In this document: positions 1 through 64,000 of the stretch, one piece after another | Numbering within the stretch: position 1 is the stretch's first letter | Layout of the letters: each line of letters opens with the position of its first letter | Notes under the pieces: model-generated | The model's input: only the letters and a program-made list of their open reading frames with translations | Told to the model about the DNA's origin: nothing | The model's database searches: none | From: Podarcis muralis | Lineage: Eukaryota | Assembly: GCF_964188315.1 (NCBI RefSeq) | Contig: NC_135655.1 | Location: 84,568,001-84,632,000, forward strand | Direction of reading: 5' to 3' | DNA: 64,000 nt | Position numbers and translations under genes: made by a program

Positions 1-2559
1 GGTTTAGCAGCCCATGCTACTAAACTGTCTGCTGGTTGGAGCCTTAGGCCAGATTCATATATGAAGAGTACTGCTTAAAACACAATAAATATAGGAAGCT
101 GCTTGGGTTATGTCAACCACAGACTGAGGATGAAATTGCCTCCAGCCAGCAAAGAGCTGCTTTGCAACCTAAAAGCCCCTTGGTGTGGAGATGCATCCAC
201 AACACAACACTGTTGCTTGCACCATGGTTTTGGATCATCAAGCAAAGCAGGGGGGTGGGATCTGTGAGCCTCCAGATACCCCCAACATCTATCATCCCTG
301 ACCATCCCTTGCCATGGAGCCTATGAATCTGGGATCCATGGGGAAACCCAAAGGCAACACTGAACAAGCACCTGAGCTGACCCAGGCCCAGTGCACCCAA
401 AAGGATACTACTGGCCCATTGCCTTCCTCATTAAGTATCTTTATGCATTAAGCGGTTTAGTGGCCATTAAGTTTTTAAGAGATTAGGAGGCTGCGGGAGG
501 AGCAAGAATAGCTGCTATGACAACACTAAGGCAGGAAAACGACCAAGGAGGGTTTTCTGTCTCAGTGTTGCAGCCCAGTTCTGAAGCTCAGCTTTGCCTG
601 CTGACCTGCAGATTGTTGCTTACCTGTTTGGATCATACAAATGGATGCTCGGGCATTTAACTCACAAGGAGAACTCCTGCAGGCTAGTTGCTATATGAAT
701 GATAAGAAATGAAATGACAACCCCATGCTCTTTGCAGTTACAATGCAAAGATGTTGACTCTGTGGGGTTGTTTGTTTTTTAATGCTGATACTCATCAGTG
801 CTGACTCCTTTGAGCTCTTCAGTCTTGGGTTTTCAATTTATCAGATTCATGATACACCACTCCCTGTTGCCATTTCCTTTGTGGATCATCCACTCTTCTG
901 TCAACGTGTCCTCCAAAATTTAAACAAAATTGGAAACTGGTGTGGAGATGACAGGGTGCCCCTTCACTTGCTATCCTCCTCTGAGCTGGGTTCTGCCTAA
1001 ACTCTCTGACAGGGGTACCTTCCTTACCTCTACTTTGCTGGAGTAGAAGAGGCAGAGAAGCCTTTTGCAATAGGGCGGTTTTCTTTTCTCCTCCTCTGGG
1101 AAAGAAGCAGAAAGACCCCACCTTAACATTGTTACACTAACCCCATTTCCACATTAAAAGTATTTCCCTTCTGCCCCCCCCCCCAAGTTATGCAGAGACA
1201 TTCCATTTGAGGTCACCCTCTGTCAAGAATGACTTTCCAACACCACCCTAAAATATGCAACCCAATACTAAGTAATATTAAGGACTCCGAGATCAGGGAG
1301 ATGGGTTTCCAGGTCAAAGTATTTGACCTGAGACACTCTTCAGAACTTCATCAAGTTCCCTTCCTGGGGGGGGGGGGGGGCACCTTCCTACACCTTTCAT
1401 TTCATTTGACTTTTTTATGGCAACAGCTCACTTCTTCAAAAGTTGCTCGAACATAATATTCTCTTTCCCGCCTTGCCTACTGCACATTTGTGTTTGAATC
1501 AAATTAAATCTGAATAAAATCGTCACCAACTCCCTGCCTTTGCTCATCCTATCAAGCTGATCTTTTAAAACAACAACTCTTCCTCTAAGGAGCTTCCACC
1601 GCCCCTTCCCATTTATCTCAATCCGCTGGCAGAATCCTACAATTTTGTTTGCAGCAGCCTGCAATCAGGGGCAGGCCTTCTCCCGAGTTCTCCTAGAAAG
1701 CGTGAGTGCTTTTGCTGCCGTTTCCCGGCGAAAATGCTTATTTGTCCCTCTCGGGGCTGGCTCTGGGCCCTCGCCTCTCCCTTTGTTTTGCGGTGCGCCA
1801 CCGGATCAACAACGAGCACAACATCCGGCCGGTGCGAGGGACCGATCGCGTTTCAGCTTCTCGACTGTTCTAACAGCGCCTTTCCCCATAGCACCCATTT
1901 TCCTGCCGGCAGGAAAAAACAACCAACACGCATTCCGTGCAGGGCAGCACCGGCGGGTTGCAAACGCCTCTTTTTCTGATGGCATTTTGGGTGGGGAAGA
2001 AACAGGCATGCCTAAAACTACCCACAGCCTCTCGGATCTTAAACCCTATTTTTGGACAGCGCATTAGTTACTGCGGAACGAAACTCAGCTGCTCTCTCCG
2101 CGTAACGTACGTACACACACACACACGCAACGCCCACCCGACACAAGAGCGTGACTTGAAAGCGGGGAGACTAGGGGTGGATGCCACCCTTTGACCCTTC
2201 AGTCCTGCTAGATGCGGGGACGACAAGGCGATAGCAAAGGACCGAAATTGTTGTTTTTATTTATTATTCGTTGAATTTATATACCGCCCTTCGCCCGACG
2301 ATCACAAGTGCGGTTTACAGTGCAAAGACACGAAATAGGAAAAACAATACCCTCCCACCCCTCTATAGGGGTAAAGCGGTTTTTAAATCGTATTGACAGC
2401 AAGCGCAACTTCGAAACACTTCTGCTTGTCAGAGCTGCTAGAGCCTCGTCGGTGGGTCGGCAGATAGCCTCTCTCAGGGGATCTGCCAGCTGCTCCACAT
2501 TCCTATCCCGGGGATCCTACAAGAGATCTGCATCTCCAGATCTCTTCATGCGGCCGCTC

Positions 2560-3130
2560 TCCCCTGGCCGTCATCTGCCTCGCTTTTGTTTTATTGCAAT
2601 GGCACCCGATGCTCCGGGAAACAAGCGGGCAGCAGACAGAGCCAGCAAGCAATCGTACCTCAGCGCTGGAGGAGGCTCCGTGCGGACTGCACCATGCTCC
2701 GCAGCTCAGCAGCCCCGCTCGCTTGGGACGCGAGTTTTTCGCCGCTCTCGCCTCCTGCTGCGGCTGTCAAGGGAAGAGCGGAGGAGGGCCCCGGCCTGCA
2801 AGCCCCAGCTCGGCCCCGGGGACTGGCGCCGGCGCCGACCAATGGAACGCGCGGCTCCATTGTGACGTCGAACCCTGCACTCTGAACCGGTGAGGTAAGG
2901 CGAGGAGGCCGCGGCCAGCAGCTGCTCGGGGCTCCGGTGGAATTCTCTGGAGCGCGCTTGCCACGGGCGGCGCGTGAAGCCCCCTCCCGGCCCCACGCGG
3001 ATGTGCGCTACTCCTCCGGTACGCCGGCGGAACCCCTTGCGCAGCCGGGGAAGCCGCCCCCCTTTTGTGGGTGGAAACATCTCGCAGCATCTCAGGCTGC
3101 AACGCGTGCAGGACGCACTCTTACCTGGGA
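2560..3130. promoter_or_regulatory. CpG island, probable bidirectional promoter
   Basis: Very high GC and CpG density; CCAAT 2839-2843; CRE-like TGACGTCG 2863-2870; plus-strand donor GAG|gtaagg at 2891; minus-strand donors at ~2657 (GAG|gtacga) and ~3123 (CAG|gtaaga). Confidence 0.7.
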
Positions 3131-6100
3131 GTAAGGCTCGTCGAACTCGCTGGGGCTGACTTCAGAGTAGGCACGTCTAGGGTTACACTGTCAGGCAACC
3201 CTGGGTCTCAGGTTGCAGCTTTTCTCTCTGAACCTGATGCTCAGTGCTACATGGATTTCATTCCCACTAGTGTTCGGTTAATAATAATGATAATAATATA
3301 TTATTAAAACCCTTCTGTACTAGTGCCACATTACCATCCCTCTCTGCATAAAGGGTAGCAGACTGTTAAGTATTTTATTTTTCTAAACAACAAAAATACC
3401 CATAAAAGGAAAAACAGATTTAACAGCAAAATAATATAAATACAACACAAGGAGCTTTCAATGATTAAGTCAAAAGATTAAAAACAAATCATGAGTAAAT
3501 GAACTGGGTGCAATTGTGAAATTATAGAATTGTAAAATTATACATAATGTATAAAAACATAAGTTACCTCACACAACAAAGGAAATGGGGGGGGGGGGGT
3601 CCTTGCCTGTTTATAGACACCTGCAAGCACAAAGTTTTCCTTTTCCAAAGGAGAGGAAAGCAATATGTTTGGCACCAGCTTAGCTGCAGAGTTGCCAGGA
3701 GGAGGTGTACAAGACACCATCCAAGAGCCTTAGGGACTCTACTCCAGATTTGTGTAGGGTTTACCCCTTAGCCTTTTCTTCTCCCAAAGGTGTCCCACAG
3801 GGCAGCCTCATAAAGACAATTGCCCTAATATGGATGTTCCATGGGGGAGATGATAATTTCCAGATGTGTCTTACACTATAAATTTCTTGTTTTAGAAAGT
3901 AAGGACTTGTGTGAAATAGTGTGTGAGGGAAGTGAGGTGGGTAGTTGGCTGCAAGCTCTGCCAACATTAGCACAACATGGAGGCAGCAGGTCAGCTGAGA
4001 AAATACCAGAACATAGATTGTTGTTATAAACTGGTGGGTGGTAGCGGTAGCACAACTGAGACATGATGTAGCAATTTAGAACAGGCAGGGTGGATGGCAG
4101 AAGCCAGCTGCAGTGACTCAGCGTTAGGGGAATATTGCTGCTATTATAGAAGCATGTCAGCCAGGTCCCCACCAGGATCCTAAAGCCTGAGACTCAAGAG
4201 GTGGGTCTTGGTGATGTCACAGGGTTACCTAGTCTTCAAAAACAACAATAAGAAGCTGATGATTGGCTTGGGCCTGGGTGCATGGCCCCAGAATGAAAGG
4301 GTGGAATTTGGCAGCAAAGGAGCTAGAGATGTGACAGATCAGAAAAAGGGGGGCAAGCGAATAAGGAAACACTTTGTTTTGCAATGGGGGATGAAAGAGA
4401 GAGAATGGAAAACCTCTTATGAATGATGAGTAAGAGACCTTTTATAACACTATCCCTCAATTCCATATGCTTCTCAGCTAGTCCTGTGTGCTGTTTGTAA
4501 CTGGTGGTGCTAGATACACAAATCACATGAGTAATAGTTACCACAGGCAAGCATTTGCCAGCTAGTTAACACACAAAGAAGAAACCACCCTGGCAGAAGG
4601 CCTTGATGCCAATTCCCCAGTGTGTGTTACTCACCCCCAGTGGATGGAAGCCACAAAAAGGAGTGCTTTCCTGGTGAACACCCAAAGTCATAAGGAATTA
4701 CTGGATGCATGGGGAATTCCGTGTTCTTACAGTAATCCAGAAAAATTGGTAAGGTTGTGCATCAAATCAATAGGACAGTGTCAGGGCAGAGGTTTAAATC
4801 ATCCTGACCTGTTGGTTTTTTTAAAAAAAGAATGCTTATGCTTAATGCTTAGCAATGCTAAAATGGTTTATATTTTAAAAATTAGCATATGCAAATAGGT
4901 TGTTGTCTTTTTGTGTGTGAGAGAGAATAGTGGTCAATGTAGAGAGACTGTAACAGTGTCATTACCTGGCAAGTCTGCATATGTTTTTGCAAAGGGTAGA
5001 AACTTGCTTATTTTAAAAACAAATGAAATGGGGGGCGGAGGATGACAGGGTGTCTTACGGTGCTATGGGAGGGACCAGAGTCTGCTCTTGGTGCCATGTT
5101 CCTAACTTTGTGGTGAGAGCCTAACAGTTTATATATTTATAAAAGCAGTGCCCCATCACAGGACCTATGCAGTGGGATATTAATCCGTGTGGGTGTCCTA
5201 CTTCTAAGAACTGCCTCCAGGTTCCTCACCCTACTAGCATACACCTTTTCCAGGTGCCATTATCTTCACTCAAGGGTATGATGCAGAGCAGGTGTTAACC
5301 ACAACTCGTTCAACAGGTTGATCTTTTGCTGACATGATGCACCATCCATCTTGTATGTATCTGCTGGGACAGCCTTTCTCAGTGTCTGCAGGCAGTGATG
5401 GAAAGGTGATTGGCATCTCTACATGTGCAAAGCACCTGCCTTGCTACTGAATCTTTGTAACCTGCTCCCATGCATCTGGACCAGAGGGTGCGGCTTTCAG
5501 CTAGGCTTGAACATCTCCCTTCCTCACTAAGAACACTGAATAGTAAGTGAGCTGTAGGGTAGAAGGCTGCCCTTTCTTCAACAAGACAGGATTTTAGCTC
5601 TTCGTAATTTTACAAGCCAGTAATATGGTGGCAGGGGAAGAGGATAAATCCTAGAGATGATCCATTTATCAGGCAACCACAGCTGTTTGAAGCTCCTCCA
5701 CTCTTTTCTGGTTTGACTGGTTTTCCTGAACAACACACTTTCAATTAGGCTGCACCCAGAAAGACCAAATTCTGACATCAGAATAAATTATTTGGCGCTG
5801 GTAGGATGCCTTAAAGTGGTCACTTGACAACATAATGACTGACTCAATTATTTACTGAATTTGTACCCCACCCTTCATTCCCAAGGAGCCCAGGACTCAC
5901 AGCTGGTCTGTGGGGGAAGTAAGGATCCATTCTACCAGCTAGATCTAATTCCCAATGCCTGAATTATGCAAATGAAGTGCACGTAGTAAAATCATTAATG
6001 TTTTCATGATACGCTGCTTTCTTAAGAGATTTTTTTTAAAAAAAATGGGATACGTAAACGGTTTTAAATAAAATAAGTGCACAAATAAGTGCACACCTCT

Positions 6101-6253
6101 GAGCTTGGCAGTTCAGGCAGAGCCAGACGGTTCCTGGGCTGGGGTACCCTGCATGCCCCCCTCTCAGGGAAATAAGGCCACTGTGGAGACCAACAGCCAG
6201 GCTGTGACCTTTATTGGACACGGGAGCGTTCTTCTCTTGCATGTCGTTGAGGC

Positions 6254-9200
6254 TCAGAGGACAGTGCACATGATGGATTCCCTCTCCCTGTGGGAAGGGA
6301 TAATGTCGGGGAAGACATACCGCATGTCACTGAGGACCGAGTCATTCTCCTCAGGGGCCGCTGGCAAGGCGAGTTGCTGCTTCTCCGGCTCTTCAGCACA
6401 GCCTCTGCCCTTTGGGCCTTCTGTTGGCTTGTCCTCCTTTGTGTTGTCTCCTGCGCCCGGGCTCCTGGCTCTAATGGGAAAGGGAGCACCCGCCACTTCC
6501 TCACTGGGCCCAGGCATCCTTTTGTGTGCCCGCCTCGCGCTACCTCGCCTCTTCCTGGAGCTGTCTCGGGAGGCGCCTGCCAGGTGCTGCTGGCCCACGG
6601 TCTCCATCTCAGACAGGCTGTAGGCCAGGGTGGCCCGATGCAGCTCCTTGTCTTCGTCTTCAGGGTGGGTGAAAGAGAACCCTGCGCTCTGCGGGCGTGG
6701 CGGAGTCGGGATGTCCGTAGCAGACGAGCGCAGGATCTCGTGTTGCTCCGGCTGGATGAGCTCCACCGTGGCCTTCAAGTCGTTGTTGGTGAGGTCTGGA
6801 GGTGTGAACAAAGCAAGGGGTGAGGAAGCAGCCCCTTCAGCATCACTCTGTGGGCCCAGCACCCCTGAGGCTCAAAGGGGCTTTGCGCTCTGCCCCAGCA
6901 TGCAGCAGTGTCATTTGGATAGGAATGAGAGACAATGGGAGCAGGGGCAGGGTTCTTTAGCACCTGAGATAGCAACATAGAATGGGAAGCCTTCCCAGTG
7001 CCCCTTCAACCGCCCTCCATCAAGGAGGACCCACTGCCAATGTGAAAAGAATATCCTGACCTCAATGGATTTCTCTGCTTATTTTAATGTGGGAGAAACA
7101 TGGACCAGTTCAAGCCTGGACCCAAATAGTCTTAATCCTTGCACAGCTGCTAATGGGCGATGAGGTACAATGGATGCCCTTATTACTCCAGGGACTGCCC
7201 AGCCTAGAGTGAGCCATAGAGCTGCTCCTGCTCCTCCTCAACTTAGGCTTAGTGTCATCCATTGGCTCTGGCAGTCACAGTAAACACCAGTCACCATTGA
7301 CCGAGATGCAGGCCAAGACCCCCATCTTCCCTTCTAGATGTGTGCCCAACTCTAGTGCCCTCCGAGTTTGATTTCTTACCATTCACTCCTGCCACTTTGA
7401 GCTCCCCGTCTGCGTCAATCTCCATTCTCTCCTGCCCATTCTCAAGGATCCTGCAAAAGAGGCCTTGTCACATTGCATTGCAGCACTTGCCACATTGCAT
7501 TCTGGTCAAGCGTGTGCTGCCGCCACCCCACACCCCACACCCACACCCCAACAGAGGCATTCTTGGTGACTTCTTCCCTAAACTCCCTCCTGCTAGAAGC
7601 TCAGCACAATCCAAACCGGAGCATTGCTCAGAAGCACTGTAAGACTTAGGACAAAGTTAATACAGAGTGGCTATTTTTATCATCAACACTGAGAATGTTT
7701 CACTTCATTTTTTCTGCCTAACAGTTTTTAACTAACACAAGCACAGCATGGGGGCTAGTTATATATCTAAACAAATAAACTGATGGATTGGGAAACCACT
7801 GATAGTAAGCAGGAAACAATTGTCAAGATCTACTCCACAGGGGTAGGAGTTATTAGTTACCAGTATTATTATGCAAGAGCGAGAAGAGTCAGATGTACAG
7901 GGGATGGAGTGGAATTGCAAGGAATCCAAAGGACAAGCTACGCATTCAAAATTATCTCAGTAATAACGAGAACTGGTCAAGAGGAACAAAATGAAATTAA
8001 GCAAGGGCAAATCTGAAACGTTACAGCAAGGATAATTCTTTATTTGCAGTGTTGTGTTGAGGCTTGGACACTAAAGATTTTTAAACCCACACCAGTTCAT
8101 AAATGAACTGTAAGAAGATAAAAGGTTAAACAATCTGAGCAAAGGATCAGCCTACAGATTAAGGAAGGACAATATGCTGGTTGTTTTTAATAGTATTTAA
8201 AAAATCTCAGAAGGTGATCAGGTAGGTGGACAGGGCAAAAATAATTGAAGGGAAGCAGTTTTAGGTTAAACATAAGGAAGAATTTCCCATTTGTAAGAGC
8301 ATTTCATCACACATGAAGTGCTTTTGAAGGTCTCTTCTATTGTATTATTTGCACAGCCCATGAATTTGGGTTAATGGAGGACAGGTAATAGAAAAGGAAC
8401 ATATATTCTAAGTTCAAACAAAATGCCAAATGATGGTTTGGCAAAGTCCCGAACTCACAAACTCCCTCTTCCCCCTTCGCTCTCCATTCTCCTTTTGCAC
8501 AATTTGCTTTAGTGAGTTGTTTCTGCTCTTGCAGAAAATGATAGTTTGCCTTACATCTGATTAGGGGGCAGGCTAACTCGCTTGCGCCTGGCCCCTCCTT
8601 GTCATCTCACCTCCTGGTGGTTATCCGTTTGCCATTGATGTACTTAGTAGATGTGGAGACAGAGCAGAAGCCTATTCCTAATTCAGCACCAGGCCCAAAC
8701 GTAGTGAAGAAATCTAGAAGGGGAAAGTGACAACATCACTGCTGAGGGGGGAGGAGGCAGCTAGCGCAGGCCTCAACACCAGCCAAATGGCAGAGGCCTT
8801 CCCATACTGCAAATGTCATTGGGAATGAAGGGACTGGACAAAAGAGGCACCAACACTTAACAGGAGAATTGTTCCTTGGACATTTAAAAGCAGGGGTGAA
8901 TTGGGTCCTTGTGAGATGACAGAGCCAGAATGAGGTAGAGAAGCAGATATGGAAGAGGCAAAGTGTATTGGAGAAGCACAGAGGCAAACCCTGCAATGAG
9001 CATGTGCAGCAGATTGCCCACTGAGCTTCTCAAGGCTGCAAGGTGATGCGTCCTTACCTGTCTGGAATGGAGAGCTGTAGGAGCAATAGGAGTAGGTGGT
9101 ACAGCCTGGCACGACCCACTGGGTTATTCCTCCTTGAAGATCTGTATATGGGGACAACTCCTCTGGAAAGGAAGGAGGAGGCTGATAAGTGGAAGACTTT

Positions 9201-12200
9201 CCAGTTACACATTATAACCCAGATAATACAGGGACATGTTCAGTTCCGTTGCTTGGTGCAATGAGCCTAAGCAGATCAGGTAATATAATGCAATACAAAT
9301 CCATGATTATACCATACCCCAAGACACAGAGAGGATGTCTTATGTGACATGCACCCCTTCAGTAAGGGCGAGGACAGAGCAGAAAGATTGCAGCCAGGCT
9401 GGAACCTTCCCCCTGTCCTCGTCTCTGTCAAAGCACAAAGAAGAAAAGCCCTGTGGATCATGGTAGTGAATGTAATCCACTGCTGTGGTGGCTGATTCAT
9501 TAGGGTGAACAGAACACTGCTCTGAGCTCAGGCTCAGGCTGGGAGGACAGAGCTCACACAATCCTCTCTCTCTCAAAAGTCCATTCCTCTCCAAATGGCT
9601 CTGTTTCAGCAGCCTGGTGACACAGCAATCCGACACACACTTATCTGGGCACAAGACCCTCTGAAGACAGTGCAACCGCTATCTGAGCAAACATGCACAG
9701 GGGTGAACCGTTGGAGAGGGGAGGAAACATTTTAGTTGTTTCCACTGTTGAAAAAGAATGCAAATAAGAAAAATGTGAGTGAGGCCGTTGTCTTGTAACC
9801 TTGGTCCTGCAAGCTATAATAACATCTAGCTCCTTTGTCTCTGAGAAAGGTACTGCGTCTTGAGAACAGGGTCTTAGTGCCTTTATTTTTTAGCAGAAGA
9901 AGCAAGTTACAGACATTTATAAGCAGGGTGGTGAATCTTTTGCAGCCCAAGGACCACATTCCCTCCCAGGCAGACTTCTAGCAGCTGAATGCTGCTGGTG
10001 GGTGGGGCCAGGTGCAAAGTTGGCAGGGACACAAATGCGGCTCTCACCTTGGTATAGTAAGCGGCAGCCCAGCCATGCAAAACTAAGCCACTTCTGCATC
10101 GCCTCCTTTCCACATCTCTCTATCACAGCAAGCCAAAGCTACTACCAAGGTTCAAAGGCACTTTCCCACCAGAAGAAAGTACTCAAGGAGGATGGTGCAA
10201 GGGAGGGTCAGTAAGGGATGCAGCCTGGGTGCAGCACTGCTGTTTTAAAATAAATCTCTCTTGGCAGAGCACATTGCGTTTAGTCTCTGGCATCTCCAGG
10301 TTAAATGAAGAGAAGTCCCAGGTGCAAAGGCTGATGAAGACCCCTCTGCCCGAGGCCTGAGCTGCTACCCACTAGAGGAGACAGCTGTGAGCCAGAGACA
10401 CCATTATAAAGCAGCTTTATGTTGCCTACCCCTTGTTCCCCTCGTTCCAGCACATACCACAGAGTTCACTAAAGGGATCTTGTCCTGCGAAAAACTCTCT
10501 GAAGACCTCATCTGCATCACGGAAGGTGAACATGAAGTCCGGAGTCTCAGTGGCGCTTGGATAAAACCCAGCACCTTCAAGAAAACAAACCAGATACCTG
10601 TCACCATCACTTCTCAGCACGCTGTGGATGTCTTTCAGGGAGTGAAGGAAGAAGGGAAAGGGCATGATATGCTGAGGACAGCTGAATCTAGGCATGATCT
10701 CTTGGCCCCAAGCAAGATGCAGAGCCAGAAAGGAAGAAACACAGAGCAGGAAGCAGCCCAAACCACAAAAGAAAACAATTCAGTTCCCAGGATTCATTAT
10801 TCCCACTTGATGCAAGAGGGGTCTCCATGCATGCAAGAGGACAGCTCCCAAAATAAAAACACAGAAAGATAGAGTGATAGGGGGCAGGGGTAAAGGATAC
10901 AGTGAAGCAACAATGTGTGTTGAGCCACCCAGATTTTCATCAGGATTTTTTTCTCCTTGTGAGATTTCCAGTAGGGAAGAAAATTTCCAGGTGCAAGCCT
11001 GGAACAGCCTGCACAGGGTAGGTTCCTGCCCTGTGGTGCTAAACAAACTCTATGCTTTCAGGGTATCAGGGAGGAGCACCAGTTGGTGAGAGCACCAGGA
11101 AGTGCTTGTGGTGAGGACTGAGCCCAGAACAGAGGTGCATATGGATAATATGTCCTGCATGTCTACACACCAACCTCCACTCACCTGTGCTTAGTCCTAT
11201 CAGTCCCTCGAGTCCATAGAGGTCATAAAGGTCCCGCTTATAACCTGCCAGAAATAAGGAACAAGAGGAGGCCAGTCCCATCTTGACACCCATTCAACTT
11301 TTGCTACAATCCTGTGCAAATGCTTTAGCTACAAGACTCCTGAGACAGTAGCAGAGCAAGGTGGGAGCGGTGGTGGCGGTCCATCCCAGGTGTCACCACT
11401 AAGTAGGGGGTGACAAAATGCCAGGCAGCACTCACTGTGGGGTCTGCAGCATGTCCGAGCCACACGTCTCTCCCCAAACAGTCTGCCCACCACCTCCCCC
11501 TCAGCTGTAGGGCGGCTGAGTGGCAGGAGGCAGGCAGACTGCTTGGAGGCCCTGCGGAGCATCTTGCCCCGGCTGGCCCCGCTCCCAGACGTAGGACACG
11601 CACGCCGCCCCAGGTGCCCAACTGGCTTGCTCCACCACTGCCCTGAGACACCACAAGCTCTCCCTCCAGCACTAAGCACTGTGGCCCCAAACAGCAGCAA
11701 TGTACTGAGTAGCAGAAAATATAGTTGCTCAAAGTGCCCCTGGTTCTTCCTTTTCAAGAGATGGGTGGAAGGCAGACTGGCAGGTCTAGCAGTGAACCAA
11801 AGGGGATGTCAGGTGCCTGGAGAAGGGGTTGTACAGGAAACTCATGCTGGGTGGACTGTGATTGGGCTGAGCTCTCACTTCTGTGGCCTGCAGGGAGTGA
11901 GAACTGGGAGCCAGCAGCAGCTCAGGAAGAGGCATGTGTGCATTATAGGGAAGGCCTCTAAAAGACCACAAGAAGGCAGGGGGCATATAGGAGCACATAG
12001 GGAACAGCTCAGAGATAGGAGACCCCTGGGATGGGGAATGGCGAGAATGGTCCAATGTCTTACTGTCTGATAGCACTTCATATGCTTCTGCTATCTCCTT
12101 GAATTTCTTCTCCGCATATTCCTTGTTCCCTGGGTTTTTGTCTGGGTGCCATTTCAGTGCATTCTTCCTGTACCTACAGCAGTCCAAAAGGAGAGACTGA

Positions 12201-13680
12201 ACTGTAGGATTACCATTAAGAGAAACCGTCACCTCTCAATATTATGTCAAGAGGAGAGGTGTCATTTCTTCCCCAATACCAGCAGTACATGCCGTGGTGC
12301 ATGCCTAAACTACATAATCTGTTGATTTCTAGAAGCCTTCACATAAGAAGCAATATTGACTAGGGCTGCAATGTTTGGGATTTCAAAGGCGGAATTGACA
12401 TCTGGGGTGGGGATTCCAAAAAAGCTCAACAAAATTTGGGGTGTCCTGGTTTTTACTTTTTTAATATGGCAACCCTAATATTGGCAATTATGTAATTTCT
12501 GTATTCCTAAAATATTACAGAAAGGACCACCACGTAGCCGGCGTACAACCAATTTGTAGGAATACCTTTGTAACCTTGAGGATAGGCTACTATGATGCAC
12601 TCTGTTTGGTTGCATTCAGTTACTATCTGGTGGGTTCAGCTAGTAGACAGTGTGGGATCCTGCTTCCATGCTGGGGTATGCCTCAAAAGATGAATGACAC
12701 CTGTGATGTAGCATCTGCATTGGCTCCCTGTCCTGTTGCATTCTGGGCACAATGCAAGGTGCTAAATCTGACCTCTTAAGCCCCTTTGGCCATTATTATT
12801 ACTGAGTACCTTCTTGAATACATTGTCCATGCACCAAATTCAAATAGCGAGGGCATGTTCAGTGAGTTTGGTGGCTGACCTATAACTGCGGAACTCCTTT
12901 GTCCTAGAATCCTTTGTTCAATCAAAGTCTAGGTCTGTAAGCTCTCCAGAATAGTTGCAGAACTTTTTTTTCTTTGGTCTGGCATTCTGTGGCCAGGGTT
13001 AATCAAGCATGGGGTGATTTTTGTTTGTTTGTTTTGTTTTCTACATGAGTATTATTTCGTCTTCTTTTTGTTTGTGTGTGTCATATTACTCTGTGCACTT
13101 GTAATTATGTCCTTTTGATTTTTCAATAAATGATATTTTTAAAAAGCATGGGGTGATTTTAATTTATTTAGCGATGTTTTCCTATTAATGGCTTTGAAGT
13201 ACAATACTGTAATCTACCTGGAATCCTTGGGAAAAGGTAGGATAGAAATTGAATGCGCCAAATAATATAAATAAAGGGCAGAATGCACAGATATTCCTAA
13301 AGGGGTAGAGGTGAATCACAGTTTAGATGTGTCCAGCACAAAAGCCCCTGGACCTATTTACCTGCAATTTGGTAGTTTATCTACTCTAGAAGGGCTGCTA
13401 TGTATCCACTTCTGTCAAAGGTGAAAAAAGTCATAGTCATTAAAAAAAATTCCCAATAGTGAATAAGGGTGAGGAGAAGGAAGCAGGTAAGATAGACTTT
13501 CCCAAGCTGAACTGGGCAGGCTCCAAACTGATCTGAGCCAAACTGGGCTATTTTATGAAGTGCCAAATTCAGGTCCATATAACATCTTGTGGTTGGTGCA
13601 CCCTGTGCTACTTACGCCTTCTTAATGTCATCTGAGGAGGCCGTTTGAGGGATGTCCAGTGTTTGGTAGTAATCAACCAT
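6254..13680 (-). CDS. DNAJB2: DnaJ homolog subfamily B member 2 (HSJ1b-like), array copy D, ~383 aa
   Basis: Exons 13680-13616 ([22 protein letters not shown]), 12173-12064 ([36 protein letters not shown]), 11244-11185, 10574-10458 ([22 protein letters not shown]), 9141-9058, 8713-8611 ([18 protein letters not shown]), 7450-7380 ([23 protein letters not shown]), 6795-6254. All introns GT-AG with consistent phases; 1152 nt in total. The last exon has a UIM-like [20 protein letters not shown] and ends in CAAX (CTVL*), hallmarks of DNAJB2b. One-to-one orthology needs a tree. Confidence 0.85.
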
Positions 13681-13971
13681 GATGCAGCTTGTTTAGCGCA
13701 GAGGCCAGCTGTAAATTAGGGGAGAACATGGTAGGACATTGATCATCCTCCAGCCAGGCTTCCACACTCACCCACTCCAGCTCTCAGAAGCACTCAACTG
13801 ATGCCAGATGCAAAACATCTTCTGCTGAAAGTACCTAATACAAGATGTCTGTTCAAAACACAGTTTAGCTTTATGTGCAGCCACCACTATCCCATCCCCT
13901 CATAAGTTGCAGGTGGCATGTGCTTCCACCTCAGGAGGACATTGCTGACCAACTCCCTTGTTCTACACTAT

Positions 13972-14319
13972 AAAAGGGTAAAGGGACCCCTGACCATTAG
14001 GTCCAGTCACGGACAACTCTGGGGTTGCGGCGCTCATCTCGCTTTATTGGCCAAGGGAGCCGGTGTACAGCTTCTGGGTCATGTGGCCAGTATGACTAAG
14101 CCGCTTCTGGCAAACCAGAGCAGTGCATGGAAACACTGTTTACCTTCCCGCCGGAGCGGTACCTATTTATCTACTTGCACTTTGACGTGCTTTCGAACTG
14201 CTAGGTTGGCAGGAGCAGGGACCAAGCAATGGGAGCTCACCCCATCGCGGGGATTCAAACCACCAACCTTCTGATCGGCAAGTCCTAGGCTCTGTGGTTT
14301 ATCCCACAGCGCCACCCGC
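13972..14319 (-). mobile_element. Sauria SINE, full length
   Basis: Reverse complement has the gcgggtggcgctgtgg head, the ...ccctttaccc tail and high identity to the copy at 46560; cactata repeated on both flanks. Confidence 0.9.
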
Positions 14320-14607
14320 TGCACTATACAGTATTATAAATGAATAAGTGGCCCTAGGTCCTGGCTAAGCATCACAAAGGCACAAATTATTTTACTTAAA
14401 TAAAATAAAAAGGTATTTGGCCTGTGTTGATAACCAAGTTGTAAATCATTAAGTATATATACCTGCAATAAATTGCCCTGGATCTTTACAAGTGGAAACA
14501 GTGGAAACACCTCTCCTCCATTTAGCGCAGACTGCAGACAATATTACAGGATTTGCACTGCAACACATATTCACTCTGTTATCTGCCCTATATCATCACT
14601 ACTAATC

Positions 14608-14807
14608 CAGGCATGTCCAAAGTCTGTTTCGGGGGCCTAATCCGGTCCACCTGCCGATTTAATCTGGCCCCTGTAGCAGTATATGTCCTGGGGTAAAATC
14701 CTTTTAAAAAAAGCTCCGCAACTTCAATCCTATAAGAAGCTCAACAACTTTGGTCGGCCCTCACGCATCAAATCTGGCCCTCTTTGAAAAAAGTTTGGGC
14801 ACCCCTG
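14608..14807. mobile_element. hAT-type MITE
   Basis: CAGG...CCTG termini; 8-bp flanks TACTAATC and CACTAATC (7/8). Confidence 0.75.
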
Positions 14808-16245
14808 CACTAATCCATGTTATGCACACAAGATCACCAGGACAAAAGGACAAAAGGGGGCTTTGTTTTTGAGAATGTCATTGTGGTATAATAGTGACAG
14901 GTTCAAATCCCTGCAAGGCCAGGTAGAGATTATTAATACATTGGAATATTAATACATTGGAATATTGTAAGAATATTAATACATTGATCCATATTCTGAA
15001 GGGAATTCCATTAAGTTTCCTTCCACCTACATATTTTTATGTCTTTTTAAGCAATGCCAAGGACATGCTTTATAGATATGCGCAATGGCTTTGCGGATGT
15101 CTGGACTGGTTACCCACAGCCATCCACCACTGAGTTGCTGTCTGGACTTGTAGTTCAAGAATGCAGATATAAAATAGCAGGAAGGCCGCTGTGAGAACAG
15201 GATGCTGGACTAGGTGAGCCATTGGCCTGATCCAGCAGGCTCATCTTACATTTTTGTGCTTAAGGGTCTAACCTCCCGATTCTGATCTCTGTATTCCAGG
15301 GTCTCTCTAGACTTTACTCTTCTCCATCTGCATCCCTGGAGACATAGCCCTCATTTGGCTTCTTCCACCCTCTTGCTGTGGAGTTCTGGATTCATCTTAT
15401 TGTTTCAGGAGGGAGGGAGAAGGTGCATGCTATCTGCATCATGAACTCAATACCTCTGGCTCTTCATACCTGCCCAAAGCCTCTGTTTCTGCCTCTGGCT
15501 GCCTTGGACATAGGAAAGGACAGCAGGACCTCTCCATCATCCTTTTGCATCTACCCTCTCTTGATGAGCATATACTGCAACCAATGACAATCTTCTGCAG
15601 ATTGTGATGTCAGGGGGGTGAGGCTGCAAGCTCTTGGTCATAGCCCAAGTGTATGGTACTTGGGAGGGGTTAGTAATTGAGGGAGGGGGACTCCAAGCCA
15701 GGGCATCACCATGTGACAACTAGAGGCTGGGATTCATCACAGACATGGAGAGGAAATGGTAAGGAATATATGGCACTGTGTGTGATCTGCTGTACGAAAT
15801 GAACGTATGAAACTGTGAAATAACATCATTTCTGTGGGTCCCTGAATAACACTGTTTTGTCATTGGCTTCCCATTGTGTGTAGGGTTGGCTAGGATCCAC
15901 CTGCAGCCAGACATGACAGGGCTCAGTTCTAGAACATGCAAAGAAATAATAAAGAAGAGTGTGTGTCTGAGCGTGTGTCAAGTATTCTTTTGCTCACCCC
16001 TGAGAAACTACCATCGATCTCCATGTGTCTGGGATGAATGGGCATTAATGTGTCAGAACACATGGCTTCCAAGCTAGTCTGAGTTGCATCATGGGGATTT
16101 AGAAAGAAACCTTTTCTTTACACGTGGTTACCCCAGGCACTCTGGACGACTTCCAGCATATATAAAAACATGATAAAACATTAAACATTAAAAAAACTTC
16201 CCTATACAGGGCTGACTTCAGGTGTCTTCTAAGACAGTACAGCTA

Positions 16246-16476
16246 CAGTGGTACCTTGGGTTACAAACACCTCAGGTTACAAACACTTCGGGTTACAGAC
16301 TCCACTAACCCGGAAGTAGTACCTCAGGTTAAGAGCTTTACCTCAGGATGAGAACAGAAATTGCACAGCGGAGGTGGGAGGCCCCATTAGCTAAAGTGGT
16401 ACCTCAGGTTAAGAACGGTTTCAGGTTAAGAACGGACCTCCAGAACAAATTAAGTTCGTAATCAGAGGTACCACTG
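16246..16476. mobile_element. Tc1/mariner (Tigger/pogo-like) MITE
   Basis: Terminal inverted repeats CAGTGGTACC...GGTACCACTG with TA on both flanks; internal ggttac/ggttaag repeats. Confidence 0.85.
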
Positions 16477-18689
16477 TACTTGTCTCCTTGGCTCAGGGTC
16501 GCATAACTCCACACCCTCCAACATTTTTTCAGTGAAAATAAGGATGTCCTAAGGAAAAGCAGGACATTCCAGGATCAAATCGGAAACCGGGACGGCTTCT
16601 GTAAATCCAGGAATGACCCTGGAAGATAGGGACACTTTGAGGGTCTGCAGTAAATGCCTGCTTAGTTAGGTGTATGGGAATCAGAGGTCGGTCCAATTAT
16701 GATGATCAGTTGGCTGAGGAATGTTATTTCCCTGATCATGAGAAAGCCCATAATTTTGAGGTGCCTTTGGGCTTCAAAGCTAGGGAAAAGCTGAGGTGGT
16801 GCCAGCAACTGATATTACAGAGGTGCCCCCCACAGTCTGTCACAATCTCATTTTTTTTTCAATGCCATAGAAAGCTAAATCTGTGAGTGTTGGACAAGTT
16901 GCTTTGGATAACAACCTAACCAGTTGTTCCTATTTGTGCTCACACTGTTGTTCCTATTTGTGCAGTTCACACTGCAATGAGTGCCTTGGTACCCTCCTGT
17001 TGTGTTTTTCGTTCTGGTTCATCCCAGAGGGAGATAATCCATGAATTTTCTCAAGCCAAACTGCTGGCATGGTTGTTAATAAGTGATGCATGTCATGTAA
17101 TGAATAGGTGCATATAATTAATAGGTAGTCATAGAGTGTCCCAGTGATTCCTGAGGTAGGAAGCTTCAGACAGGCCATAAAACAGTAATGATCGTGTTTG
17201 ACATACATCTCCTAAGAGATTTGTCCTGCTCTGCTCCTGTTTGCAGAGTGATGAATGGGGGGAAAATTATGCAACAACAAAAACAAACCTCTTGAAATAT
17301 GTCCATGCACTCAGTTACAACTCATGGCAGTCACAATCCATATTAGGGAAAATACCTTTAGCAGGTCAACCAAAATAGTGTACAAGCATTCGACTTCTCC
17401 AGAACTACATCAGGCTAGACGGCAGACAGAAAGCAGAGTAAGGGTAGGAAAAAGCCATGTGACCTGCATCTGATTACAGTCTCAAGATGGAGTGGGGGAG
17501 GTGGCAGTAGACATTCAAAACAGGCTAGTTCTGTACTAGTCAGGTATCAGGTTACACTAAGACCTCCTGGGGAAAAGAAGCATTCCTAATGGCTGATCCC
17601 CCATCTCTTCAATAATGAAACCTGAATAAAACCTGGATAATAGCCCCTTAATGTGGTGCCAGAGATAGTGGAATCACCCGCCTGTATACTTTGTAATTAA
17701 GTCTTTAATAATGTTTCCCACTAGTTTTCCCAGAATAGATGTTAAGCTAACCATCATATAATTTCCTGCCCCCCCCCCCCCCCGGATCCCTATCTCAAAA
17801 ATGGGTGTTACATTGTTCACTTCCTGTCATGGACATTTTATTTATAAGCAGGGAGGGAACAAAACTTCTGTTGTTCTAAACACTTACTAGGGAAGTAAGT
17901 TCCAGTGAACTCAGTGTGACAAATTCTGGATAAGCAGAGCTTCCATGTTCAAGAGCAGTATTCAACTGAATACCAGTTGATTGAGGCTGGGAGGTGCATG
18001 CCATAAGAGACCTACTCAGGGCTTTTCCCCCAGCTGGAACTCACCAGAACTCAGTTCTGGCACCTCTCAGGTTGGCGCCATTGCCATATAAGGTGTTCAT
18101 GGTGAGTTCCAACATCTCTTTTCCTTGAAAAATAGCACTGGGCCTATTGCCTTCATACCCATTTTTGAACTTACTGAAGACATATGGTTAGCCACTGTGG
18201 AAAGTCAAGTGCTGAACTAAGTTGTCCAGTAGTTTCATCCAGCTGAGGTCTTTGGATGTTCATATGTTGGCATTTTATGTAGGCATGGACAATCGGGGCA
18301 GAAATTATCAGAGTGTCGAGGAGGAAAAGTAAATGCTGTGGGGATAAATTCAGACAAAGCAGCAAGTGGCTTAAGTGTCATGGATACTGGGGACAGACAA
18401 CTATTTCAGCAAAAAGGATCCCTGGGCCAAAGCACCATTGTTCCTCTCCACATCAGCCCCTGGATACTCAGTGTTCCCATTGCTGCATCTGTTACGGTAG
18501 TTCAGGGATGGAAAACCTGTGACCCTCTCGATGTTACTGGATTACAACCCCCATCATCCCTTGCTGGCTGGGGCTGAGGGATTCTGGGAGTCCAGCATCT
18601 GGGTAGCCTCATAATAATTCCCATGTATCTTGTTGAGTAAGAGCAAGCACCAAGTATGAACAAATAAAATTTGGGTTCCTGACCCTTCC

Positions 18690-18695
18690 TTTATT
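18690..18695 (-). terminator. Candidate poly(A) signal, copy C
   Basis: AATAAA 48 nt after TGA at 18743. Confidence 0.55.
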
Positions 18696-18742
18696 GTACT
18701 CTCAAACACTCACTCCTGGAGGTGCCCAGCACTCATCCGCAC

Positions 18743-21700
18743 TCACAGGTTGTCTTGAAAGAGCTTGCACCAGCATTGGGAGCATCGCGGACAGGAAGAT
18801 GGGGCATTTAGGTCAAACATTTCCCCTTGGCTACTTAAATATGGAGACCAAGTCTTTCCATTATGAGCTGGAGCGTCAATATGTGGAAGAAGCATGCTCT
18901 TCCTTGGATTTAACTGGTTTATTCTATTCCAGGCTTGGATATTTTCCCACTGGTTTACTTGCATGGCCTGATTCGTTCCACGTGGTTTTCTTTTAGCCGG
19001 AAGTGGTGCTTGGCCAGCACCAGAGAACTCGGGGGCCCCACCAAAGAGAAACCTTGCTGTATTTTCTGCTGGGCCAAGCCAGACGGTAGCTGGCACCTTC
19101 CATGTATAAGCAGGCATAGTGCTCTCAGTGTGCTGGGGGTCTACTTTGTTACCTCTCCCATCACTGTTTTGGACCTGCACCTTGCTCTTCCCAGCATTCA
19201 GCTGCTTCTTCTGGACTGCCATGTTGTTCTTCACAGCATGCAACTCATTTTTCTGGACTTTCATCCTACTCCTCTCATCATTCAGTGCCTTCTTTTGGAC
19301 ATTAGCCTTGCTCTTCCCGGCGTGCGTCTTGTTTTCCCCAGCCTGCAGCTCACCCTTTTGGGAACGTTTTGCTTTTCCATCTTTCAACTTTGGCGATATC
19401 AACTTAGTCACCCTCCCTGACATCTCCTTACTTTTGATTGGTGAGGTTTTCCTCCTAGTGTACCTCAGGTGTCCAATACGTGGCTCCTGCTTGTCAGATC
19501 GTTCCTTCTGCCCAGCACACTGCTCTGTCCCACGATCAGGTTCACGTCCTGGATGGGATCTATGTTTCTGTGCTGAAAATTTCTCAGTTTGCATCTCATG
19601 CTTTCCAGGGGCAGCATCAGCTTCCCCACTCCGAAGCTTGTTCTTGGTGCTTGACTCTGACTTCTCATGCCGCTGTTTCGTCTTCCCTGTATGAAGCTTA
19701 TTCTCACCATGCAGCTCAGTTTTTAGCTTGGGAAGCTTAGCCTTCCCCGTATGGGTCTCCCAATCTTCGCTCTGTTGCCTGGCCTTTTCTGCATAGGCCC
19801 CATTCTTCTCAGTTGGGGCTTTCCTCTTCCCGTTGGTGCTCTCGCTATTCTCCACAAGAGGTTGTTTACCAGACTTGCTGCTCCTAGTGTGCAATGCGCT
19901 GTTCTCGACAGGCAGGTTTTTCTCCCTAGTCTGCAATCTCTTTCTCCCATCCTGGGTCTGCTTACCCTTCCCGACTGGAAAATCCTTTTTCTCAGGAGAC
20001 AATTGGTAATGCTTTGCCCGGTGTCTTTTGTGAGGCTTTCTACGTGGATGCAAAGGAAGGGGCTTGCTAGGCTTCTGACCTGGATCGTTGGACTCAGAAT
20101 CTGACTCTGAATTCGGTTCACTGGATTTGGAGCTTGACCTGCTACACTCAGAACTGGACTCAGAACTGGATTCATTAGACTCATCAGAGTTCAAGGTGGA
20201 ATAATGCTCTGAACTCGACGACTCATCATCAGACTCAAATGTTGAGTCATCATACTCAGAACAAGAGCTCTTGTCATTCTCCACACTCAACTCGTCATCC
20301 TGAGAACTTGGTTTGTCTGGCTTGGTGTGGTCTTTCTCGTCTACCGTATTACTCTTGTGTTTCTCATGGGCAGGCATCACACCTGCAATAAACCAAATTT
20401 TTAGTCTTGTGACTATTTTGCTCTGTTCACAGGACAAATCTAAGCCTGATTTCTATGCAGTGGAAACAGTTGTCTGTAGTCTGTCAGACTGTAGTCTGAC
20501 AGGTTTTTCACCTTGGTTCCTTCTGCAACAACCGCCATGTTAACGGGGGGATAAGTCCCCTTTCTTATAAGCACACAGAAAATTTAATGTTCAAGGATGA
20601 ATCTTCAGGCGCATAACAAATACATTTCCTTTAGTTAGTAGAACTTAAGCATTTCAGAAAAGAAGATAAGTGAAATTAAAAGCATAAGTCACAATTTAAT
20701 ATATCAGAAAGATACTTATACCCAACGTCCTTTGAAGGAGATGCATTTTTCTAATCTTTCTCAATTATCAAAGAAAAACAAGACTGCATTCCACAAAATA
20801 TACAACTTCTTGAAAGGATCTGATAATCATATGCCCGAAGTACATACAATGCAACTCCTGCAACAATTTTGATTAAACATAGCTTACTATCATCAAAGCA
20901 AAATAATTTTAGCAACATCTAATAGAACTACATCAAATACAGTTTCTTTTTTTAAAGTGTATATGGATGTAAGTTACATAGATATATTGTATTATAAAAA
21001 GCTAACTGGTACAAAAATGTGTTTGGCTCACACCTGAGCATAATAAAAGTATAAGTTATAAAAATAGCATTGCTGTGAACACAACTTGTTCAAATAAACT
21101 ATACAGGTGTTTTGATTAAGTCAGGCTGATTCAATATTTTCTCCTAAAAGGAGACAAAAGCATTTCGTTGCAAGATAGGAAATGGGGAATAGTGATGTGC
21201 TAGTTTGACACACAGGTCTAGGCTACCTTTGAAGGATGTTACAAAATCAGAAAGATGTCTTTGATTTCCATGTTAACAACTTTAATTGTGATGCTTTATG
21301 GCAAGGTAAATTAGCTTATAGGGCTTGTTCTAGTGTTTCCAGAACCAATCAAAATGGATGCAAAAATGAGTTCAGAAGTGAGCCTATTTGCCACAGTTTA
21401 TTTAATGGACAGTTCAGTTTGTGGCCTGGGATACTCAGCACTTCCATCTTACCTGAAGGCAAAAGTCAGCAAAGCTCATGTGCAAACCACACCATATTTC
21501 CTATAAGACCCCAGGGTGTCTCTTAGAGACCACCTGGTGAGCCCATTACAGTATTCTGAAGTGGTCAGGGCTCTTTGCATCATTAGACCCAAGTTGTTCT
21601 CTGTTCATTCATAGATAGATGGATCATTGAATTAACATATATGACAATACAAGCAACAGAAGACAAGATTAAATAACAATGGATGACTCATCAGTTAATA

Positions 21701-24700
21701 TATCATGGTGGTTAAAGTTTATTCTAATAGTTAACTTTTCCTATTGATCCCAATGGTATCTGTAGTGGTAGGATCTTACCAACCTCTACACTTCCTTCTC
21801 CTGTTTTCTGACTCACTACTGGGACATTCTGCTCTATAACTCCACCCACTTCTACCCACTTGTATCCTGCTCCTCTAAGGGAGCCCTGTCCCCCTTTGAC
21901 CCTTTCATTCTCCTCTATTTCTATACTGCCTATGCTTTCTCCACCTTCTCTGTCTTCCTTGTCTTCCTCCTCTCCCTTGCCTTCTACTTTAGCTCCCTCC
22001 TTCCCAGTTGCATCCATTATCCTCCTCTGCTAGCTTCCAGTCTCTCCTGCTTTCTCTTTAACCTGCTTCGGATGCACCATCAGTCCTGCTTTTATTCTCT
22101 GGCTGTTCAGGCATCTCTACAGCTTTAGTGATGCTACCTTGCTCTGCCTGACTCACCTGCCAGCCAGACTGTCGGGCTGCAGGGCAGGCAGACGAGCTGC
22201 AGCAATGCTAGTTCTCAACAGCATGTTATACCCTTAATTGGAAAGCAAGCTTGGGCTCAGCTGGGCAAACACCTGCTTAAGCAACCTTCTGGCCAGCTAA
22301 GTAACTGGTTCTCCATGAAGGAGTTGAAATTTCAAGCATAAGACTGAGAAAGTGTGTTATTAGCCAACGGGGTTTTGTCCCTTTTATTTTAGACTTCAAA
22401 CATGTTTGGAAACATCCATTGTACATATTTTAAAACTAAAACTAAATTCTAAATAATATATGCAGATAAACCGGGCACTGCTCATTAACATCTCCTAGCT
22501 ACTGATGCCTGCTTCACTCAAAATAGTGCTTCCCATCTTTAAATGTTCAAATCCCAGAGGGAGAGATTCTGGGGAGCAGCAACTGCAAATGGCGCTGTGT
22601 GCGTCTGGCCTATTGTTGGATGGAGGACACTACTGGGAAGGCAGCCAACAATAATTATGCAAAGGAAGGGGTGGAAACTGTTTATTAGATATGCCAGATA
22701 CCAGCTTTTTAGCTCTTCTATAGGTCGAACCAGCACTTGAATCGTGGCTCCAAGGTTGTAAAAAGTCAGCCAACACATTCTGCACAAGCTACAGCTTTGG
22801 AACAGTCGTCAAGGGAAGTTCCACTTGGAGTAGCTAAGCACAAAAGGCTATGCAGTGCAGGTTACTGAGAGCTGAAAAGCTATGAAAATTAAAAAGTACA
22901 TGACATGCTTTGAAATAGGTTATAAACCTGTAACAGAGTGGTGGGCAGGAATAAGGCACCCACAACTGAGCTAGCCAGCTAACACCCAGCATGTCAATAC
23001 AGCACTTTCTGTCATGCATCAGATAATGATTTTGATTATGCTCGATCTGATCTCTGTCTGCCAGGTCAACCAGAGGCAAACAGCATTCTTATATTAATTG
23101 TGTGGCCTCTGGCTGGCTGACCCAGGATTCAGTGCAGGTCAGCTGAGCTGACAACCTCAGTGGGATTAAGTCAAAGCTGGATCCAATTAGAAAGATGTTT
23201 CACTCTTTCCCTTCCGCTGCCTTGGGTCCCAAACACATGCTACAAGGAACAAGTGGCTGCTGCTGATCTCGGTCTCCCTGGTAACATGTAATTAAAGAAG
23301 AAGTGCCATGTGGCATCATCACACTCTGAATTTCTTCACCCCTGCAAGCAGCACCCAATGACAAGGCACTGGAGCTCTACTTTAGCTAAAGATTACCGGG
23401 GCAAGATAGGAAAGGCAGGTCACTGGCTGCCACACATTCCTCATCGCATGTTATTTGGCCAATGGTTGCAGCTGTGTGGATCAAGAAGAACTCCACAAAG
23501 ACACTCCTCATGGTGGCTTTCTCCATTTCCTCTCAGGAACATGAGACTGAATTGTGAAATTACTCACCTTTTTCATTCTGTCTGTTCTGGAGGGAGCAAT
23601 CCAGGTTACGCTTGTTTGCTGAAAGGCAGAAGATATACCTGAAAGTTCTCCAGCCCTGCTGCAGCCAGCTGAAAGCACTTGGCTCAGGATTTGGAAAACT
23701 ACCACTCCTCTAGGCACAAGGCACCCATAAAACGGAAACTTATTGTATTCCCCCTCCCCCCCCGGTGACTAACCAGCTTTTTAAGAAGCTTACAGTTAGG
23801 GATAAACAAACCTGCCAGTTTCAGTTTCTCTCCCTTTTTTTAGTTTTTCCATCTTTAAATTCAATTCACCACATTCCTGCACCAGTTTGCGTTTCTTTTT
23901 TAAGTCTATGTGAAAATTCATCGACATTTCTTCTAATATCTGTATGCAATTTTGCCTAGTTTTTGCAAGCTATTTTCTCTTAACATGAATCATTTTTGTT
24001 TGTTGTTTTTGCTATATGCATTTTTACTTTCCTCTAATGTATACACAGGTGTTTAGGGGTTGTTGTTGTTGTTTTCAGAACTGCATTGCAAAATTCAGAT
24101 AAGTGTGAATGTTGAAGGACAGCTGCATTTTGGCTTGTGTTTTGGTTTGGGAAGCGCGAATAAGGTAGAGTTGCATTAAAATGCAACCTGAAACAAATTT
24201 ATGCCCCTGTCCATAGTTATAGTCAATTGCAGCAGCATAGGGAGCCATGAAAATGTGCAGAAATGCTGGCAGCTGTCTAAAGAAGAAGGCATATTGCAGG
24301 AGAGAAGCTCTAGGCACCTACTAATAGGACATGGACTGATGGCAAAACTGCATGTTTCCCTGCAGCTCTACTACTTCAGAAGAGCACCCCAAAGCAATTC
24401 CCCAAAAGGAGGATGGAAACATTGAGGCACGAATGGGACACCAGCCTCCTGTCCATGTAAACAAAGAGGGTGATGCCCCCAGATGTGTGTAGACTGCTGC
24501 TCTTTATCTATTGGGTTTGGGCCAGTCTGACATAAGGTGGGTTATAGCAATGGCGTCACAAAGTTTGCTTTAAAAGAAAAAGAAAAGTGGGCAGAGAAAA
24601 TAGTGTGGGTATATACTGGTGCCATTTCTTGTTTGCCTCTCCCCCTGCAAGCCTGGGAATTGCAGTTTGGCACAGGTGCTAAGAGAGATCTATCACCGTC

Positions 24701-26326
24701 TGGTTCCCACCCAGAACTGCATTTCCCAGGGAGAAGACGGTTAAGCCCGTAGACTCTTAGAGAGATCCAGAGAGAAGGAGAAGGGGAATATATATGTTAG
24801 AAAATAAATAAATGTGGGTCCCATGCTGCAGGTTGGGGTTAAGGATGCTTCTCAGGTGGGAAAAGACTGAAGATTACTGGTGTGGATTTCTAACCAGGAT
24901 TGCTTCAGTGCATAGGGCAGGTTGAAAAGACACTCTCCCTCACTCTCTTGCTGATCAGCAACTAGGGTCAACTTGTGTCTCATTGGGAAACCAAGGCCCC
25001 AGTGAAGTGAGAACAGCAGAAGGGTCTAGGAGTCAGAGCCCTTACAGTTTGACAGCACTTTGTATGCTTCCATTATCTCCTTTGACTTCTCTTCAGCTTC
25101 TTTTTTGTTATCTGGGTTTTTGTCAGGATGCCACATCTTCAGTTTCGCTCTGTACCTGTTCAGTTAAAGAAAAGGATGTAAAGAATTAGGTTCCTGATGG
25201 CCTGTTTATTTTTTGAGCAATTCATCCTGAAATTTGTGCAGAGGTTATACCACTCTGCCAATTGGTAATTATCTCCCACTTTCCAGTGCTCTCCCCATCA
25301 CTTTTTTTTTAACTGCAAAATTCTACAAATAGAACCAGGTTTGTTGTACAAGAGTACTGTAGTGCTCCTTGCTACTTATCACCCTGTACCCCTTCCTCAC
25401 AGGTGGGTTATGTAGATGCTATTTATTGCACAAAGGACATAAGATGGCATCTACCTGAATGGGTGAGAGATCTGTGCAAACCTCCTGACCGTCTGGAAAC
25501 AACTTAGTCTGTTTGGGACCACCCATTAACCACCTGAGCAAATATATATATTTTGGAATCTATTTCTGCAACTCAAAATCAAACACTTTGCCAACCCTAA
25601 AGAAGGAAAATGCTTACTTCATTGACTTCTGAAGGTATTAGAATTCAGTGCTTCTTCATTGCCCCAACATAACAAATCCCCATTCCTAGCCATTAAAAGT
25701 ATATATACATGTCCATTTCATAATAGGTGACTCAGGATTCAATGCTGGCTTCTCTTTTGAAAACAGCACATACTCTTTTGTTATCTCATCCACACAACCC
25801 ACCCACCCACCCATCCATCCATTCATTCATTCATTCATTCTCCCCCTCCTCTCTGTCCTATACACACAATGTTGCCTCCTCCCTTCCCTAGCTGCATTTA
25901 GGCCTCACGAAACCTTCCTACTGAAGCCAACAGAAGAGTTTCTCCAGCCTAAATAAGTATGATGCAAAGGCATTTTTGGCAAGGGGGAAGGTTAACTTTT
26001 CCCTCCCTAGCTGTGACTCTGGCTTGAAAAGAAATCAATTAGGCTTGAAAACAAATCCTATTGGCTTCAGTAGGAAAGTCTTTTGAAGCCTAAATGTGGT
26101 GCTGGGGATGAGGAGGGAAGAATGGAGGCTGTGAGCCAGACAGAGCTGCCTCAAGGCTGGCGGTTCCTCGGGCGAACGGAATGCTCTGAAGGCTGACTTA
26201 CGCCGTTTTAATGTCGTGATGCGTTGCCCCCTGGGGAATGCCCAGGACTTCATAATAGTCCTTCTCATCTTTTGTCTGTCCTGTTGAGAGACTTGGAGGG
26301 ACACTGGGGTGTCTTGGCTGACCCAT
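18743..26326 (-). CDS. DNAJB2-like paralog, array copy C: divergent J-domain plus very long low-complexity tail (~641 aa minimal model)
   Basis: Exons 26326-26202 (MGQPRH...[20 protein letters not shown]), 25155-25046 (110 nt, [36 protein letters not shown]), 23618-23568 (51 nt) and a 1640-nt terminal exon 20382-18743 (acceptor tttattgcag|GT GTG ATG; open to TGA). Phases are compatible. No clear G/F or S/T exons found; internal structure between 23567 and 20383 is uncertain. Confidence 0.7.
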
Positions 26327-29300
26327 GCAGGGCAGAGACAAGGAGATGCCGTAAGTACCTGGCCCTGCAGAATAGAAAGCAGAAGGAGAACTAGGCAGGA
26401 AGAGCAGGCTTACTGTCTTGACATTAGTCTATGAATTATAAAACCAGCTTTGATCTTGGATCAATGCCAATTATTTTAATTGGTTTGTTTTTATACTCGT
26501 GTTTTTAATTAACAATTATTTGCATTAGATCGGACTGTTATAGGATGTGTGATCTTTGCTGTGTATATTCTCATATCTATGGTTTTAAACTGCTTTGTGT
26601 ATAGCAAATGAAAATTTAAAAGCCATTGGTTTAAACCTCAGCTGGGTGCATCTGAGAATTAGTCTTTGCCTTTCAGGGCCACAGGCATCACTACAGGAAA
26701 CAGAGTATATACAGAGTATACATTTCAATCAGTATCATACCACTTCATAGCTACAATTCATAGAGTTCCCTGGGAAGAAGAATTGGTTGTAAAACCACTC
26801 TAGTAATTGAAGCTCTGTGAAGGGAATAGAGGTCTCCTAATTACTCTCAGCACCCTTAACAAACTACAGTTCCCAGGATTCTTTGGGGGAAGCCATAATG
26901 TTAAAGTGGTATATTAGTTCTGCAAATGTATGGTATGGATGTGGCCTAAGAAATGACATAGTCCCTCAGAGGGTAAGTGCTGTGCTATAGTTTTCTTCAC
27001 TGTCAAATTAGCCGCACATTTATATGCAGTGAATATTTCTTTTATGCCACCAGAGCAAGCAACAAGATGTTTACACTTCACTGAAATGAAATGTTGCTTT
27101 AAAACAGAGTTCTCTAGCTGATGCCCTCCAAGTGCTGATGAGTTCCAACTCAGTGGTCAGGGATGGGAAATACTAGAGTCCAGCAACACCTGGAGAGCAC
27201 TAGCTGGTGGAAGGCTGCCTTAAATCGACCCTTTGACATGATTAGAGCCCAGGTCTATGACCTATTTGTGGGATAACCAGCCTCATATAACCAACATACA
27301 TAAGTCTAATTAATGCATGAAGGAGTTAAGACCATAGAGTAAGCTGTCCTGCCAAGTTTAGTTCACTGTGGGAGGGACTAGGTAATCAAGACTTTGTTCC
27401 CCTTCAGTCTTTCTGAGAAGCTCAGTGAGTGAAAAGGCTAACCTTAGCTGCATAGCTCTCTCAAGCCACTCTTTGCGTTCCTATACCAATAACTTAGGAA
27501 CTTTCACCTCTGTAACTGACAGGTTTTACTGCCAGTGCAACTTTTTTCTGAATGCTGGATGGAAAAAAGTACATGAACCAGATCTTTGAAGAATTTGTAA
27601 GTAAACCAATCTTAACTTACCAAACATGTGGTCTTTGGAAGTTTTGGAACTCACAAGGGCATATTTTAAAGGTCTAACAGGCTATACATCCACATTTCAC
27701 TTTGCTGCATATTTTGTGATTTTAAATCTCTGCTGTGGTTCTCTCAACAAAGAGTATTTGCCCCAAACGTAGAACTTGGCATCCAGAAATTCTCCTTTTA
27801 TACCTATTTTTCCCCTTGAACCAACAATACTTAGCACAGCAGTGACCCTGGCCTTATGTATCAAAGGCAATTGTTTTCAGGTGGCATAAAATGAGCTAGT
27901 CAACCCAGGATGAAGGCCTGGTGGGTAGTTCCACTAAGTATCTGAACAGCTGAAACCCAGGCCCTACCTCACAGTCTCAATGGATTTTTCCTGATGATTG
28001 ACACATCCTTTGGTATATTCATTTTCCATGTAGGCAGAGCCCTAGTCACTCAAAGCTGCTGCCCGGGGTAAGAAAAGAGGAGCTTGATTGTGATGTCAGG
28101 GGCTCTGCAACTTGCACTCATGATTTGCGGTTGGCTGGCAACAGGCAGTAGGAAGTATGGTGTAAGCTCCAAGGCATCCTGGCTCTTAGGCAGAACCTCA
28201 GAAATACGCACCAGCTGTAACAACCCAGATAGACACGCCACAGCCCATAAATGAAATGGTGTAGCCTCCACATTTAAGCCTGCAATTCATTAGTCAATAA
28301 CTCAGGTTGCTATCTATCCATGGACCAATTCCAAGTAGCAAGATGCCATGGCATAGATGGTGAGAAGCAGCGTTCATTGATTGATTCATTCGTTTTGTAA
28401 CCAAAATAGTGATTCAGAAATGTGATGGGGCTTAACTTCAAGCATTTTCAAACATGAACTTCATTAAATTCCAAAACACAAAGCAACTTGGCAAACAATT
28501 CACTTGAGAGTTGCCTGCAGATGTCAAAAACCAACCACGGCAGACATCAATCAATTTGCGAAGAATTCTCTAGCTCAGATGTCTGCATTGTTAATACATG
28601 TGTTTGTGTATTAAATCTGTTTAATAAATTCATGTTGTAAATAATATTGTGTATTTAATTAAATATATTAAGTTTATATTTAAATAGATAATTTAATTAA
28701 ATTCATTAATAGTGCATATTAAGATAATATTAACTATATTGCGAACACTTTATGATATGGAATTTTAATTCACTGTTTGGCCCCCAGGTTGTGTGCCACT
28801 CTTGCAGCCCATTTGGTCTGAGAGGTTAGACCACCCTGATCTAGCCTAAAATAGTCTTTACAAAAAAAAAAAAGAAGACAAAAGCAACCCTCACTAAAAA
28901 TGCCTCAAACTACCTGGACACAGAGGTGGGAAGTGTGTCCCTTGTAATCCATGATGTCACTGGTGCTGATAGGTACCTATGACAGTTGCACAACAACCTT
29001 AAAACACAGTAGCTCTGCTGATTGTAATGGAGTTGCTAGCTAGGAGGTGACTCATACTTCACCATAACCTCCAACAGTGGTTTGAGAGAGCTTCATTAAC
29101 ATGTGACCCCAAAATTCCGGATCCCCTCAAACTGATGCCAAAGTTTTGTGCCGTGAACCCTGCGTTTTGTGCTGCCGCCCCCAAACAAGTAATTGACAAA
29201 GCAAATTGGGGTCACAAGTGGATGCCAAAAAATCCAGCCTTGTCCAATCAACTCCAAACCAGTACCAAAACCTGGGGGCCACAAGGACACCCCAAAACCC

Positions 29301-29579
29301 AACCACATCCTATAGACTCTAAACTGGTACCAAAGTGGTGTGCCGCAAACCCCGCTTTCTGTGCAGCCCCCCAAACTGAACAACTGACACTCAAGACAGA
29401 AGTGTTCCTAACAAACAATCTATTTCCGCTCTGATACTAATCCATTTCCTTAAGATACAGGTGATCCTGCTAAACCAGGAATTCCAGAAGGGAGCCACAA
29501 GGACCAAACTCAGCCCCTCCAAACGCTCTTGAACTCCAACCTCAATCATCCTTGATTGTGGGTGGATGGATCTTTCAGT

Positions 29580-29955
29580 TTCTCCTTTTTTCCAATCTTA
29601 AATTTGGTTTTGCACATTTCTGCAGCAATCTTCAATTTTAACTTTTGAAAATCCTCATAAAAATTCAGGATTTTTAAATTTATCTCAAGGAACACATTTT
29701 TGTATGCAGTTTCTCCCAGTACAATGCATTTCTGCATGTTATTTTTCCTAATATATTCTTTTTCATGCACACTTTTTATCTAATATATGCATTTTTGTAA
29801 ACAGTGTTCGATGGGAGAAGTGAATCACTCAATTCTGATATGAGCAAATTTCGAAGAGTGGTTGTGTTTTGGTTCTGATATTGTTTCAGAAAGTGTAAAA
29901 TTGATAAATTTGGCTTTAAATGAGAACTAAATCCAATTTCTTCCCATTCCTAACC
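29580..29955. repeat. AT-rich interspersed repeat family, unclassified
   Basis: Shares ctaatata.gcatttt and aaatt..ca motifs with similar blocks at ~23780-24210 and ~59330-59720. Confidence 0.55.
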
Positions 29956-30447
29956 TTGACCCATGGGCCATGCTGGCTGGGGCTGTTGGAGTCGAACATC
30001 ATATAGAAGCCCACAGGTTAGCCACTCTTTCTCTACACATTTTTGTGGACCATAGTAAACACCCTCTACAGAGACCAATGTCTCTTCATGTCCTAAATTA
30101 TTGTTCTCTTTATTGCTATGGATAATGACTCTGGAACACCCATAAAGTATGCCCAGACATCGTCAAAGCTGAAGGAAGTTGGACAGCTAAAAACTGCCAG
30201 AAAGATGTTCGCTTGGAAGGTGACCTAGTGTGGCCTCTTCTTGAATGTCTTCAGCTTTGCCATTTAAAGAACTAGATCTGTGAATGAAGATGCATCACAT
30301 CTCTGAGGCAGCCCCCACCACAAGGCTGTAGGCCCCAGAGCCAGAGAAATTTTGACCATACTGCATTCTTTCGTCTTGAGGAACACAAGTATCTCCTCCA
30401 TGGCTGATCAGAAAGGAAAATGGAAACATATGTCACTGTTCCCAACC

Positions 30448-30453
30448 TTTATT
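30448..30453 (-). terminator. Candidate poly(A) signal, copy B
   Basis: AATAAA ~440 nt after the stop. Confidence 0.45.
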
Positions 30454-30890
30454 AAACAGCCCATTGCCCTTTGCTAACCTCCGTCCTAATGGATCCCATA
30501 ATTCTCAGTTCTCACTATACTGGTAAGCAAGTAGACTTAGAGGACATGTTTCTGCCTGAGTCTTCTTCAACCATAGTGGAGTCGATTGGTGACTTGTGAG
30601 AGTGAAGCTATTCCTTTCGGCATGGGACTGTTTTTTTCTCTGCCTGAGGGGTTGCATTCACTACTGCATTGCCCCCCTCTTCCTTCTGCCCATCCCTCCT
30701 AGTTGTCATGACATGTTTCTTGGCAGCCAGTCTCTCCCCACTCAGCAGCTGCCTAGCTCCACCCAGGGTCCATTTTGCACCTACTTCTTCTTATCCGTGT
30801 CTTCAGTGTGTTTGTATCAGGCACACGTGGCAACAAGTTCCTCCCGACTTGCCACCAATATATGGGATTTAATTCATGTGCATCATGCTG

Positions 30891-32705
30891 CTAGAACTCA
30901 GGGATATGGGATTCTTCATCATCCTCAGTCTGGAACTCATCATGAGACTCGCTGTCTGTGTCTTCTGCAGGGGACAGATTTCCTGCTCTGTAGCCTTTAT
31001 TCCTTTGGTTGGGGAACGCATGCCTGATGGTGCGCACCTCATAGATGGGTTCAGAATCGGAGTCATCATGGTAACCGAACTGAGGTGCAGACCTGTATCT
31101 GTTGGGCTCACCATGATGCCCTCCAGCTTCTCTAATGGATGCTCTCTCAGTGGGCACACCTGCAAGAAAGGGCGAGACAGGTTAGACCAGAGGTTTTCAA
31201 CACTTTTGAGTCCACGGCTCTCTTAACCAACTACACTGAGTGTTCCCCAGCCTCCTCTCCTCTCCTGTCCTCTGGGCAGCTGCTGCTGCTGTCCCTGGTC
31301 TCTGAGCTGCCCCCCACCCAAAAGAGAGGTGCCTCCCAGAGGCACCATTTGCCTGCGGAGCCAATACCCAGGACCACTAAGGGGAGAGGGGGGCGGTCCG
31401 CTCTGGGTGACATCGCAGCCGGTGCCCCCCGGGGTGCTCACCACTTGCCACGCACCCCTGGGACGCGCACCACTCACCACGCACACCCCGGGACGTGCAC
31501 CCCATGCCATGCACCCCCCAATGAGCGCTATGTCCCCCATGGGCGGCACGCCACACCCCCTGGGATACACGTCACACCCCCTGGGATGCACACCAGCCAC
31601 GCCCCCAGATGTACACCGCTCCCAGTGCCAGAGCAGGTAGCTTCGCCACTGCCCAGGGCTGCTGCAATAAACAGCTGTGGAAGCCTTTGGCAGGCAGAGA
31701 TGCAAGAGAGCATCGGAGGAGGAAGGGAAGGAAAGAGGGACAGAGGCCAGTGTTGCCTGCGGCACCCCTGACCATCATCCAAGACACCCCAGAGTGCCAC
31801 AGCACACTGTTTGAAAACCACTGAGTTAGATATATCAGTGCCAAACAAGGTCAGTAGGATCGGACATCACATCCATGAAACTGCAAGACTATCTTGTCTG
31901 TGTCTCTCTGCATAGCTTAAATCTGCTTTCCATAACATGGTAGCTGTGAGCACTGGGGCACCCACCGATACATCTGCCCCACATGGGACCTGAGGCTTTC
32001 TTTAAAAGTCCCATTCTCTACTTCTGAACCTTACCATTAATAAGAACAGATTTAAGCTCTCCATCCTCTTCAACTTCTACTCGCTCCTGTCCATCCTCAA
32101 CAATCCTGGGAAGGAGAGAAATGCTGAATAAGTTACTCTGCCAGCAGAGGAGAAAGCCAAACTGCTTCTGGGTTAATCAAATCCAATTGGCCTCCCAAAC
32201 CAGGGATGAGAAATGGGTACCCTCCAGATGATGCTGAACTGCAACTCCCACCACCAGCAACAACCATTGGCCATGTTGGCCGGGGCTGATGAGGATGGAG
32301 TCTAACAACATCTGGAGGGCCACTGATTCTCCATCCCTGCCCTATAAGCTGACAACTGGTTGTAGGAAGAAGTGAACCTTGGTGGGAGAGTCAGCTCCTT
32401 TCACATCTAAGAAAGTTTTGTGTGACTAAAAACCTGGCTACATATGTGATGTTACTTTTCCCAGATGTGGCCTAGAAGTAAAATGTCAATACTGTAAATA
32501 CTGTTATCATTTATAAGTGTAATTTATAAGTTTATACTATATTTTATGTACCTTTTTAATTATTATTCTTTTATATTAAAATTAATTTCAATATATGTAA
32601 CACAGCTCTAAAATAAAAAGATTTTAATGTATGGCTAAATGGGTTGTACAAGAATTATGCATTAAAATGAAACAGGTACATTGCTTTTTTGTGCGTGTTT
32701 GTATG

Positions 32706-32750
<45 letters not shown>

Positions 32751-35700
32751 ATAAACATCCTGTCTTCAAGAACAGAAATCAAATCTGAACCTGGGTAGTT
32801 AATTAATATTCATATCATTACCTCTCAGAAGTTGTTAAATATATCTCTCACTCCAAAAACAAGCAGTTGCATAGTATTTTTTTAAAACAACAGCAACGCA
32901 CATAATTAATATGGTAATGATGGTCAAAAGCAAGAATTACAACAGTGAAATGTCAGATTTGAATTCTGCACTCTCCTAATTCACAGGCCGGGTTTATACC
33001 ACCCATAAGTCTGTAATGGGTGCTGGCTCTGGGTTCTGGTGACCCCTTGGGCAAGGGGCCCTCAGTGAGCCCCTCTCCTCACCAAGGCACTGTTGCCCAC
33101 TTACTTCTCCTCTCTGGGCCCACCCTGATCATTTGTCCACAGCAGAGTTTCCAAAACTTGGCTCTCCAGTTGTTTTTTTAACTACAACTCCCATCATCTC
33201 TAGCTAGCAGGAACAGTGGTGGGAATTGTAGTCTAAAAACAGTTGGAGACCCAAGTATGGGAAACCGTGGTCAAGAGGAAGCTGCTGTTCCATCTCCTTG
33301 CTCCTGTCACAGCATACTTGTAGAGGGGCTAGTGAACAGGCTGCAATAGCAAGGAAGAGGAGCAGGCCTCAGTGGCTCCAGAGACTGGGCAATGGGCCCC
33401 CAGAAGGGATGTGGGCCTTGGCGGTAGCCCAATGACACCTGCCCTTGCTATGGCTTGCCCATTCTCCTCCTGCTGCCACAACCCACAATAGATCTTCTTG
33501 TTCCCTTCCCTGAGCGCCAATGCTTGCCAGATTTTTATTTGTCCTATTCAAGTACCTTCAAGAACAGACTGACACATGGATACATGTCAAGTTGCTGTTC
33601 AAGGCACAGGAACAGTTCTAGCGAGGAAACTGGTCACCCTAAGGAAACCATGTGACTTAGTGAGTGAAAGCTACAATGGTTCAGGCTTGGCTGTCCACTA
33701 GTCCACCCTCACCTTTTGGTTGTGATCTGTTTGCCGTTGACGAAATTCGTTGATGAAGAGTAGAAGCAGAACCCATTTCCTCCACCAGCACATGCACCAA
33801 ATGGCATTGCGTCTCCTGAAAATCAAGATGGCAACATCAGGCCTCAAGTACTTGAGATGAGAGCCAAGAGATACACAGGTAGGAACACAGTAGATACTTC
33901 AGTGGACCTTCAGCTCTCCTGGGCCTGGCTTTTGGAGTAGTTTTCCCATCAGGCAGTTTGAGATGGCTTGGAAAACATCCAGGAGAGGAAGAACCATAGA
34001 AAAGGTGAACCTTCCATCCTGGTAACTGCTGCATAGGGGCAAGACCCACTGGTGTTGCTGAGGCCAATAGGCCAAGTGTATGTTCATTTCCTCGAATAAA
34101 GAGTCAACTTCACTGAAAACAGACATCTGATTATTTTAGTGGTGACCTGCCTCTGTCTCCAGCCTTGACAGTTGGCTACTTGGAGTGAGATTTTTATTTT
34201 GCCTGGTTCTACCATGTGTGTCTTGGCTTTCTTTCTTGACTCACCTGAAACTATTTCTCCAGAAACACCTCTTATATAGCACCCTTTCTTTCCTTGTGGC
34301 AGGTTGTAGGCCAGAGAGATTATGTGAGTTGACAGGCAGGGAGTTAGACCAATTGACTGTTAGGTACCTTCCAGTCCTCTGAAAGGAATCACCACTTACC
34401 AAAGAAAGGGTCCCGTCCTCCAAAGAAGTCCCTGAAGACATCATGGGCACTGCGGAAGTGGAACATATAATCAGGGCTCATGTTGGTCCTAGATGATGCC
34501 CCAGGTCTACCTGAAAAAGTTAAAAGGAAAGATATGTCAAAGCCAGGTATTCTGGATATTTGATGAGGTGATGGGGTGTGGGACACAGGGCCTGGAAGTT
34601 GTCAAAATAGAAATTCCTTTCCCTGTAGCTAGGTGCCCTGGAACCAGAATGCAAAAGCCAAGAAGGATGAAGATTGTTATAGGGCATTGCTGTATACAAC
34701 CCCCTTTGAACCACAGCAGATGAGCTCACCATGAGCAAGTACGGTCAGGACAGCTTAATGTTGGGGTAGTGAACTTGTGTCCCTTCAGATGTTGCTGAAC
34801 TACAACTCCCATAATCCCTGACCATATTTATTAGGGGCGATGGTAACTGGAGTCTAACCAAGGGCTACAGGTTACCCACCCCTGATTTATAGAAACACAA
34901 AATAAGGGTACAATCCAACCAATGCTAATTTCAATGGGAGAGAATGAATCACATGCTTTGCTCTCCTACTGAAACCAATCAGATTCCAAATTGTGCCCCA
35001 GGTATGTAAGCACTGGGCTTCTGAATAGACCCAATGTTCTGGGTGGAACCAGAGACAAACATATTGAAAGCTGAATCTAGTACTACACTGTACAGATTTG
35101 CTCATGATCATCTAAATTCCAATTCAGAAACTAAAGGAGCAGAACTTCCACTGCCATTATTTGACATTTGTCCCCAGTACTAAAACGGCAAATGTTTGGG
35201 TAAAATGCCTTATCTATTCTTTACACATTGCACATTCTGGATATCACTCTGCTAATCCTGGGGCTAAATATAAGTGGTAGCTTTTAATTGCCCTGTGACT
35301 GACCAATGTCCACCCCAAATGAGACTGGGTAGAGATCTTTCACCCTCACCCTGCAGCAAGTTCTTACCACACTGATAGTTTCATTTTCTCTTTACAAGAA
35401 TACCAGGTGTAATCTACATGTTGAGTGAAGTTGTGTGACCATTTCCTCCATTTTTTTCTTCCTTAACCCAAAGCAATCTGGGACGAATGGCACTTGGAGT
35501 GAGAGAGGCTACTTTGCCCTTCCTTTCCTCTTCTGTTATTTACCAGCTCAAAATCACACACACACATAATACAGACTTCTTTTTGCCATGAAGAGAAAGG
35601 CACAAGAACCTTACAGCAATCTTTCCTCCGACACAATCTATCCCAGGTTGCTTTAAAGTGAGTAAATAAATTTATACAATTTTTATCCCACTCTTCCTCC

Positions 35701-38700
35701 CAAAGGTGCCCAGGGCAGCAAACAACAAAACATTTAAAACAATGGTGTTTTTTAAAAAATATAAAACCAAAACATTCCCACAGCTAACTTTCAGTGTTAC
35801 CAACACACAATATCTTTTACAAAGGAAAGAACCGTGGAACTAGGTTAAATGTGTTGCTTGAGTCATCTTATCTTCTGCGACAGAGAAGATTTTTCCTGGA
35901 CTGTCTGTCACTTACCTCTTCCCAGTAGCCCATCCTTACCCCAGCGGTCATAGATGTCACGTTTGTTCTCTGAAAGGGAGAAAGAATATGAAGTCAACCA
36001 ACCCACCATCCGATCTCAGGGACAGTGGTTTCTAACAGCAGTCTGGCATGCCATGCTGGATCTTGAATAACAGGTGCATCACCTGGAAGTGGAAACCACT
36101 GTAGGCGCATCTAGGCTGTCAGCATTTCACAGGAGGGATTCAGTCACATACGAGAACTTTAGATTTGTGTGGTTAAAAAAGATGAAAGGGATCCATCGCT
36201 CTACCAGCACAACAAATCCACTTGAGAAAAACCCGGACTTTTTGCAGTTAGGAAAGTGATGTGGAATTGCATTGAAAAGCATGAGATGAACAAAGGATGA
36301 ATGGACAGGTGTATCAAATGATGAATGGGCAGAATTGTCATATAACTGTCCCATAAACAAATTGGAACAAATGTTCAATAAAAACCAGACATAGTCTAAC
36401 CCCTGTGTAAGCTTTGTGCAAGCAAATCTGGATGGATGCTCAATAAATAGTCCATTTGGAGGAGCCCTGCTTCTGCCAGTGTTCTTCCCACGATAGCACA
36501 TAGTTTGAAACTTGAAAATGCATCTTTGCCACAAAATAGCCAGGAGAGATTAACCATGGCAAAATAGATTATGCCACTAGGTAATGGTATATTGAACAGG
36601 GTCGCCAGGCTATAGAGCATGTGATAACCAACCACCACCTAAGCCCAGAGGATTTTAGCATCAACTGAGGATATTCAATGCAGCAATCAGGTCCTTGGTG
36701 AATTATTGTCACTTTAAGGTACAGGTGGAAAATACCAGCTTCCTTGAAATGAACAAGAGATACTATCAGAGTCAGATTAAATGGTGGAATTAGTTAAATT
36801 CAACCTTTTACTGCAGAGAAGACATTTTCAGCCAGCAGTGTGTCAAGTCTCTAAGAGAGACCAATAAAGAAGGGGGGGGCACACTGCTCACATACAATTT
36901 CTGAAACAATGGCCACCACAGCATGGGGGCAGCCCAATGCATGAAATCACACAAAGTCTTTTAGGGGGGCGTGCCTGTGCATGTATAAGGTAGCATTAAG
37001 GACCTACATGAATGTGCCAAGGATAATGAGTGAGGAAAGGCCTATAGTTAATGGGGTCTGCCTGTCTGTGTTAGCATTTTGCATGTAACAGGTGCCAGAA
37101 TATACTGCAAACCTTTGATACAGTTTGCACATCTTTTGAGCCTTTTTGTGTCCTTTTCTTCCAGGTCTCTCCTTTAAATGATGCACTGAGGGGGCTTATC
37201 TACACTTACCTTTCTTTCGCTCTTTCCAGGCATGGTCCATGCTTTAAAGCTTCGTGTCTGAGCACCCTCCTTTTTTTTTTTTTTTTTTTTTCTTCTTCTC
37301 TGAATCCACTCTTTAAAGCTCAATCGGAGCAAACAGCAATCTGCTTAAAACCCAAATTGATGTTTGCTCCAACTGAGTGCTAAAGAGCAGGTTTTTGTGA
37401 GGAAAGCTCTGGGGTGGGGAAGCCCCCACAAATTGCTACACTTAGTCCCCAGTAGGTGCAGAAGTGTCAAGTGGTTTTGCTTTCCCATTTTGGCATCCAA
37501 GTCATCAAATGAATTTGCTTGGATTTCTTGTTTTAAGCAAAATCCCAATCTTTGTTCTACCACATACTTGCATAGGAAACATGCAACTGGTAAAGCTTTG
37601 ATCAACAGGAGGAGAAGTGCTGCACAAGAGGCAGTGATGAGAGAGGGTTGGTGAGAGGTTGAATACTTACTGTCTGAAAGTACTTGATAGGCTTCTGAAA
37701 TCTCCTTGAATCTCTGTTCTGCAAATTGCTTGTTTTCTGTGTTTTTATCTGGGTGCCACTTTAGAGCTTTCTTCCTGTATCTTTATGGTCCCCCAGAAAA
37801 CACAATGGATGATAAAAGTCAGTATCCCTGTGACCATTTCTACAACTACAGATTTGTGTATGGTTAGCCATATTTTTCCTGGCACCAGGGCAAGGAATGG
37901 AGCAGACTCCTGTCCCTAGTCTCCATTTCTTCCAGAAGCAAAACAGACTTCGACTTTCCCTCAGCAAGCTTCTCATTACTTCATGGCATGTTCTATGGCC
38001 ATCCAAACCATACCGGTCTGTCTCAGCTTATGTGAGGGAGTCTTTTATGAAACTCCCATATAGATGGCACCAGACACCAGGGCAAATTGCCCACATGACA
38101 TCACAATCTTCTCAGAATTGTTGTGGGGAAAGAGACACCTTTTCGCATCTATGCTAAGACTTCCTACAGGTATTCAAATTCTGATGTGTCAAGAAATGAC
38201 CAAAAAAGTCAGCTATCCCATTCCAACGTCACCACAGATTCTGTGGGACGATCAGCTGAAAGAGTTCAACTCTCAGGAACTCTTGACGCGGATCTTGGTG
38301 GCTGCCAGAACTTAATTGCCCCCCAAATGAAAAACCTTAAGGGTCTTGTGTTAGCTGGGGGGGGAGGACCCTCATAAATTACATGTTGGCAAATGCTTGG
38401 AGGATCCTGAAAAAATTATATGCTGTTTGACGGAGTTTTATTATACATACAAAAATACAGACACACTAAAAAAAACAAAAACCTGCCCTCAGCAAGCCTC
38501 TCATACAAGAGGAGTCAGGGAACCAGCCCGATTATCAGACAGTGAGGCAACCTAATAATATAACCGTCCAGCAGTAGATTCTGTAGTACAAGGGTAGCAA
38601 AATATGAATATTCGGTGGTATTATTGTTTCTTGTGGTAATATATTAAGAAGCATGGTTTCCAAATGCATGTTTGGGCTAAGGAATTCAGCAGAGTGAAGT

Positions 38701-39564
38701 AGCTGCTTCATGTAGAAAATGCAGGCTTGGGTGGTATGAAGAGTGGTGGCAAGGTTTTGGAGGACTGAGGTGTGCCAGGAACTGAACCCTGGCATAAGGT
38801 TTGAGCCCTGACATTGGAATAGGTTCTGAGACTAAACCCTAGTGAGCCTTGTATCAAATTTTCATGGTGAGAGATAGAACCAGGGTACTAGTGCTATTGC
38901 CTAATTAAAGGAACTCTCAGCCTATTCAGGTGAGGTACGTGAACATTGCAGCAGGCATCCTTTTAGAAAAGGCCCATTATTCTTTGTGTAAGAGAATCCC
39001 AGAACAATGGAATCTGGTCATCCAGTCCAACCTCCTGCTCAGTAAAGGATTTGCAATGCAGGAAGGCGAATCTTTCTTTCATGGAGGTTGAAATTTACAG
39101 TGTGTTGTTGTTTTTTTAAGTTGTGTTTTTTAAAAAAATTCTGCTTCTTTTTTTGGGGGGGGGACTGCTGCTTCATTTAGCAGGGCATCCTTTTCATCCA
39201 TCATTTTTGTTGCTGCTGCTGTTGATTTGATCTAGCTGATTAATCAGTTAAATGTTGCAACCTCCCCTAGACGATGCCTAAACAGATGCCGGATCTCTAG
39301 AATAAAAAAATAACCAGCACCTATCGTGCTAGAGCCCAACCATCTCTTCCTTCCTTGACACCAAAAGTATAGCAAGAGATGAATGGTAATTTAATAACTA
39401 CCCTCCAGACCCCATATTGGCTGAGAGCCTGAGAGGGCAACATCTCTCTTAAGAACATGGAAGATGGTAATGGGGTGGACATGGGGAAGCGGCACTTACG
39501 CTTTTTTAATGTCATCCAAGGAAGCATTCTGGGGGAGACCCAGAGCTTCATAGTACTCGACCAT
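30891..39564 (-). CDS. DNAJB2-like paralog, array copy B, ~260 aa without an exon-6 equivalent
   Basis: Exons 39564-39500 ([22 protein letters not shown]), 37780-37671 ([36 protein letters not shown]), 35969-35916, 34510-34400 ([23 protein letters not shown]), 33815-33713 ([18 protein letters not shown]), 32105-32035 ([23 protein letters not shown]), 31159-30891 (GVPTERAS...EPIYE...HIPEF*). GT-AG sites; 783 nt, in frame. Exon-6 equivalent unresolved. Confidence 0.85.
31188..31823. mobile_element. hAT-type non-autonomous element with GC-rich internal repeats
   Basis: TIRs CAGAGGTTTTCAA / TTGAAAACCACTG; flanks GGTTAGAC and AGTTAGAT (6/8); internal cacaccccctggga repeats. Confidence 0.7.
32707..32748. 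repeat. (CA)n microsatellite
   Basis: Visible dinucleotide run. Confidence 0.95.
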
Positions 39565-40049
39565 GGTGGATTGATGTTTCCAGCAGAACCAGTGAGCAGG
39601 ATGTAAACACAGAAAAAGCAGCCAGGTGTTGATTATTGTCTCTGGGTGTCAACCAATGTCTTTGGGTTCTCAACTGAGGTTAGAGGTGGTCATGGCCATC
39701 CACCCGGCTGGGTAACCCCATGCGGAGTAGCAAAAGGCAGTGGTGTGGACAGTTGACCCTACGGCACATGAAAGAGAACTTATACCAGTACATTAGCATC
39801 TCCCAAATCACAAAGAAAAGGCAGTTGTGGAGGAAGGAGAGCTACGTACTTTTATACATTTTTGTCATTTTCCTTGACTCATATAAAGCCATACTGCCTT
39901 TATATAAGCTGAAGTAGCAAAACTACAAGCATTAGAGTTTTTAGCTGTTCAACTCTAGTTTGTCTCTCCCCCCGCCCCTTAGTTTGTGTTATCTTGGTAG
40001 CCTTACCTCCATAGACTTAAATGTGTAGTAAAATGCCAGTAGCTATGCA

Positions 40050-40237
40050 GGGAAGGGCCACAGCTCATTGGTCCAGCCTGTGCTTTTCACGTGGAAAGTT
40101 CAATCCCAGGCATCTCCAGGTAGGCCTGAGAATGTCCGCTTTCTGAAACCCTGCTGTGTTGCTGCCAGTCAGTGTACACAACAGGGAGCTAGATGGACTA
40201 TAGGTCTGACTCAGTAAAAGGCAGTTTCCTATGTTCC
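40050..40237 (+). mobile_element. tRNA-derived SINE (Squam3-like)
   Basis: gggaagggccacagctc...ttcaatcccaggcatctccaggtagg...gctgccagtcagtgta...tcagtaaaaggcagtttcctatgttcc resembles the common squamate SINE consensus as I recall it. Confidence 0.65.
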
Positions 40238-40940
40238 CAGAGGTTTTGCTCCTGTGTGAAAGCTGGTTGATCTATTCCCGTTAGTGTAACTATCACCCGT
40301 TTCAGAAAATTTCATTGCCGTGAACTATAAGAGGCTGGCACTGTGAAAAGTTTAACCTGGAGCAGGGAAGGGGGAACCTGGAGCCCTTTAGTTGCTGGAC
40401 TCCAGGGCTATCAGCTGTCATCAGCATGGTCAAACAGTTAGGGATGATGGGAGTTAAAGTCATACAATATCTGAAGTGCCACACAGGTTCTCCACCCCAG
40501 TTCCAGAATTTAGAGATGTATGTGTGGTTCTAACCGGTACAACTCGCTATGTAAGCTGAAACAGGGGGGGGGGGGGGACTGCCAGGCAGCATCAGAACCT
40601 CATAGCCCCATGTGATTTGTCTTTGCCAAGGAACAGTATCAAGGGCCCCAGAAGAATGGAAAGACCTCCACTCTTGGCAAGTGTAAAAGAACATTCTTTG
40701 TTTAAGGACAGTGTCACCGCTTCACTACCAGTTTCCTTTTTCCCACAGTGACCTACCCGCTGTAAATCCCCAACCCATTCGCAACCTGACCAGGCCTACC
40801 TTATTGTGAAAGGACGAACTGTCCTGGCTGCATGGTGGGCACAGTTCTAAGGTCTTGCAGGTGTCCGTTCACACCTGCACAGGCCCAGTTGCTGCCAGAT
40901 AGGAAGGGACAGGGAAAGGAACTCTGCAGCAGCCTAGCAT

Positions 40941-41001
40941 CCAATTCCGTTGCTGATTAACAGCAGCAGCCAATGGGATGCTCCAGCCAATTATGATGTC
41001 A
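40941..41001. promoter_or_regulatory. Candidate promoter of copy B (three CCAAT boxes plus CRE-like TGATGTCA)
   Basis: CCAAT at 40941, 40970 and 40987 and TGATGTCA at 40994, ~1.4 kb upstream of the copy B ATG. Function inferred only. Confidence 0.35.
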
Positions 41002-41682
41002 TCTCTTTGTATTTTTCACTTGGGAGATTATAAAATTAGCCACACATGGGACGGAAGAGGAAGAAATAGAAGGATGCCCTTGGCCCATGTTGCTGATCTT
41101 GCATAATTATGATATCCATAATTATGAACTATTATATCCATAATTCTTATTTCCCCCACTCATGCCTGAAAGGCACTGGCAGGCAACAGAAGTACTTCCA
41201 AGATGATGCTAATCATGAGGACCGAAGCAAAGCTTCCTAGAGGGATGCTTCTGTATAACATAAGGAGAAGATGGTGCTACTCCCTTGCCAATTTCTCTAG
41301 GAAACATCTGCACAATCCACCTGCTATGTGTCATCATGAATTTCAACACTGCCGCCCCATTGTCACCCTCCATTAGGGTTGTTGGGTTCCAGTTTCAAGT
41401 TTCAGAGCATTAGATGTCTTCTGGGGCATCCGGAAACAGAACCTTCCCTTTAATAAAAGCTGCAGGGGAGATGGTGGTTCAAATCAGAGTGACGACTATG
41501 ATGGGAGAGTGGAGCATAGTCTTCCCTGCCTGCAATCTTTTTCAATGAAAGTAGAGAGACAGGCAGCTGCACACCCAGCTGCTATTTGCTCCAATCAGGG
41601 AAACATACAGGTGCTATAACAGGTGGCAGGGGTGCGGTGAGGGAAATTTTCTTTAGAAAAACTGCATGAGGAGAAAATGTAT

Positions 41683-42287
41683 TGTTAGGAGTTAGTGAGG
41701 GAGCAGGGGTCCCCCATATCCCTGGGTGCCAGATTCCCCCCTCTAGATTATTGGGTGCTGGGGTGTAATCAGAGTTGACAGGCTGAGCTTGCTTTTTTGA
41801 CAGACAGAGGGGCAGAGGGAGATGGTGGTCCTGCCATTAAGCCATCTACAAGAGACACAGGTAACTGAGGGGGAGGTTGCCAGGGCAACATGAGCATGGT
41901 GTCACACAGGAAAATTGTCACCTTTTAAAACTAGGCTTGGAAAAGCAGGGAGAAGGGGAGCAGTTGGTTGGCAAAGAGAAGGAGAAGCAGGAAATAGGTA
42001 GAACTCCATGCAGAGGCTGAAAGAGAACCATTCTGGCAGGCTGGGACAGAGGCATGGGAATGGTTTGCAGGATTCCTTAGGCTCCAACGCTGCTCTGCTG
42101 CAGGGAACAAACCCCTCTTGAGATGTGAATGCTCTAAACTCTGCACTCCCTCCATTGAACGCTTCTGGTGTAAATATGTGTAGAATAAACCATATTTGTT
42201 AAAGATAGAACAGACTCCTACACACCTTGATTCCCTGGAATCTTGCTACCTACTGCTCAGCAGAGATTGGGGGTCGATATTGTAACA
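41683..42287 (+). mobile_element. Solo LTR-like element
   Basis: TGTTA...TAACA termini, AATAAA near the 3' end, flanks GTAT/ATAT; 3' part resembles 62682-63100. Confidence 0.6.
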
Positions 42288-43089
42288 ATATGTGTGTTTT
42301 TCTCCTTTTTAACTGCCCAACCAGCTGCTGTGAATTTGTTTAAACAGGGAGAGGGAGAGAGATCCCACATCTTTCACATCACATATCGTTTGACTCTTTG
42401 GAATCTCCAAGGCAAAGAGTAAAATCTCAGGCTGAGGCTCCAGCACACAAACAGGGATGGGCTATTTTCTGCTTTTTGACATATTTTTTTCTGTTACCAC
42501 CTACCCACGACCCATGTCTATCAGGTTCTGCACATCTACACCCACAGCAGAATGAAGCAGCAGTCTCAGAGGTGGGAAAGTGGACTGATCCACCTCAGAA
42601 TGCAGGTGGGGTGCCATTTTTAATGGTTTACCATGTTTGAAAATGAACACCACAGTGCCCTTCATGTAGAAACTAAACTGTTTTATCAATGAGTCTGGTT
42701 CTAATTCTGTCTGCTTCCTGCTGTCTTCATTTTCTTATTTCAGGAAGCTTTCCCCCACCCACCTTTAGTTGAAGTACTACAGCGGCTCAGACCCCAGTAT
42801 CTCAAAGACCACTTCTCCCCATATGAACCGACCTGGACCCTGCAGTTGTCATCCTTCTGTGGGAAATCCAGAGGGTGGCAACATGAGAATGGGCAAGTAG
42901 TTCAGAGAAAGCTCAGAAAATCCCAACCACTGTGTGATATACCCAACACCTAATATAGGATCCATAGTTGTGTTCATGGTACAGAATGTGGTACAGAACC
43001 CCTGCTGTTCCAATGTCAGAAACAATGAGGTGTGCAGGCCATCCAGCGGTTACACCAGTGGTTTTCATCCCATAATAGAACCACAAATC

Positions 43090-43120
43090 ATTACATTACA
43101 TTACATTACATTACATTACA
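43090..43120. repeat. (ATTAC)n microsatellite
   Basis: Visible pentamer run. Confidence 0.9.
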
Positions 43121-43458
43121 TCCACCCCCACCCCCACTTATCTATATTCCAAACCTTTGCTTTCAATCTTTGACAGTAAACAGAAAATGCTTTTAATTTT
43201 GAAACAGAAATGGCCTCTAATGCCAGCAAGCTATGCCAGCGAAGTGTCCAATGAGCTGCAGATGTGGTCCATTTACAAACTTTTTTTCCAAATTGCAACA
43301 CTTGGGATTTGCTGGCTCGCTCACAATCTGGAACATAGCACCACCTGTCGGCAGTAGCTTCCAGGACCTTGCAGGCTAGTCTCAAGCAGCTTCTATGTCC
43401 TTGGCTTTTAAATGAAATTACAGCAGAACACAACCTGGAAAATTTTTCACTTCCACCC

Positions 43459-43464
43459 TTTATT
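43459..43464 (-). terminator. Candidate poly(A) signal, copy A long exon
   Basis: AATAAA 45 nt downstream of TAG at 43509. Confidence 0.55.
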
Positions 43465-43508
43465 ATGCATCTCTCCAGCTTCCGGGGATTTATAAGGTTC
43501 TCCTTGGT

Positions 43509-44869
43509 CTAGGAGTTATAGGAGCAGCTGGAAGGGGAGGTCAGGGGAGAGGAGAAACTGCCCCTGCCAGGGATCCTATTTACTCTGCCCAGGAGCCTGC
43601 TGGAGATATCTGGGAGATGAGGTGTCATTCCCCCTCCTGTCCAGTAGGCTCCTCTTGGGATGTGTGCATGGATTGCTCTGCCGACGCATGGATTCCTGTC
43701 CCCTCTGGGCCAGTTGGAATGGTCTACAAATATATGGTTTCCACACAGGAAAGGGTTGCCTCCACTAGGCAGCTGCCTCACCCCTCTCTGAGGCGGGTTG
43801 TTTATGTTTGGGAGCTGGCTTATACTGCTTGCCCACTTGTCTCCTTCTGAAACTGGCTCTTTGGAAGGCTGGTGCCCTCTGCACAAAAGCTTCCTCGTTC
43901 CGTCCAGGAATTTCCTCATGCCTCCCAGAAGCCCTTCCGAGGCCTCCACTGGCTGCTTCCTGGCTCCATTTGGTCCCTGGCCCTGCTCCTCAGAAGGCAC
44001 AGCTGGCGGAGTACTTCCAGTTGTCACCCTAAGGGAGGCAGGTGATGCTTCATTGAGACCCGAAGACGGCCTGCTTCCAGAAGCCAACCTGTAGCCAGCA
44101 GGTCCTTGAGCATCTTCAGCATCTCCAGAAGATGGATCCAGAGGGTCGTGGGACTCACTGCATCTGGGATGTGAGATGCAGTCCCTCTGAGGGTTATTCC
44201 AACCCTCAAATTCAGGAGTCGGGGCATCTTTAAGCTGCGATTCATTCTGCTGCAGGGGCCACTCATACACAGGTGAGTACTCACATTCATACGGAGACTC
44301 GTACACTGGGGAGTCCTTGCAAGTATAGTGCGTTTCGTATATTGGAGGGGTATCGTAGCCGTATTGCCATTCATACACAGAAGAGTTGTCAAACCTGTAC
44401 TGAGACTTTGGTCCAGAGGTCTCATATATGCACGGCGAATCAGATGGAGAGATGTCATCATCGTACTGTGACTCATAAATGGGGGAGTATCCGCAGCTAT
44501 ACCGAGGGTCATATATGGTAGAAAACTCATATGCATTTTGAGACTCGTACACAGGAGAGGCTCCATTTTTCTTCACAGGAGATGAGCATCTGGAAGGCAT
44601 CTCGTAAGCTGTGTAAGAGCTGCATCCATACTGCTCTTCATACGTGGAAGACGAAGGATAGGCTGAAGGCACCTCATCTTTCACCACCTCATAGACTGCA
44701 CATGGGTTCTTCCACCTTTCGTAGGACTCAAATCCCCCAAGAGCCTCATCATCTTCATCATACCCCGGCCCCAATCCATTTCCATCATTCTCCTTGTATT
44801 CTGGGACCGACTCATACTCCGTCTGCATTTCACTGCCCACTGCTTCTATGTTGTTGCTTTCGTTTTCAC
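43509..44869 (-). CDS. Large alternative terminal coding exon of copy A (Tyr/Ser/Pro/Glu-rich repeats; long isoform ~658 aa)
   Basis: 1361-nt open frame after a pyrimidine-rich acceptor (tttgtttctgtggtcattgtag|GT GAA AAC). Its phase 1 matches the donor at 47090. AATAAA lies 45 nt past the stop (43459-43464). The link to copy A is inferred. Confidence 0.65.
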
Positions 44870-46025
44870 CTACAATGACCACAGAAACAAAAAACGTTGG
44901 GTTATGGAAAACGAGCAAGGTCCCAAATAAAGAAGAATGGCAACTTAAGCTGACGGAATATGCACAGCTTGCAGACTTAACATATAGACTAAGAGAACAA
45001 GAAGAACATACGGTTAGAGAAGATTGAAAAATGTTTATTGAATATATGGGGGGAACTGTGTACACTTGAAAATGCTGGCAGCATTAAGATAAATTCAACA
45101 GTGTAAATAAGTTTTGATGGATGTAAAAATGGAATACTGAATGGTTTAGTTTATGTAAAATATGCAGGGATTTATGATATGCAGAATGAACCATGGAAAG
45201 AGAAGAAGGGAAGTCATTGATATTTTAAGGATGTTTAAATGAGTATTCTAAATTGTAAAACAGAAAATCTAATAAAAATTATATATATATATGTAAAAAC
45301 CCGTTGGGTTATTTCTTTTTAATAAGCAATTCATTTCCCAAGACAAGGTTCAGCACTCCTAATACTTTCACCAATAGAAAGGGCACCGCTGGTGGGGAAC
45401 AAATTTCCATCCAGACCAGGGATGGTTAGGCTGTAGAGCTCCAGGTGTTGTTGGACTACAACTCCCACCATCCATGCTGGCTGGGACTGGTGAAGGTTGA
45501 AATCCGACAACCTCTGGAGAGCCACAGGTTAATAACCTCTGAAGTAGACAAGTCCCCAGCACTAGGAAGTAAAAGAGCCTGCTTTTTTAATTCATTCATT
45601 CCCATATCAAGAAAGAGGCTTACTGATGCTGAGGTACTTAACCAAAGAGTTGGAAGAACTCAGTCATGGTGGGCGAACACCAGAATCGTTTCCAGTCACA
45701 GAATTCTTGCCCCATACATAGTTTTGACATAACTTTTTCATAAGACCAGTATCTGCTCTAATGACCCATCATTATTTCTAAGATGAACCGAGAACGTATC
45801 AGACAGCGAGCCACAGCCTTTCCCAACCTGCTACCCTCCAGATGTTACTGGACTGCAATTCCCATCAGCACCAGACAACATAGCCAACAGTCAGAGATTA
45901 CAGGTATCATGGGCCCCGTGCTGCCAGCCAGGATGGGACGGGAATGCCAGAGAATGATCCAGAAGTCGGGGTGGAGAAAGTTCAGGCAGTGACTTGGGAG
46001 AGGGTCTTGCCCCACTGTTTTCATG

Positions 46026-48527
46026 TCACGATAAGGAAGAGGAGAATGAAGCTACCAGAGTAGCTGAGGAGGCAGCTGGCCAATCAGTGGAGCCAGGTGA
46101 AGTGGAGGTGGAGGAAGAGTCAGTGTTGAACTCGGGTCGCATTTCCAAAGATGTGCCATTGTATGCACCTGTATGGACAGCTCCTTCTCCCTGTAGGAGC
46201 GCATGCTCCCAAGCTCAGTCTTCTTGCTTGGAATGAGAATAGCATGAATGGCAGGCGCGCACACACTTTAAAAGTAGAACGAGAGCATCATGTCAGTTGC
46301 TGGGACAATGCCTGTGCTTATGCCTATTTTTGTGTTAGAAAGATGTACTCTGTACTTTGAGCTAATGCTGAAACCATGTGCTGATTTCATAAATTAACTT
46401 TCCCCAAGCTGAGAGAGTCTGAGTATTGTTTCCAAAGGTGGGAGCCATGACAATGAACTTTACAGTGCTTTAAGGGTGGTTCACTCCTACCCCTTTACTT
46501 ATGGAGAAGGGGGTGTCTAATCCATATGAGGATTTGTTGGTATAGTACAGTGTTAAAGTGGGATGCGGGTGGTGCTGTGGGTTAAACCACAGAGCCTAGG
46601 ACTTGCCGATCAGAAGGTCAGCAGTTCGAATCCCCACGCAGGGTGAACTCCCGTTGCTTGGTCCCTGCTCCTGCCAACCTAGCAGTTAGAAAGCACATCA
46701 AAGTGCAAGTAGATAAATAGGTACCGTTCTGGCGGGAAGGTAAACGGCGTTTCTGTGCACTGCTCTGGGTTGCCAGAAGCAGCTTAGTCATGCTGGCCAC
46801 ATGACCCAGAAGCTGTATGCCAGCTCCCTCGGCCAATAAAGTGAGATGAGCGCCGCAACCCCAGTCGGTCACGACTGGACCTAATGGTCAGGGGTCCCTT
46901 TACCTTTACCTTTACAGTGTTAAAAGATGATAGTTTAATTAACATCAAATACAAAAGTGCAATCTGTAGCCAGGACAAAAAGACTCAGGCCTCATACTTT
47001 ATTCTGTACCTGCCTGTGAATAACAGGTTGCTCTGGAATAATTCCGAGCTCTATGAACTTTACTGTGGCCCCAAATCATTTCTTCCTACCTGAAGCCTCA
47101 GCAGATTTTATCTCTCTATCATCCTTAGCTTCTACTTGTTCAGAATCTTTATCTGCAGACCTGGAAAATCAACACACTGGAGTTACCCAGTGGAAAGCAA
47201 ACAGATGGACATCCTTTCCCCATCTACCACAACGATGGCTGCTTTAAAAATCTATCAGTGCCCTTTTTAGATTCTGGACACATCTAGAAGATATGGGGCT
47301 ATAGCTCATGTCTTTTAGCTACTACCTAGCAGCAGAAGGCATGACACCCCCATACTCACGGTTTTCACATCCCTTGCAAGCAGCAGCAGCAAATGAAGTG
47401 AGGGGGGAACAGGGGAACTCTGAGCATGATGACATATTGTCACATGTCAGCTTTTACCAGATCCTGAGGTGGGGGGGGGGCACCTATCGGAAATGCAGAT
47501 CTATATCTGTATCTGTACATGGCAGAGCCATGTATCCCCAGCGCAACCCAGCAACCCAGATGCTTAGAAGGTTGAGGTAATTTTCATCTGCTTTAGTATT
47601 TTAACTTTTGTATCTTTTCAAGTATGGTTGTGATATAATCAAGCAGTGTACAAACTTTATGAAATAATATAAAAAAAAAGATTTAGTTCTGTCCTTCAGA
47701 TTTTTTCCATATAAGGATACATCTTTCTGGGTACTTTTTGGCTTAACCCTGCATAACCCTTGGCATCTCATTGCCAGATGCTGGGGAGAGAGGTTCCTAG
47801 GTTTTCTGAGGGCTTCCCTGCTGGGAGTTCCCTGCTGATAGACTAATGCTGGAAATGACCTGAGCTTGCTGTGCACATGCACCTCTGCCTTGAACCACTT
47901 CTTAGCTCTGTTGACCAGCAGCTACTAGGCCATCCCATCTCTGCTTCCCCTTGCATTCAGGGACAGCAGAGGCACAACTCATACCTTTTCCTGCTTATTA
48001 TGTTTCTTAAACTGAAGACTTTGGGATCAAGAGAGAAGAAACATAGTGATCTTTTGGGTCCAAATGTTATTGAAACACCTGCAAAAGAAGATGACAAATT
48101 CATTGCTGGGAACTTATGACCAATGCTAGCAGGCAACTGAGGTTTTCACTACGCTACTGTCCAGTTGCCAGTCATCCCTGCATCCCGTCAGATAGTATCC
48201 TCCAAAGGATGGTTATCTCTTTTTCCTTCAGGACAACCCCTGCCCAAGGCAGTTTGCCTTGTGGACTACAAGTGACCCTAAGCCACTCTGTGTCAGGCCT
48301 CTGAGTCTAGCCTTGATGTTTGAAAGTACTTAAAAGGATGTGCTCTTAGTCACCCAAATGAGAGCTGGAGAAACCCCTTTTATGTTCTTAGTGTATGTTC
48401 CTAATCTTCTAGTTTGAACTCTGAAGCTAGTTTCCTCTGCCTATCCAAGAGCACGTGACAGTGGAACTCAGTGCAAGCTCACACCTGTAGGGGAAAGTTT
48501 ACCTGAAAAAGGGTCTCAGCACTGCAT

Positions 48528-48573
<46 letters not shown>

Positions 48574-51500
48574 CACACACATGGAGTGGGGACTCACCCA
48601 GTCCTCTGCTCCTACTAGGGAACTGGCTAGGAGACCGGAGCACAATGGTCTATCCTATCTACAAGATGATACCTTCCCAATTCTATGTTCAAAAGCTGGC
48701 TAGACAGGCAGTTTAATCCTGCTGCAATGCTGGTGATGGGACAGAGTCCTCCTCCACACCACACCCTCCAACATTTCTCCGATGAAAATTGAGACGTCGC
48801 ATTCCATAATGATAATTTTACTATTTATACCCCACACATCTTACCCAGCCAGCCCCAGCCACTCTGGGCAGTTTCCAACATATATAAATATATAATAAAA
48901 CATTAAACTTTTTTTTAAAAAAAGCTTTCCTATATAGGATTGCCTTCAGACGGCTCAGGAGCTGGATAACTCCATACCCTCCAACATTTCTCCAATAAAA
49001 AGGAAAAGCGGGACATTCCAGGATCAAACCAGAAACAGGGATAACTTATCTAAATCAGGGATGTCCCTGGAAAATAGGGACACTTGGAGGGTCTGCCACC
49101 CCTGAGGGAGAAGGCTAAGAGAGAGGGTGCAGGCCAGGCCACGCAGAACACAGCTGGGTCCACTCTCTGCCCAGAGGCAGCTCTCACTCTACCTAATGAT
49201 AGGGCCATCCCTGGAGAATGGAAACAAGGTTTCTTTAACAACATGTAGGCTTTCTGCGCATTTAATCAATGCTACAAAGGGCCCTAATACACATTGATTG
49301 AAAAGCGGAGGAGTGGAAAACATTGGGGAGAGGGGGAACCTGCTACCCTACCCCTTGCAATCACCTGTGACTGAAAGACTGGCCCACGATATGGCAAAGC
49401 ATAAATTTGAAAATAGATTTCCTCCTCCCTTGTTGAAATTCAGCGTTTTGTCCACTGTGCCATACTGACTAGCAGAAGCAGCAAGTGAAAAGGTTCAGAG
49501 CTCAACTGGAGAAAACTGGAGAGCCAGACTAGCTACTAGAGAAATGGAGGTCAGCCCCCACAACAAGGAAAGATTTGGCAGGGAGGGGGGAGGAAGGACT
49601 CCTAACATCTCCCATAACAGAAGGAGAAAAGCTGAGAGGAGGTTACAGCCGACAGATCAGAAGGCAGAAGAATGGCAGAAGCATTCCAGGTTAGATAGAG
49701 GGATTCACATTTAAAGGTTGGTAACATCCTACCTGAGTCTTCTGAAATGGAGATGGAAAATAAGGGGCCTCGTAAGTACCATGGGACGTCTTCCTCCTTT
49801 TTGGCTGAGAAAGCAGAAGAGTGGGGATAAAATTCAACTCATGGCAACAGCAAGTGGCTTTATGGGCAAACTTAAGTCATTGCAATGCTGGAGTTGCTTT
49901 CTTTTTTATTGCAACCTCCACCACCACTCACTGCTGTTCTATCTGTTTAGAACCATCTCCCCTTTATTATCTACTTCTTTGTCAATTTCCTCTTTGGGGC
50001 CTTTTTAGGTGTTTAAAAACTGACCTTTGTAAACAGCTACATCAACCGTCCCAGATTTGAGTGTTACAGTGGAGGGATGTTCAGACTTTAAATACATGGA
50101 ATTCTGTTACTGCTACTATGAAATAAAATAATAATAACAGAAATGAAATACAACTCCTGCTACTACTGCCAGCCACAATGACTTCTGCTACTGCAAAATA
50201 GTAGCAACCACAGGGACAATAATGACAACATTGTTTTGGTTTCCTAAACAAACGGCTGTTAGTAGTTGCAGAATCTACCAAAGAAATTTGGTTGTTTTTT
50301 TGAAGTCTAATTTTCCACTAAGCTATGGTCCACGTTCAGCCTGGTAGAACTCCAGTGGGTGAGTAGATCTCCTGTCAATGGGAACCACAAGAAAACTGCA
50401 AACACTAAAGCAGGCCCTCCAGCTGTTTTGGGACTACAATTCCCATCATCCCTGACCACTGGTCCTATTAGCTAGGGATGATGGGAGTTGTAGTCCCAAA
50501 ACAGCTGGAGGACTGAGTTTGGGGATGCCTGCACTAAAGGACAGAGTTCACAGTTTTTACAGACAGATACCCAAGAGGAAAGGGTGGAGTGAGGCAAAGG
50601 GATCCTGAAATTCTTTATTCCTGGGGACTGTGGCCCTTTATCTCAACATAACAACCCTTCAGTAACAAAGTCTAAATCTTAGCTATCAAAACACAATCCA
50701 GATAAGAATGACGCTTACCAGCATAAGAGTCTGAGCTGCCAAACATCTCTCGGAAAACCTCCCAAGGGCTGCGGAAGGTGAATTTCAAATCGTCTCCTTC
50801 AGGAACTGCTGGGGTAGTAACATGATTTGCAAACACATCACTGAAGTCCTGGGATGCTCCCACTGTATAATTTTTATGAAGAAAAAAATGGAGAAGCCCC
50901 TTCCCTTTCTGTGTAGCCAGGATGAGTAGTCTGTGACTGGTGCTCCTTTGTGAAACACTCATGAAACCCACCTCTCCACTCGGCACAAGGGATTCTGTGT
51001 GAGCTGGTCACAACTGATGGGAGTTTTAATACAAGGTATCCAGAGGGGAGGGGTCTCCTTTGGGCTCCAGTTCTGGGTTCAAAATAAGATGCCATATGCC
51101 CTATATGTGAGGTTTGTGGGCCTTAGAAGAAAGATGTGTGAAATAGTAGAGAAAGTGTTGTGTATTCAGTGGTCTGTGTTTGCCTGAGCTTGAGTCTGGA
51201 CTAACGAGTCTGAGCCCCTGTGTTCTGATTCGATACATGATAGCCAATCACAGAACATTTCAGGATTTGGGCCTCTGTCATTGGCCCTTAAATTCTGACT
51301 TATGATTCGCAGCTTGGGAGTTTAGACAGCCAATCACATTGGGAGTAGGAGTGGCCCAGGCCTTCAGAAATGTATATAAGCAGTTGCTTTGCGCCTGTTG
51401 TCCCATTCTGTTAGTTCAATAAAGGTTCTTGCTGTTATCACTGTGTCTTGCCTTGTGGGAACCCACCTACGCTTCAGAAAGAATATTGTTACAAAAGCTG

Positions 51501-54133
51501 GATGCCTACCCCTCTCTCTGCCAAGTGGTGGCAAAAGCCCATAGGGTCCCAGGCACACACACAGGGTCTGTGTCCCTTTGGAGAATGGAAGACATGGGGG
51601 AGACTGTCGTGCTTTAAGAAATATGGCTTATTCACCTATTGACACCTTCATTCTGCATGGAGGAAATCCAGATCTTACAGCATACGGACTTCCAGAGGCA
51701 GCAGCACAAGCAACCTTCAGGCTGCTTCCCTCAAAAATAGATGCCAGATCTTCTTCTTCCTTATCTCTCCTAGAAACCTGTCACTTGAAAAATCCCTTTT
51801 CCTGTCCCCTCAAACATACACCCCATCACCTTGGTAACATCTCACCCTCCAGGCTAAAGGATTCCTCTCAACGCTTTGTGTCACATTCGGTTTGCTCTTC
51901 ACTAAGCCAGCCAGACTGCTTTGCATAAGGCAGCCTAGGAATTCCTTTGCAGCTTGCATTCTCCTTTCATACCACAAATAACCAAAACCATAGCATGTGT
52001 TGATTTCTAGGGTTGACCCTAATCTATAACATGGGTTTGAAATAAGATGCCAGACAAATCTTAGCCTATATGTGAGGTTCATGGGCCTTAGAAGAAAGGT
52101 GTGTGAAATAGTAGGGGGGAAATATGTTTCTTACCTGCTGCTGTGATTCCATCCCCATAGCAGTCATAACGTTCACGCTTGGCCTCTGAAGAAAGGAAGG
52201 AGGACTACGTTGGCAAATTCACAAGTAAAACGGTAATCTTTGCACCCTCTAGAAGCTATACTCTGGCTCTGCAATATAGATTATGAAACCTGGCTTCTGC
52301 AGGTAACAATGTTGGCTCCAGGTTTGGGGAGACCCTGAGTAGCCTCGTCTCTTTCTCATCATTGTTACTGCTGCCTCTTGACTTGTTAGGTGAATCCCGC
52401 CTTGCAGTTTGTTAAGGGTGCTGGGAATTTTAGCTCAGCTGGGGAGTAAACTACAGTTCCCATGCTCTTTTGGGGGGCAGGGAACTATGTGCTTTGAATG
52501 TGCTTTGCCCAATTTGCACCACTGCCACAGATGGAGGGCTGCTCTTTCTCTTTGCTCCTGTCCTCGCTCACTTGGTTTGGGCAAGTGAGCAGGCAATGAC
52601 AGCAAAGAGAATTAGCAGGAGTTCGATTAAGGGGCTCCCGGGGTTAGGAGTGGGAGCCCCTGATAGGGTGTGGGCCTTGGCAGATGCCTGGCAGTGCCAA
52701 TCCCTGATGACAAACCTGCCAGGCAATAATTTTCCATAGTTTACCAAAAAGGCCTCTCCCCATAATCCATGTCTATTGCTATCAACTCCCTGGTCTAGAA
52801 GTGTAATCGAAAATAAAGGGGGGAATTCCAGAGAGACAGCCGTCACAACCTCTGATGATTTAATGAAGTGACTTCGGCTAACAAGGGCTGTGAAAATCAG
52901 TGTCCCAAAGCCCAGGGAGACATAAGCCTATGGGATCCCAAATGATCTGAGAGTCAGTCGGTGGCAGAAAGATGAACTTGGGCGCTTACTGTCTGACAAC
53001 ACTTCATAAGCTTCTGTAACTTCTTTGAATTTCTGCTCAGCATAATTCTTCCTATCTGGATTTTTATCCGGGTGCCACTGTAGGGCTTTCTTTCTGTACC
53101 TGCACAGACCCAGGAGAGAAAGGGAATGCAGTATTTGAGCGTCACAGCACCTTCTGCAACAATAAACCGCCTTCAATGCAAATCCCAGTTAAGAACGTAA
53201 AAAGAGCCCAAACACCTATGTAGTCCTGATTTCTGTTCTTACAGTGAACAACCAGATGCCCATGCAGGACTGGCACAAGAATTTGGGGGGCCTTAGCATG
53301 GTGCCAATTATGCCCCACCCACCTATACACAAACACCACCACCTCAGCCAGGCCCAGCCCAGCTGCCCCCACTAGCATACTTTTTCTGCCCCAGCTGCTA
53401 TTTTGGTGCTCTCCACTGGGCCACCAGGCACTGACCATTGTCTTAAGTCCCCCAAAATCAAATGCCCCAATCCATAAAGCTATGGAATCTATAGATGGTG
53501 GACAGTCACCAGAAAGGTAAGTTGAGTTTAGTAGGGCCCTTCTTGTTCTTGCTCTAAAGCACTGCTGCTTGTCTACCACTGAAACAAGTCTGGTGGCCCA
53601 GTGGGGTACAGTCCATGATGCAATTGCCAAAGCACCACTTTCTACATTAAAGAAAATACACTATCACATACCCTCTGACATCCCACTGAACAAAATCAGG
53701 GCGCTTGTTCTTTTGGTTCCCAGCTCTCACGGGAGCCAGCTGATTCGCACAAGCAAGCGAGACCAAGAAACAAGCATATTTTGGTTTGGTGCTCTGACTC
53801 AAGCCAGCTGACTCACACAAGAGTGGCAGGTGGAGAAACAGCACATTTCAGGATCCGGTCAGAAGCTGGGATGGCTTCTGTAATTCCAGGATGCCCCACC
53901 TAAAATGGGATAGTTGAGGGGCATGCTGTCATGTATTAAATGTTGTCTGATGTGTTAATTGAACTGGCATCAGGAATCTTTTCTTCCTGCCTCACACATG
54001 GCTTGAGTTGCGGGAAAGGCCCCAAGAGAGAACACTGAGAATTCAAGAGAAAGACTTACGCCTTTTTAATATCATTGTCGGAGGCATCCCGAGGAATCTC
54101 TAAAAGCTTATAATAGTCTGGCACGGCATCCAT
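46026..54133 (-). CDS. DNAJB2-like paralog, array copy A, short-tail model, ~252 aa
   Basis: Exons 54133-54060 ([25 protein letters not shown]), 53099-52990 ([36 protein letters not shown]), 52185-52135, 50862-50719 ([18 protein letters not shown]), 49804-49733, 48078-47985, 47160-47090 (71 nt, phase 2 to 1 like DNAJB2 exon 8), 46168-46026. 759 nt, in frame with GT-AG sites. The last four exons are strongly diverged and were assigned by size and phase. Confidence 0.75.
46560..46912 (+). mobile_element. Sauria SINE, full length, with target-site duplication
   Basis: tRNA-like head, (ACCTTT)n tail; TACAGTGTTAAA at 46546-46557 and 46913-46924. Confidence 0.9.
48531..48570. repeat. (CA)n microsatellite
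   Basis: Visible dinucleotide run. Confidence 0.95.
48750..49095. repeat. Interspersed repeat, two tandem fragments of the ccctccaacatttctcc...gggacacttggagggtctg family
   Basis: Same motif string at 16500-16650 and reversed at 56640-56790. Confidence 0.55.
50411..50531. mobile_element. Palindromic hAT-type MITE
   Basis: Near-perfect hairpin (ggactacaattcccatcatccct / agggatgatgggagttgtagtcc); exact 8-bp TSD CACTAAAG. Related copies near 18500, 27130, 32220, 33150, 34790, 40370, 45417 and 57540. Confidence 0.85.
51156..51493 (+). mobile_element. Solo LTR
   Basis: TG...CA ends, 4-bp TSD AAAG, two AGCCAATCAC boxes, TATATAA and AATAAA in U3-R-U5 order. Confidence 0.75.
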
Positions 54134-54445
54134 TCGCCTGTCCTGTGCAGAAACCAGTAGTAGAGAAACGGGGAAAGAGCGGCTGCAAGGGGAACAATGT
54201 CTCTGGAAGCACCGAAGGCGTCCACACAACTTGAGCTGCTTCTAGGGCTGACCATGGCCGCACTCTTGGCTGCACTGCTCCTTACAGCACAGCAGGAGGT
54301 GGGTGCTGTGGGCAAAGGGCCCTGCAGGGGGAGAGGAAACAGAATGAGGCGCCGCAGAATCTGTCCATCCCACAAGAACTCCCCACTGCATGCACACAAA
54401 GGGAGAATGAACACGGTGGTGATGATCTGCTTCCCAGGAGGTAAA

Positions 54446-54448
<3 letters not shown>

Positions 54449-54486
<38 letters not shown>
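54449..54486. repeat. (TG)n microsatellite
   Basis: Visible dinucleotide run. Confidence 0.95.
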
Positions 54487-54487
<1 letters not shown>

Positions 54488-55368
54488 TCAACTCAGAATT
54501 TCACCAGGTTGCTTCTCCATTTGAAGAATCCACTTCTCCACTTTCAGCTCCTATTTATTAGAAAAGCAGTGCACACACATGCCTTTTTGAATTGCTGCGA
54601 TGGAGGGGTACAAAAGGCCTTCTTGGCCAACCTTGCCTCTCAAAGACAGGGTTTGTCCAACCACCAGACCCCAACTGACCAAGCAACACAAACTAGATGC
54701 CAATGCCACCCCAATAAATAAGTCAAGAACATGTCCAAGGGAAGGACATGGCCAGAATGATAGTACATCAGGGACTATGTGTCAGAATTGTTTATCTGTG
54801 AACAGGATCCTCATTTTCTCTTGGGTCCTGTTCACGTAGCTGTCCCGGCAGTAACCATACATGGGCCATGCATATGCACTTACAGGTTTGTGTCATCCTA
54901 TGAAGTTTGTAGAGTTATCCTGTGAGTGTCAAATGTTATCTCACTCAGAAGAGAGCTTGTAGTGTCTATTTAGTTCTGGGCATTTCTGTTGCTTTATTTT
55001 TTATTTGCTCACTAGCATGATTACAGAAATAGACTGACTACCACACAGAACAAATAGCAAACTAGATAAAATGGCAGGAACCTTTGGCCACCAAATTGTC
55101 CCTAGCACAGGGGAAAGAATGAACGCCGAGTCTGTGGTGCACTTAGGTCTCATGGAGGAACAACAGCATCCCAAACTTATAGCAGTACCGATCGGAGGAT
55201 CTACCAGGAAATGTTGGGGTTTTATACTAGTTTTAACTTAAGTTTGGGTTCTTCTTAGGCTCCGGTAGGGCAAGATCAGTGGAGGAGCTACACAGTGAAT
55301 GAAACTGTAGGATGGAAGGCTTTCCAGAATGGAACAAGTTATAGTGTAAGACAATGAGGTCACCACCT

Positions 55369-55422
55369 GAAGCTAAGCAGGCCTGTCAGTGCGTGGATGG
55401 GTGACTGCCTGGGAACCTCATG
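55369..55422 (+). pseudogene. 5S rRNA-derived fragment (pseudogene or SINE3-type head)
   Basis: gaagctaagcag-gcctg-tcagtgcgtggatgggtgactgcctgggaa aligns to the internal-promoter half of vertebrate 5S rRNA; the 5' half is missing. Confidence 0.6.
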
Positions 55423-55435
55423 TATAGTATATGAC

Positions 55436-55575
55436 AGAATCATAGACTTGGAATAGACCCCAAGGGTCATCTAGTCCAACCCCTTGCAATGCAAGTATCT
55501 CAACTAAAGCATCCATGACAGATGGCCATCCAACCTCTGCTTAAAAAGGAAGGAGAGTCTACAACCTCCCGTGGG
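55436..55575 (-). mobile_element. CR1 LINE 3' end
   Basis: agaatcatagacttggaa...gggtcatctagtccaacccc, similar to 60500-60657. Confidence 0.65.
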
Positions 55576-55845
55576 TTTATATTGACCTTTTGAGACTTTA
55601 AAACCTCCATTTCAGAGACTAAGGTAGGACTTTTCTTGTGCACAACTAGTAGGCCTAGCCCATGTCAGGACATCTTCTTCTAGCTGTTAAAGCTTCCTGT
55701 ATCCATAAAGACCCGTTGTTTTAACAATCCTTCTGACTTCAAGTTCTCCTGTCTCCTTGTGCCAGCTTTTCACACACACCCTTTCCCCCCCTACATGGAT
55801 ATCCACAGGGGAATAAAATGGGGTGTGGGCAAAGTAAAATACTCC

Positions 55846-55883
<38 letters not shown>
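55846..55883. repeat. (CATATA)n microsatellite
   Basis: Visible hexamer run. Confidence 0.9.
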
Positions 55884-58087
55884 GCAAATGCATATCTAAA
55901 AGATGGGAGCAGGGAAATGTCTCACAAATGAGAATACAGTAGTGCCTGTACATTTTACCTCTTATCTCAGGTTCTACAAATGATAGTCCTTTAAAAAGAA
56001 AAAGAAAAAGAATGCTGGTAATTGGTGGATTATGGTTCATTGGGGACTGGGGGCTGCCCCCTTGTCCCCTCCCATGGCAGCCATGTTTCCATAGGGTTCA
56101 TTTCCTGATCCCCATCATCATTCGATACTCTTCTAACTTCTTAAAATCACCTAGGCTCAATATACCTTAGTTTATCCAGAGGTTGCCTGTGTTCTTTGTT
56201 CCACCTGATGGTGAGCTGGGCACTTGATGTCTTGGGGGAGGCAAGAGCTTACCATCACCCCAAACCTGCTCCCTCCTCCCCTGCTGATCAACAACTTCAG
56301 TAGCCAATGGGAAGTTGGGGGTTATTGTGACATCAGAGCTTTATGCTTTCCTTAAGGATGTGGGGTGGGGGAGGGAATCTACAAAAGGTCACACTTTTGG
56401 GAACATGTGAGTTCATACTTTATTTTCCCAGTTCTTGCTCCTTCACCATCCCAGTCTCACCTTTGACCCTTTCGCTGTGGCAATCTATCAGTGTTTGCTA
56501 GCACTTCTGGTTCATAAATGCTTCTCTGGAGTATGTAAAAAATGTGTTCAGATCATTACAACAAGAGAACTCTTTCTGCAAAGTTGCCTTGATGTGGGGC
56601 TTCAGGGTTTCCTGGATAGAGGAACTGATCCTTAAATTGTAGCCCTGTGAGGTAAGGTTACCAGACGTCCCTGTTTCCCGGAGACAGTCCCCGGATTTAC
56701 AAATCAGTCCCCTGACAAAATCCAACCCCTTCAACTGAAATTGAAAAGTGTCCCCGGATTCATTGAAAAAGAATCTGGTAACCTTACTATGAGGGGAATA
56801 GGGATCTGCTAAGAACTCTCAGCAATCTTAACAAAGTACAGTTCCCAGGATTCTTTGGGGGAAGTCATAAGTGTTAAAGTTGGGTCATAGTGCCTTAAAA
56901 CTATAGTGCAGATGTGACCAAACTCAGATACAGGAGATATGGGGCCAAAGGGGAGGAAAAAGGGAAGTGGGCTGTCTATGGTTAGTGCATATAAACTTGC
57001 TGAAGAAGGCAGAGAAAAGTGGTAGTTTTCCGTAGCCTTAGTGAGAACTTGGGAATTACCCAAACTATGCCTGAGAGGCTCAGTGACAGTATCCTCTTCC
57101 AGTAGGCAGTGCTTCCTATGCCAACCACAACCAAGCTTCCTGACTCACACAGCACCTTGGAGGCTGATGGCAATCAGGGAATCTGTGTAAGCTTTGCTGG
57201 ATCAGATCTTTATTTGAAATGAGGGTGTGAGTAGCGCAGCACCACCTTGAAATGTCAAGGAATTTTGTCACATAACCACTATTGTCCCAAGTTATATCAG
57301 AAACAAAAAGACAATTCTGCCCCGGTGCCTCTCTTGATAGCTCAAACACAGCCATTTGGGTTTCCTAACAGCAGAGAAATGAATTCCACAGAAGCCCCTT
57401 TGATTTCTTTGTGATTCTGAAGGGATCTTGCAGAATCGGTGAATTTATTCCTTACCACAAAGTGTCTTCAGTCCTCTTTGGTTTGCATCTGTATAAACTG
57501 TAAGAACAAAGTACTTCAGACTGCAATACTACACCCTGAGCAGAGATGGGGGAAATGGTGGTTCGCTAGCTGTTCTTAGATTACAGCTCCCATCATCCCT
57601 GGCCATTGGCTATGCTGGCTAGGGCTCATGGGATTTGGAGTCCCATAATCTCTTGAGTGCAAGGAGGGCACAGGTTCCCCAGTCCTTCACTGGAGAGCCA
57701 GTCTCATAGACTAACATAGGATTGTGTCATGGGGCTTTTATACAACATTTACATGGGTTTTAACGGTCAGGGCTTCTCCCTGTAAATTATGGCTTGGTGA
57801 AGCTGCTGACAATTATATTAGCCAATTATGTAGCAGTATTTCTACAGGGAGGGGCATTTGTCAAGGGCATCATGACAAACAATAGTACCACAGTACTGGC
57901 AGTACCACAGAAGACCACTAATGTGGATTGGACTTAGGTCTCCCATGTGGGACAGTGTCATTTGAACAGAGGTAGTAACTCTTCAGGAATGGCGTGTGAC
58001 TTCTTGATGCTTATAGGCCAACAGAGCAAGGAAGCAGCTGTGGGTCAAGAAGAAAACTACACCACATTTCTGTGACACAGTTAATAT

Positions 58088-58093
58088 TTTATT
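58088..58093 (-). terminator. Poly(A) signal of alpha-tubulin
   Basis: AATAAA ~70 nt after the stop codon. Confidence 0.7.
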
Positions 58094-58164
58094 TTGCGAA
58101 GAGAATCCCCAAGTGACAAGGCAATGGACACTTTAATTCCCCATATAACACAGATTGGGCTGTG

Positions 58165-63503
<5,339 letters not shown>

Positions 63504-63589
63504 CCTGCAAAACTGCCTTCTTCGACCCGGCGGCGATGAGCTCAGAGGACGAAGGCTGGTAACCGAGGGGTTTTCCTGCAGTGTCTGCC

Positions 63590-63596
63590 TTTTATA
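63590..63596 (-). promoter_or_regulatory. TATA box of the alpha-tubulin gene
   Basis: TATAAAA on the minus strand ~90 nt upstream of the ATG, in a locally CpG-richer stretch. Confidence 0.7.
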
Positions 63597-64000
63597 ACAT
63601 TCCGCAGCCCATCTCCAGGCACGAGGGATGCTTTGTTGTTAGAGATGGACACGGAGCTGAGCCTGAATGGTTTCTGAGTTACGGCCGGAGTCAACACACA
63701 ATTCACAGAGAAAGCCAAGCTAAGCCTTGGTTACACCAAACATAGCTAGGGACTTGTGTATTGGGGAGGGACTGTCCCCAGAGGATTATTACGTGTGCAG
63801 CCAAGCTTCACATTAAAAAAAGAGAAAACACTGTTTTTTTGTTATAAACTCCCCCAGTCCTGCCTGCTGTTGTGCTAGCATGGAGTGGGGCATCTTTTTC
63901 TGTCAAAGGGCCACATTCTGGGCAACCTTCCAAGGGCCACATGACAGCGGTGGGTGGGGCCAGAGGCAAAAGTGCACAGAGCAGCAGGTGTGAATAATAA

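Follow-up and report, generated by a model that had tools for sequence, protein, structure and literature searches.

A probable five-gene tandem cluster derived from DNAJB2, with unrelated terminal exons, in a lizard genome

DNAJB2 is canonically located between TUBA4A/TUBA4B and PTPRN. The canonical protein has two UIMs and exists as a 289-aa 'a' form and a CAAX-bearing 'b' form (HSJ1a/HSJ1b), and its sequence is almost the same in tuatara, birds, crocodilians and squamates. Mammals have gained extra class B'(ST) members, some of them testis-enriched, and mammalian DNAJB3, DNAJB7 and DNAJB8 are intronless retrocopies from DNAJB6. The class B'(ST) J-domain proteins are framed as DNAJB6, DNAJB8, DNAJB7 and DNAJB3 in PMC12799103, where sauropsid DNAJB2 duplications are not listed. 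Our data indicate that the locus analysed here very probably carries members of a five-gene tandem cluster derived from DNAJB2, four of which (A–D) would each be an Hsp70 co-chaperone with a different tail.

A common exon plan in a five-gene array

The window (the whole 64-kb stretch of DNA that was analysed) comes from a Podarcis-type lacertid and holds four members (A, B, C and D) of a cluster that runs head-to-tail on the minus strand in the order TUBA4A > A > B > C > D > canonical DNAJB2.

58165..60935, minus: alpha-tubulin (TUBA4A-like), upstream of A, synteny anchor (ORFs 58165-59064 and 60498-60935)
43509..54133, minus: gene A, 8 coding exons, product 640 aa (tblastn with P0017; all borders AG/GT, ORF intact)
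54133-54060, 53099-52990, 52185-52135, 50808-50719, minus: A exons 1-4 (gene model)
49804-49733, 48078-47985, 47160-47090, 44869-43509, minus: A exons 5-8 (gene model)
52990..53099, minus: A exon 2, the 110-nt HPD exon (dN/dS 0.024 against Rhineura)
43509..44869, minus: A last exon, phase-1 entry, 453 aa (transcript contigs, dN/dS, AF2 model, motif count)
30891..39564, minus: gene B, 7 coding exons, product 260 aa (gene model; annotated squamate orthologues)
39564-39500, 37780-37671, 35969-35916, 34510-34400, minus: B exons 1-4 (gene model)
33815-33713, 32105-32035, 31159-30891, minus: B exons 5-7 (gene model)
39500..39760, minus: B exon 1 with 5'UTR (transcript contigs)
30891..31159, minus: B last exon, phase-1 entry, 89 aa, acidic (conserved in Rhineura, Anolis, Zootoca)
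18743..26326, minus: gene C, 4 coding exons (gene model; 2113-nt transcript contig; orthologues across Squamata)
26326-26202, 25155-25046, 23618-23568, 20382-18743, minus: C exons 1-4 (gene model)
23568..23618, minus: C exon 3, 51-nt cassette exon (in transcript contig; frame kept if included or skipped)
18743..20382, minus: C last exon, phase-1 entry, 546 aa (orthologue comparison, dN/dS, AF2 model)
6254..13680, minus: gene D, 8 coding exons, product 390 aa (gene model; turtle tail homology; tree; dN/dS)
13680-13616, 12173-12064, 11244-11185, 10574-10458, minus: D exons 1-4 (gene model)
9162-9058, 8713-8611, 7450-7380, 6795-6254, minus: D exons 5-8 (gene model)
2709..3080, minus: canonical DNAJB2 first exon, in CpG island (P0093 residues 1-124, 97.6% identity)
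1025..1111, minus: canonical DNAJB2 second 5' exon (P0093 residues 133-161, 83% identity)

The HPD-codon pattern CAYCCNGAYAAR matches this 64-kb window exactly four times, always on the minus strand, while 0.36 matches are expected by chance, and the sites fall inside the four copies of a 117-nt repeat family (12059-12175, 25041-25157, 37666-37782 and 52985-53101). In the gene models the HPD exon measures exactly 110 nt in 4/4 genes (53099-52990 in A, 37780-37671 in B, 25155-25046 in C and 12173-12064 in D), has AG/GT borders and is entered in phase 2; the last exon is entered in phase 1 in every gene, and all four have intact reading frames and canonical splice sites. The observation of an earlier note, which had described four minus-strand genes arranged head to tail, each opening with a J-domain exon and having an HPD exon of 110 nt and a last exon with a phase-1 acceptor, is confirmed by these models; its interpretation is partly supported. 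Other exon sizes recur between copies as well (the penultimate exon is 71 nt long in A, B and D, B and D share a 103-nt exon, and A and C a 51-nt exon), and intron phases also agree, in line with the proposed intron-preserving tandem duplication of a DNAJB2-type gene. The Pfam DnaJ domain is found in orthologues of A, B and C with E-values from 1e-16 to 1e-26, and neither the HPD tripeptide nor the basic helix II varies in any of the families. AF2 models fold the J domain alone with confidence and leave the A and C tails at low confidence save a few helices. The last exons are mutually unrelated, as had been stated: pairwise blastp E-values all exceed 0.2, only the J domain aligns when profiles of the A and C families are compared, and the four tails match their earlier descriptions.

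The array had been taken to comprise four genes. A fifth gene, canonical DNAJB2, starts at the left window edge, and D is not the DNAJB2 orthologue. The fifth gene was located with P0093 (Podarcis raffonei DNAJB2-like X1); its 5' exons alone lie inside the window and its coding part is past the left edge. Canonical DNAJB2 is a separate locus downstream of D, and the cluster therefore consists of five genes. D forms a clade of its own with squamate, turtle and gharial sequences (support 99/94) and is a paralogue of DNAJB2. P0093 itself begins with an N-terminal extension of doubtful status that derives from translation of the CpG-island exon. Of the DNAJB2 scaffold, A retains 8 exons and B 7; the earlier note had included neither their middle exons (six in A, five in B) nor the 51-nt exon 3 of C and the fifth gene.

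Products, transcripts and possible roles of the tails

Spliced transcripts were observed as contigs from a close relative, roughly 97% identical in DNA to the source species. In the product of A, the J domain is followed by a diverged middle region of DNAJB2 type and then by a Tyr-repeat tail of 453 aa. This tail is predicted to be disordered and contains 5-7 [SP]P[VI]YE motifs as well as a conserved helix (LLGGMRKFLDGTRKLL). Two contigs, of 1530 and 1751 nt (depth 593 and 416), cover it from 43443 and 43187, respectively, to 44871, and at their loose end they carry the end of exon 7 in reverse complement. One Ser-rich ORF, at 46029-46214, is a candidate for the putative Ser-rich alternative last exon of A in the earlier note. 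The B product combines a J domain and a short G/F region with a C-terminal beta domain of DNAJB2/6 type and an acidic tail of 89 aa, in which the RYRSAP and EPIYEV motifs are conserved. The B contigs (depth 1724, 1641 and 61) all end at 39500, with a loose end that matches the opening 30 nt of exon 2 in reverse complement; an upstream non-coding exon is joined from ~40799 (joint 39757>40799, CT..AC ends).

C encodes 641 aa, or 624 aa when exon 3 is skipped: an N-terminal extension of 20 aa precedes J-domain helices I-III, after which comes a charged tail of 546 aa running from Ser/acidic through Lys-rich sequence to a conserved Trp/Cys-rich C-terminal block (stretches of 12, 15 and 10 residues). 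Its gene model lacks the G/F region, S/T region, beta domain and canonical helix IV; having lost the G/F region and beta domain, C is formally a class C J-protein. In a single contig of 2113 nt (depth 52), exons 1, 2 and 3 are joined to one another and to the first part of the tail exon, the GT..AG introns having been spliced out (joints 26199>25152, 25046>23618 and 23565>20379, all with CT..AC ends). Exon 3, absent from lacertid RefSeq models, is a degenerate remnant of J-domain helix IV (SNKRNLD; KRNLYDCY in a gecko). D keeps the full DNAJB2-type scaffold, and its last exon (6795-6254, 181 aa) carries one UIM-like motif and a CAAX terminus (CTVL). The UIM core of lizard D has a one-residue insertion (RATLAYS versus RAMAYS in gecko and turtle), and Pfam gives no UIM match in it.

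All genes of the cluster very probably derive from DNAJB2 through tandem duplication with introns kept. Judging by their motifs, A–D would act as Hsp70 co-chaperones whose J domain stimulates ATP hydrolysis by Hsp70, while the largely disordered tails, each encoded by a single last exon, would steer Hsp70 activity to different clients or places. For D this may occur via prenylation (its CAAX ends in L) and the UIM-like motif, as in the DNAJB2b isoform, and for B via the short acidic tail with RYRSAP and PIYEV. The Tyr-repeat tail of A might be a phosphotyrosine or short-motif scaffold with an amphipathic helix, and C might use its Ser/acidic and Lys-rich tail with the Trp/Cys-rich end.

Distribution and descent in sauropsids

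A, B and C have annotated orthologues in Gekkota, Scincoidea, Lacertoidea, Anguimorpha, Iguania and Serpentes. Gene order is alike wherever neighbours are visible:

Rhineura: tubulin>A>B>C
Anolis sagrei: B>C>D
Candoia: B>C
Zootoca: B exons>C>D
Eublepharis: C>D>DNAJB2
Emys: D>DNAJB2><979-aa gene

The 979-residue gene following DNAJB2 in the turtle is taken to be PTPRN. As a whole, the array is not specific to lizards or squamates. Among annotated proteins, A and C tails were found in squamates only; neither turned up in turtle proteins, nor in the sequence up to 10 kb away from the two turtle genes inspected, and a full HMMER search found no full B tail outside squamates. D-type genes, however, exist in turtles (tandem to DNAJB2) and a gharial, and B-type genes in turtles. 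The long turtle protein, 'DNAJB6-like' (368-453 aa), is encoded directly upstream of DNAJB2 in Emys and matches D along the whole tail, UIM-like motif and CAAX included (36-39% identity, E ~1e-22). The short turtle 'DNAJB2-like' protein (238-245 aa) has the FMFHFRS and GFCF motifs and the tail motif RY[RK]SAP in common with B and likewise lacks the fifth exon; the remaining tail is not alignable with that of B.

In a tree of 55 proteins and 214 columns, split from the DNAJB6/B3 outgroup at 100/100, all sauropsid sequences stand apart from mammals (95/84), and B, the turtle B-type and A form a group (89/97), within which AU tests of the relationships gave p of 0.30 and 0.38. In this tree the duplications appear to postdate the sauropsid-mammal split, and the D orthologues of turtles imply that D has been retained since squamates and turtles separated. 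The set had also been supposed possibly undescribed. This is true of the literature, where we found no paper describing the cluster, but RefSeq/GenBank already annotate the genes in many squamates under wrong or uninformative names ("uncharacterized", "DNAJB6-like", "DNAJC21-like", "cylicin-1-like"; B orthologues of 259-269 aa across Squamata are 'DNAJB6-like' or 'DNAJB2-like').

Selection, alternative readings and comparison with known families

Pairwise dN/dS is 0.16-0.57, falling below 0.15 on the HPD exons. The A tail gives 0.34 against Rhineura (p=2e-11) and the A scaffold 0.17; B exons 5-7 give 0.33; D against a gecko gives 0.22 for the tail and 0.16 for the scaffold. For the C tail the values are 0.505 against Zootoca and 0.43 against Rhineura, with 0.085 over the first 100 codons. 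The J domains with their intact HPD loop appear to be under strong purifying selection, as measured on the HPD exons of A, C and D. The earlier note had named missing spliced transcripts for A-C and neutral dN/dS as grounds against its reading; with C ex1>ex2>ex3>ex4, A ex7>ex8 and B ex1>ex2 seen in the close relative and ratios below 1 for A, B, C and D, neither applies. A and C tails were found in the same RNA runs, and A, B and C are transcribed together, at a high level in some samples; in the source species two RNA-seq runs had no reads on C exons, and one run had only a small A-tail contig. The joint high-level transcription in some samples and the absence of C from two runs suggest tissue-restricted expression.

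Some copies, especially C or D, could be transcribed relics or pseudogenes being lost. C lacks the domains listed above, its helix IV exon is degenerate and skippable, and its tail ratio (0.5) is high, approaching or exceeding 1 in local windows; the UIM of D is disturbed, and the transcript evidence concerns A, B and C. However, the frames of C and D are intact, the C architecture is constant from geckos to snakes with exon 2 nearly invariant across Squamata, its tail ratio is significantly below 1 (p=1e-8), and D combines dN/dS of 0.16-0.22 with orthologues in turtles, so that decay seems very improbable. Still harder to credit is a misjoining by gene prediction, in which the tails of A and C would be separate genes or untranslated regions and the swappable last exon an artefact. 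Fusion of neighbouring genes by predictors does occur here (C and D are combined in Eublepharis model P0016), and P0093 is dubiously extended, but the 2113-nt contig links the C exons to the tail, A-tail contigs run straight into exon 7, both junctions preserve one long reading frame, and both tail frames are under purifying selection.

It is unlikely, though less so, that the paralogues are mainly Hsp70-independent, with the J domain as a folding or dimerisation unit and structural, cylicin-like cytoskeletal or chromatin-binding tails. C is called 'cylicin-1-like' in one annotation because of its Lys-rich repeats, and very high expression (word depth ~1700 for B, ~590 for A) suits abundant structural proteins as well as chaperones. 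Against this stand the invariance of HPD and basic helix II, the Pfam result that the tails have no cylicin or other domain, and the HPD exon showing the tightest constraint anywhere in A, C and D (dN/dS 0.02-0.13), as expected if Hsp70 contact is selected.

The cluster of probable DNAJB2-derived co-chaperones represents a real, old expansion of a known family. The automatic names for C do not fit it: likeness to cylicin-1 is compositional only and to DNAJC21 confined to the J domain, Pfam finding no cylicin or zinc-finger domain in C, while its exon plan and cluster position mark it as a DNAJB2 derivative. A, B and D have the J domain, G/F region and beta domain of canonical DNAJB2 and follow its exon-intron plan (110-nt HPD exon, same phases). 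D additionally terminates, as HSJ1b does, in a CAAX box with L, and one UIM-like motif persists in it, whereas A, B and C lack a UIM and end in unrelated tails. Class B'(ST) proteins represent the same protein class, with a J domain, G/F region, S/T-rich segment and beta domain. Unlike mammalian DNAJB3, DNAJB7 and DNAJB8, however, the lizard extras come from DNAJB2, retain introns and remain in tandem.

Exon scaffold and tails of the four genes

A pattern scan of the window for the His-Pro-Asp-Lys codon pattern returned four matches against 0.36 expected, on the minus strand only. The four HPD sites fall within a four-copy 117-nt repeat family, and each is bordered by AG and GT. Gene models were built with annotated orthologues as templates and with splice sites read directly; all introns of A–D are GT..AG and all frames are open.

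Gene models (minus strand) and the tails coded by their last exons
Gene A: 8 coding exons, 640 aa; tail of 453 aa with five to seven [SP]P[VI]YE motifs
Gene B: 7 exons, 260 aa; tail of 89 aa, acidic, with EPIYEV
Gene C: 4 exons, 641 aa (624 aa without exon 3); tail of 546 aa, Ser/acidic, then Lys-rich, then a Trp/Cys-rich block
Gene D: 8 exons, 390 aa; tail with a UIM-like motif and CTVL at the end

The HPD exon is 110 nt long and the last exon is entered in phase 1 in all four genes. Other exon lengths recur too: 71 nt for the penultimate exon (A, B, D), 103 nt for an internal exon (B, D) and 51 nt for the helix IV exon (A, C). When open frames of the minus strand were compared between the regions, four extra exons proved common to B and D and one to A, B and D, beyond the start and HPD exons. 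The earlier note, which had proposed a shared J-domain scaffold, was thus right about the start and HPD exons and the phase-1 last exons and missed the middle ones; its account of exon content is incomplete, as A and B retain the full scaffold and C carries an additional cassette exon. A candidate extra B exon between 34400 and 33815 was ruled out: the reading frame passes from exon 4 to exon 5 in its absence, and the length of B orthologues (259–269 aa) also speaks against it.

A J domain with HPD between helices II and III is coded by each of the four genes. Pfam DnaJ E-values are 7e-26 for A, 1e-26 for B and 6.6e-20 for C (annotated orthologues P0017, P0038 and P0001), the match in C covering profile positions 1–55 of 63, while D is recognised as a J-domain protein from direct translation and 74% identity to gecko D. 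B and D have the class B'(ST) architecture (G/F region, S/T-rich segment and C-terminal beta domain). Exons of A match this class in size and phase; its beta-domain region is strongly diverged, yet invariant among squamates, and is modelled by AF2 as three weak strands with pLDDT under 50. In gene C the G/F region, S/T segment and beta domain are all absent, and J-domain exon 2, optionally with exon 3, leads directly into the tail exon. Gene C descends from class B'(ST) and has since lost its architecture.

That the terminal exons are unrelated, as previously claimed, is borne out by blastp (E > 0.2 for every tail pair), and alignment of A-family with C-family profiles is confined to the J domain. 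DnaJ was the sole Pfam match in the cluster proteins examined. Cylicin or DNAJC21 identity of C was judged by a cylicin N-terminal domain with repeats or by DNAJC21-type zinc fingers, and was rejected, P0001 and P0009 matching DnaJ only when scanned against Pfam with E values up to 0.1. AlphaFold models made with ten or eleven orthologues have a confident fold in the J domain only, the tails being of low confidence except for a few helices; scores of about 0.5 for the conserved C-terminal block of C against the ESM Atlas were uninformative. Tandem Repeats Finder gave no meaningful array in the A and C tail exons. A separate repeat search found a 51-nt family in the A tail exon with spacings mostly multiples of 36 nt; the repeats are old. 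The interval from A exon 7 to the A tail exon contains a Ser-rich open frame (46029-46214, minus strand, 23% Ser), which may be the alternative last exon of A described earlier.

Transcription and constraint

Spliced transcript contigs come from organism A, a close relative of the source species, in whose RNA runs about 47% of sampled 31-mers of the C tail, and likewise of the A tail, are present. One 2113-nt contig (depth 52) links exon 1, exon 2, exon 23618-23568 and the tail exon of gene C. Exon 23618-23568 was absent from the models before this contig, and the skipped parts all have CT..AC ends, that is GT..AG on the gene strand. Two contigs, one of 1530 nt at depth 593 and one of 1751 nt at depth 416, cover the A tail and continue into the reverse complement of the A exon 7 end. 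Contigs on B exon 1 (depth 1724, 1641 and 61) continue into the reverse complement of the B exon 2 start, and a 5'UTR exon of B is joined from about 40799. In organism A, the junctions thus agree with the models of A, B and C, and the three genes are co-expressed; a lack of spliced transcripts for A–C, which would have refuted the earlier note, is not what was seen. For the source species, two RNA-seq runs, with about 1.9 Gb sampled from each, contained no reads on the C exons, and one older run gave a small mismatch-free contig on the A tail. Expression, as far as transcripts of A, B and C show it, looks tissue-restricted.

A short repeat in C intron 2 (24076-24125) attracts many reads and contigs in all runs, at depth up to 350 and with contig ends left loose to either side; it represents an expressed repeat family and is no part of gene C.

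Selection was measured as Nei-Gojobori dN/dS with one-sided binomial tests against neutrality.

dN/dS in exons of genes A–D
C tail, vs Zootoca: 0.505, p 0.003
C tail, vs Rhineura: 0.43, p 1e-8
C tail, Ser/acidic first 100 codons, vs Zootoca: 0.085, p 3e-5
A tail, vs Rhineura: 0.34, p 2e-11
A scaffold exons, vs Rhineura: 0.17, p 6e-8
B exons 5-7, vs Zootoca: 0.33, p 0.003
B tail alone, vs Zootoca / Rhineura: 0.41 / 0.57, p 0.08 / 0.07
D tail, vs gecko, dS near saturation: 0.22, p 5e-9
D scaffold exons, vs gecko: 0.16, p 1e-10
HPD exons of A, C and D, various comparisons: 0.02-0.13, p 1e-5 to 0.004

The earlier note had named neutral dN/dS with disabling alleles as an adverse outcome; the pairwise values are below 1 in A–D (0.02-0.57). 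Among squamates the J domain hardly varies in C, and in A most of its positions are invariant.

A fifth gene and the history of the cluster

With full-length snake B as query we recovered B orthologues of 259–269 aa across Squamata, named 'DNAJB6-like' or 'DNAJB2-like'. The same search gave squamate DNAJB2-named proteins of about 290 aa with both UIMs, almost identical to tuatara, bird and alligator DNAJB2 and clearly distinct from D. The first 124 residues of P0093 (Podarcis raffonei RefSeq model, DNAJB2-like X1) map to 3080-2709 of the window with 97.6% identity, and a second block to 1111-1025; hence canonical DNAJB2 starts within the window, downstream of D, its coding exons lying past the left edge.

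Canonical DNAJB2 in the window
2709-3080, minus strand, 5' exon in CpG island
1025-1111, minus strand, 5' exon in CpG island

In Eublepharis the canonical start lies 9 kb downstream of D. P0093 has 169 extra N-terminal residues read from these 5' exons, which look like a prediction artefact of an upstream ATG.

The array thus has five genes including canonical DNAJB2, not the four described before, and D is a paralogue of DNAJB2. A DNAJB2 orthologue (HSJ1) was defined by grouping with amniote DNAJB2, two UIMs and adjacency to PTPRN. D is excluded: the canonical gene is a separate locus, D forms a clade by itself (99/94), no first UIM can be recognised in it, and the second does not reach a Pfam score. 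Over its whole length, UIM-like motif and CAAX included, the D tail aligns with turtle proteins of 368–453 aa and less strongly with one from gharial. Emys has D followed by DNAJB2 and then, in opposite orientation, a gene of 979 residues that we take to be PTPRN. D ends in a CAAX motif in all three species compared (CTVL in the window, CIIL in Eublepharis, CVLL in Emys) and is predicted to be prenylated. At 6600-6700 in the last exon of D, the UIM-like core has a one-residue insertion relative to RAMAYSLSE of gecko and turtle D; in lacertid D it shifts the Ala-Ser spacing of the motif.

Protein searches with the A and C tails matched squamates only, in every major lineage including geckos. 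Nearly all matches have a J domain and about 620–680 aa, and they are named 'uncharacterized', 'DNAJC21-like', 'cylicin-1-like' or 'nipped-B-like'. Searched in full with HMMER against 1.84 billion representatives, the B tail matched only squamate proteins and, weakly, one bacterial protein, P0037, which is a T9SS repeat protein and so a chance match. Gene order is identical in every genome with visible neighbours.

Gene order in other squamates
Rhineura: tubulin > A > B > C
Anolis sagrei: B > C > D
Candoia: B > C
Zootoca: unannotated B exons > C > D
Eublepharis: C > D > further J gene

The Zootoca vivipara locus (L005:603-5181) holds B exons 5-7, with protein 85–92% identical to the window, where the assembly annotation calls no gene. 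In Eublepharis macularius, the 786-aa model P0016 joins a truncated C tail to all of D, by either read-through or prediction artefact; at its locus (L003) the J exons of C, D and canonical DNAJB2 form three distinct sets. Copies of a squamate SINE-like element (core ACTACAACTCCCATCATCCC) lie in introns and intergenic parts of the cluster (eight sites in 18523-57605, repeat family D3; also 50421-50510 and 57568-57657) and produced spurious ORF matches between cluster genes. The 10 kb on each side of Emys D and of an Emydura B-type gene showed neither an A- or C-type tail nor another J exon; as Emys D is about three times as long as lizard D, such neighbours may lie farther out. Judging from the sequences compared, the A and C architectures appear confined to squamates, geckos already included.

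The main tree (55 proteins, 214 columns, rooted on DNAJB6/B3) places all sauropsid sequences apart from mammalian DNAJB2 (95/84). The D clade unites squamates, turtles and gharial. Canonical DNAJB2 of alligator, birds, turtles, tuatara and squamates falls in a second group, along with a subgroup of squamate B, turtle short 'DNAJB2-like' forms and squamate A (89/97), in which A is nested among the turtle forms on a very long branch. In AU tests both A with squamate B (p 0.30) and squamate B with the turtle forms (p 0.38) remained acceptable. The turtle short forms and B have in common FMFHFRS and GFCF motifs, a missing fifth exon and an RY[RK]SAP tail motif. A tree of the J domain only (74 columns) did not place C and put turtle canonical, D-type and B-type genes together (SH-aLRT 96), despite tails showing old paralogues; this may be gene conversion among tandem J exons. 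Since the turtle paralogues all grouped and C was unplaced, this tree was not used for dating duplications. The main tree supports duplication of DNAJB2 on the sauropsid side, after the split from mammals, and supports D-type and B-type genes predating the squamate/turtle split. Part of the cluster is older than squamates, as the turtle D- and B-type genes indicate, and the array as a whole is confined neither to lizards nor to squamates.

Possible roles of the cluster

J-domain proteins determine where Hsp70 acts, and their main anti-aggregation members, DNAJB2, DNAJB6 and DNAJB8, are human disease genes. Since HPD and the basic helix II do not vary, and no part of A, C or D is under stronger constraint than the HPD exon, the likeliest role is Hsp70 stimulation, with client or location presumably set by the tails. 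A CAAX motif ending in L directs geranylgeranylation, which is predicted for D, like the DNAJB2b isoform. The P[IV]YE motif common to A and B may be a short linear motif, of the phosphotyrosine or another kind, and the C tail may be likened to disordered acidic/basic regions with affinity for nucleic acids or cytoskeletal elements.

The family and its mode of action are already known, and the genes are in public annotation under uninformative or wrong names, which qualifies the claim of a possibly undescribed set; searches of the literature on DNAJB2 in squamates, Anolis and reptiles found no publication on the cluster. A recent evolutionary account of the B'(ST) class gives human-lineage duplications only (PMC12799103). 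A bolder reading, less likely than not, is an undescribed sauropsid five-gene DNAJB2 cluster to which squamates added the Tyr-repeat architecture of A and that of C, a J-domain-only protein with a charge-segregated 550-aa tail, both found nowhere else and conserved in each major squamate lineage, geckos among them, perhaps as germ-line adaptors.

Reptiles expanded DNAJB2 itself, keeping the J domain nearly frozen and replacing the last exon, and the outcome persists in every major lineage of squamates. As a set of natural experiments, the cluster lets one follow how a constant chaperone module is redirected by different disordered tails. Database names that mislead ('DNAJB6-like', 'DNAJC21-like', 'cylicin-1-like') are corrected as well, and the UIM/CAAX-bearing D is distinguished from the DNAJB2 orthologue. 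If A and C are abundant tissue-specific adaptors, Hsp70 would be recruited to phosphotyrosine-regulated or nucleic-acid/cytoskeletal assemblies. Should this adaptor reading be true, the mammalian testis retrogenes DNAJB3/7/8 would be a parallel case, reached by a different genetic route.

Follow-up and report, generated by a model that had tools for sequence, protein, structure and literature searches.

The window analysed (64,000 nt of Podarcis muralis DNA) contains four J exons arranged in tandem on the minus strand, an alpha-tubulin ORF at 58165-59064 and a UIM-like ORF at 6254-6862, which lies downstream of the fourth J exon. Copy A, the gene described here, comprises eight coding exons that run from 54133 to 43509 on the minus strand, and it is situated between a UIM-bearing DNAJB2-like copy and the alpha-tubulin gene. 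It has already been annotated in many reptile genomes as 'uncharacterized LOC' or 'J domain-containing protein'. A neighbouring paralogue also terminates in a long low-complexity ORF. The exons of copy A, mapped largely with the Podarcis lilfordi orthologue P0001, are as follows.

54059..54133, minus strand: exon 1, with the start Met and the J-domain's first 25 residues (tblastn with P0001, residues 1-25, 100%)
52991..53098, minus strand: exon 2, J-domain core with HPD (Pfam DnaJ PF00226, E 6.9e-15; tblastn, residues 26-61; 3' boundary approximate)
52136..52195, minus strand: exon 3, end of the J-domain (tblastn, residues 59-78, 90%; boundaries approximate)
50711..50857, minus strand: exon 4, segment resembling the DNAJB2/B6 'DVFREFFG' helix, invariant in squamates (tblastn; boundaries approximate)
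49731..49835, minus strand: exon 5 (tblastn; boundaries approximate)
47985..48109, minus strand: exon 6, squamate-invariant segment (tblastn; 3' end from the transcript joint 47158|47983, cut +2; 5' boundary approximate)
47090..47160, minus strand: exon 7, acidic linker of 71 nt (both boundaries from record 4 of run X1, a spliced contig)
44870..47089, minus strand: intron 7, 2220 nt, GT..AG (the X1 joint skips 2220 nt, CT..AC, cut +2)
43509..44869, minus strand: exon 8, terminal coding exon, 453 codons (44869-43512) and the stop codon at 43509-43511 (translation)

The J-domain of P0001 scored 90.6 bits (E 7e-26) against a Pfam PF00226 cut-off of 27.8, and exon 2 of the window alone scored 55.3 bits. 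Exon 2 contains WHPDKNP, in which H34, P35 and D36 were invariant across 11 orthologues. The J-domain sequence is nearest to that of DNAJB2, a cytosolic protein linked to human neuropathy, and a short DNAJB2/B6-like segment is retained after it. Copy A thus resembles DNAJB2 (HSJ1) and the class B'(ST) proteins DNAJB2/B6/B8 in its J-domain, in the following segment and in its locus beside an alpha-tubulin gene; in human, DNAJB2 adjoins TUBA4A. Short turtle isoforms of the same locus carry the name 'dnaJ homolog subfamily B member 2-like'. However, the C-terminal half of DNAJB2 bears UIMs, whereas copy A has a 453-residue tail instead. No UIM-like string was seen on reading the translated tail, and Pfam detected nothing in it, so copy A is a paralogue rather than the DNAJB2 orthologue. 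We conclude that copy A is a sauropsid-specific tandem paralogue of DNAJB2 and that the locus holds three such paralogues, whose tails are unrelated to each other. A 2025 preprint on the evolution of the B'(ST) class treats B2, B3, B6, B7 and B8 only and includes no reptile B2 tandem paralogues.

Whether the tail is joined to the J-domain had been left for confirmation in the preliminary description. The junction 47090|44869 was matched exactly in a transcript contig, in full-length mRNA contigs and in the gene models of at least 10 squamates. Exons 8, 7 and 6 were joined with GT..AG ends in one spliced contig from a related species (run X1), and RNA contigs L001 and L002 (2.3 kb, another squamate) carried the J-domain and the tail as one contiguous 649-codon CDS. 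Exon 8 is therefore coding and fused to the J-domain, and its ORF was intact in every relative found. Three bulk RNA runs of the species of the window yielded zero reads on exons 6-8, suggesting that expression of copy A is probably restricted. A literature search on the gene locus identifiers and RNA run accessions returned nothing useful on the gene or its tissue. Intron 7 contains a repeat element at approximately 46560-46910, in which ARAGORN found no tRNA. Taken together, it is nearly certain that copy A is a real, transcribed and conserved J-protein with this architecture.

The 453-residue tail consists of an acidic Tyr-rich part, then a linker of Ser, Pro and Gly, and lastly a basic C-terminal module that lacks Tyr and has one conserved putative helix. 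Its main elements are listed below.

44226..44828, minus strand: acidic Tyr-rich region, modelled as disordered (28 Tyr in exon residues 15-215; net charge -30)
44256..44501, minus strand: core array of 12-residue units (exon residues 124-205; five clean units and one irregular stretch)
43875..43934, minus strand: best-conserved tail element, GLLGGMRKFLDGTRKLLCRG (invariant columns L322, D323, G324, T325, L328, L329 and R331; common to turtles)
43563..43625, minus strand: conserved C-terminal motif (M)TPHLPDISSRLLGRVNR of the basic tail region (from the squamate and turtle alignments; common to turtles)

The acidic context noted in the preliminary description is borne out by a net charge of -30 over exon residues 1-215, while residues 311-453 carry +9. 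Turtle tails have the same layout, with -15 to -22 followed by +13. This arrangement of acid then base is also compatible with a purely electrostatic or aromatic role in condensates. In the AlphaFold2 model only the J-domain was confident and the whole tail had a pLDDT of about 30, so that the entire tail is predicted to be disordered, although with an alignment of 11 sequences this is a weak negative. Class B'(ST) proteins carry an S/T-rich region and then a beta-domain; in copy A, three short strands were modelled in exons 5-6 at pLDDT 32-45. The GLLGGMRKFLDGTRKLLCRG element was modelled as a putative helix (502-517) at low confidence. Pfam searches of the tails of the window protein and four orthologues returned DnaJ only; a PDB profile search of the tail gave one chance match (E 0.42), and ESM Atlas feature searches with the Tyr region and the C-terminal module gave no usable match. 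The description of this J-domain architecture as one without precedent accordingly stands, in that no matching Pfam family, solved structure or paper was found.

The five 12-residue peptides on which the repeat had originally been recognized, YSCGYSPIYESQ, YRFDNSSVYEWQ, YGYDTPPIYETH, YTCKDSPVYESP and YECEYSPVYEWP, were all found in the translation, as were the looser units AVYE, SPVYE, CIYE and TIYD. Of the residues encoded between 44240 and 44720, Tyr makes up 14.9% and Ser 16.1%, with Glu and Pro at 10.6% each. Tyr is also strongly preferred to Phe (12.3% vs 1.1%). The array follows the logo Y-x-[YC]-[DEK]-x-S-P-x-Y-[ED]-[WST]-[QPH]. Pairs of Tyr residues separated by 12 positions occurred 11 times against 3.6 expected (z 4.5; 0 of 5000 shuffles), and separations of 4 (z 3.8) and 8 (z 3.2) were also enriched, corresponding to a spacing of Y-x3-Y-x7 with a period of 12 residues. 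The suggested 36-nt periodicity was likewise evident in the DNA, where identity at lag 36 (z 6.8) was 0.427 compared with 0.28 in codon shuffles; at lag 72 the z was 4.2. A repeat search recovered five 51-nt copies with 61-73% identity at spacings of 36, 72, 102 and 36 nt. Tandem Repeats Finder reported no 36-nt array in 43500-44900 because the repeat is too diverged, and the periodicity was shown by the lag statistics instead. The divergence of the copies and the missing Tandem Repeats Finder array indicate that the repeat is old and not a recent expansion.

Sixteen squamate matches were obtained at E 1e-78 or better, with a J-domain predicted in most of them. Exon 8 is 98% identical to residues 188-640 of the Podarcis lilfordi orthologue, and its conservation in squamates extends to the last residue. 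Within the Tyr-rich region, Trp was conserved at 95% and Tyr at 78%, compared with 19% for Val and 15% for Ile; the tyrosines, whose conservation had been proposed as a test of the repeat, are thus among the best-kept residues, and the figure rises to 84-86% at the repeat's two principal positions. A logo of five units from 14 squamates gave Y1 86%, S6 74%, P7 64%, Y9 84% and an acidic residue at position 10 in 100%, while the position before Y9 was V in 24% and I in 13%, and the +3 position was Q in 39% and P in 34%. Across squamates the five units correspond by position as orthologues, and each retains its own signature. To judge from these alignments, the array was fixed before the divergence of living squamates and then retained unit by unit. 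Where Tyr is replaced, the substitute is most often Cys and then Phe, a pattern that neither proves nor excludes a requirement for the hydroxyl group.

Two turtle orthologues (E 5e-19 and 3e-7) share the J-domain and the basic C-terminal module of copy A. Their repeat units are 18 and 25 residues long and all start with P-[GA]-Y-E. The turtle units have expanded independently around the same core, which is [ST]-P-x-Y-E for squamates and turtles together and [ST]-P-x-Y-[ED] within squamates. Neither a profile search across 1.84 billion representatives nor a word-indexed search with a turtle-inclusive profile detected a relative in birds, crocodilians, tuatara, mammals or amphibians, and the searches showed no homologue of the tail beyond squamates and turtles. 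When used alone as the query, the turtle C-terminal module matched only these two turtles. The weak matches P0022-P0025 were rejected as unrelated repeat proteins.

These data bear on the view that the repeat serves no function, being low-complexity sequence that expanded neutrally within an exon that is dispensable or misannotated. A tail with no domain, structure or literature match and the three same-species RNA runs without reads are consistent with that view, but the 453-codon ORF is intact in at least 14 squamates and kept to its last residue, pN/pS against a congener is approximately 0.34, and spliced transcripts occur in two other species. Moreover, the array (residues 124-205) is better conserved than its flanks, with a column identity of 0.71 compared with 0.62-0.66 in the flanking tail, and its core motif is kept in turtles. 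Neutral expansion is therefore already largely refuted and can be considered extremely improbable.

The best overall explanation is that copy A is a DNAJB2 paralogue whose tail forms a multivalent Y-[ED] docking array that targets Hsp70, to which we assign a probability of roughly 0.5. Under this scheme the J-domain would activate Hsp70, as in all J-proteins, and the tail would take over the targeting role of the ubiquitin-binding UIMs of DNAJB2. The Y-[ED] array would act as a set of multivalent short linear docking motifs recognized by a folded partner, for which Tyr phosphorylation and SH2-type readers are the leading candidate, and a candidate only. The unit-by-unit conservation in squamates and the re-expansion of the core in turtles point to a specific partner, and the chances that the array is a specific multivalent docking module seem evenly balanced.

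Alternatively, the tail might be a charge-segregated sticker-and-spacer polymer, in which the acidic Tyr/Trp block would form condensates or coacervates with the basic block or with clients, needing neither reader nor phosphorylation, and the J-domain would bring in Hsp70. The charge split of the tail in both copy A and turtles, the excess of Tyr over Phe, the low-confidence model of the entire tail and the long low-complexity ORF that also ends a neighbouring paralogue all agree with such a polymer. However, it would require less than the observed site-wise and unit-wise conservation (Ser-Pro at -3/-2 and an always acidic +1), and the Tyr-rich region is too acidic for self-association without a basic partner. 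Since conserved positions are interspersed with variable ones, recognition of a motif is favoured over compositional stickiness, and we regard the polymer explanation as rather improbable. The Tyr-rich domains of FUS and EWS share with copy A the preference for Tyr over Phe, Ser/Gln/Gly-rich composition, SQYG-like strings and modelled disorder; they are near-neutral, whereas the copy A region has a net charge of -30 and is conserved residue by residue. With this charge and with units that are positionally orthologous across squamates, copy A was not assigned to the prion-like or FUS-like low-complexity class.

The preliminary description had interpreted [IV]-Y-E as Src-family sites and then as EPIYA-like SH2-docking motifs, so that a phosphotyrosine scaffold would bring Hsp70 to tyrosine-kinase complexes. 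The most conserved repeat positions are indeed Tyr and the acidic residue after it, and every full-length squamate orthologue has 29-38 Tyr in its acidic tail, which is modelled as disordered. Src-like [IV]-Y-E sites are present in this species, but not as a conserved feature: there are nine [VI]Y[ED] sites here, 0-5 in other squamates and none in Anolis. The variability of the residue ahead of Tyr weakens a Src-specific interpretation. As for SH2 classes, Y-[ED]-x-P occurs two to five times and Y-[ED]-x-Q zero to six times per orthologue, but no +3 residue of an SH2 class is uniformly conserved. YESP, which is the consensus of the Vav SH2 domain (PMC2196311), appears to be the sole defined SH2 consensus in the tail, where it occurs once and is retained in about half of the species; the string was absent from the text of PMC2192766 in a word-start search. 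E-A-Y-A in the turtle units resembles EPIYA, but the likeness of the tail to EPIYA, Tarp and SLP-76 sequences is putative or a match of four residues. On this evidence the interpretation of the preliminary description seems unlikely.

Dependence of the docking on phosphotyrosine is possible but on the whole doubtful. In its fullest form, the proposal would be that approximately 10-15 [ST]-P-x-Y-E sites are tyrosine-phosphorylated and that the resulting multivalent SH2-docking scaffold, which arose by replacement of the DNAJB2 tail in a sauropsid ancestor, delivers Hsp70 to tyrosine-kinase assemblies and remodels or dissolves them; we hold this to be unlikely as well. To our knowledge, no J-protein is known to link phosphotyrosine signalling directly to Hsp70. 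Two other uses of the tyrosines were considered and rejected. A WW-domain ligand of the PPxY type, suggested by TPPIY in unit 3, is not a conserved feature, since 6 of the 13 other aligned squamates show S-P-x-Y or C-S-x-Y at that place. As to tyrosine sulfation, the J-domain is N-terminal, no signal-like hydrophobic stretch was apparent on reading the sequence, and the parent DNAJB2 is cytosolic.

Auxilin and GAK (DNAJC6 and DNAJC26) combine a J-domain with a disordered array of multivalent motifs that docks so that Hsp70 acts at its target. They may serve as a model for the docking proposed for copy A, the analogy being one of mechanism only: auxilin has its J-domain at the C-terminus and motifs of the DPF, DLL and clathrin-box types, PTEN-like and kinase domains are present, and there is no sequence similarity to copy A. 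The acidic region of SLP-76, the YESP of ZAP-70/Syk, the YxxP array of p130Cas and the tail of nephrin resemble copy A in that their Tyr residues are clustered and followed by an acidic residue, within sequence that is acidic and disordered; however, these adaptors show no homology to it and have no J-domain. Copy A differs from them in its [ST]-P-x-Y-[ED]-[WST]-[QP] motif, its regular 12-residue register and a second or third Tyr in each unit. The repeats of EPIYA-type effectors (CagA, Tarp) and Pragmin are similar in that short Tyr motifs recur along acidic, disordered stretches. The EPIYA effectors are bacterial, whereas copy A is a host gene in which the residue before Tyr is variable and, in squamates, Glu rather than Ala follows it.

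J-domain proteins determine the site of Hsp70 action, and it is their targeting tails that carry the information. The tail of copy A has no known relative and was gained by tail replacement in a tandem DNAJB2 copy. If its partner reads phosphotyrosine, copy A would be the first J-protein directly wired to tyrosine-kinase signalling; if not, it would still be a clean natural case of chaperone retargeting through the exchange of a disordered tail. In either case, a locus with three paralogues bearing unrelated tails offers a compact system for studying how chaperones are retargeted.

Copy A, a DNAJB2-like gene on the minus strand, contains eight coding exons. The exon model was guided by the closest database protein, P0001 from Podarcis lilfordi, which is 98% identical across exon 8.

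Coding exons of copy A (P0001-guided)
54133-54059, minus strand, exon 1
53098 to about 52991, minus strand, exon 2
about 52195-52136, minus strand, exon 3
about 50857-50711, minus strand, exon 4
about 49835-49731, minus strand, exon 5
48109-47985, minus strand, exon 6
47160-47090, minus strand, exon 7 (71 nt)
44869-43512 plus the stop codon, minus strand, exon 8

Just upstream of exon 1, a plus-strand ORF (54197-54721) contains a VCVCVCVCV run that corresponds to a (GT)n microsatellite. Translation of exon 8 revealed an open frame of 453 codons ending in a stop codon (44870-43509, minus strand), preceded by a polypyrimidine tract and an AG (44871-44870).

The preliminary description had joined this exon to the J-domain through the junction 47090|44869. 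A 1321-nt contig from X1, an RNA run of a related species about 2% diverged from ours, confirmed the junction: it covers 44388-44867, skips 2220 nt to 47088, and continues through the 71-nt exon 7 and an 824-nt skip to 47983 into exon 6, with a further 669 nt past the compared stretch. Both joints have CT..AC ends, i.e., GT..AG on the minus strand, with the cut shiftable by 2. Independently, the Logan contigs L001 (SRR6291263) and L002 (SRR6291270), of 2.3 kb, carry an uninterrupted 649-codon CDS whose protein, P0033, comprises the J-domain and the full tail; these contigs must be mRNA, because copy A spans 10.6 kb with seven introns in the window. Exon 8 is thus transcribed and joined to the J-domain, and the proposed architecture of a J-domain with a tyrosine-repeat tail holds. 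At least 10 squamate genomes have gene models that predict the same fusion. Three same-species bulk RNA-seq runs, X19-X21, were sampled to about 12%, or some 12.7 million records each, and gave no reads on exons 6-8, suggesting that copy A expression is restricted or low.

In all three of these runs, a repeat element in intron 7 (46560-46910) was covered about 200-770x per strand bin, with many loose ends and internal joints in the RNA. Its flanking consensus strings, such as GGTTCGAATCCCCGCGACG, look tRNA-derived, and the element probably belongs to a SINE family with many transcribed loci; no tRNA was called in it by ARAGORN. Intronic sequence at 44900-45540, just upstream of exon 8, was covered less deeply but still clearly (at most about 26x per strand bin). 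A joint recorded there (45183|46561) has ends that are not splice-like, and this signal probably represents more dispersed repeats and not copy A.

J-domain exons with HPD occur four times on the minus strand of the window, near 53.0, 37.7, 25.1 and 12.1 kb. The resulting four-gene DNAJB2-like array (6254-54133) is flanked by a tubulin ORF, and copy A adjoins this tubulin gene; human DNAJB2 neighbours TUBA4A.

Other ORFs at the locus
58165-59064, alpha-tubulin C-terminal exon (Pfam Tubulin_C, E 8e-54)
6254-6862, minus strand, ORF with a UIM-like string, downstream of the fourth J exon (near 12.1 kb)

The string in ORF 6254-6862, which we take to match the ubiquitin-interacting motif (UIM) of DNAJB2, is short and received no Pfam call; its presence points to the fourth copy as the true DNAJB2 orthologue. 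At the turtle locus, short isoforms are named by NCBI 'dnaJ homolog subfamily B member 2-like'. We read the locus as true DNAJB2 (copy D) and three tandem paralogues (copies A-C) with unrelated tails. The copy A tail had no second match within the window, so the terminal exons seem to be where the paralogues mainly differ. The minus-strand ORF at 18743-20437 runs for 564 codons, opening with an acidic, Ser-rich part and going on to Lys-rich repeats; Pfam matches nothing in it, and it looks to be a further new low-complexity tail carried by a DNAJB2 paralogue. In the snake gene model P0019 (405 residues), the copy A J-domain and tail start are followed directly by a second J-domain resembling that of copy B; the chimera looks like annotation read-through and shows that snakes have retained the A-B tandem order.

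All five 12-mers quoted in the preliminary description, together with the looser AVYE, SPVYE, CIYE and TIYD units, were found in the exon 8 translation. The stretch at 44240-44720 is 14.9% Tyr, 16.1% Ser, 10.6% Glu and 10.6% Pro. Tyr pairs were enriched at lag 12 (11 vs 3.6 expected, z 4.5, matched in 0/5000 shuffles), lag 4 (z 3.8) and lag 8 (z 3.2), which amounts to Y-x3-Y-x7 repeated every 12 residues. The expected DNA periodicity was also present, with a lag-36 identity of 0.427 vs 0.28 for codon shuffles (z 6.8) and a lag-72 signal of z 4.2. A repeat search identified five 51-nt copies (identity 61-73%; spacings 36, 72, 102 and 36 nt), and Tandem Repeats Finder reported no 36-nt array in exon 8. 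The repeat is old and diverged.

A database search with exon 8 returned 16 proteins, two of them from Logan transcript contigs, in squamates only: lizards and one amphisbaenian, namely Podarcis, Rhineura, Hemicordylus, Phrynocephalus, Pogona, Paroedura (a gecko), Sceloporus and Anolis, and the snakes Liasis, Candoia, Crotalus, Pseudonaja, Naja and Thamnophis. They align collinearly over their whole length, start Met to a common C-terminal ...SSxSYNS. In the Tyr-rich region, Tyr is 78% and Trp 95% conserved, vs 19% for Val and 15% for Ile. When a profile of the tail was run on 1.84 billion representatives, the only additions were the turtles Gopherus flavomarginatus (E 5e-19) and Pelodiscus sinensis (E 3e-7); the turtle-including profile found no further relatives, and the gene was undetectable by these profile searches in birds, crocodilians and mammals. 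The ancestor shared by squamates and turtles is the lepidosaur-turtle common ancestor, and the gene is therefore at least that old. Between the window and the X1 species, exon 8 has 12 synonymous and 14 non-synonymous differences (26 of about 30 counted), giving a pN/pS of about 0.34. A neutral low-complexity expansion as the origin of the repeat is essentially excluded.

The logo built from the five clean units across 14 squamates reads Y(86%)-x-[Y 56%/C 24%]-[E/D/K]-x-S(74%)-P(64%)-x-Y(84%)-[E 86%/D 14%]-[W/S/T]-[Q/P/H]. Unit-specific signatures are retained in every squamate lineage: in unit 2, the closing EW precedes Q, H, K or R in 14/14 species (with the Tyr in 12/14), position 4 of unit 4 is always Lys, and unit 5 has YEWP or YDWP in 10/14. 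The array was thus fixed before the squamate radiation, without later homogenisation. Its column identity (0.71) exceeds that of the flanking tail regions (0.62-0.66) and is below that of the helix segment GLLGGMRKFLDGTRKLLCRG (0.79). Turtle units differ, with five of 18 residues in Pelodiscus and three to four of 25 residues in Gopherus; every one starts with P-[GA]-Y-E, usually preceded by Thr or Ser, pointing to a common functional core, [ST]-P-x-Y-E, that was expanded again independently.

The preliminary description had likened the sites to Src substrates, with Val or Ile before the Tyr. The Src-specific argument is not supported: [VI]Y[ED] occurs nine times in the window species, 0-5 times in other squamates and not at all in Anolis, and the preceding residue is V in 24% and I in 13% across units. 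The [VI] is a trait of the window species. The conserved elements are the Tyr itself, the Ser-Pro pair at -3/-2, acidity at +1, and either Q or P at +3. YESP, the consensus Vav SH2 binding sequence (PMC2196311), occurs at one site in the tail and is retained in only about half of the species. Replacements at Tyr-majority columns (Cys 28, Phe 14, gap 11, Asp 8, Ser 7, His 6) owe as much to the ease of Y-to-C transitions as to selection and do not discriminate between readings. A phosphotyrosine role for the tail is a candidate of fairly low probability.

Lizard and turtle tails share a charge layout, with an acidic Tyr block (net charge -30 in lizard, -15 to -22 in turtle) and a basic, Tyr-free C-terminal part (+9 and +13, respectively) that holds a conserved helix and an LP[DN]I..RL motif. 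AlphaFold2 was confident for the J-domain only; the tail scored about 30 in pLDDT and contained a weak helix (residues 502-517). Fixed positions alternating with variable ones, maintained throughout the squamate radiation, are typical of short linear motifs that a folded partner recognises, and composition-driven stickiness would not require them. We therefore favour a multivalent docking array; its main rival, a charge-driven condensate role, is unlikely.

The HPD tripeptide is invariant in the aligned orthologues, and by the family rule the J-domain would activate Hsp70. In DNAJB2, C-terminal UIMs choose clients; in copy A, the new tail would take their place as a multivalent docking array positioning Hsp70. 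Auxilin and GAK possess motif arrays with an analogous docking logic, without homology to the copy A tail. Copy A had no match beyond the J-domain in Pfam, PDB or Atlas, and no mention of the orthologues' LOC identifiers was found in papers. A 2025 preprint tracing how this J-protein subclass evolved lists DNAJB2, B3, B6, B7 and B8 only. The gene is already predicted in many genomes, labelled only 'uncharacterized'; copy A would be a J-protein with a new targeting tail.
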